From assembly GCA_964016885.1 (NCBI GenBank), contig OZ024756.1, positions 7,874,001 to 7,938,000 on the forward strand: 64,000 nucleotides of DNA, read 5' to 3'. Both the position numbers and the translations under genes were made by a program. The notes under the pieces are model-generated. The model ran no database searches, was not told the origin of the DNA, and saw nothing but the letters and a program-made list of their open reading frames with translations. Position 1 is the stretch's first letter. Each line of letters begins with the position of its first letter. The stretch is from Eledone cirrhosa. Its lineage: Eukaryota. Below are positions 1 through 64,000 of this stretch, in pieces.

Positions 1-3000
1 ATGTAGGGAGTGTGATATATATAGTAAATCTATATATTAGATGATATAGTGAGTGTGATATATCTAATCTATATTCTTACTATATCTCACTCTCTACATT
101 ATCTAATCTATAGTCTTACTATATATATCACACTCTATACATTATCTAATTTATAGTCTTACTATGTCACACTCCCTACATTATCTAATCTATAGATGAC
201 ATAATGTAGAGTGTGAGATATAGTAAGACTATAAATTAAATAATGTAGAGAGAGTGGTATAGTAAGACTATAGATTAGATAATGTAGAGAAAGTGATATA
301 GTAAGACTATAGATTAGATAATGTACAGAGTGAGATATTTATCGTAAGACGATAAATTTGATTATGTAGAGAGTGTGATATAGTAAGACTATAGATTAGA
401 TAATGTAGAGAGTGTGATATAGTAACACTATAGATTTGATAAACTAGGGAGTGTGATATAGTAAGACTATAGATTAGATAATGTAGAGAGTGTGATATAG
501 TAAGACTATAAATTATATAATGGGGAGAGTGTTATATAGTAAGACTATAGATTAGATAATGTAGAGAGTGTTATATAGTAAGATTATAGATTAGATAATG
601 TAGAGCGTGTGATATAGTACGACTATAGATTAGATAATGTAGAGAGTGTGATATAGTAAGACTATAGATTAGATAATGTAGAGTGTGTGATATAGTAAGA
701 CTATAGATTAGATAATGTAGAGAGTGTAATATAGTAAAACTATAGATTATATAATTGGCAGAGTGTGATATAGTAAGACTATAGATTACATAATGTAGAG
801 AGTGTAATATAGTAAAACTATAGATTATATAATTGGAAGAGTGTGATATAGTAAGACTATAGATTACATAATGTAGAGAGTGTGATATAGTAAGACTATG
901 GATTAGATAATGTAGGGAGAAAGATATAGTAAGACTATAGATTAGATAATGTAGAGTGTGTGATATAGTAAGACTATAGAATAGATAATATAGAGAGTGT
1001 GATATAGTAAGCCTATGGATTAGATAATGTAGAGAGTGTGATCTAGTAAGGCTATAGATTAGATAATGTAGAGAGTGTGATATATATAGTAAGACTATAG
1101 ATTAGATAATGTAGGGAGTGTGATATATATAGTAAAACTATAGATTAGATAATGTGGAGATTGTGATATAGTAAGACTATAGATTAGATAATCTAGAGAG
1201 TGTGATATATAAAGTAAGACTATAGATTAGATAATGTAGGGAGTGTGATATATATAGTAAATCTATATATTATATTATATAGAGAGCGTGATATACCTAA
1301 TCTATATTCTTAATATATCTCACTCTCTACATTATCTAATCTATTGTCTTATTATATATATCACACTCTCTACATTATCTAATCTATGAATTAGATAATG
1401 TAGAGAGTGTGATATAGTAAGACTATAGATTAGATAATGTAGAGATTGAGATATGTATCGTAAGACTATAGATTAGATTATGTAGAGAGTGTGATATAGT
1501 AAGACTATAGATTAGATAATGTAGAGAGTGTGATATAGTAAGACTATAGATTTGATAATGTAGAGAGTGTGATATGTATCATAAGACTATAGATTAGATA
1601 ATGTAGACAGTGTGATATAGTAAGACTATAGATTAGATAGTGTAGAGAGTGGGATATAGTAAGACAATAGATTAGATAATGTAGAGCGTGTGATATACTA
1701 AGACTATTGATTATATAATGTAGAGAGTGAGATATAGTATGACTATAGATTAGATAATATATAGTGTGTGATATAGTAATACTATAGAGTAGATCATATA
1801 GAGAGTGTGATGTATTAAGACTATATATTAGATAATTTAGAGAGTGTGATATAGTAAGACTATAGATTAGATAATGTAGAGAGTGTGATATAGTAAGACT
1901 ATAGATTATATAATGTAAAGAGTGAGATATAGTAAGACTATTGATTATATATTGCAGAGAGAGAGATATAGTAAGATTATAGATTAGATAATGTAGTGAA
2001 TGTGATTTATATAGTAACACTATAGATTTGATAAGATAGAGAGTTTGATATAGTAAGACTATAGATTTAATAATGTAGATAGTGTGATATAGTAAGACTA
2101 TAGATTAGATAATGTAGAGAGTGTGATATATAAAATAAGACTATAGATTAGCTAATGTAGAGAGTGTGATATAGTAAGACTATAGAATAGATAACGAAAA
2201 GAGTGTGGTATATATAGTATGTCTATAAATTAGATAACGTATAGTGTGTGATATAATAAGATTATAGATTAGATAATGTAGAGAGTGTGATATAGTAAGA
2301 CTATAGATTAGATAATGTAGGGAGAAAGATATAGTAAGACTATAGATTAGATAGTTTAGAGAGTGTGATATAGTAAGACAATAGATTAGATAATGTAGGG
2401 CGTGTGATATAGTAAGACTATTTACTAGATAATGTATAGAGTGTGATATGTATCCTAAGCCTATAGATTAGATAATGTAGAGAGTGTGATCTAGTAAGAG
2501 TATAGATTATCTAATGTAGAGAGTGTGATATATCGAATCTATATTCTTACTATATCTCATTCTCTACATTATCTAATCTATAGTCTTACTATATATATCT
2601 CACTCTCTACATTATCTAATCTATAGTCTTACTATATATATGTCACTCTCTACATTATCTATTCTATAGTCTTACTATATCAAAATCTCTACATTGTCTA
2701 ATCTAACGTCTTACTATATATATCACACTCACTACATTATCTAATCTATAGTCTTACTATATATATCTCACTCACTACATTATTTAATCTAGAGTCTTAC
2801 TATATCACAGTCTCTACATTATCTAATATATGGTCTTATTATATCTCACTCTCTATAATATCTAATCTATAGTCTTGCCATATATATCTCCCTCACTACA
2901 TTATCTAATCTATAGTCTTACTATATATATCTCACTCTCTACATTAACTAATCTATAGTCTTACTATATCACACACTCTACATTATCTAATCTATAGTCT

Positions 3001-3299
3001 TACTATATCACACTCTCTACATTATCTAATCTATAGTCTTACTATATCACACTCTCTACATTATCTAACATATAGTCTTACTATATATATCTCACTCTCT
3101 ACATTAACTAATCTATAGTCTTACTATATCACACACTCTACATTATCTAATCTATAGTCTTACTATATCACACTCTCTACATTATCTTATCTATAGTCTT
3201 ACTATATCACACACTCTACATTATCTAATATATAGTCTTACTATATATATCACACTCTCTACATTACCTAATCTATAGTCTTACTCTATCACACTCTCT

Positions 3300-6200
3300 A
3301 CATTATCTAATCTATTGTCTTACTATATATATCACACTCTCTACATTATCTAATGTATAGACTTACTATATTGCACTCTCTACCTTATATAATATATAGT
3401 CTTACTATATCACACTCTCTACATTATCTAACATATAGTCTTACAGTATATATCACACTCTCTACATTAACTAATCTATTCTATTACTATATATATCACA
3501 CTCTCTACATTATCTAATTTATAGTCTTACTATATATATCACACTCTAAACATTATCTAATTTATAGTCTTACTATAATATATGGATGAGATGATGTAGA
3601 GCGTGAGATATAGGTAAGACAATAAATTATATAATGTAGAGATAGTGATATAGTAAGACTATAGATTAGATAATGTAGAGAGTGTAATATAGTAAGACTA
3701 TAGATTAAATAATGTAGAGAGTGTGATATAGTAAGACGATAGATTTGATAATCTAGGGAGTGTGATATAGTAAGACTATAGATTAGATAGTGTTGAGTGT
3801 GAGATATGTATATTAGACTATAGATTAGATAATGTAGAGAGTGTGAAATAGTAAGACTATAGATTAGATAGTGTAGAGAGTGGGATACAGTAAGACAATA
3901 GATTAGATAATGTAGAGCGTCTGATATAGTAAGACTATTGATTATATGATGCAGAGAGAGAGATATAGTATGACTATAGATTAGATAATGTAGAGAGTTT
4001 GATATAGTAAGACTATAGATCAGATAATGGAGATAGTGTGATATAGTAAGACTATAGGTTAGATAATGAAGTGTGTGTGATATAGTAAGACTATAGATTA
4101 GATAATATAGAAAGTGAGATATGTATCGTAAGACTATAGATTAGATTATGTAGAGAGTGTGATATAGTAAGACTATAGATTAGATAATGTAGAGTGTATG
4201 ATATATATACTAAGACTATAAATTAGATAATCTAGGGTGTGTGATATATATAGCAAGACTATAGATTAGATAATGTAGACAGTGTGATATAGTAAGACTA
4301 TAGATTATATAATGGGGAGTGTGTGATATAGTAAGACTATAGATTAGATAATGTAGAGAGTGTGATATAGTAAGACTATAGATTAGATAATGTAGGGAGA
4401 ATGATATAGTAAGATTATAGTTTAGATAATGTAGAGATAGTGATATAGTAAGACTATAGATTAGATAATATAGAGAGTGTGATTTAGTAAGACTATAGAT
4501 TAGATAATGTAGAGATAGTGATATAGTAAGACTATAGATTAGATAATATAGAGAGTGTGATATAGTAAACCTATAGATTAGATAATGTAGAGATAGTGAT
4601 ATAGTAAGACTATAGATTATATAATGTAGAGATAGTGATATATATAGTAAGACTATAGATTAGATAATGTAGAGAGTGTGATATATATAGTAAGACTATA
4701 GATTAGATAATGTAGAGAGTGTGATATATATAGTAAGACTATAGATTAGATAATGTAGGGAGTGTGATATATATAATAAAACTATAGATTAGATAAGGTG
4801 TAGAGTGTGATATAGTAAGACTATAGATTAGATAATGTAGAGAGTGTGATATATATAGTAAGAATATATGTTAGATAATGCAGAGAGTATTTTATATATA
4901 GTAAGACTATAGATTATATAATGTAGAGAGTGTTATATATATATAGTAAGACTATAGATTAGATAATGTAGGGAGTGTGACATATATAGTAAATCTATAT
5001 ATTAGATGATATAGAGAGTGTGATATATCGAATCTATATTCTTACTATATATCACTCTCTACATTATCTAATCTATAGTCTTACTATATATATCACACTC
5101 TCTACATTATCTAATCTATAGTCTTACTATATCACATTCTCTACATTATCTAATCTATAGTCTTACTATATCACACTCTCTACATTATCTAATCTATAGT
5201 CTTACTATATCACACTCTCTACATTATCTAACATATAGTCTTACTATATATATCTCACTCTCTACATTAACTAATCTATAGTCTTACTATATCACACACT
5301 CTACATTTCCTAATCTATAGTCTTACTATATCACACTCTCTACATTATCTAATCTATTGTCTTACTATATATATCACACTCTCTACATTATCTAATGTAT
5401 AGACTTACTATATTGCACTCTCTACCTTATATAATATATAGTCTTACTATATCACACTCTCTACATTATCTAACATATAGTCTTACTGTATATATCACAC
5501 TCTAAACATTATCTAATTTATAGTCTTACTATATATATCACACTCTAAACATTATCTAATTTATAGTCTTACTATGTCACGCTCCCTACGTTATCTAATA
5601 TATGGATGAGATGATGTAGAGCGTGAGATATAGTAAGACAATAAATTATATAATGTAGAGATAGTGATATAGTAAGACTATAGATTAGATAATGTAGAGA
5701 GTGTAATATAGTAAGACTATAGATTAAATAATGTAGAGAGTGTGATATAGAAAGACGATAGATTTGATAATCTAGGGAGTGTGAAATAGTAAGACTATAG
5801 ATTAGATAGTTTAGAGAGTGGGATACAGTAAGACGATAGATTAGGTAATGTAGAGCGTCTGATATAGTAAGACTATTGATTATATGATGCAGAGAGAGAG
5901 ATATAGTATGACTATAGATTAGATAATGTAGAGTTTGATATAGTAAGACTATAGATCAGATAATATAGAGAGTGAGATATGTATCGTAAGACTATAGATT
6001 AGATTATGTAGAGAGTGTGATATAGTAAGACTATAGATTAGATAATGTAGAGAGTATGATATATATACTAAGACTATAAATTAGATAATCTAGGGTGTGT
6101 GATATATATAGCAAGACTATAGATTAGATAATGTAGACAGTGTGATATAGTAAGACTATAGATTATATAATGGGGAGTGTGTGATATAGTAAGACTATAG

Positions 6201-6840
6201 ATTAGATAATTTAGAGAGTGTGATATAGTAAGACTATAGATTAGATAATGTAGAGATAGTGATATAGTAAGACTATAGATTAGATAATATAGAGAGTGTG
6301 ATATAGTAAAACTATAGATTAGATAATGTAGAGATAGTGATATAGTAAGACTATAGATTATATAATGTAGAGATAGTGATATATATAGTAAGACTATAGA
6401 TTAGATAATGTAGAGAGTGTGATATATATAGTAAGACTATAGATTAGATAATGTAGAGAGTGTGATATATATAGTAAGACTATAGATTAGATAATGTAGG
6501 GAGTGTGATATATATAATAAAACTATAGATTAGATAAGGTGTAGAGTGTGATATAGTAAGACTATAGATTAGATAATGTAGAGAGTGTGATATATATAGT
6601 AAGAATATATGTTAGATAATGCAGAGAGTATTTTATATATAGTAAGACTCTAGATTATATAATGTAGAGAGTGTTATATATATATAGTAAGACTATAGAT
6701 TAGATAATGTAGGGAGTGTGATATATATAGAAAATCTATATATTAGATGATATAGAGAGTGTGATATATCGAATCTATATTCTTACTATATATCACTCTC
6801 TACATTATCTAATCTATAGTCTTACTATATATATCACACT
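3300..6840. repeat. Tandem duplication of a ~2.0/1.5-kb inversion-containing block; the second copy has internal deletions
   Basis: Shared rare markers: AATGTATAGACTTACTATATTGCAC (~3352, ~5393), TATGGATGAGATGATG (~3581, ~5601) and AGAATATATGTTAGATAATGCAG (~4861, ~6602). Confidence 0.8.
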
Positions 6841-9800
6841 CTCTACTTTATCTAATCTATAGTCTTACTACATATATCACACTCACTGCATTATCTAATT
6901 TATAGTCTTACTATATATATCACACTCTCTACATTATCTAATCTATAGTTTTACTATATCTCACTCTCTACATTATCTAATTTATAGTCTTACTATATAT
7001 ACCACACTCTCTTTGTTATGTATTCTATAGTCTTACTATATCACACTATCTACATTATCTAATCTATAGTCTTACTATATATATCACACTCTCTACATTA
7101 TCTAATCAATTGTCTTACTATATCACACTCTCTACATTATCTACTCTATAGTCTTACTATATCACACTCTCTACATTATCTAATCTATTGTCTTACTATA
7201 ACATTCCCGCTATATCATCTAATCTATAGTCTTACTATATCACACTCTCTGCATTATCTAATCTATAGTCTTACTATATCAAACTCTCTACATTATCTAA
7301 TTTATAGTCTTACTATATATACCACACTCTCTTCATTATCTATTCTATAGTCTTACCATATCTCACTCTCTAGATTATCTAATCTATAGTCTTACTATAT
7401 CACACTCTCTACATTATCTAAACCATTGTCTTACGATATATATCTCACCCTCTACGTTATATAATCTATCGTCTTACTATGTCTCACACTCTACAATATC
7501 TAATCTATAGTCATACTATATATATCTCACTTTCTACATTATCCGATCTATAGTCTTACTATATATCACACTCTCTACATTATCTATTCTATAGATGAGA
7601 TAATGTAGAGAGTGAGATATAGTAAGACTATAGATTAGATAATATAGAGAGTGAGATAAAGTAAGACAATATATTAGATAATGTAGAGAGAGTGATATAG
7701 TAAGACTATAGATTAGATAATGTAGAGAGTGTGATATATATAGTAACACTATAGATTAGAAATTGTAGAGTGTTTGATATAGTAATACTATAGATTAGAT
7801 TATGTAGAGAGTGTGATTTAGTAAGATTATAGATTAGATAATGTAGAGAGTGTGATATATTAAAACTATAGATTAGATAATCTATAGTCTTACTATATCA
7901 CACTCTCTATATTATCTAATTTATAGTCTCACTATATCTCACTCTCTATATTATCCAATCTATTGTCTTACTATATATATCACACTCTCGATATTGTCTG
8001 ATCTATAGAGTTAGTATATCACTCTCTCTACATTATCTAATCTTTAGTCTTACTATATATATCACCCTCTCTATATTATCTACTATATAGTCTTACTATA
8101 ACACATTCTCTACATTAACTAATCTATAGTCTTACTATATATATCACACTCTCTACATTATCTAATCTATAGTTTTACTATATATATCACACTCTCTACA
8201 TTGTCTAATCCATAGTCTTACTATATATATCACACTCTCTACATTATCTAATTTATAGTCTTACTATGCCACACTCCCTACATTATCTAATCTATAGATG
8301 AGATAATATAGAGAGTGAGATAGAGTAAGAAATTTGATTAGATAATACAGAGACTGTGATATAGTAAGACCATAGATTAGATAGTGTAGAGAGTGTGATA
8401 TAGTAAGACTATAGATTAGATAATCTAGGGAGTATGATATATATAGTAAATCTATAGATTAGATAATGTAGAAAGTGTGATATTGTAAGACTATAGATTA
8501 TCTAATGGAGAGAGTGACATATATATAGTAAGACTATAGTTTAGATTATGTAGAGAGTGTCATATTTATAGTAAAACTATAGATTAGATAATGTAGAGAG
8601 TATGATAAATATAGTAAGACTATGGATTAGATAATGTAGGGAGTGTGATATATATATTATAAAACTATAGATTAGATAATGTGGAGAGTGTGATATGGTA
8701 AGACTATATATTAGATAATGTTGAGAGTCTGATATATTAAGACTATAGAGAGTGTTATATATATATAGTAAGACTATAGATTAGATAATGTAGAGAGTGA
8801 AATATATATAGTAAGACTATAGATTAGATAATGCAGAGAGAGTGTGATATAGTAAGACTATATATTAGATAATGTAGAAAGTGTGATATATATAGTAAAT
8901 CTATATATTAGATGATATAGAGATTGTAATATATCGAATCTATATTCTTACTATATCTCACTCTCTACATTATCTAGTATATAGTCTTACTATATATATC
9001 ACACACTCTACATTATCTAATCTATAGTCTTACTATATATATCACACTCTCTACATTATCTAATTTATAGTCTTACTATATATATCACACTCTCTACATT
9101 ATCTAATATATAGTCTCTAATATATCAAACGCTCTACATTATCTAATCCATATTCTTACTATATCTCACTCTCTACATTATCTAATATATAGTTTTACTA
9201 TATCACACACTCTACATTATCTAATCTATAGTCTTATTATAGCACACACACTACATTATCAAAACTATAGTCTTACTATATATTTCTCACTATCTACATT
9301 ATCTAATCTATAGTCTTACTATATCCCAGTCTCTACATTATCAAATCTATAGTCTTACTATATATATCACTCTCTCTACATTATCTAATCTACTGTCTAA
9401 CTATATCATTCTCCCTATATTATCTAATCTATAGTCTTACTATATCACACTCTTTGCATTATCTAATCTATAATCTTACTATAACTCACTCTCTAGATTA
9501 TCTAATCTATAGTCTTACTATATCACACTCTCTACATTATCTAAACTATTGTGTTACGATAGATATCTCACTCTCTACATTATATAATCTCTGGTCTTAC
9601 TATGTCTCACTCTCTACAATATCTAATCTATTGTCTTACTATATATATCTCACTCTGTACATTATCTGATTTATAGCCTTACTATATATATCACACTCTC
9701 TACATTATCTAATCTATAGTCTTATTATATATATCACACTCTCTACATTATCTAATTTATAGTCTTACTATGTCACACTCCCTACATGATCTAATCTATA

Positions 9801-11442
9801 GATAAGATAATGTAGAGAGTGAGATAGAGTAAGACTATATATTAGATAATGTAGAGAGAGTGATAGAGTAAGACTATAGATTAGATAATGTAGAGATAGT
9901 GATATAGTAAGAGTATAGATTCGAGAATGTAGAGAGTGTGATATATATAGTAAGACTATAGATTGAATAATGTAGAGAGTGTGATATAGTAAGACTATAG
10001 ATTATTTAATGGTGAGTGTGTGATATAGTAAGACTATAGATTAGATAATGTAGAGAGTGTGATATAGTAAGACTATAGATTAGATAATGTAGAGATAGTG
10101 ATATAGTAAGACTGTAGATTAGATAATGTAGAGAGTGTGATATAGTAAGACTATAGATTAGATAATGTAGAGATAGTGATATAGTAAGACTATAGATTAG
10201 ATAATGTAGAGTGTGTGATATAGTAAGACTATAGATTAGATAATGTAGAGAGTGTGATATAGTAACACTATAGATTAGATAATGTAGAGAGTGTGATATA
10301 GTAAGACTATAGATTAGAGAATGTAGAGAGTGTGATATATAGTGTATGACTATAGATTAGATAATGTAGAGAGTGTGATATATATAGTAAGACTATATAT
10401 TAGATAATGTAGAAAGTGTGATACATATAGTAAGACTTTAGATTAGATAATGTAGAGGGTGAGATATGGTAAGACTATAGATTAGATAATGTAGAGAGTG
10501 AGATATATATAGTAAGACTATATATTAGATAATGTAGAGAGTGTGATATATATAATAAAACTATAGATTAGATAAGGTGTAGAGTGTGATATAGTAAGAC
10601 TATAGATTAGATAATGTAGAGAGTGTGATATATATAGTAAGAATATATGTTAGATAATGCAGAGAGTATTTTATATATAGTAAGACTATAGATTATATAA
10701 TGTAGAGAGTGTTATATATATATATAGTAAGACTATAGATTAGATAATGTAGGGAGTGTGATATATATAGTAAATCTATATATTAGATGATATAGAGAGT
10801 GTGATATATCGAATCTATATTCTTACTATATATCACTCTCTACATTATCTAATCTATAGTCTTATTATATATATCACACTCTCTACATTATCTAATTTAT
10901 AGTCTTACTATGTCACACTCCCTACATGATCTAATCTATAGATAAGATAATGTAGAGAGGGAGATAGAGTAAGACTATATATTAGATAATGTAGAGAGTG
11001 ATAGATTAAGACTATAGATTAGATAATGTAGAGATAGTGATATAGTAAGAGTATAGATTCGAGAATGTAGAGAGTGTGATATATATTGTAAGACTATAGA
11101 TTAGATAATGTAGAGAGTGTGACATATATAGTAAGACTATAGATTGGATAATGTAGAGAGTGTGATATAGTAAGACTATAGATTATATAATGGGGAGTGT
11201 GTGATATAGTAAGACTATAGATTAGATAATGTAGAGAGTGTGATATAGTAAGACTATAGATTAGATAATGTAGAGAGTGTGATATAGTAAAACTATAGAT
11301 TAGATAATGTAGAGAGTGTGATATAGTAAGACTATAGATTAGATAATGTAGAGATAGTGATATAGTAAGACTATAGATTAGATAATGTAGAGAGTGTGAT
11401 ATAGTAAGACTATAGATTAGATAATGTAGAGTGTGTGATATA

Positions 11443-11669
11443 GTAAGACTATATATTAGATAGTTGTTTCTACTTTAAGCACAACGCCAGCAATTCACCA
11501 GTACGTTACTGGTACTTTATTTTATCGACCCCGTAAGGATGAACGGCAAAGATAACCGTGGCAAGATTTGAAATTAAACGGTAAAGTGACGTAACTATGC
11601 TAGAAAGCATGGCATCCAAACTTCTACGGATACTGCCAATCAACCATGTAAGACTATATCTATTAGATA
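11443..11669. repeat. Apparent ~20-bp target-site duplication around the SINE insert
   Basis: Left GTAAGACTATATATTAGATA (11443-11462) and right GTAAGACTATATCTATTAGATA (11648-11669). The monomer register restarts 20 bp back after the insert, and both sides lack the consensus G of ATAGATT. Confidence 0.7.
11463..11647 (-). mobile_element. tRNA-derived SINE-like insert, copy 1 (185 bp, variant a, B box mutated)
   Basis: Non-satellite sequence. The minus strand reads ATGGTTGATTGGCAGTATCCGTAG (A-box-like) ... TTTCAAATC (damaged B box) ... TTTGCCGTTCATCCTTACGGGGTCGATAAAATAAAGTACCAG. It is flanked by duplicated satellite sequence. The resemblance to Octopus SINEs is from memory. Confidence 0.8.
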
Positions 11670-14600
11670 ATGTAGAGAGTGTGATATAGTAAGACTATAG
11701 GTTAGAGAATGTAAAGAGTGTGATATATAGTGTATGACTATAGATAGATAATGTAGAGAGTGTGATATATATAGTAAGACTATAGATTAGATAATGTAGA
11801 AAGTGTGATACATATAGTAAGACTTTAGTTTAGACAATGTAGAGAGTGTGATATGGTAAGACTATAGATTAGATAATGTAGAGAGTGAGATATATATAGT
11901 AAGACTATATATTAGATAATGTAGAGCGTGTGGTATAGTAAGACTATAGATTAGATAAAGTAGAGAGTGAGATATATATAGTAAGACTATATATTATATA
12001 ATGTAGAGAGTGTGATATAGTAAGACTATAGATTATATAATGTAGAGTATGTGATATATATAGTAAAACTATAGATTTTCTAATGTAGAGAGTGAGATAT
12101 ATATAATAAGACTATAGATTAGAATATGTAGAGTGTGTGATATATATAGTAAGACTATAGATTAGATAAGGTGTAGAGTGTGATATATATAGTAAGACTA
12201 TAGATTAGATAATGTAGAGAGTGTGATATATATATTAAAATTATAGATTAGATAGTGTGGAGAGTGTGATATAGAATGACTATATATTAGATAATATTGA
12301 GAGTCTGATATATTAAGACTATAGATTAGATAATGTAGAGAGTGTGATATATCTTGAAAGAATATAGGTTAGATAATGCAGAGAGTATTTTATATATAGT
12401 AAGACTATAGATTAGATAATGTAGAGAGTGTGATATAAATAGTATGAGTATAGATTAGAGAATGTAGAGAGTGTGATATATAGGGTAAGACTATAGATTA
12501 GATAATGTAGAGAGCGTAATATATATAGTAAGACTATATATTAGATAATGTTGAGAGTCTGATATATTAAGACTATAGAGAGTGTTATATATATATAGTA
12601 AGACTATAGATTAGATAATGTAGAGAGTGAAATATATATAGTAAGACTATAGATTAGATAATGCAGAGAGAGTGTGATATAGTAAGACTATATATTAGAT
12701 AATGTAGAAAGTGTGATATATATAGTAAATCTATATATTAGATGATATAGAGATTGTAATATATCGAATCTATATTCTTACTATATCTCACTCTCTACAT
12801 TATCTAGTATATAGTCTTACTATATATATCACACACTCTACATTATCTAATCTATAGTCTTACTATATATATCACACTCTCTACATTATCTAATTTATAG
12901 TCTTACTATATATATCACACTCTCTACATTATCTAATATATAGTCTCTAATATATCAAACGCTCTACATTATCTAATCCATATTCTTACTATATCTCACT
13001 CTCTACATTATCTAATATATAGTTTTACTATATCACACACTCTACATTATCTAATCTATAGTCTTATTATAGCACACACACTACATTATCAAAACTATAG
13101 TCTTACTATATATTTCTCACTATCTACATTATCTAATCTATAGTCTTACTATATCCCAGTCTCTACATTATCAAATCTATAGTCTTACTATATATATCAC
13201 TCTCTCTACATTATCTAATCTACTGTCTAACTATATCATTCTCCCTATATTATCTAATCTATAGTCTTACTATATCACACTCTTTGCATTATCTAATCTA
13301 TAATCTTACTATAACTCACTCTCTAGATTATCTAATCTATAGTCTTACTATATCACACTCTCTACATTATCTAAACTATTGTGTTACGATAGATATCTCA
13401 CTCTCTACATTATATAATCTCTGGTCTTACTATGTCTCACTCTCTACAATATCTAATCTATTGTCTTACTATATATATCTCACTCTGTACATTATCTGAT
13501 TTATAGCCTTACTATATATATCACACTCTCTACATTATCTAATCTATAGTCTTATTATATATATCACACTCTCTACATTATCTAATTTATAGTCTTACTA
13601 TGTCACACTCCCTACATGATCTAATCTATAGATAAGATAATGTAGAGAGTGAGATAGAGTAAGACTATATATTAGATAATGTAGAGAGAGTGATAGAGTA
13701 AGACTATAGATTAGATAATGTAGAGATAGTGATATAGTAAGAGTATAGATTCGAGAATGTAGAGAGTGTGATATATATAGTAAGACTATAGATTGAATAA
13801 TGTAGAGAGTGTGATATAGTAAGACTATAGATTATTTAATGGTGAGTGTGTGATATAGTAAGACTATAGATTAGATAATGTAGAGAGTGTGATATAGTAA
13901 GACTATAGATTAGATAATGTAGAGATAGTGATATAGTAAGACTGTAGATTAGATAATGTAGAGAGTGTGATATAGTAAGACTATAGATTAGATAATGTAG
14001 AGATAGTGATATAGTAAGACTATAGATTAGATAATGTAGAGTGTGTGATATAGTAAGACTATAGATTAGATAATGTAGAGAGTGTGATATAGTAACACTA
14101 TAGATTAGATAATGTAGAGAGTGTGATATAGTAAGACTATAGATTAGAGAATGTAGAGAGTGTGATATATAGTGTATGACTATAGATTAGATAATGTAGA
14201 GAGTGTGATATATATAGTAAGACTATATATTAGATAATGTAGAAAGTGTGATACATATAGTAAGACTTTAGATTAGATAATGTAGAGGGTGAGATATGGT
14301 AAGACTATAGATTAGATAATGTAGAGAGTGAGATATATATAGTAAGACTATATATTAGATAATGTAGAGAGTGTGATATATATAATAAAACTATAGATTA
14401 GATAAGGTGTAGAGTGTGATATAGTAAGACTATAGATTAGATAATGTAGAGAGTGTGATATATATAGTAAGAATATATGTTAGATAATGCAGAGAGTATT
14501 TTATATATAGTAAGACTATAGATTATATAATGTAGAGAGTGTTATATATATATATAGTAAGACTATAGATTAGATAATGTAGGGAGTGTGATATATATAG

Positions 14601-15292
14601 TAAATCTATATATTAGATGATATAGAGAGTGTGATATATCGAATCTATATTCTTACTATATATCACTCTCTACATTATCTAATCTATAGTCTTATTATAT
14701 ATATCACACTCTCTACATTATCTAATTTATAGTCTTACTATGTCACACTCCCTACATGATCTAATCTATAGATAAGATAATGTAGAGAGGGAGATAGAGT
14801 AAGACTATATATTAGATAATGTAGAGAGTGATAGATTAAGACTATAGATTAGATAATGTAGAGATAGTGATATAGTAAGAGTATAGATTCGAGAATGTAG
14901 AGAGTGTGATATATATTGTAAGACTATAGATTAGATAATGTAGAGAGTGTGACATATATAGTAAGACTATAGATTGGATAATGTAGAGAGTGTGATATAG
15001 TAAGACTATAGATTATATAATGGGGAGTGTGTGATATAGTAAGACTATAGATTAGATAATGTAGAGAGTGTGATATAGTAAGACTATAGATTAGATAATG
15101 TAGAGAGTGTGATATAGTAAAACTATAGATTAGATAATGTAGAGAGTGTGATATAGTAAGACTATAGATTAGATAATGTAGAGATAGTGATATAGTAAGA
15201 CTATAGATTAGATAATGTAGAGAGTGTGATATAGTAAGACTATAGATTAGATAATGTAGAGTGTGTGATATAGTAAGACTATATATTAGATA

Positions 15293-15477
15293 GTTGTTTC
15301 TACTTTAAGCACAACGCCAGCAATTCACCAGTACGTTACTGGTACTTTATTTTATCGACCCCGTAAGGATGAACGGCAAAGATAACCGTGGCAAGATTTG
15401 AAATTAAACGGTAAAGTGACGTAACTATGCTAGAAAGCATGGCATCCAAACTTCTACGGATACTGCCAATCAACCAT
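15293..15477 (-). mobile_element. tRNA-derived SINE-like insert, copy 2 (variant a)
   Basis: Appears identical to copy 1 with the same flanks, offset by exactly 3,830 bp. Confidence 0.8.
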
Positions 15478-17274
15478 GTAAGACTATATCTATTAGATAA
15501 TGTAGAGAGTGTGATATAGTAAGACTATAGGTTAGAGAATGTAAAGAGTGTGATATATAGTGTATGACTATAGATAGATAATGTAGAGAGTGTGATATAT
15601 ATAGTAAGACTATAGATTAGATAATGTAGAAAGTGTGATACATATAGTAAGACTTTAGTTTAGACAATGTAGAGAGTGTGATATGGTAAGACTATAGATT
15701 AGATAATGTAGAGAGTGAGATATATATAGTAAGACTATATATTAGATAATGTAGAGCGTGTGGTATAGTAAGACTATAGATTAGATAAAGTAGAGAGTGA
15801 GATATATATAGTAAGACTATATATTATATAATGTAGAGAGTGTGATATAGTAAGACTATAGATTATATAATGTAGAGTATGTGATATATATAGTAAAACT
15901 ATAGATTTTCTAATGTAGAGAGTGAGATATATATAATAAGACTATAGATTAGAATATGTAGAGTGTGTGATATATATAGTAAGACTATAGATTAGATAAG
16001 GTGTAGAGTGTGATATATATAGTAAGACTATAGATTAGATAATGTAGAGAGTGTGATATATATATTAAAATTATAGATTAGATAGTGTGGAGAGTGTGAT
16101 ATAGAATGACTATATATTAGATAATATTGAGAGTCTGATATATTAAGACTATAGATTAGATAATGTAGAGAGTGTGATATATCTTGAAAGAATATAGGTT
16201 AGATAATGCAGAGAGTATTTTATATATAGTAAGACTATAGATTAGATAATGTAGAGAGTGTGATATAAATAGTATGAGTATAGATTAGAGAATGTAGAGA
16301 GTGTGATATATAGGGTAAGACTATAGATTAGATAATGTAGAGAGCGTAATATATATAGTAAGACTATAGATTAGATAATGTAGAGAGTGTGATACATATA
16401 CTAAGACTTTAGATTAGACAATGTAGAGAGTGTGATATAGTAAGCCTATAGATTAGATAATGTAGAGAGTGAGATATACATAATAAGACTGTAGATTAGA
16501 ATATGTAGAGAGTGTGATATATATAGTAAGACTATAGATTAGAATATGTAGAGAGTGTGATATATATATAGTAAGACTATATATTAGATAAAGTAGAGCA
16601 TGTGGTATAGTAAGACTATAGATTAGATAAAGTAGAGAGTGAGATATATATAGTAAGACTATATATTATATAATGTAGAGAGTGTGATATAGTAATACTA
16701 TAGATTATAAAATGTAGAGAGTGTGATATAGTAAGACTATAGATTAGATAATGTAGAGAGTGTGATATATATAGTAACACTATAGATTAGAAATTGTAGA
16801 GTGTTTGATATAGTAATACTATAGATTAGATTATGTAGAGAGTGTGATTTAGTAAGATTATAGATTAGATAATGTAGAGAGTGTGATATATTAAAACTAT
16901 AGATTAGATAATCTATAGTCTTACTATATCACACTCTCTACATTATCTAATCTATAGTCTTACTATATCACACTCTCCATATTATCTAATTTATAGTCTC
17001 ACTATATCTCACTCTCTATATTATCCAATCTATTGTCTTACTATATATATCACCCTCTCTATATTATCTACTATATAGTCTCACTATAGCACATTCTCTA
17101 CATTAACTAATCTATAGTCTTACTATATATATCACACTCTCTACATTATCTAATCTATAGTTTTACTATATATATCACACTCTCTACATTGTCTAATCCA
17201 TAGTCTTACTATATATATCACATTCTCTACATTATCTAATCTATAGTCTTACTATATATATCACACTCTCTACA

Positions 17275-20200
17275 TTATCTAATTTATAGTCTTACTATGC
17301 CACACTCCCTACATTATCTAATCTATAGATGAGATAATATAGAGAGTGAGATAGAGTAAAAAATTAGATTAGATTATGTTGAGAGTGTGATATAGTAGGA
17401 CTATAGATTAGATAATACAGAGTCTGTGATATAGTAAGACTATAGATTAGATAGTGTAGAGAGTGTGATATAGTAAGACTATAGATTGGATAATCTAGGG
17501 AGTATGATATATATAGTAAATCTATAGATTAGATAATGTAGAAAGTGTGATATTGTAAGACTATAGATTATCTAATGGAGAGAGTGACATATATATAGTA
17601 AGACTATAGATTAGATTATGTAGAGAGTGTGATATATATAATAAAACTATAGATTAGATAATGTAGAGAGTATGATATATATAGTAAGACTATAGATTAG
17701 ATAATGTAGGGAGTGTGATATATATTATAAAACTATAGATTAGATAATGTGGAGAGTGTGATATGGTAAGACTATATATTAGATAATGTTGAGAGTCTGA
17801 TATATTAAGACTACAGAGAGTGTTATATATATAGTAAGACTATAGATTAGATAATGTAGAGAGCGAAATATATATAGTAAGACTATAGATTAGATAATGC
17901 AGAGAGAGTGTGATATAGTAAGACTATATATTAGATAATGTAGAAAGTGTGATATATATAGTAAATCTATATATTAGATGATATAGAGATTGTCATATAT
18001 CGAATCTATATTCTTACTATATCTCACTCTCTACATTATCTAATATATAGTCTTACTATATATATCACACTCTCTACATTATCTAATTTATAGTCTTACT
18101 ATATATATCACACTCTCTACATTGTCTAATTTATAGTCTTACTATATATATCACACTCTCTACATTATCTAATATATAGTCTCTAATATATCAAACTCTC
18201 TACATTATCTAATCCATATTCTTACTATATCTCACTCTCTACATTATCTAATATATAGTTTTACTATATCACACACTCTACATTATCTAATCTATAGTCT
18301 TACTATAGCACACACACTACATTATCAAAACTATAGTCTTACTATATATTTCTCACTATCTACATTATCTAATCTATGGTCTTACTATATCCCAGTCTCT
18401 ACATTATCAAATCTATAGTCTTACTATATATATCACACTCTCTACATTATCTAATCTACTGTCTAACTATATCATTCTCCCTATATTATCTAATCTATAG
18501 TCTTACTATATCACACTCTCTGCATTATCTAATCTATAATCTTACTATATCTCACTCTCTAGATTATCTAATCTATAGTCTTACTATATCACACTCTCTA
18601 CATTATCTAAACTATTGTGTTATGACAGATATCCCAGTCTCTACATTATCAAATCTATAGTCTTACTATATATATCACATTCTCTACATTATCTAATCTA
18701 CTGTCTAACTATATCATTCTCCCTATATTATCTAATCTTATGTCTTACTGTATCACACTCTCTGCATTATCTAATCTATAATCTTACTATATCACACTCT
18801 CTACATTATCTAAACTATTGTGTTACGATAGATATCTCACTCTCTACATTATATAATCTATGGTCTTTCTATGTCTCACTCTCTACAATATCTAATCTAT
18901 TGTCTTACTATATATATCTCACTCTGTACATTATCTGATCTATAGCCTTACTATATATATCACACTCTCTACATTATCTAATCTATAGTCTTATTATATA
19001 TATCACACTCTCTACATTATCTAATTTATAGTCTTACTATGTCACACTCCCTACATGATCTAATCTATAGATAAGATAATGTAGAGAGTGAGATAGAGTA
19101 AGACTATATATTAGATAATGTAGAGACAGTGATAGAGTAAGACTATAGATTAGATAATGTAGAGATAGTGATATAGTAAGAGTATAGATTCGAGAATGTA
19201 GAGAGTGTGATATGTATTATAAGACTATAGATTAGATAATGTAGGGAGTATGATATATATAGTAAATCTATAGATTAGATAATGTAGAAAGTGTGATATT
19301 GTAAGACTATAGATTATCTAATGGAGAGAGTGACATATATATAGTAAGACTATAGATTAGACTATGTAGAGAGTGTGATATATATAGTAAAACTATAGAT
19401 TAATAATGTAGAGAGTATGATATATATAGTAAGACTATAGATTAGATAATGTAGGGAGTGTGATATATATTATAAAACTATAGATTAGATAATGTGGAGA
19501 GTGTGATATGGTAAGACTATATATTAGATAATGTTGAGAGTTTGATATATTAAGACTATAGAGAGTGTTATATATATAGTAAGACTATAGATTAGATAAT
19601 GTAGGGAGCGAAATATATATAGTAAGACTATAGATTTGATAATGCAGAGAGAGTGTGATATAGTAAGACTATATATTAGATAATGTAGAAAGTGTGATAT
19701 ATATAGTAAATCTATATATTAGATGATATAGAGATTGTAATATATCGAATCTATATTCTTACTATATCTCACTCTCTACATTATCTAATATATAGTCTTA
19801 CTATACATATCACACACTCTACATTATCTAATCTATAGTCTTACTATATATATCACACTCTCTACATTATCTAATTTATAGTCTTACTATATATATCACA
19901 CTCTCTACATTATCTAATATATAGTCTCTAATATATCAAACTCTCTACATTATCTAATCCATATTCTTACTATATCTCACTCTCTACATTATCTAATATA
20001 TAGTTTTACTATATCACACACTCTACATTATCTAATCTATAGTCTTACTATAGCACACACACTACATTATCAAAACTATAGTCTTACTATATATTTCTCA
20101 CTATCTACATTATCTAATCTATAGTTTACTATATCCCAGTCTCTACTTTATCAAATCTATAGTCTTACTATATATATCACACTCTCTACATTATCTAATC

Positions 20201-23200
20201 TACTGTCTAACTATATCATTCTCCCTATATTATCTAATCTATAGTCTTACTATATCACACTCTCTGCATTATCTAATCTATAATCTTACTATATCTCACT
20301 CTCTAGATTATCTAATTTATAGTCTTACTATGCCACACTCCCTACATTATCTAATCTATAGATGAGATAATATAGAGAGTGAGATAGAGTAAAAAATTAG
20401 ATTAGATTATGTTGAGAGTGTGATATAGTAGGACTATAGATTAGATAATACAGAGACTGTGATATAGTAAGACTATAGATTAGATAGTGTAGAGAGTGTG
20501 ATATAGTAAGACTATAGATTGGATAATCTAGGGAGTATGATATATATAGTAAATCTATAGATTAGATAATGTAGAAAGTGTGATATTGTAAGACTATAGA
20601 TTATCTAATGGAGAGAGTGACATATATATAGTAAGACTATAGATTAGATTATGTAGAGAGTGTGATATATATAATAAAACTATAGATTAGATAATGTAGA
20701 GAGTATGATATATATAGTAAGACTATAGATTAGATAATGTAGGGAGTGTGATATATATTATAAAACTATAGATTAGATAATGTGGAGAGTGTGATATGGT
20801 AAGACTATATATTAGATAATGTTGAGAGTCTGATATATTAAGACTACAGAGAGTGTTATATATATAGTAAGACTATAGATTAGATAATGTAGAGAGCGAA
20901 ATATATATAGTAAGACTATAGATTAGATAATGCAGAGAGAGTGTGATATAGTAAGACTATATATTAGATAATGTAGAAAGTGTGATATATATAGTAAATC
21001 TATATATTAGATGATATAGAGATTGTCATATATCGAATCTATATTCTTACTATATCTCACTCTCTACATTATCTAATATATAGTCTTACTATATATATCA
21101 CACTCTCTACATTATCTAATTTATAGTCTTACTATATATATCACACTCTCTACATTGTCTAATTTATAGTCTTACTATATATATCACACTCTCTACATTA
21201 TCTAATATATAGTCTCTAATATATCAAACTCTCTACATTATCTAATCCATATTCTTACTATATCTCACTCTCTACATTATCTAATATATAGTTTTACTAT
21301 ATCACACACTCTACATTATCTAATCTATAGTCTTACTATAGCACACACACTACATTATCAAAACTATAGTCTTACTATATATTTCTCACTATCTACATTA
21401 TCTAATCTATGGTCTTACTATATCCCAGTCTCTACATTATCAAATCTATAGTCTTACTATATATATCACACTCTCTACATTATCTAATCTACTGTCTAAC
21501 TATATCATTCTCCCTATATTATCTAATCTATAGTCTTACTATATCACACTCTCTGCATTATCTAATCTATAATCTTACTATATCTCACTCTCTAGATTAT
21601 CTAATCTATAGTCTTACTATATCACACTCTCTACATTATCTAAACTATTGTGTTATGATAGATATCCCAGTCTCTACATTATCAAATCTATAGTCTTACT
21701 ATATATATCACACTCTCTACATTATCTAATCTACTGTCTAACTATATCATTCTCCCTATATTATCTAATCTTATGTCTTACTGTATCACACTCTCTGCAT
21801 TATCTAATCTATAATCTTACTATATCACACTCTCTACATTATCTAAACTATTGTGTTACGATAGATATCTCACTCTCTACATTATATAATCTATGGTCTT
21901 TCTATGTCTCACTCTCTACAATATCTAATCTATTGTCTTACTATATATATCTCACTCTGTACATTATCTGATCTATAGCCTTACTATATATATCACACTC
22001 TCTACATTATCTAATCTATAGTCTTATTATATATATCACACTCTCTACATTATCTAATTTATAGTCTTACTATGTCACACTCCCTACATGATCTAATCTA
22101 TAGATAAGATAATGTAGAGAGTGAGATAGAGTAAGACTATATATTAGATAATGTAGAGACAGTGATAGAGTAAGACTATAGATTAGATAATGTAGAGATA
22201 GTGATATAGTAAGAGTATAGATTCGAGAATGTAGAGAGTGTGATATGTATTATAAGACTATAGATTAGATAATGTAGGGAGTATGATATATATAGTAAAT
22301 CTATAGATTAGATAATGTAGAAAGTGTGATATTGTAAGACTATAGATTATCTAATGGAGAGAGTGACATATATATAGTAAGACTATAGATTAGACTATGT
22401 AGAGAGTGTGATATATATAGTAAAACTATAGATTAGATAATGTAGAGAGTATGATATATATAGTAAGACTATAGATTAGATAATGTAGGGAGTGTGATAT
22501 ATATTATAAAACTATAGATTAGATAATGTGGAGAGTGTGATATGGTAAGACTATATATTAGATAATGTTGAGAGTTTGATATATTAAGACTATAGAGAGT
22601 GTTATATATATAGTAAGACTATAGATTAGATAATGTAGGGAGCGAAATATATATAGTAAGACTATAGATTTGATAATGCAGAGAGAGTGTGATATAGTAA
22701 GACTATATATTAGATAATGTAGAAAGTGTGATATATATAGTAAATCTATATATTAGATGATATAGAGATTGTAATATATCGAATCTATATTCTTACTATA
22801 TCTCACTCTCTACATTATCTAATATATAGTCTTACTATACATATCACACACTCTACATTATCTAATCTATAGTCTTACTATATATATCACACTCTCTACA
22901 TTATCTAATTTATAGTCTTACTATATATATCACACTCTCTACATTATCTAATATATAGTCTCTAATATATCAAACTCTCTACATTATCTAATCCATATTC
23001 TTACTATATCTCACTCTCTACATTATCTAATATATAGTTTTACTATATCACACACTCTACATTATCTAATCTATAGTCTTACTATAGCACACACACTACA
23101 TTATCAAAACTATAGTCTTACTATATATTTCTCACTATCTACATTATCTAATCTATAGTTTACTATATCCCAGTCTCTACTTTATCAAATCTATAGTCTT

Positions 23201-23350
23201 ACTATATATATCACACTCTCTACATTATCTAATCTACTGTCTAACTATATCATTCTCCCTATATTATCTAATCTATAGTCTTACTATATCACACTCTCTG
23301 CATTATCTAATCTATAATCTTACTATATCTCACTCTCTAGATTATCTAAT
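17275..23350. repeat. Tandem duplication, 2 x ~3,033 bp
   Basis: Matching sequence at 17281/20314. ORFs 18376/21409 and 18615/21648 are offset by 3,033. A few substitutions and a 1-bp indel distinguish the copies. Confidence 0.9.
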
Positions 23351-24047
23351 CTATAGACTTACTATATCACACTCTCTACATTATCTAAACTATTGTGTTA
23401 CGATAGATATCTCACTCTCTACATTATATAATCTATGGTCTTACTATGTCTCACTCTCTACAATATCTAATCTATTGTCTTACTATATATATCTCACTCT
23501 GTACATTATTTGATCTATAGCCTTACTATATATATCACACTCTCTACATTATCTAATTTATAGTCTTACTATGTCACACTCCCTACATGATCTATTCTAT
23601 AGATAAGATAATGTAGAGAGGGAGATAGAGTAAGACTATATATTAGATAATGTAGAGAGAGTGATAGAGTAAGACTATAGATTAGATAATGTAGAGATAG
23701 TGATATAGTAAGAGTATAGATTCGAGAATGTAGAGAGTGTGATATATATTGTAAGACTATAGATTAGATAATGTAGAGAGTGTGACATATATAGTAAGAC
23801 TATAGATTGGATAATGTAGAGAGTGTGATATAGTAAGACTATAGATTATATAATGGGGAGTGTGTGATATAGTAAGACTATAGATTAGATAATGTAGAGA
23901 GTGTGATATAGTAAGACTATAGATTAGATAATGTAGAGATAGTGATATAGTAAGACTATAGATTAGATAATGTAGAGAGTGTGATATAGTAAGACTATAG
24001 ATTAGATAATGTAGAGTGTGTGATATAGTAAGATTATATATTAGATA

Positions 24048-24233
24048 GTTGTTTCTACTTTAAGCACAACGCCAGCAATTCACCAGTAACGTTACTGGTA
24101 CTTTATTTTATCGACCCCGTAAGGATGAACGGCAAAGATAACCTCGGCAAGATTTGAACTTAAACGGTAAAGTGACGTAACTATGCTAGAAAGCATGGCA
24201 TCCAAACTTCTACGGATACTGCCAATCAACCAT
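24048..24233 (-). mobile_element. tRNA-derived SINE-like insert, copy 3 (186 bp, variant b, B box intact)
   Basis: The minus strand has A-box-like TGGCAGTATCCGTAG (24210-24224) and B box GTTCAAATC (24151-24159). It differs from copies 1/2 by 1 indel and 3 substitutions. Confidence 0.82.
24151..24224 (-). promoter_or_regulatory. Putative internal RNA polymerase III type-2 promoter (A box + B box) of SINE copy 3; the same motifs occur in copy 4 at +6,875
   Basis: The B box GTTCAAATC matches GTTCRANNC. The A box is degenerate relative to TRGCNNARYGG. The boxes are about 50 bp apart. Confidence 0.5.
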
Positions 24234-27200
24234 GTAAGACTATATATATTAGATAATGTAGAGAGTGTGATATAGTAAGACTATAGGTTAGAGAATGTAA
24301 AGAGTGTGATATATAGTGTATGACTATAGATTAGATAATGTAGAGAGTGTGATATATATAGTAAGACTATAGATTAGATAATGTAGAAAGTGTGATACAT
24401 ATAGTAGGACTTTAGATTAGACAATGTAGAGAGTGTGATATGGTAAGACTATAGATTAGATAATGTAGAGAGTGTGATATATATAGTAAGACTATATATT
24501 AGATAATGTAGAGCATGTGGTATAGTAAGACTATAGATTAGATAAAGTAGAGAGTGAGATATATATAGTAAGACTATATATTATATAATGTAGAGAGTGT
24601 GATATCGTAATACTATAGATTATAAAATGTAGAGAGTGTGATACAGTAAGACTATAGATTAGATAATTTAGGGAGAATGATATAGTAAGGCTATAGATTA
24701 GATAATGTAGAGAGTGTGATATAGTAAGACTATAGATTATATAATGTAGAGTATGTGATATATATAGTAAAACTATAGATTTTCTAATGTGGAGAGTGAG
24801 ATATATATAATAAAACTATAGATTAGAATATGTAGAGTGTGTGATATATATAGTAAGACTATAGATTAGAATATGTAGAGAGTGTGATATATATAGTAAG
24901 ACTATAGATTAGATAATGTAGAGAGTGTGATATATATATTAAAATTATAGATTAGATAGTGTGGAGAGTGTGATATAGAATGACTATATATTAGATAATA
25001 TTGAGAGTCTGATATATTAAGACTATAGATTAGATAATGTAGAGAGTGAGATATATATAGTAAGACTATATATTATATAATGTAGAGAGTGTGATATAGT
25101 AATACTATAGATTACAAAATGTAGAGAGTGTGATATAGTAAGACTATAGATTAGATAATGTAGAGAGAGTAATATAGTAAGACTATAGATTAGATAATGT
25201 AGGGAGAATGATATTGTAAGACTATAGATTAGATAATGTAGAGAGTGTGATATAGTAAGACTATAGATTATATAATATAGAGAGTCTGATATATATATTA
25301 AAATTATAGATTAGATAATGTGGAGAGTGTGATATAGAATGACTATATATTAGATAATATTGAGAGTCTGATATATTAAGACTATAGATTAGATAAGGTA
25401 GAGAGTGTGATATATCTAGAAAGAATATAGGTTAGATAATGCAGAGAGTATTTTATATATAGTAAGACTATAGATTAGATAATGTAGAGAGTGTGATATA
25501 TATAATAAGACTATAGATTATATAATGTAGAGAGCGTGATATAGTAAGACTATAGATTAGATAATGTAGGGAGAATGATATAGTAAGACTATAGATTAGA
25601 TAATGTAGAGAGTGTGATATATCTAGAAAGAATATAGGTTAGATAATGCAGAGAGTATTTTATATATAGTAAGACTATAGATTAGATAATGTAGAGAGTG
25701 TGATATATATAGTAAGGCTATAGATTATCTAATGTAGAGAGTGAGATATATATAATAAGACTATAGATTAGATTATGTAGAGAGTGTGATATATATAGTA
25801 AGACTATAGATTAGAATATGTAGAGAGTGTGATATACATATAGTAAGAATATAGATTAGATAATGTAGAGAGTGTGATATATATAGTAATACTATAGATT
25901 AGATAATGTAGAGAGTGTGATATATATATAGTAAGACTATAGATTATATAATCTAGGGAGTCTGATATAAATAGTAAATCTATATATTAGATGATATAGA
26001 GAGTGTGATATATCTAATCTATATTCATACTATATTTCACTCTAAACAATATCTAATCTATAGGCTCACTATATATATCACACACTCTACATTATATAAT
26101 CTATAGTCTTACTATATCGCACTCTGTACATTATATAATGCATAGTATAGATATACATTAGACAATGTAGAGAGTGTGATATAGTAACACTATATATTAG
26201 ATAATGTAGGGAGAATGATATAGAAAGACAGATGAGACAATGTAGAGAGTGTGATATAAATAGTAAAACTATAGATTAGAATAATGTAGAGAGTGTGATA
26301 TAGTAAGACTATAGATTAGATAATGTGGAGATGGTGATATAGTAACACTATAGATTAGACAATGTAGAGAGTGTGATATAGTACGACTATAGATTATATA
26401 ATGTAGAGAGTGAGATATGTATTGTAAGACTATGATGTAAAGAGTGTGATAAATATATTAAGACTATAGATTAGATAATGTGGAGAGTGTGATATAGTAA
26501 GACTATAGATTAGATAATGAAGAGAGTGTGATATGTATAGTGAGACTATAGATTAGATTATGTAGAGAGTGTGATATATATAGTAAAACTATAGATTAGA
26601 TAATGTGGAGAGTGTGATATAGTAAGACTATAGATTAGATGATGTAAAGAGTGTGATAAATATAGTAAGACTATAGATTAGATAATGTTGAGTGTGTGAT
26701 ATATATAGGAAGACTATAGATTAGATAATGTAGAGTGTGTGATATATATAGGAAGATTATAGATTAGATAATGTAGAGAGTGTGATATAGTAAGACTATA
26801 GATTAGATAATGCAGAGAGTTTGATATATATAGTAAGACTATAAATTAGATAATATAGATAGTGTGATATAGTAAGACAATATATTTGATAATGTATAGA
26901 ATGTGATATAATAAGACTATAGATTAGATAATGTAGAGAGTGTGATATATATAATAAGACTATAGATTAGATGATGTAAAGAGTGTGATATATATAGTAA
27001 GACTATAGATTAAATAATGTAGAGAGTGTGATATATAGAGTATGACTATAGATTAGAAAATGGAGAGAGTGAGATATAGTAAGATTACAGTATCTAATAT
27101 ATAGTCTTTCTATATATATCTCACTCTCTACATTATCTAATCTATAGTCTTACTATATCACACTCTCTACATTATATAATATATAGTCTTTCTATATATA

Positions 27201-30200
27201 TCACACTCTCTACATTATCTAATCTATAGTCTTTCTATATCGCCCTCTCTACATTATATAATATATAGGCTTACTATATATATCTCACTCTCTACATTAT
27301 CTAATCTATAGTCTTACTATATCTCACTCTCTACATTATCTAATCTATAGTCTTACTATACCACACGCTCTACATTATATAATATATAGTCTTACTATAT
27401 ATATCACACTCTCTACATTATCTACTCTCTAGTATTACCATATCACACTCTCTACATTTTCTAATCCATAGACTTACTATATCACACTCTCTACATTATC
27501 TAATCTATAGTCTTACTATATCACACTCTCTACATTATATAATATATAGTCTTACTATATATATCACACTCTCTACATTATCTAATCTATAGTCTTACTA
27601 TATCACACTCTCTACATTATATAATCTATAGTCTTTCTATATCGCCCTCTCTACATTATGTAATATATAGTCTTACTATATATATCTCACTCTCTACATT
27701 ATCTAATCTATAGTCTTACTATATCTCACTCTCTACATTATCTAATCTATAGTCTTACTATACCACACACTCTACGTTATATAATATATATAGTCTTACT
27801 ATTTATATCATACTCTCTACATTATCTAATCTTTAGACTTACTATATCACACTCTCTACATTATCTCATCTATAGTCTTACTATATCACAAGATCTACAT
27901 TATCTAATATATAATCTTACTATATCACATGATCTACATTATCTAATCTATAGTCTTACTATATCACACTCTCTACATTATATAATCTATAGTCTTTCTA
28001 TATCGCCCTCTCTACATTATGTAATATATAGTCTTACTATATATATCTCTCTCTCTACATTATCTAATCTATAGTCTTACTATATCTCACTCTCTACATT
28101 TTCTAATCTACAGTCTTACTATATCTCACTCTCTACATTATCTAATTTATAGTCTTACTATATATATCACACTCTCTACATTATCTAATCTTTAGACTTA
28201 CTATATCACACACTCTACATTATCTAATCTATAGTCTTACTATATATATCACACTCTGTACATTATCTAATCTATAGTCTTACTATATCTATCACACTCT
28301 CTACATTATCTAATATATAGTCTTACTATATCACACACTCTGCATTATCTAATCTATAGTCTTAGTATATATATCCCACTCTCTGCATTATCTAATCTAT
28401 AGTCTTACTATATATATATCACACACTCTACATTATCTAATCTATAGTCTTACTATATATATATCTCACTCTCTACAGTAACTAATCTATAATCTTACTA
28501 TATCACATTCTCTACATTATCTAATATATAGTCTCACTATATCACACTCTCTACAATATATAATTTATAGTCTTACTTAATATATCTCACTCTCTACATT
28601 ATCTAATCTATAGTCTTACTATATATATCACACTCTCTACATTATCTAATCTACTGTCTAACTATATCATTCTCCCTATATTATCTAATCTTATGTCTTA
28701 CTGTATCACACTCTCTGCATTATCTAATCTATAATCTTACTATATCACACTCTCTACATTATCTAAACTATTGTGTTACGATAGATATCTCACTCTCTAC
28801 ATTTTATAATCTATGGTCTTTCTATGTCTCACTCTCTACAATATCTAATCTATTGTCTTACTATATATATCTCACTCTGTACATTATCTGATCTATAGCC
28901 TTATTATATATATCACACTCTCTACATTATCTAATTTATAGTCTTACTATGTCACACTCCCTACATGATCTAATCTATAGATAAGATAATGTAGAGAGTG
29001 AGATAGAGTAAGACTATATATTAGATAATGTAGAGACAGTGATAGAGTAAGACTATAGATTAGATAATGTAGAGATAGTGATATAGTAAGAGTATAGATT
29101 CGAGAATGTAGAGAGTGTGATATGTATTATAAGACTATAGATTAGATAATGTAGGGAGTATGATATATATAGTAAATCTATAGATTAGATAATGTAGAAA
29201 GTGTGATATTGTAAGACTATAGATTATCTAATGGAGAGAGTGACATATATATAGTAAGACTATAGATTAGACTATGTAGAGAGTGTGATATATATAGTAA
29301 AACTATAGATTAGATAATGTAGAGAGTATGATATATATAGTAAGACTATAGATTAGATAATATAGGGAGTGTGATATATATTATAAAACTATAGATTAGA
29401 TAATGTGGAGAGTGTGATATGGTAAGACTATATATTAGATAATGTTGAGAGTTTGATATATTAAGACTATAGAGAGTGTTATATATATAGTAAGACTATA
29501 GATTAGATAATGTAGGGAGCGAAATATATATAGTAAGACTATAGATTTGATAATGCAGAGAGAGTGTGATATAGTAAGACTATATATTAGATAATGTAGA
29601 AAGTGTGATATATATAGTAAATCTATATATTAGATGATATAGAGATTGTAATATATCGAATCTATATTCTTACTATATCTCACTCTCTACATTATCTAAT
29701 ATATAGTCTTACTATACATATCACACACTCTACATTATCTAATCTATAGTCTTACTATATATATCACACTCTCTACATTATCTAATTTATAGTCTTACTA
29801 TATATATCACACTCTCTACATTATCTAATATATAGTCTCTAATATATCAAACTCTCTACATTATCTAATCCATATTCTTACTATATCTCACTCTCTACAT
29901 TATCTAATATATAATTTTACTATATCACACACTCTACATTATCTAATCTATAGTCTTACTATAGCACACACACTACATTATCAAAACTATAGTCTTACTA
30001 TATATTTCTCACTATCTACATTATCTAATCTATAGTTTACTATATCCCAGTCTCTACTTTATCAAATCTATAGTCTTACTATATATATCACACTCTCTAC
30101 ATTATCTAATCTACTGTCTAACTATATCATTCTCCCTATATTATCTAATCTATAGTCTTACTATATCACACTCTCTGCATTATCTAATCTATAATCTTAC

Positions 30201-30922
30201 TATATCTCACTCTCTAGATTATCTAATCTATAGACTTACTATATCACACTCTCTACATTATCTAAACTATTGTGTTACGATAGATATCTCACTCTCTACA
30301 TTATATAATCTATGGTCTTACTATGTCTCACTCTCTACAATATCTAATCTATTGTCTTACTATATATATCTCACTCTGTACATTATTTGATCTATAGCCT
30401 TACTATATATATGACACTCTACATTATCTAATTTATAGTCTTACTATGTCACACTCCCTACATGATCTATTCTATAGATAAGATAATGTAGAGAGGGAGA
30501 TAGAGTAAGACTATATATTAGATAATGTAAAGAGAGTGATAGAGTAAGACTATAGATTAGATAATGTAGAGATAGTGATATAGTAAGAGTATAGATTCGA
30601 GAATGTAGAGAGTGTGATATATATTGTAAGACTATAGATTAGATAATGTAGAGAGTGTGACATATATAGTAAGACTATAGATTGGATAATGTAGAGAGTG
30701 TGATATAGTAAGACTATAGATTATATAATGGGGAGTGTGTGATATAGTAAGACTATAGATTAGATAATGTAGAGAGTGTGATATAGTAAGACTATAGATT
30801 AGATAATGTAGAGATAGTGATATAGTAAGACTATAGATTAGATAATGTAGAGAGTGTGATATAGTAAGACTATAGATTAGATAATGTAGAGTGTGTGATA
30901 TAGTAAGATTATATATTAGATA

Positions 30923-31108
30923 GTTGTTTCTACTTTAAGCACAACGCCAGCAATTCACCAGTAACGTTACTGGTACTTTATTTTATCGACCCCGTAAGGA
31001 TGAACGGCAAAGATAACCTCGGCAAGATTTGAACTTAAACGGTAAAGTGACGTAACTATGCTAGAAAGCATGGCATCCAAACTTCTACGGATACTGCCAA
31101 TCAACCAT
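30923..31108 (-). mobile_element. tRNA-derived SINE-like insert, copy 4 (variant b)
   Basis: Appears identical to copy 3 with the same flanks, offset by 6,875 bp. Confidence 0.82.
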
Positions 31109-34100
31109 GTAAGACTATATATATTAGATAATGTAGAGAGTGTGATATAGTAAGACTATAGGTTAGAGAATGTAAAGAGTGTGATATATAGTGTATGACT
31201 ATAGATTAGATAATGTAGAGAGTGTGATATATATAGTAAGACTATAGATTAGATAATGTAGAAAGTGTGATACATATAGTAGGACTTTAGATTAGACAAT
31301 GTAGAGAGTGTGATATGGTAAGACTATAGATTAGATAATGTAGAGAGTGTGATATATATAGTAAGACTATATATTAGATAATGTAGAGCATGTGGTATAG
31401 TAAGACTATAGATTAGATAAAGTAGAGAGTGAGATATATATAGTAAGACTATATATTATATAATGTAGAGAGTGTGATATAGTAATACTATAGATTATAA
31501 AATGTAGAGAGTGTGATATAGTAAGACTATAGATTAGATAATTTAGGGAGAATGATATAGTAAGGCTATAGATTAGATAATGTAGAGAGTGTGATATAGT
31601 AAGACTATAGATTATATAATGTAGAGTATGTGATATATATAGTAAAACTATAGATTTTCTAATGTAGAGAGTGAGATATATATAATAAGACTATAGATTA
31701 GAATATGTAGAGTGTGTGATATATATAGTAAGACTATAGATTAGAATATGTAGAGAGTGTGATATATATAGTAAGACTATAGATTAGATAATGTAGAGAG
31801 TGTGATATATATATTAAAATTATAGATTAGATAGTGTGGAGAGTGTGATATAGAATGACTATATATTAGATAATATTGAGTGTCTGATATATTAAGACTA
31901 TAGATTAGATAATGTAGAGAGTGAGATATATATAGTAAGACTATATATTATATAATGTAGAGAGTGTGATATAGTAATACTATAGATTACAAAATGTAGA
32001 GAGTGTGATATAGTAAGACTATAGATTAGATAATGTAGAGAGAGTAATATAGTAAGACTATAGATTAGATAATGTAGGGAGAATGATATTGTAAGACTAT
32101 AGATTAGATAATGTAGAGTGTGTGATATAGTAAGACTATAGATTATATAATATAGAGAGTCTGATATATATATTAAAATTATAGATTAGATAATGTGGAG
32201 AGTGTGATATAGAATGACTATATATTAGATAATATTGAGAGTCTGATATATTAAGACTATAGATTAGATAATGTAGAGAGTGTGATATATCTAGAAAGAA
32301 TATAGGTTAGATAATGCAGAGAGTATTTTATATATAGTAAGACTATAGATTAGATAATGTAGAGAGTGTGATATATATAATAAGACTATAGATTATATAA
32401 TGTAGAGAGTGTGATATAGTAAGACTATAGATTAGATAATGTAGGGAGAATGATATAGTAAGACTATAGATTAGATAATGTAGAGAGTGTGATATATCTA
32501 GAAAGAATATAGGTTAGATAATGCAGAGAGTATTTTATATATAGTAAGACTATAGATTAGATAATGTAGAGAGTGTGATATATATAGTAAGGCTATAGAT
32601 TATCTAATGTAGAGAGTGAGATATATATAATAAGACTATAGATTAGATTATGTAGAGAGTGTGATATATATAGTAAGACTATAGATTAGAATATGTAGAG
32701 AGTGTGATATACATATAGTAAGAATATAGATTAGATAATGTAGAGAGTGTGATATATATAGTAATACTATAGATTAGATAATGTAGAGAGTGTGATATAT
32801 ATATAGTAAGACTATAGATTATATAATCTAGGGAGTCTGATATAAATAGTAAATCTATATATTAGATGATATAGAGAGTGTGATATATCTAATCTATATT
32901 CTTACTATATTTCACTCTAAACAATATCTAATCTATAGGCTCACTATATATATCACACACTCTACATTATATAATCTATAGTCTTACTATATCGCACTCT
33001 GTACATTATATAATGCATAGTATAGATATACATTAGACAATGTAGAGAGTGTGATATAGTAACACTATATATTAGATAATGTAGGGAGAATGATATAGAA
33101 AGACAGATGAGACAATGTAGAGAGTGTGATATAAATAGTAAAACTATAGATTAGAATAATGTAGAGAGTGTGATATAGTAAGACTATAGATTAGAAAATG
33201 TGGAGATGGTGATATAGTAACACTATAGATTAGACAATGTAGAGAGTGTGATATAGTACGACTATAGATTATATAATGTAGAGAGTGAGATATGTATTGT
33301 AAGACTATGATGTAAAGAGTGTGATAAATATATTAAGACTATAGATTAGATAATGTGGAGAGTGTGATATAGTAAGACTATAGATTAGATAATGAAGAGA
33401 GTGTGATATGTATAGTGAGACTATAGATTAGATTATGTAGAGAGTGTGATATATATAGTAAAACTATAGATTAGATAATGTGGAGAGTGTGATATAGTAA
33501 GACTATAGATTAGATGATGTAAAGAGTGTGATAAATATAGTAAGACTATAGATTAGATAATGTTGAGTGTGTGATATATATAGGAAGACTATAGATTAGA
33601 TAATGTAGAGTGTGTGATATATATAGGAAGATTATAGATTAGATAATGTAGAGAGTGTGATATAGTAAGACTATAGATTAGATAATGCAGAGAGTTTGAT
33701 ATATATAGTAAGACTATAAATTAGATAATATAGATAGTGTGATATAGTAAGACAATATATTTGATAATGTATAGAGTGTGATATAATAAGACTATAGATT
33801 AGATAATGTAGAGAGTGTGATATATATAATAAAACTATAGATTAGATGATGTAAAGAGTGTGATATATATAGTAAGACTATAGATTAGATAATGTAGAGA
33901 GTGTGATATATAGAGTATGACTATAGATTAGAAAATGTAGAGAGTGAGATATAGTAAGATTACAGTATCTAATATATAGTCTTTCTATATATATCTCACT
34001 CTCTACATTATCTAATCTATAGTCTTACTATATCACACTCTCTACATTATATAATATATAGTCTTTCTATATATATCACACTCTCTACATTATCTAATCT

Positions 34101-35849
34101 ATAGTCTTTCTATATCGCCCTCTCTACATTATATAATATATAGGCTTACTATATATATCTCACTCTCTACATTATCTAATCTATAGTCTTACTATATCTC
34201 ACTCTCTACATTATCTAATCTATAGTCTTACTATACCACACGCTCTACATTATATAATATATAGTCTTACTATATATATCACACTCTCTACATTATCTAC
34301 TCTCTAGTATTACCATATCACACTCTCTACATTTTCTAATCCATAGACTTACTATATCACACTCTCTACATTATCTAATCTATAGTCTTACTATATCACA
34401 CTCTCTACATTATATAATATATAGTCTTACTATATATATCACACTCTCTACATTATCTAATCTATAGTCTTACTATATCACACTCTCTACATTATCTCAT
34501 CTATAGTCTTACTATATCACAAGATCTACATTATCTAATATATAATCTTACTATATCACATGATCTACATTATCTAATCTATAGTCTTACTATATCACAC
34601 TCTCTACATTATATAATCTATAGTCTTTCTATATCGCCCTCTCTACATTATGTAATATATAGTCTTACTATATATATCTCTCTCTCTACATTATCTAATC
34701 TATAGTCTTACTATATCTCACTCTCTACATTTTCTAATCTACAGTCTTACTATATCTCACTCTCTACATTATCTAATTTATAGTCTTACTATATATATCA
34801 CACTCTCTACATTATCTAATCTTTAGACTTACTATATCACACACTCTACATTATCTAATCTATAGTCTTACTATATATATCACACTCTGTACATTATCTA
34901 ATCTATAGTCTTACTATATCTATCACACTCTCTACATTATCTAATATATAGTCTTACTATATCACACACTCTGCATTATCTAATCTATAGTCTTAGTATA
35001 TATATCCCACTCTCTGCATTATCTAATCTATAGTCTTACTATATATATATCACACACTCTACATTATCTAATCTATAGTCTTACTATATATATATCTCAC
35101 TCTCTACAGTAACTAATCTATAATCTTACTATATCACATTCTCTACATTATCTAATATATAGTCTCACTATATCACACTCTCTACAATATATAATTTATA
35201 GTCTTACTTAATATATCTCACTCTCTACATTATCTAATCTATAGTCTTACTATATCACACTCTCTACATTATCTAATATATAGTCTCACTATATCACTCT
35301 CTCTACATTATCTAATCTATAGCCTTACTATATATATCTCACTCTCTACATTATTAAATATATAGTCTTACTATATCACAATATCTACATCATCTAATCT
35401 ATAGGCTTACTATATATATCTGACTCTCTATATTATCTAATCTATAGTCTTACTATATCACACTCTCTACATTATCTAATCTATAGTCTTACTATATATA
35501 TCTCACTATCTACATTATCTAATCTATAGTATTACTATATATATCACACTCTCTACATGATCTAAACTATAGTCTTACTATATATATCACACTCTCTACA
35601 TGATCTAATCTATAGTCTTACTATATATATCACACTCTCTACATTATCTAATCTATAGTCTTACTATATATATCACACTCTCTACATTATCTAATCTATA
35701 GTCTTACTATATATATCACACTCTCTACATTATCTAATCTAGAGTCTTACTATATATATCACACTCTCTATATGATCTAATCTATAGTCTTACTATATAT
35801 ATCGCACTCTCTATATTATCTAATCTATAGTCTTACTATATATATCACA

Positions 35850-38800
35850 CTCTCTACATTATGTAATCTATAGTATTATTATATCACACTCTCTACATTA
35901 TCTAATCTATAGTCTTTCTATATCACACTATCTACATTATCTAATCTATAGCTTACTATATCACACTCGCTACATTATCTAATCTATAGTCTTACTATAT
36001 AGATCACACTCTCTACATTATCTAATCTATAGTCTTACTACATATATAACACTCTCTACATTATCTATTCTATGGTCTTACTATATCACACTCTCTACAT
36101 TATCTAATCTATAGTCCTACTATATATATCTCACTCTCTACATTATCTAATCTATTGTCTTACTATATATATGACGCCCTCTACATTATCTAATCTAGAG
36201 ACTTACTATATCACCCACTCTACAATATCTAATCTATAGTCTTTCTATATATATCTCACTCTCTATATTATCATATATATAGTCTTACTATATCACACTC
36301 TCTACATTATCTAATATATAGTCTTACTATATTACACTCTTTACATTATTTATTCTATAGTCTTACTATACCTCACTCTCTACATTATCTAATCCATAGT
36401 CTTATTATATCACACTCTCTACATTATGTAATATATAGTCTTACTATATCACACTCTCTATATTATCTAATCTATATTCTTACTATATATATCTCACTCT
36501 CTACATTATCTAATCTATATTCTTACTATATATATCTCACTCTATACATTATCTAATCTATAGTCTTACTATATCACACCCTCTACATTATCTAATCTAT
36601 AGTCTTACTATATCACACTCTCTAAATTATCTAATCTATAGTCTTACTATATTACACTCTTTACATTATTTATTCTATAGTCTTACTATATCACACTCTC
36701 TACATTATCTAATCTATATTCTTACTATATACATCCCCCTCTCTGCATTATCTATTCTATAGTCTTACTATATCACACTCGCTACATCATCTAATCTATC
36801 GTCTTACTTCATCTCACTCTCTACATTATATAAGCTATAGTCTTACTATATATATCACACTCTCTACATTATCTAATCTATAGTCTTACTATATATATCG
36901 TAATCTCTATATTATCTAATCTATAGTCTTTCTATATCGCAGTCTCTACATTATCAAATCCATGGTCTTACTATATCACACTCTCTACATTATCCAATCT
37001 ATTGTCTTACTATATCACACTCTCTAAATTATCTAATCTATAGTCTTACTATATATATCACACTCTCTACATTATGTAATCTATAGTATTATTATATCAC
37101 ACTCTCTACATTATCTAACCTATAGTCTTTCTATATCACACTATCTACATTATCTAATCTATAGCTTCCTATATCACACTCGCAACATTATCTAATCTAT
37201 AGTCTTACTATATATATCACACTCTCTACATTATCTAATCTATAGTCTTACTACATATATAACACTCTCTACATTATCTATTCTATGGTCTTACTATATC
37301 TCACTCTCTACATTATCTAATCTATAGTCTTACTATATATATGACGCCCTCTACATTATCTAATCTAGAGACTTACTATATCACACACTCTACAATATCT
37401 AATCTATAGTCTTTCTATATATATCTCACTCTCTATATTATCATATATATAGTCTTACTATTTCACACTCTCTACATTATCTAATATATAGTCTTACGAT
37501 ACCTCACTCTCTACATTATCTAATCCATAGTCTTATTATATCACACTCTCTACATTATGTAATATATAGTCTTACTATATCACACTCTCTATATTATCTA
37601 ATCTATATTCTTACTATATATATCTCACACTCTACATTATCTAATCTATATTCTTACTATATATATCTCACTCTATACATTATCTAATCTATAGTCTTTC
37701 TATATCACACCCTCTACTTTATCTAATCTGTAGTCTTACTATATCGCACTCTCTATATTATCTAATATATAGTCATACTATATCACACTCTCTAAATTAT
37801 CTAATCTATAGTCTTACTATATTACACTCTTTACATTATTTATTCTATAGTCTTACTATATCACACTCTCTACATTATCTAATCTATATTCTTACTATAT
37901 ACATCCCACTCTCTGCATTATCTATTCTATAGTCTTACTATATCACACTCGCTACATCATCTAATCTATTGTCTTACTTCATCTCACTCTCTACATTATA
38001 TAAGCTATAGTCTTACTCTATATATGACACTCTCTACATTATCTAATCTATAGTCTTACTATATATATCACACTCTCTAGATTATCTAATCTATCGTCTT
38101 ACTATATCACACTTTCTACATTATCTAAGCTATAGTCTTTCTATATCGCAGTCTCTACATTATCAAATCCATAGTCTTACTATATCAAACTCTCTACATT
38201 ATCTAATCTATTGTCTTACTATATCACACTCTCTACATTATCTAATGTATAGTCGTATTATATATATCACACTCTCTAGATTATCTAATCTATTGTCTTA
38301 CTATATCACACTCTCTACATTATCTAAGCTATAGTCTTACTATATACGTCTCACTATCTACATTATCTAATCTATAGTCTTACTATATACATCACACTGT
38401 CTACATTATCTAATCTATAGTCTTACTCTATACATCATCCAATACTCGCTACATTATCCAATCTATAGTCTTACTATATCTCACTCTCTATATTATCTAA
38501 TCTACAGTCTTACTATATATATCACATTCTCTACATTATCTAATATATACACTTGCCATATCACACTCTCTATATTATCTAATCTATAGTCTTACTATAT
38601 ATATCACATTCTCTACATTATCTAATATATAGTCTTGCTACATCACACTCTCTAATCTATGATATTATTATATTATACTCTCTACATTTTCTATTCTATA
38701 GTCTTACTATATATATCACACTCTCTAGATTATCTAATCTATTTTCTTACAATATATAAATCCCTATCTACATTGTTTAATACATAGTCTTACTCTATCT

Positions 38801-41400
38801 GACTCTGTACATTATCTAATCTATAGTCTTACTATATATATCTCACCATCTACATTATCTAATTTATAGTCTTTCCACATCCCACTCCCTACATTATCTA
38901 ATCTATAGTCTTACTATATCACAATCTCTACATCATATAACCTATAGTCTTACTATATATATCACAATCTCTACATGATCTAATCTATAGTCTTACTATA
39001 TATATCACACTCTCTACATTATCTAATCTATAGTCTTACTATATATATCTCACTATCTACATTATCTAATCTATAGTCTTACTATATATATCACACTCTC
39101 TACATGATCTAATCTATAGTCTTACTATATATATCACACTCTTTATATTATCTAATCTATAGTCTTTCTATATCGCAGTCTCTACATTATCAAATCCATA
39201 GACTTACTATATCACACTCTCTACATTATCTAATCTATTGTCTTACTATATCACACTCTCTACATTATCTAATCTATTGTCTTACTATATCACACTCTCT
39301 ACATTATCTAATCTATAGTCTTTCTATATCACACTATCTACATAATCTAATCTATAGTTTACTATATCACACTCGCTACATTATCTAATCTATAGTCTTA
39401 CTATATATATCACACTCTCTACATTATCTAATCTATAGTCCTACTATATATATCTCACTCTCTACATTATCTAATCTATAGTCTTACTATATATATGACG
39501 CCCTCTACATTATCTAATCTAGAGACTTACTATATCACACACTCTACAATATCTAATCTATAGTCTTTCTATATATATCTCACTCTCTATATTATCATAT
39601 ATATAGTCTTACTATATCACAATCTCTACATTATCTAATATATAGTCTTACGATACCTCACTCTCTACATTATCTAATCCATAGTCTTATTATATCACAC
39701 TCTCTACATTATGTAATATATAGTCTTACTATATCACACTCTCTATATTATCTAATCTATATTCTTACTATATATATCTCACTCTCTACATTATCTGATC
39801 TATATTCTTACTATATATATCTCACTCTATACATTATCTAATCTATAGTCTTACTATATCACACCCTCTACATTATCTAATCTATAGTCTTACTATATCA
39901 CAGGCTCTACTTTGTCTATTCTATAGTCATACTATATCACACTCTCTAAATTATCTTATCTATACTCTTACCATATCACACTCTCTACATTATCTAATCT
40001 ATAGTCTTATTATATCTCACTCTCTACATTATCTAATCTATAGTCTTACTATATAAATCACACTCTCTACATTATCTAATCTATAGTCGTACTATATATA
40101 TCACACTCTCTAGATTATCTAATCTATTGTCTTACTATATCTCACTCTCTACATTATCTAATCTATAGTCTTACTATATCTATCACACTCTCTACATTAT
40201 CTAATATATAGTCTTACTATATCACACACTCTGTATTATCTAATCTATAGTCTTAGTATATATATCCCACTCTCTGCATTATCTAATCTATAGTCTTACT
40301 ATATATATATCACACTCTCTACATTATCTAATCTATAGTCTTACTATATATATCTCACTATCTACATTATCTAATCTATAGTCTTACTATATATATCACA
40401 TTCTCTACATGATCTAATCTATAGTCTTACTATATATATCACACTCTCTACATGATCTAATCTATAGTCTTACTATATATATCAGACTCTCTACATTATC
40501 TAATCTATAGTCTTACTATATATATATCTCAATATCTACATTATCTAATCTATAGTCTTACTATATATATCACACTCTCTACATGATCTAATCTATAGTC
40601 TTACTATATATATCACACTCTCTACATGATCTAATCTATAGTCTTACTATATATATCACACTCTCTATATTATCTAATCTATAGTCTTTCTATATCGCAG
40701 TCTCTACATTATCAAATCCATAGTCTTACTATATCAAACTCTCTACATTATCTAATCTATTGTCTTACTATATCACACTCTCTACATTATCTAAGCTATA
40801 GTCTTACTATATACGTCTCACTCTCTACATTATCTAATCTATAGTCTTACTATATACATCACACTGTCTACATTATCTAATCTATAGTCTTACTCTATAC
40901 ATCACACTCTCTACATTATCTAATCTATAGTCTTACTATATACATCACACTCGCTACATTATCCAATCTATAGTCTTACTATATCTCACTCTCTATATTA
41001 TCTAATCTAAAGTCTTACTATATATATCACATTCTCTACATTATCTAATATATACACTTGCCATATCACACTCTCTATATTATCTAATCTATAGTCTTAC
41101 TATATATATCACATTCTCTACATTATCTAATATATAGTCTTGCTACATCACACTCTCTAATCTATGATATTATTATATTATACTCTCTACATTTTCTATT
41201 CTATAGTCTTACTATATATATCACACTCTCTAGATTATCTAATCTATTTTCTTACAATATATAAATCCCTATCTACATTGTTTAATACATAGTCTTACTC
41301 TATCTGACTCTGTACATTATCTAATCTATAGTCTTACTATATCACAATCTCTACATCATATAACCTATAGTCTTACTATATATATCACCCTCTACAATAT
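35850..41400. repeat. Patchwork of diverged 0.6-1.2-kb sub-duplications within the unidirectional domain
   Basis: ATGACGCCCT occurs at ~36171, ~37341 and ~39495. ATAAATCCCTATCTACATTGTTTAATACATAG occurs at ~38756 and ~41261. Confidence 0.75.
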
Positions 41401-44400
41401 CTAATCTATAGTCTTACTATATCTCACTCTCTACATTATCTAATCTATAGTATTACTATATCACACTCTCTACATTATTTATTCCATAGTCTTACTATAT
41501 CACACTCTGTACATTATCTAATCTATAGTCTTACTATATAGCACTCTCTACATCGTCTAATCTATAGTCTTCTTATATCACAGTCTCTACTTTATCTACT
41601 CTATAGTCTTACTATATATATCACACTCTCTACATTATCTAATCTATAGTCTTACTATATCACACTCTCTACATTATCTAATCTATAGTCTTACTATATC
41701 TCACTCTCTACATTATCTAATCTATATTCTTACTATATCACAGTCTCTACATTATCTAATCTATAGTCTTACTATATATATCACACTCTCTAAATTATCT
41801 AATCTATAGTCTTACTATATATATCCCACTCTCTTCATTATCTAATCCATAGTCTTACTATATCACTCTCTCTACATTATCTAATCTATATTCTTACAAC
41901 ATATATCACGCTCTCTACATTATCTAATCTATAATCTTACTATATATATCTCACTCTGTACATTATCTAATCTATAGTCTTACTATATAGCACTCTCTAC
42001 ATCGTCTAATCTATAGTCTTACTATATCACACTCTGTACATTATCTAATCTATAGTCTTACCATATCGCACTCTCTACATTATCTAATCTATAGTCTTAC
42101 TATATGACACTCTCTACATTATCTATTCTATAGTCTTACTATTTCTCACTCTCTACATTATCTAATCTATAGTCTTACTATATCACAGTCTCTACATTAT
42201 CTAATCTATAGTCTTACTATATATATCTCACTCTCTACATTATCTAATCTATAGTATTACTATATCACACTCTCTACATTATTTATTCTATAGTCTTACT
42301 ATATCACGCTCTGTACATTATCTAATCTATAGTCTTACTATATCGCACTCTCTACATTGTCTAATCTATAGTCTTACTATATGACACTCTCTACATTATC
42401 TATTCTATAGTCTTACTATATCTCACTCTCTACATTATCTAATCTATAGTCTTACTATATCACAGTCTCTACATTATCTAATCTATAGTCTTACTATATA
42501 TATCACACTCTCTACATTATCTAATCTATAGCCTTACTGTATCACACTCACTACATTATCTAATCTAGATATCTTACTATATATATCACACTCTCTACAT
42601 TATCTAATCTATAGTCTTTCTATATATATCACACTCTCTACATTATCTAATCTATAGTGTTGCTACATATATCACACTCTCTACAATATCTAATATATAG
42701 TCTTACTATATCACATTCTCTACATTATCTAATCTATACCCTTACTATATATATCACACTCTCTACATTATCTATTCTATAGTCTTACTATATATATCAC
42801 CCTCTACATTATCTAATCTATAGTGTTACTACATATATCACACTCTCTAAATTATCTAATCTATATTCTTACTACATATATCACACTCTCTACATTATCT
42901 AATCTATAATCTTACTATATATATCTCGCTCTCTACATTATCTAATCTATAGTATTACTATATCTCACTCTCTACATTTTTTATTCTATAGTCTTACTAT
43001 ATCACACTCTGTACATTATCTAATCTATAGTCTTACTATATCGCACTCTCTACATTGTCTAATCTATAGTCTTACTATATGACGCTCTCTACATTATCTA
43101 TTCTATAGTCTTACTATATCTCACTCTCTACATTATCTAATCTATAGTCTTACTATATCACAGTCTCTACATTATCTAATCTATAGTCTTACTATATATA
43201 TCACACTCTCTACATTATCTAATCTAGAGTGTTGCTACATATATCACACTCTCTACAATATCTAATATATAGTCTTACTATATCACATTCTCTACATTAT
43301 CTAATCTATACCCTTACTATATATATCACACTCTCTACATTATCTATTCTATAGTCTTACTATATATATCACACTCTCTGCATTATCTAATCTATAGTCT
43401 TACTATATATATCACACTCTACATTATCTAATCTATAGTCTTACTATATACATCACACTCTCTACATTATCTAATCTATAGTGTTGCTACATATATCACA
43501 CTCTCTACAATATCTAATATATAGTCTTACTATATCACACTCTCTACATTATCTAATCTATATTCTTACTACATATATCACACTCTCTACATTATCTGAT
43601 CTATAATCTTACTATATATATCTCACTCTCTACATTATCTAATCTATAGTATTACTATATCACACTCTCTACATTATTTATTCTATAGTCTTACTATATC
43701 ACACTCTGTACATTATCTAATCTATAGTCTTACTATATCGCACTCTCTACATTGTCTAGTCTATAGTCTTACTATATGACACTCTCTACATTATCTAATC
43801 TATAGTCTTACTATATCTCACTCTCTACATTATCTAATCTATAGTCTTACTATATCACAGTCTCTACTTTATCTAATCTATAGTCTTACTATATATATCA
43901 CACTCTCTACATTATCTAATCTATAGTCTTACTATCTCACACTCTCTACATTATCTAATCTATAGTCTTACTATATCTCACTCTCTACATTATCTAAACT
44001 ATAGTCTTAATATATCACAGTCTCTACATTATCTAATCTATTGTCTTACTATATATATCACACTCTCTACATTATCTATTCTATCGTCTTACTATATATA
44101 TCACACTCTCTACATTATCTAATCTATATTCTTGCTACATATATCACACTCTCTACATTATCTATTCTATAATCTTACTATATATATCTCACTTTCTACA
44201 TTATCTAATCTATAGTATTACTATATCACACTCTCTACATTATTTATTCTATAGTCTTACTATATCACACTCTGTACATTATCTAATCTATAGTCTTACA
44301 ATATCGCACTCTCTACATTTTCTAATCTATTGTCTTACTATATGACACTCTCTACATTATCTAATCTATAATCTTACTATATCTCACTCTGTACAATATC

Positions 44401-47339
44401 TAATCTGTAGTCTTACTATATCACAGTCTCTACATTATCTAATCTATAGTCTTACTATATATATCACATTCTCTACATTATCTAATCTATAGTCTTACTA
44501 TATCACACTCTCTACATTATCTAATCTATATTCTTACTACATATATCACACTCTCTACATTATCTGATCTATAATCATACTATATATATCTCACTCTCTA
44601 CATTATCTAATCTATAGTCTTACTATATCGCACTCTCTACATTGTCTAATCTATAGTCTTACTATATGACACTCTCTACATTATCTAATCTATAGTCTTA
44701 CTATATCTCACTCTCTACATTATCTAATCTATAGTCTTACTATATCACAGTCTCTACTTTATCTAATCTATAGTCTTACTATATATATCACATTCTCTAC
44801 ATTATCTAATCTATAGTCTTACTATATCACACTCTCTACATTATCTAATCTATAGTCTTACTATATCTCACTCTCTACATTATCTAAACTATAGTCTTAC
44901 TATATCACAGTCTCTACATTATCTAATCTATTGTCTTACTATATATATCACACTCTCTACATTATCTACTCTATAGTCTTACTATATATATCACCCTCTA
45001 CATTATCTAATCTATAGTCTTACTATATATATCACACTCTCTACATTATCTAATCTATAGTCTTAATACATATATCACACTCTCTACAATATCTAATCTA
45101 TAGTCTTACTATATCAGACTCTCTACGTTATCTAGTCTATATTGTTGCTACATATATCACACTCTCTATATTATCTATTCTATAATCTTACTATATATAT
45201 CTCACTCTCTACATTATCTAATCTATAGTATTACTATATCACACTCTCTACATTAGTTATTCTATAGTCTTACTATATCACACTCTGTACATTATCTAAT
45301 CTATAGTCTTACTATATCGCACTCTCTACATTATCTAATCTATTGTCTTACTATATGACACTCTCTACATTATCTAATCTATAATATTACTATATCTCAC
45401 TCTGTACAATATCTAATCTATAGTCTTACTATATCACAGTCTCTACATTATCTAATCTATAGTCTTACTATATATATCACACTCTCTACATTATCTAATC
45501 TATAGTCTTTCTATATCACACTCTCTACATTATCTAATCTATCGTCTTACTAGATCACACTCTCAACATTATTTATTCTATAGTCTAACTATATCACACT
45601 CTGTACATTATCTAATCTATAGTCTTACTATATATAGCACACACTCTAAATTATCTAATCTATAGTCTTACTATATATATCACACTCTCTACATTATCTA
45701 ATATATAGTCTTACTATATCACAATCTCTACATCATCTAATCTATAGTCTTACTATATATATCTCACCCTCTACGTTATCTAATCTATAGTCTTACTATA
45801 TCACACTCTTTACATTATCTAATCTATAGTCTTACTATATATATCACACTCTTTACATTATCTAATCTATAGTCTTACTATATATATCACTGTCTACATT
45901 ATCTAATCTATAGTCTTACTATATATATCACACTCTCTACATTATCTAATCTATAGTCTTACTATATATATCCCACTCTCTTCATTATCTAATCTATAGT
46001 CTTACTATATCGCACTCTCTGCAATATCTAATCTATAATCTTACTATATCACACTCTCTACATTATCTAATCTATATTCTTACTACATATATCACACTCT
46101 CTACATTATCGAACTTATAATCTAACTATATATATCTCACTCTCTACATTATCTAATCTATAGTATTACTATATCACACTCTCTACATTATTTATTCTAT
46201 AGTCTTACTATATCACACTCTGTACATTATCTAATCTATAGTCTTACCATATCGCACTCTCTACATTGTCTAATCTATAGTCTTACTATATGACACTCTC
46301 TACATTATCTAATCTATAGTCTTACTATATCTCACTCTCTACATTATCTAATCTATAGTCTTACTATATCACAGTCACTACATTATCTAATCTATAGTCT
46401 TACTATATATATCACACTCTCTACATTATCTAATCTAGATGTCTTACTATATATATCACACTCTCTACATTATCTAATCTATAGACTTACTATATATATC
46501 ACACTCTCTACATTATCTAATCTATAGTTTTACTATATCTCACTCTCTACATTATCTAATCTATAGTCTTACTATATCACAGTCTGTCCATTATCTAATC
46601 TATAGTCTTACTATATATATCAGACTCTCTACATTATCTAATCTGTAGCCTTACTGTATCACACTTGCTACATTATCTAATCTAGATGTCTTACTATATA
46701 TATCACACTCTCTACATTATCTAATCTATAGAGTTACTATATATATCACACTCTCTACATTATCTAATCTATAGTTCTACTATATCGCACTCTCTACATT
46801 ATCTAATCTATAGTCTTACTATATCACATTCTCTACATTATCTAATCTATACCCTTACTATATATATCACACTCTCTACATTATCTATTCTATAGTCTTA
46901 CTATATATATCACACTCTCTACATTATCTAATCTATAGTCTTACTATATATATCACCCTCTACATTATCAAATCTATAGTCTTACTATATATATCACACT
47001 CTCTACATTATCTAATCTATAGTCTTACTACATATATCACACTCTCTACATTATCTAATCTATAGTGTTGCTACATATATCACACTCTCTACAATATCTA
47101 ATATATAGCCTTACTATATCACACTCTCTACATTATCTAATCTATATTCTTACTACATATATCACACTCTCTACATTATCTGATCTATAATCTTACTATA
47201 TATATCTCACTCTCTACATTATCTAATCTATTGTATTACTATATCACACTCTCTACATTATTTATTCTATAGTCTTACTATATCACACTCTGTACATTAT
47301 CTAATCTATAGTCTTACTATATCGCACTCTCTACATTGT

Positions 47340-50300
47340 CTAATCTATAGTCTTACTATATGACACTCTCTACATTATCTAATCTATAGTCTTACTATAT
47401 CTCACTCTCTACATTATCTAATCTATAGTCTTACTATATCACAGTCTCTACTTTATCTAATCTATAGTCTTACTATATATATCACATTCTCTACATTATC
47501 TAATCTATAGTCTTACTATATCACACTCTCTACATTATCTAAACTATAGTCTTACTATATCTCACTCTCTACATTATCTAAACTATAGTCTTACTATATC
47601 ACAGTCTCTACATTATCTAATCTATTGTCTTACTATATATATCACACTCTCTACATTCATCTACTCTATAGTCTTACTATATATATCACCCTCTACATTA
47701 TCTAATCTATAGTCTTACTATATATATCACACTCTCTACATTATCTAATCTATAGTCTTACTACATATATCACACTCTCTACAATATCTAATCTATAGTC
47801 TTACTATATCACACTCTCTACATTATCTAATCTATATTCTTGCTACATATATCACACTCTCTACATTATCTATTCTATAATCTTACTATATATATCTCAC
47901 TCTCTACATTATCTAATCTATAGTATTACTATATCACACTCTCTACATTACTTATTCTATAGTCTTACTATATCACACTCTGTACATTATCTAATCTATA
48001 GACTTACTATATCGCACTCTCTACATTATCTAATCTATTGCCTTACTATATGGCACTCTCTACATTATCTAATCTATAATCTTACTATATCTCACTCTGT
48101 ACAATATCTAATCTATAGTCTTACTATATCACAGTCTCTACATTATCTAATCTATAGTCTTACTATATATATCACACTCTCTACATTATCTAATCTATAG
48201 TCTTACTATATCACACTCTCTACATTATCTAATCTATCGTCTTACTATATCACACTCTCAACATTATTTATTCTATAGTCTAACTATATCACACTCTGTA
48301 AATTATCTAATCTATAGTCTTACTATATATAGTACACACTCTAAATTATCTAATCTATAGTCTTACTATATATATCACACTCTCTAAATTATCTAATATA
48401 TAGTCTTATTATATCACAATCTCTACATCATCTAATCTATAGTCTTACTATATATATCTCACCCTCTACATTATCTCATCTATAGTCTTACTATATCACA
48501 CTCTTTACATTATCTAATCTATAGTCTTACTATATATATCACACTCTTTACATTATCTAATCTATAGTCTTACTATATATATCACACTCTTTACATTATG
48601 TAATCTATAGTCTTACTATATATATCACTGTCTACATTATCTAATCTATAGTCTTACTATATATATCCCACTCTCTTCATTATCTAATCTATAGTCTTAC
48701 TATATCGCACTCTCTACAATATCTAATCTATAATCTTACTATATCACACTCTCTACATTATCTAATCTATATTCTTACTACATATATCACACTCTCTACA
48801 TTATCGAACTTATAATCTTACTATATATATCTCACTCTCTACATTATCTAATCTATAGTATTTCTATATCACACTCTCTACATTATTTATTCTATAGTCT
48901 TACTATATCACACTCTGTACATTATCTAATCTATAGTCTTACCATATCGCACTCTTTACATTGTCTAATCTATAGTCTTACTATATGACACTCTCTACAT
49001 TATCTAATCTATAATCTTACTATATCTCACTCTCTACATTATCTAATCTATAGTCTTACTATATCACAGTCTCTACATTATCTAATTTATAGTCTTACTA
49101 TATATATCACACTCTCTACATTATCTAATCTAGATGTCTTACTATATATATCACACTCCCTACATTATCTAATCTATAGACTTACTATATATATCACACT
49201 CTCTACATTATCTAATCTATAGTTTTACTATAGCGCACTCTCTACATTATCTAATCTATAGTCTTACTATATCACACTCTCTACATTATCTAATCTATAT
49301 TCTTACTACATATATCAAACTCTCTACATTATCTAATCTATAATCTTACTATATATATCTCACTCACTACATTATCTAATCTAAAGTATTACTATATCAC
49401 ACTCTCTACATTATCTAATCTATAGTCTTACTTTATCTCACTCTCTACATTATCTAATCTATAGTCTCACTATATCACAGTCTCTACATTATCTAATCTA
49501 TTGTCTTACTATATATATCACACTCTCTACATTATCTAATCTATAGTCTTACTATATCACACTCTCTACATTATCTAATCTAGATGTCTTACTATATATA
49601 TCACACTCTCTACATTATCTAATCTTTAGTCTTACTATATCACCCTTTCTACATTATCTAATCTACAGTCTAAATATATCTCACTCTCTACATTATCTAA
49701 TCTATAGACTTAGTATATTTATCACACTCACTACATAATCTAATCTATAGTCTTCCTATATCACATTCTCTACATTATCTAATCTATAGTCTTAATATAT
49801 ATCACTCTCTACATTATCTAATCTATAGTCTTACTACATATATCACACTCTCTACATTATCTAATCTATAGTCTTACTATATATATCTCACTCTCTACAT
49901 TATCTAATCTACAGTCTTACTATATCAAACTCTCAACATTGTTTATACTATAGTCTAACTATATCACACTCTCTGCATTATCTAATCTATAGTCTTACTA
50001 TATATATCACACTCTCTACATTATCTACTATATAGTCTTACTATATCACAATCTCTACATCATCTAATCTATGGTCTTACTGTATATATCTCATCTTCTA
50101 CATTATCTAATCTATAGTCTTACTATATCACACAATCTACATTATCTAATCTAGATATCTTACTATATATATCACACTCTCTACATTATCTAATCTATAG
50201 TTTTACTATATCGCACCCTCTACATTATCTAATCTATAGTCTTACTATATCACACTCTCTACATTATCTAATCTAAAGTCTTACTACATATATCACACTC

Positions 50301-53300
50301 TCTACATTATCTATTCTATAGTCTTACTATATATATATCACCCTCTACATTATCTAATCTATAGTCTTACTATATATATCACACTCTCTACATTATCTAA
50401 TCTATAGTGTTACTACATATATCACACTCTCTACATTATCTAATCTATAATCTTACTATATATATCTCACTCTCTACATTATCTAATCTATAGTTTTATT
50501 ATATCGCACTCTCTACATTATCTAATCTGTAGTCTTACTATATATATCACACTCTCTACATTATCTATTCTATAGTCTTACTCTATATATCACACTCTCT
50601 ACATTATCTAATCGATAGTCTTACTATATATATCACCTTCTACATTACCTAATCTATAGTCTTACTATATATATCACACTCTCTACATTATCTAATCTAT
50701 AGTGTTACTACATATATCACACCCTCTACAATATCTAATCTATAATCTTACTATATCACACTCTCTACATTATCTAATCTATATTCTTACTACATATATC
50801 ACACTCTCTACATTATGTAATCTATAATCTTACCATATATATCACACTCTCTACATTATCTAATCTATAGTCTTACTATATGACACTCTCTACATTATCT
50901 AATCTATAGTCTTACTATATCTCACTCTCTACATTATCTAATCTATAGTCTTACTATATCACAGTCTCTACTTTATCTAATCTATAGTCTTACTATATAT
51001 ATCACATTCTCTACATTATCTAATCTATAGTCTTACTATATCACACTCTCTACATTATCTAAACTATAGTCTTACTATATCTCACTCTCTACATTATCTA
51101 AACTATAGTCTTACTATATCACAGTCTCTACATTATCTAATCTATTGTCTTACTATATATATCACACTCTCTACATTCATCTACTCTATAGTCTTACTAT
51201 ATATATCACCCTCTACATTATCTAATCTATAGTCTTACTATATATATCACACTCTCTACATTATCTAATCTATAGTCTTACTACATATATCACACTCTCT
51301 ACAATATCTAATCTATAGTCTTACTATATCACACTCTCTACATTATCTAATCTATATTCTTGCTACATATATCACACTCTCTACATTATCTATTCTATAA
51401 TCTTACTATATATATCTCACTCTCTACATTATCTAATCTATAGTATTACTATATCACACTCTCTACATTACTTATTCTATAGTCTTACTATATCACACTC
51501 TGTACATTATCTAATCTATAGACTTACTATATCGCATTCTCTACATTATCTAATCTATTGCCTTACTATATGGCACTCTCTACATTATCTAATCTATAAT
51601 CTTACTATATCTCACTCTGTACAATATCTAATCTATAGTCTTACTATATCACAGTCTCTACATTATCTAATCTATAGTCTTACTATATATATCACACTCT
51701 CTACATTATCTAATCTATAGTCTTACTATATCACACTCTCTACATTATCTAATCTATCGTCTTACTATATCACACTCTCAACATTATTTATTCTATAGTC
51801 TAACTATATCACACTCTGTAAATTATCTAATCTATAGTCTTACTATATATAGTACACACTCTAAATTATCTAATCTATAGTCTTACTATATATATCACAC
51901 TCTCTAAATTATCTAATATATAGTCTTATTATATCACAATCTCTACATCATCTAATCTATAGTCTTACTATATATATCTCACCCTCTACATTATCTCATC
52001 TATAGTCTTACTATATCACACTCTTTACATTATCTAATCTATAGTCTTACTATATATATCACACTCTTTACATTATCTAATCTATAGTCTTACTATATAT
52101 ATCACACTCTTTACATTATGTAATCTATAGTCTTACTATATATATCACTGTCTACATTATCTAATCTATAGTCTTACTATATATATCCCACTCTCTTCAT
52201 TATCTAATCTATAGTCTTACTATATCGCACTCTCTACAATATCTAATCTATAATCTTACTATATCACACTCTCTACATTATCTAATCTATATTCTTACTA
52301 CATATATCACACTCTCTACATTATCGAACTTATAATCTTACTATATATATCTCACTCTCTACATTATCTAATCTATAGTATTTCTATATCACACTCTCTA
52401 CATTATTTATTCTATAGTCTTACTATATCACACTCTGTACATTATCTAATCTATAGTCTTACCATATCGCACTCTTTACATTGTCTAATCTATAGTCTTA
52501 CTATATGACACTCTCTACATTATCTAATCTATAATCTTACTATATCTCACTCTCTACATTATCTAATCTATAGTCTTACTATATCACAGTCTCTACATTA
52601 TCTAATTTATAGTCTTACTATATATATCACACTCTCTACATTATCTAATCTAGATGTCTTACTATATATATCACACTCCCTACATTATCTAATCTATAGA
52701 CTTACTATATATATCACACTCTCTACATTATCTAATCTATAGTTTTACTATAGCGCACTCTCTACATTATCTAATCTATAGTCTTACTATATCACACTCT
52801 CTACATTATCTAATCTATATTCTTACTACATATATCAAACTCTCTACATTATCTAATCTATAATCTTACTATATATATCTCACTCACTACATTATCTAAT
52901 CTAAAGTATTACTATATCACACTCTCTACATTATCTAATCTATAGTCTTACTTTATCTCACTCTCTACATTATCTAATCTATAGTCTCACTATATCACAG
53001 TCTCTACATTATCTAATCTATTGTCTTACTATATATATCACACTCTCTACATTATCTAATCTATAGTCTTACTATATCACACTCTCTACATTATCTAATC
53101 TAGATGTCTTACTATATATATCACACTCTCTACATTATCTAATCTTTAGTCTTACTATATCACCCTTTCTACATTATCTAATCTACAGTCTAAATATATC
53201 TCACTCTCTACATTATCTAATCTATAGTCTTAGTATATTTATCACACTCACTACATAATCTAATCTATAGTCTTCCTATATCACATTCTCTACATTATCT

Positions 53301-56300
53301 AATCTATAGTCTTAATATATATCACTCTCTACATTATCTAATCTATAGTCTTACTACATATATCACACTCTCTACATTATCTAATCTATAGTCTTACTAT
53401 ATATATCTCACTCTCTACATTATCTAATCTACAGTCTTACTATATCAAACTCTCAACATTGTTTATACTATAGTCTAACTATATCACACTCTCTGCATTA
53501 TCTAATCTATAGTCTTACTATATATATCACACTCTCTACATTATCTACTATATAGACTTACTATATCACAATCTCTACATCATCTAATCTATGGTCTTAC
53601 TGTATATATCTCATCTTCTACATTATCTCATCTATAGTCTTACTATATCACACAATCTACATTATCTAATCTAGATATCTTACTATATATATCACACTCT
53701 CTACATTATCTAATCTATAGTTTTACTATATCGCACCCTCTACATTATCTAATCTATAGTCTTACTATATCACACTCTATACATTATCTAATCTATAGTC
53801 TTACTACATATATCACACTCTCTACATTATCTATTCTATAGTCTTACTATATATATATCACCCTCTACATTATCTAATCTATAGTCTTACTATATATATC
53901 ACACTCTCTACATTATCTAATCTATAGTGTTACTACATATATCACACTCTCTACATTATCTAATCTATAATCTTACTATATATATCTCACTCTCTACATT
54001 ATCTAATCTATAGTTTTATTATATCGCACTCTCTACATTATCTAATCTGTAGTCTTACTATATATATCACACTCTCTACATTATCTATTCTATAGTCTTA
54101 CTCTATATATCACACTCTCTACATTATCTAATCGATAGTCTTACTATATATATCACCTTCTACATTACCTAATCTATAGTCTTACTATATATATCACACT
54201 CTCTACATTATCTAATCTATAGTGTTACTACATATATCACACCCTCTACAATATCTAATCTATAATCTTACTATATCACACTCTCTACATTATCTAATCT
54301 ATATTCTTACTACATATATCACACTCTCTACATTATGTAATCTATAATCTTACCATATATATCTCACTCTCTACATTATCTAATCTATAGTCTTACTATA
54401 TGACACTCTCTACATTATCTAATCTATAGTCTTACTATATCTCACTCTCTACATTATCTAATCTATAGTCTTACTATATCACAGTCTCTACTTTATCTAA
54501 TCTATAGTCTTACTATATATATCACATTCTCTACATTATCTAATCTATAGTCTTACTATATCACACTCTCTACATTATCTAAACTATAGTCTTACTATAT
54601 CTCACTCTCTACATTATCTAAACTATAGTCTTACTATATCACAGTCTCTACATTATCTAATCTATTGTCTTACTATATATATCACACTCTCTACATTCAT
54701 CTACTCTATAGTCTTACTATATATATCACCCTCTACATTATCTAATCTATAGTCTTACTATATATATCACACTCTCTACATTATCTAATCTATAGTCTTA
54801 CTACATATATCACACTCTCTACAATATCTAATCTATAGTCTTACTATATCACACTCTCTACATTATCTAATCTATATTCTTGCTACATATATCACACTCT
54901 CTACATTATCTATTCTATAATCTTACTATATATATCTCACTCTCTACATTATCTAATCTATAGTATTACTATATCACACTCTCTACATTACTTATTCTAT
55001 AGTCTTACTATATCACACTCTGTACATTATCTAATCTATAGACTTACTATATCGCACTCTCTACATTATCTAATCTATTGCCTTACTATATGGCACTCTC
55101 TACATTATCTAATCTATAATCTTACTATATCTCACTCTGTACAATATCTAATCTATAGTCTTACTATATCACAGTCTCTACATTATCTAATCTATAGTCT
55201 TACTATATATATCACACTCTCTACATTATCTAATCTATAGTCTTACTATATCACACTCTCTACATTATCTAATCTATCGTCTTACTATATCACACTCTCA
55301 ACATTATTTATTCTATAGTCTAACTATATCACACTCTGTAAATTATCTAATCTATAGTCTTACTATATATAGTACACACTCTAAATTATCTAATCTATAG
55401 TCTTACTATATATATCACACTCTCTAAATTATCTAATATATAGTCTTATTATATCACAATCTCTACATCATCTAATCTATAGTCTTACTATATATATCTC
55501 ACCCTCTACATTATCTCATCTATAGTCTTACTATATCACACTCTTTACATTATCTAATCTATAGTCTTACTATATATATCACACTCTTTACATTATCTAA
55601 TCTATAGTCTTACTATATATATCACACTCTTTACATTATGTAATCTATAGTCTTACTATATATATCACTGTCTACATTATCTAATCTATAGTCTTACTAT
55701 ATATATCCCACTCTCTTCATTATCTAATCTATAGTCTTACTATATCGCACTCTCTACAATATCTAATCTATAATCTTACTATATCACACTCTCTACATTA
55801 TCTAATCTATATTCTTACTACATATATCACACTCTCTACATTATCGAACTTATAATCTTACTATATATATCTCACTCTCTACATTATCTAATCTATAGTA
55901 TTTCTATATCACACTCTCTACATTATTTATTCTATAGTCTTACTATATCACACTCTGTACATTATCTAATCTATAGTCTTACCATATCGCACTCTTTACA
56001 TTGTCTAATCTATAGTCTTACTATATGACACTCTCTACATTATCTAATCTATAATCTTACTATATCTCACTCTCTACATTATCTAATCTATAGTCTTACT
56101 ATATCACAGTCTCTACATTATCTAATTTATAGTCTTACTATATATATCACACTCTCTACATTATCTAATCTAGATGTCTTACTATATATATCACACTCCC
56201 TACATTATCTAATCTATAGACTTACTATATATATCACACTCTCTACATTATCTAATCTATAGTTTTACTATAGCGCACTCTCTACATTATCTAATCTATA

Positions 56301-57910
56301 GTCTTACTATATCACACTCTCTACATTATCTAATCTATATTCTTACTACATATATCAAACTCTCTACATTATCTAATCTATAATCTTACTATATATATCT
56401 CACTCACTACATTATCTAATCTAAAGTATTACTATATCACACTCTCTACATTATCTAATCTATAGTCTTACTTTATCTCACTCTCTACATTATCTAATCT
56501 ATAGTCTCACTATATCACAGTCTCTACATTATCTAATCTATTGTCTTACTATATATATCAGACTCTCTACATTATCTAATCTATAGTCTTACTATATCAC
56601 ACTCTCTACATTATCTAATCTAGATGTCTTACTATATATATCACACTCTCTACATTATCTAATCTTTAGTCTTACTATATCACCCTTTCTACATTATCTA
56701 ATCTACAGTCTAAATATATCTCACTCTCTACATTATCTAATCTATAGTCTTAGTATATTTATCACACTCACTACATAATCTAATCTATAGTCTTCCTATA
56801 TCACATTCTCTACATTATCTAATCTATAGTCTTAATATATATCACTCTCTACATTATCTAATCTATAGTCTTACTACATATATCACACTCTCTACATTAT
56901 CTAATCTATAGTCTTACTATATATATCTCACTCTCTACATTATCTAATCTACAGTCTTACTATATCAAACTCTCAACATTGTTTATACTATAGTCTAACT
57001 ATATCACACTCTCTGCATTATCTAATCTATAGTCTTACTATATATATCACACTCTCTACATTATCTACTATATAGTCTTACTATATCACAATCTCTACAT
57101 CATCTAATCTATGGTCTTACTGTATATATCTCATCTTCTACATTATCTAATCTATAGTCTTACTATATCACACAATCTACATTATCTAATCTAGATATCT
57201 TACTATATATATCACACTCTCTACATTATCTAATCTATAGTTTTACTATATCGCACCCTCTACATTATCTAATCTATAGTCTTACTATATCACACTCTCT
57301 ACATTATCTAATCTATAGTCTTACTACATATATCACACTCTCTACATTATCTATTCTATAGTCTTACTATATATATATCACCCTCTACATTATCTAATCT
57401 ATAGTCTTACTATATATATCACACTCTCTACATTATCTAATCTATAGTGTTACTACATATATCACACTCTCTACATTATCTAATCTATAATCTTACTATA
57501 TATATCTCACTCTCTACATTATCTAATCTATAGTTTTATTATATCGCACTCTCTACATTATCTAATCTGTAGTCTTACTATATATATCACACTCTCTACA
57601 TTATCTATTCTATAGTCTTACTCTATATATCACACTCTCTACATTATCTAATCGATAGTCTTACTATATATATCACCTTCTACATTACCTAATCTATAGT
57701 CTTACTATATATATCACACTCTCTACATTATCTAATCTATAGTGTTACTACATATATCACACCCTCTACAATATCTAATCTATAATCTTACTATATCACA
57801 CTCTCTACATTATCTAATCTATATTCTTACTACATATATCACACTCTCTACATTATGTAATCTATAATCTTACCATATATATCTCACTCTCTACATTATC
57901 TAATCTATAG
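47340..57910. repeat. Higher-order repeat, 3 x 3,520 bp, near-identical
   Basis: The unique marker CTACATTCAT occurs at 47651, 51171 and 54691 (offsets 3,520 and 3,520). Other rare variants follow in register, with only isolated differences (e.g. ~49709, ~50276, ~51537, ~56561). Confidence 0.93.
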
Positions 57911-57914
57911 TATT

Positions 57915-60900
57915 ACTATATCACACTCTCTACATTATTTATTCTATAGTCTTACAATATCACACTCTGTACATTATCTAATCTATAGTCTTACTATATC
58001 ACACTCTCTACATTGTCTAATCTATAGTCTTACTATATGACACTCTCTACATTATCTAATCTATAGTCTTACTATATCTCACTCTCTACATTATCTATTC
58101 TATAGTCTTACTATATCACAGTCTCTACATTATCTAATCTATAGTCGTACTATATCACACTCTCTACATTACCTAATCTAGATGTCTTACTATATATATC
58201 ACACTCTCTACATTATCTAACCTATAGAATTACTATATATATCACACTCTCTACATTATCTAATCTATAGTTTTAATATATCGTACTCTCTACATTATCT
58301 AATCTATAGTCTTCTTATATATATCTCACCCTCTACATTATCTAATCTATAGTCTTACTATATCACACTCTTTACATTATCTAATCTATAGTCTTACTAT
58401 ATATATCACACTCTCTACATTATCTAATCTATAGTCTTACTATATATATCCCACTCTCTTCATTATCTAATCTATAGTCTTACTATATCGCACTCTCTAC
58501 AATATCTAATCTATAATCTTACTATATCACACTCTCTACATTATCTAATCTATATTCTTACTACATATATCACACTCTCTACATTATCGAACTTATAATC
58601 TTACTATATATATCTCACTCTCTACATTAACTAATCTATAGTATTACTATATCACACACTCTACATTATTTATTCTATAGTCTTACTATATCACACTCTG
58701 TACATTATCTAATCTATAGTCTTACCATATCGCACTCTCTACATTGTCTAATCTATAGTCTTACTATATGACACTCTCTACATTATCTAATCTATAGTCT
58801 TACTATATCTCACTCTCTAATTTATCTAATCTATAGTCTTACTATATCACAGTCTCTCCATTATCTAATCTATAGTCTTACTATATATATCACACTCTCT
58901 ACATTATATAATCTATAGCCTTACTGTATCACACTCGCTACATTATCTAATCTAGATGTCTTACTATATATATCACACTCTCTACATTATCTAATCTATA
59001 GAGTTACTATATATATCACACTCTCTACATTATCTAATCTATAGTTTTACTATATCGCACTCTCTACATTATCTAATCTATAGTCTTACTATATCACATT
59101 CTCTACATTATCTAATCTATACCCTTACTATATATATCACACTCTCTACATTATCTATTCTATAGTCTTACTATATATATCACACTCTCTACATTATCTA
59201 ATCTATAGTCTTACTATATATATCACCCTCTACATTATCTAATCTATAGTCTTACTATATATATCACACTCTCTACATTATCTAATCTATAGTGTTGCTA
59301 CATATATCACACTCTTTACAATATCTAATATATAGTCTTACTATATCACACTCTCTACATTATCTAATCTATATTCTTACTACATATATCACACTCTCTA
59401 CATTATCTGATCTATAATCTTACTATATATATCTCACTCTCTACATTATCTAATCTATAGTATTACTATATCACACTCTCTACATTATTTATTCTATAGT
59501 CTTACTATATCACACTCTGTACATTATCTAATCTATAGTCTTACTATATATATCCAACTCTCTTCATTATCTAATCTATAGTCTTACTATATCGCACTCT
59601 CTACAATATCTAATCTAAAATTTTACTATATCACACTCTCTACATTATCTAATCTATATTCTTACTACATATATCACACTCTCTACATTATCGAACTTAT
59701 AATCTTACTATATATATCTCACTCTCTACATTATCTAATCTATAGTATTACTATATCACACTCTCTACATTATTTATTCTATAGTCTTACTATATCACAC
59801 TCTGTACATTATCTAATCTATAGTCTTACCATATCGCACTCTCTACATTGTCTAATCTATAGTCTTACTATATGACACTCTCTACATTATCTAATCTATA
59901 GTCTTACTATATCTCACTCTCTACATTATCTAATCTATAATTTACTATATCACAGTCTCTACTTTATCTAATCTATAGTCTTACTATATATATCACATTC
60001 TCTACATTATCTAATCTATAGTCTTACTATATCACACTCTCTACATTATCTAATCTATAGTCTTACTATATCTCACTCTCTACATTATCTAAACTATAGT
60101 CTTACTATATCACAGTCTCTACATTATCTAATCTATTGTCTTACTATATATATCACACTCTCTACATTATCTACTCTATAGTCTTACTATATATATATCA
60201 CACTCTCTACATTATCTGATCGATAGTCTTACTATATATATCACCCTCTACATTATCTAATCTATAGTCTTACTATATATATCACAATCTCTACATTATC
60301 TAATCTATAGTGTTACTACATATATCACACCCTCTACAATATCTAATCTATAATCTTACTATATCACACTCTCTACATTATCTAATCTATATTCTTACTA
60401 CATATATCACACTCTCTACATTATCCAACTTATAATCTTACTATATATATCTCACTCTCTACATTATCTAATCTATAGTATTACTATATCACACTCTCTA
60501 CATTATTTATTCTATAGTCTTACTATATCACACTCTGTACATTATCTAATCTATAGGCTTACTATATCACACTCTCTACATTGTCTAATCTATAGTCTTA
60601 CTATATGACACTCTCTACATTATCTAATGTATAGTCTTACTATATCTCACTCTCTAAATTATCTATTCTATAGTCTTACTATATCACAGTCTCTACATTA
60701 TCTAATCTATAGTCTTACTATATATATCTCACTCTCTACATTATCTAATCTACAGTCTTACTATATCAAACTCACAACATTGTTTATACTATAGTCTAAC
60801 TATATCACACTCTCTGCATTATCTAATCTATAGTCTTACTATATATATCACACTCTCTACATTATCTACTATATAGTCTTACTATATCACAATCTCTACA

Positions 60901-63900
60901 TCATCTAATCTATGGTCTTACTGTATATATCTCATCTTCTACATTATCTAATCTATAGTCTTACTATATCACACAATCTACATTATCTAATCTAGATATC
61001 TTACTATATATATCACACTCTCTACATTATCTAATCTATAGTTTTACTATATCGCACCCTCTACATTATCTAATCTATAGTCTTACTATATCACACTCTC
61101 TACATTATCTAATCTATAGTCTTACTACATATATCACACTCTCTACATTATCTATTCTATAGTCTTACTATATATATATCACCCTCTACATTATCTAATC
61201 TATAGTCTTACTATATATATCACACTCTCTACATTATCTAATCTATAGTGTTACTACATATATCACACTCTCTACATTATCTAATCTATAATCTTACTAT
61301 ATATATCTCACTCTCTACATTATCTAATCTATAGTTTTATTATATCGCACTCTCTACATTATCTAATCTGTAGTCTTACTATATATATCACACTCTCTAC
61401 ATTATCTATTCTATAGTCTTACTCTATATATCACACTCTCTACATTATCTAATCGATAGTCTTACTATATATATCACCTTCTACATTACCTAATCTATAG
61501 TCTTACTATATATATCACACTCTCTACATTATCTAATCTATAGTGTTACTACATATATCACACCCTCTACAATATCTAATATATAATCTTACTATATCAC
61601 ACTCTCTACATTATCTAATCTATATTCTTACTACATATATCACACTCTCTACATTATTTATTCTATAGTCTTACAATATCACACTCTGTACATTATCTAA
61701 TCTATAGTCTTACTATATCACACTCTCTACATTGTCTAATCTATAGTCTTACTATATGACACTCTCTACATTATCTAATCTATAGTCTTACTATATCTCA
61801 CTCTCTACATTATCTATTCTATAGTCTTACTATATCACAGTCTCTACATTATCTAATCTATAGTCTTACTATATCACACTCTCTACATTACCTAATCTAG
61901 ATGTCTTACTATATATATATCACACTCTCTACATTATCTAACCTATAGAATTACTATATATATCACACTCTCTACATTATCTAATCTATAGTTTTAATAT
62001 ATCGTACTCTCTACATTATCTAATCTATAGTCTTCTTATATATATCTCACCCTCTACATTATCTAATCTATAGTCTTACTATATCACACTCTTTACATTA
62101 TCTAATCTATAGTCTTACTATATATATCACACTCTCTACATTATCTAATCTATAGTCTTACTATATATATCCCACTCTCTTCATTATCTAATCTATAGTC
62201 TTACTATATCGCACTCTCTACAATATCTAATCTATAATCTTACTATATCACACTCTCTACATTATCTAATCTATATTCTTACTACATATATCACACTCTC
62301 TACATTATCGAACTTATAATCTTACTATATATATCTCACTCTCTACATTAACTAATCTATAGTATTACTATATCACACACTCTACATTATTTATTCTATA
62401 GTCTTACTATATCACACTCTGTACATTATCTAATCTATAGTCTTACCATATCGCACTCTCTACATTGTCTAATCTATAGTCTTACTATATGACACTCTCT
62501 ACATTATCTAATCTATAGTCTTACTATATCTCACTCTCTAATTTATCTAATCTATAGTCTTACTATATCACAGTCTCTCCATTATCTAATCTATAGTCTT
62601 ACTATATATATCACACTCTCTACATTATATAATCTATAGCCTTACTTTATCACACTCGCTACATTATCTAATCTAGATGTCTTACTATATATATCACACT
62701 CTCTACATTATCTAATCTATAGAGTTACTATATATATCACACTCTCTACATTATCTAATCTATAGTTTTACTATATCGCACTCTCTACATTATCTAATCT
62801 ATAGTCTTACTATATCACATTCTCTACATTATCTAATCTATACCCTTACTATATATATCACACTCTCTACATTATCTATTCTATAGTCTTACTATATATA
62901 TCACACTCTCTACATTATCTAATCTATAGTCTTACTATATATATCACCCTCTACATTATCTAATCTATAGTCTTACTATATATATCACACTCTCTACATT
63001 ATCTAATCTATAGTGTTGCTACATATATCACACTCTTTACAATATCTAATATATAGTCTTACTATATCACACTCTCTACATTATCTAATCTATATTCTTA
63101 CTACATATATCACACTCTCTACATTATCGAACTTATAATCTTACTATATATATCTCACTCTCTACATTATCTAATCTATAGTATTACTATATCACACTCT
63201 CTACATTATTTATTCTATAGTCTTACTATATCACACTCTGTACATTATCTAATCTATAGTCTTACCATATCGCACTCTCTACATTGTCTAATCTATAGTC
63301 TTACTATATGACACTCTCTACATTATCTAATCTATAGTCTTACTAAATCTCACTCTCTACATTATCTAATCTATAATTTACTATATCACAGTCTCTACTT
63401 TATCTAATCTATAGTCTTACTATATATATCACATTCTCTACATTATCTAATCTATAGTCTTACTATATCACACTCTCTACATTATCTAATCTATAGTCTT
63501 ACTATATCTCACTCTCTACATTATCTAAACTATAGTCTTACTATATCACAGTCTCTACATTATCTAATCTATTGTCTTACTATATATATCACACTCTCTA
63601 CATTATCTACTCTATAGTCTTACTATATATATATCACACTCTCTACATTATCTGATCGATAGTCTTACTATATATATCACCCTCTACATTATCTAATCTA
63701 TAGTCTTACTATATATATCACAATCTCTACATTATCTAATCTATAGTGTTACTACATATATCACACCCTCTACAATATCTAATCTATAATCTTACTATAT
63801 CACACTCTCTACATTATCTAATCTATATTCTTACTACATATATCACACTCTCTACATTATCGAACTTATAATCTTACTATATATATCTCACTCTCTACAT

Positions 63901-64000
63901 TATCTAATCTATAGTATTACTATATCACACTCTCTACATTATTTATTCTATAGTCTTACTATATCACACTCTGTACATTATCTAATCTATAGGCTTACTA
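57915..64000. repeat. Second higher-order repeat family with a ~3.7-kb period, assembled from rearranged pieces of the 3,520-bp unit and truncated by the window end
   Basis: CCTATAGAATTAC occurs at 58221 and 61942 (offset 3,721). CTGATCGATAG occurs at ~60216 and ~63652, implying an internal deletion. The segment 60720-61650 matches the last part of the 3,520-bp unit. Confidence 0.75.

Follow-up and report, generated by a model that had tools for sequence, protein, structure and literature searches.

Recurrent junction types and direct duplications in a satellite array of alternating orientation

The first 34 kb of the 64,000-nt window (the whole stretch of DNA analysed) form a satellite array in which orientation is switched 39 times. 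The 39 switches are not 39 events and fall into five recurrent junction types. The reading that we prefer, at a probability of about 0.7, is that roughly three old inversions, guided by microhomology at short dyads of the monomer, were followed by head-to-tail copying, for which ordinary unequal exchange among blocks of the same direction is the likeliest mechanism. The locus is an animal-type satellite array and not a new kind of element, and its pattern is explicable without any function.

Array layout, monomer and insert

The monomer is 39 bp long, and a 43-bp variant is common. The commonest exact form, TATCTAATCTATAGTCTTACTATATCACACTCTCTACAT, accounts for 21 of the 153 in-phase 39-mers of the one-way part. 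Monomers of the mixed domain are 93% identical to this form, those of the one-way array 95%. The monomer had no match in metagenome contigs, and no description of this satellite was found in the literature by word searches, which cannot match sequence.

Orientation was determined by two independent segmentations, a k-mer Viterbi procedure and a wrap-around monomer alignment with the inserts masked, which agreed exactly. All 39 switches lie between 61 and 33,960 (1.15 per kb of the mixed part) and none in 33,961-64,000, and GC skew stays between -0.69 and -0.79 in each 1-kb window from 34,001 onward. The mixed domain is made of 40 inversely oriented subarrays of a single satellite (Table 1). 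Its G-rich blocks measure 289-2,414 bp (median 1,011), apart from a 60-bp block clipped at the window edge, and its C-rich blocks 94-1,890 bp (median 613). An earlier note on this DNA had counted about 39 strand switches in 34 kb and an alternation every ~0.1-2.4 kb, and both figures are borne out by the two segmentations (39 in 1-33,960; blocks of 94-2,414 bp). The note had also reported no transposase, in agreement with the finding that all 30 ORFs of at least 40 aa in the window are read-through of satellite or insert.

Table 1. Features of the satellite array (window coordinates)
Feature	Position	Strand	Remarks
Mixed-orientation domain	1..33960	.	39/43-bp satellite, 39 strand switches; continues past the window's left edge
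One-way array	33961..64000	+	Same monomer, C-rich on +; own direct higher-order repeats of 3,436-3,801 bp; internal control
Junction type A (G to C), 16 copies	61..32886	+	Register 23; at 61, 1294, 2531, 5026, 6767, 8932, 10807, 12762, 14637, 17998, 19743, 21031, 22777, 26011, 29654, 32886
Junction type D (C to G), 15 copies	190..30472	+	CTATAG-centred; 8 distinct cores; at 190, 5600, 7589, 8292, 9796, 10936, 13626, 14766, 17323, 19065, 20356, 22098, 23597, 28975, 30472
Junction D'	1388		Same register as D, without the diagnostic variants
Junction D*	3581		Deletion derivative of the 5600-type D junction
Junction type B (G to C), 2 copies	7878..16909	+	At 7878, 16909; register 7 (ATTA/TAAT dyad); 11-nt perfect arms, 2-nt spacer
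Junction type E (C to G), 2 copies	26135..33017	+	Centres near 26135 and 33010; register 7; putative reciprocal partner of B
Junction type C (G to C), 2 copies	27085..33960	+	At 27085, 33960; register 9; the copy at 33960 adjoins the one-way array
SINE-like insert, copy 1	11463..11647	-	185 bp; target duplication ~20 bp, monomer positions 1-20
SINE-like insert, copy 2	15293..15477	-	Identical to copy 1
SINE-like insert, copy 3	24048..24233	-	4 differences from copies 1 and 2
SINE-like insert, copy 4	30923..31108	-	Identical to copy 3
Recent direct duplication, period 3,830 bp	8698..16368	+	3,841 bp at 100% identity; 4 junctions per unit
Recent direct duplication, period 3,033-3,034 bp	17274..23350	+	>99.8% identity; 4 junctions per unit; older 1,745-bp A-to-A unit inside
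Recent direct duplication, period ~6,875 bp	22023..35255	+	>99.6% identity in matched runs; 6 junctions per unit; extends 1.3 kb into the one-way array

The statement of the earlier note that no unique spacer is present overlooks a SINE-like insert of non-satellite DNA, which occurs in four copies. These copies (185 or 186 bp) lie within G blocks, 450-530 bp from the nearest junction and not at inversion centres. Monomer positions 1-20 are found on both sides of the insert, with the same variant at position 9. One insertion and one target duplication in four copies point to the same copy-after-insertion process as at the junctions. Candidate parts of the tRNA-related head of a tRNA-type SINE, a B-box-like GTTCAAATC and a weak A-box-like motif, were picked out by eye on the minus strand of the insert; ARAGORN predicted no gene and Rfam gave no match in it. 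Its central domain is common to dispersed metagenome repeats, 28 of 107 alignments (105 loci) reaching 30-42 bases around a 17-base seed. This domain may be of the Nin/Deu type, and the insert may resemble an abundant octopus SINE; neither idea found confirmation in the papers.

Junction types and their registers

Junctions were typed by register fitting, clustering by overall identity being unstable (4-16 groups depending on the threshold). Among the 39 switches, 16 are of type A, 17 of type D (D' and D* included) and two each of types B, C and E. Types A and D together make up 33 of the 39, and every join runs from satellite to satellite without foreign DNA. Register 23 was fitted by 16 of 16 type A junctions, presuming a 39-bp monomer on the G side (a 43-bp monomer would move it), and by 16 of the 17 D-type junctions. 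All four B and E junctions fitted register 7, E with 5 mismatches in 32 to its model, and both C junctions register 9. Of the 39 registers, 23 and 7 rank among the three most self-complementary; A and D share the dyad at CTATAG, and B and E the one at ATTA/TAAT. That four of the five types occupy such registers is what roughly three old inversions guided by microhomology would produce. The A-D and B-E pairings are putative, being read from the registers post hoc with the thin statistics that five types allow (rough p 0.02-0.03 per argument).

Type A is off-centre, with an 18-nt loop separating its mirror arms, and its 16 copies comprise 10 distinct core sequences. The D' junction, in which 27-nt perfect arms flank a 6-nt loop, could be a sixth, independent event. 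Polarity is identical in all 38 orientable junction copies. When 70-nt cores were matched with at most 8 mismatches, the forward and reverse-complement matches numbered 15 and 0 for A, 2 and 0 for E, 2 and 0 for C, 14 and 1 for D, and 2 and 2 for B. The lone reverse match of D is the near-symmetric D', and B is self-symmetric, with flanks that show one polarity. Leaving out the recombinant at 2531, the A cores differ by 0-12 per 94 bases, which implies several generations of copying, and the spacing from one A to the next is variable (1.2-3.6 kb).

A history consistent with these registers would begin with an internal segment inverted by strand exchange at the best self-matching register, CTATAG, with D arising at one end of the segment and A at the opposite end. 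Type A would be the reciprocal product in which 8 bases adjacent to the axis were swapped for normal C-strand sequence, and because of this replacement its centre would be a loop. A second inversion via the ATTA/TAAT dyad may have produced B and E as a reciprocal pair. The third junction, C, would have connected the mixed domain to the long one-way array. Blocks bounded by B and D, or by A and E, look like recombinants of the two inverted segments.

Direct copying, arm divergence and hairpins

Direct duplications span 1.7-6.9 kb in the mixed domain; those of the one-way array are similar, at 3.4-3.8 kb. If the three large recent duplications are each reduced to their first copy, 25 of the 39 switches remain. 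Rounds of direct duplication and deletion would have multiplied the junctions, exchanged their flanks and altered arm lengths. In 1-33,965, direct haplotype runs of at least three monomers number 175, versus 1.75 in shuffled data, and inverted runs of this length 0, versus 0 shuffled; inverted runs of two monomers number 3 versus 2.1. Variants shared per mirrored pair average 0.154 (285 pairs), whereas random G x C pairs average 0.121 and off-register pairs 0.08-0.11; this excess is too small for fold-back copying, yet not zero. Inverted duplication by fold-back (mirror copying) does not agree with the 0 inverted versus 175 direct runs or with mirrored sharing near background. The arms are ~82% identical and are not mirror images. 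They are also unequal, with a median long/short ratio of 2.0 and a correlation of -0.43 between adjacent block lengths. In the self-comparison with a 64-base seed, no minus-strand match at 96% or more was found.

Strands of 200 nt centred on junctions are predicted in silico to fold at a mean of -51 kcal/mol (range -30 to -68), against -6 kcal/mol for one-way sequence. Central perfect arms are 3-8 nt long at 36 of the 39 junctions, no different from the 4-9 nt measured at 40 control sites in the one-way array. Selection in favour of interrupted palindrome centres is not supported, the central arms being as short as expected from monomer divergence alone. In yeast, the accessible text of PMC10164571 gives a drop in rearrangement rates of ~58-fold at 86% and 1,087-fold at 75% arm identity, and describes diverged inverted repeats as still destabilising in long single-stranded DNA. 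The earlier note had seen a puzzle in the instability of long inverted repeats, which is weaker than claimed because the arms are only ~82% alike and their centres interrupted. Cruciform extrusion would be rare and the array would persist for the same reason; hairpins could form in single-stranded DNA, and left no trace in the sequence.

The note had also proposed that the amplified unit is a hairpin-forming module of one G block and one C block. In part this stands, as higher-order blocks containing both arms were duplicated (2, 4, 4 and 6 junctions in units of 1,745, 3,033, 3,830 and 6,875 bp) and single strands centred on junctions fold strongly in silico. A fixed module does not agree with arms that are unequal, mosaic and without mirrored variants. 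If the module amplified itself, fold-back or cruciform cleavage at junctions would cause breaks, and their repair would duplicate the local G and C unit by ODIRA or a breakage-fusion-like route. Such a mechanism would suit the centring of three of the five types (B, D and E) on a dyad axis, the long perfect arms and short loop of D', and two recent duplication borders situated 2-3 monomers from a D junction. Against it, exchange points show no enrichment at junctions: of 70 donor switches, 9 fall within one monomer of a junction (expected 13.3%, p 0.6), and 7 of 53 do so in the other count. Mirrored arms, inverted haplotype runs and close minus-strand self-matches are absent, central perfect arms resemble those of the control sites, and duplications of equal size occur without junctions in the one-way part. 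With arms that are not mirror images, copies that are all direct and exchange points that are not enriched, amplification driven by hairpins is unsupported, as is membership of the Foldback group, and we regard the self-amplifying module as very unlikely.

The switches would be an assembly or library artefact if reads had been mis-joined or if DNA amplification had produced fold-back chimeras. The perfect identity of the 3,841-bp duplicate would fit this, no public contig covers the full 221-bp test stretch, no listed piece bridges junction D, and two RAD-seq runs gave 0 reads (no test by itself). Chimeras would make identical mirror arms, however, and there are none. The junction copies differ in a nested, tree-like manner (distinct cores in 10 of 16 A and 8 of 15 D copies), and the switches that survive removal of the recent duplicates also argue against an artefact. 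Finally, an 83-nt contig from public run X2 (depth 58) matches 10,760-10,822 across junction A with 0 differences over 47+16 letters, the 16-letter side being below the 31-letter bridging rule and X2 possibly being the source sample. Outside support is confined to junction A and is partial. The public runs considered were seven: X1, whose share of 0.04 counts as no evidence, three runs of one sample that contain 0.29-0.34 of 95 words, and three RAD-seq runs included for their species label; four of the seven, two of them RAD-seq, were compared with the test stretch. An artefact appears highly improbable.

Comparison with known inverted arrays

Foldback-type transposons (Drosophila FB, Tetris, Galileo and Rehavkus) likewise have opposed arms of short tandem repeats able to fold back, according to the accessible part of PMC4079207, and Tetris and Rehavkus are reported there and in PMC12581902 as satellite seeds. 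A tandem cluster of such elements, with arms made of this repeat, would resemble the mixed domain. The same part of PMC4079207 describes modular terminal inverted repeats with a flanking domain, a middle domain, an 8-10-bp target duplication and a transposase. Here, the flanking domain, middle domain and target-site duplication are absent at every junction, G-to-C and C-to-G joins are both seamless satellite, and the sole non-satellite DNA is the SINE-like insert inside the arms. The absence of a transposase ORF points the same way, although non-autonomous copies would lack one too. Opposed repeat arms, as in long terminal inverted repeats with internal tandem repeats, exist here and have no defined outer ends. 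Within the window there are no element ends, and the copies are contiguous direct duplications with mosaic flanks, not dispersed. The likeness to Foldback architecture drawn in the earlier note breaks down at the flanking and middle domains, at the target-site duplication and at dispersal, and we give a Foldback cluster hardly any credence.

Closer parallels are the macro-dyads of Tribolium, reported for TmSat1/TmSat2 of T. madens (PMC13081366) and TfSat01/TfSat03 of T. freemani (PMC12581902); the accessible text of PMC13081366 has satellite macro-dyads documented in Tribolium only. As here, these are uninterrupted satellite arrays of inverted subarrays, with no foreign DNA at the switch and variable arm length. 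They have few recurrent types of inversion site (six in TfSat01, two in TmSat1) in many near-identical copies, and TmSat1 has a degenerate monomer at the inversion site. In those descriptions, most arrays have two subarrays (71.8% in TfSat01) and a median length of 9.3-16.3 kb, whereas 40 subarrays of 0.1-2.4 kb succeed one another here. Tribolium subarrays, of several kb each, tend to symmetry, in contrast to the unequal and negatively correlated arms described above. Their inversion sites are found on many chromosomes, within megabase regions at or near centromeres; the present data cover one stretch. Unlike Tribolium as described there, this array has a 39/43-bp monomer and no other satellite interleaved with it, and its junctions can be followed back to dyads within the monomer and to direct duplication. 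By these figures, it is several-fold denser in switches than the Tribolium macro-dyads.

Conserved inversion sites in satellite arrays have been interpreted as evidence of function, and a functional role was proposed for the Tribolium macro-dyads. By analogy, junction loops or hairpins could organise centromeric or heterochromatic chromatin, and units rich in junctions would be favoured by selection. The origin of most switches from two types, cores recognisable in every copy, the predicted folding of junction strands, and the conserved inversion sites reported for T. madens and T. freemani are in line with this. Shared descent alone yields core similarity, however, and junction-adjacent monomers are more diverged, at 9.4% and 8.6% from the consensus versus 5.6-8.5% farther away. 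There is no trend toward equal arm lengths. The G side of junction A has a depth of 58-191 or lower in two public runs, against >100,000 for ordinary monomers (depth not being copy number), a hint of a local and not a genome-wide junction. We therefore consider a selected organisation distinctly unlikely. A wider proposal is also unlikely: that dyads built into the short monomer repeatedly seed inversions, and that selection has produced a junction-dense domain of ~2-kb dyad units, probably outside beetles and at ten times the density of Tribolium macro-dyads, which forms hairpins in vivo and sets off a distinct chromatin compartment, for instance at the edge of a centromere.

Under the preferred reading of a few old inversions followed by direct copying, the Tribolium-like inversion signature is much denser in this array, and conserved inversion sites find a neutral explanation. 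Because the monomer is short and rich in variants, its history is readable: few dyad-seated inversions, plain direct duplication, and no exchange between opposed arms. This provides a concrete neutral model for testing functional claims. The 34 kb of mixed and 30 kb of one-way array with the same monomer also form a natural control for asking whether diverged arms form hairpins, break or bind other chromatin proteins.

Satellites tend toward one strand, according to the accessible text of a centromere atlas preprint. Human HSat3B5 (chr9) and beta-satellite nevertheless have many strand switches, with >200 inversion breakpoints in a finished assembly, in the available part of bioRxiv 10.1101/2021.07.12.452052, so frequent switching is an already known state of satellites. 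The human sequences are unrelated and their breakpoints spread across large pericentromeric arrays, whereas 39 are found here in 34 kb. Inverted subunit pairs amplified in tandem are known, as cited in the accessible part of PMC12581902, from the 1,061-bp satellite of T. brevicornis, MAD2 of T. madens and TAUD2 of T. audax. The units of those satellites are fixed and homogenised, whereas here the unit is not fixed and the arms are themselves arrays of a short monomer.

Strand switches and junction types

One satellite makes up the entire window. It is AT-rich (27% GC), and its 39-bp monomer also occurs in a 43-bp form. Two methods agreed on 39 orientation switches from 61 to 33,960 (the mixed part) and on none past 33,960 in the window, where the one-way part is C-rich on the plus strand. 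The G and C blocks, named after their richness on that strand, measure 94-2,414 bp except for a 60-bp block at the window edge, so that the switch count, block sizes and coordinates of the earlier note were correct. Since 39 is a multiple of 3, the C strand can be read in an open frame. The repeat peptides that this frame yields, of which the longest has 158 aa (minus strand, 1544-2020), gave no indication of being genes.

Junctions A, B and C lead from G to C blocks and D and E from C to G, with D' (1388) and D* (3581) as variants of D. Their order is A D A D' A D* A D A D B D A D A D A D A D B D A D A D A D A D A E C D A D A E C. Every pair of monomer positions was fitted to each junction, which assigned 16/16 A and 16/17 D-type junctions to register 23 (an alignment offset of the monomer against its own reverse complement), 2/2 B and 2/2 E to register 7, and 2/2 C to register 9. 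Among the 39 possible layings, register 23 is joint first by length of exact run (the 6-base palindrome CTATAG), and the highest number of matches (18/39; 8/10 in the best window) is that of register 7. Four of the five junction types thus occupy two of the three best self-complementary registers. D* and the D at 5600 have a common right flank, and part of the left monomer has been deleted from D*. D' (1360-1415), the sole junction with long perfect arms, has at its axis CTATAG with a 2-base swap that opens a 6-nt loop, and carries none of the variants diagnostic of the other D copies.

The paired registers may represent break-point pairs of inversions. A crossover through the ATTA/TAAT dyad would yield B and E as its two products. 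D would be a crossover at CTATAG, and A the reciprocal product with 8 axis-adjacent bases replaced by ordinary C-strand sequence, which would turn its centre into an 18-nt loop. Inverted blocks are mostly bounded A...D; the four exceptions, B...D (7878, 16909) and A...E (26011, 32886), fit recombination in direct orientation between an A-D block and a B-E block. About three founding events would be enough, and D' might be a fourth. We consider it probable (about 0.72) that the array arose through a few dyad-guided inversions, which were then copied by ordinary direct duplication.

Multiplication of the junctions

Long near-exact matches are all in direct orientation. The direct periods of 3,830, 3,033, 6,875 and 1,745 bp carry 4, 4, 6 and 2 junctions, respectively, the first as a 3,841-bp match at 100% identity. 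The longest inverted match, between near-consensus monomers, is 117 bp, and BLAST, run with a 64-base seed, found no minus-strand self-match of at least 96% identity. Matching-variant runs of three or more monomers number 175 direct (shuffled 1.75) versus 0 inverted (shuffled 0), while inverted runs of two monomers were at chance (3 versus 2.1 shuffled). Core searches gave forward/reverse matches of 15/0 (A), 2/0 (C), 2/0 (E) and 14/1 (D). No flipped core was thus found for these types, the lone reverse D match being the near-symmetric D'; the B core is self-symmetric, and its flanks agree in polarity. Between copies of one junction type, the first monomers have up to 2.2-3.6 variants in common on three of four sides. 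The figure is 0.154 for mirrored pairs (285 in number), 0.121 for random G x C pairs and 0.08-0.11 for off-register pairs.

The earlier note had proposed that the amplified unit was a hairpin-forming module. Junction-centred 200-nt strands do have a predicted mean folding energy of -51 kcal/mol versus -6 for 40 one-way controls, so the single strands could snap back. However, a copying model puts 9/70 (or 7/53) donor switches no more than one monomer away from a junction, which is the number expected by chance, and the copies are direct, without longer inverted runs. Moreover, the one-way part has similar duplications (3,436-3,801 bp, and 3,520 bp across 7 kb at 99.8% identity), so amplification does not need junctions, and hairpins as its driver are very improbable.

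A SINE-like insert of 185/186 bp, overlooked when the array was said to contain no unique sequence, occurs in four copies forming two identical pairs, 4 positions apart, with a target duplication of roughly 20 bp. It entered the satellite once and was then carried into all four copies, in line with the copying of the junctions. Its minus strand has a B-box-like motif, and 30-42 bases at its centre are matched in 28/107 alignments from 105 metagenome loci chosen by a 17-base seed from the insert. ARAGORN and Rfam returned nothing for it. The most fitting interpretation is a SINE whose core is widely conserved, perhaps like the cores of Nin/Deu-domain and octopus SINEs, a likeness for which the literature consulted gave no confirmation.

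Copies of the SINE-like insert in the satellite
Feature	Position	Strand
Copy 1	11463-11647	minus
Copy 2	15293-15477	minus
Copy 3	24048-24233	minus
Copy 4	30923-31108	minus

Stability and reality of the junctions

Arm identity averages 82% (71-87%), and the longest uninterrupted match has a median length of 29 bases. At the axis itself, 36/39 junctions have perfect stems of 3-8 nt, similar to control sites (4-9 nt); the stem reaches 11 nt in B and 27 nt in D'. In yeast, the available part of PMC10164571 reports about 58- and 1,087-fold fewer rearrangements for inverted Alu pairs of 86% and 75% identity than for identical pairs, diverged pairs being still active in long single-stranded DNA. If this effect carries over to an animal satellite, the instability paradox raised by the earlier note is mostly removed.

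Three public runs of one sample contained 29-34% of the words sampled from 10,700-11,750. For the test stretch 10,760-10,980, with one A and one D junction, an 83-nt contig of run X2 (depth 58), identical to 10,760-10,822, crosses A with 47 + 16 letters; the short side is under the 31-letter bridging rule, and X2 possibly comes from the source sample itself. None of the listed pieces bridges D or covers the whole test stretch, and two RAD-seq runs had 0 reads on it. Ordinary-monomer depth exceeds 100,000 in the public runs, a contrast hinting that this A junction is rare genome-wide, depth being no copy number. The internal evidence for real junctions is stronger, because the cores (10 distinct among 16 A, 8 among 15 D) differ in a nested way and the arms, in contrast to those of amplification chimeras, do not mirror each other. 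Assembly over-expansion might account for the exact 3,830-bp repeat, but 25 switches are left after dropping all three recent large duplicates. An assembly or library artefact as the source of the switches is highly improbable.

Relation to known satellites

The available text on Tribolium madens and T. freemani (PMC13081366, PMC12581902) describes satellite macro-dyad symmetries with few conserved inversion-site types, variable arms and switches without foreign DNA, verified on raw reads in T. madens. Over 200 inversion breakpoints are reported for human HSat3B5 and beta-satellite arrays in part of bioRxiv 10.1101/2021.07.12.452052, and monomers composed of inverted subunits for T. brevicornis and T. 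audax (cited in PMC12581902). The present array works like these satellites, but strings together 40 short subarrays, whereas Tribolium arrays mostly have two. It is very probably a real, unusually dense instance of a known satellite architecture. The Tribolium authors suggest a function and regard such structures as documented in Tribolium only (PMC13081366, PMC12581902); a functional inverted organisation is unlikely here. The suggested likeness to Foldback elements fails on the criteria from part of PMC4079207: no junction has their flanking domain, middle domain or target duplication, and the window has no transposase, as the earlier note had said; a Foldback origin is extremely unlikely. 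Function, hairpin amplification, artefact and Foldback origin are all less likely than dyad-guided inversions followed by direct duplication.

Paralogous matches in the left 7.6 kb (1-7600) are shorter and older than in 8.3-34 kb, so the mixed domain probably runs on past the left window edge and is of greater age on that side. G-block variant spectra correlate at 0.46 with mixed-part C blocks, 0.29 with the near and 0.16 with the far one-way array, a gradient across 1-64000 as in layered expansion. The one-way array has 1.9 variants per monomer versus 2.6-2.8 in the mixed part, and at 47339-64000 it carries higher-order repeats of its own (about three of 3,520 bp at 99.8-99.9%, followed by variants of 3,436-3,801 bp); this homogeneity and these repeats suggest a younger layer.
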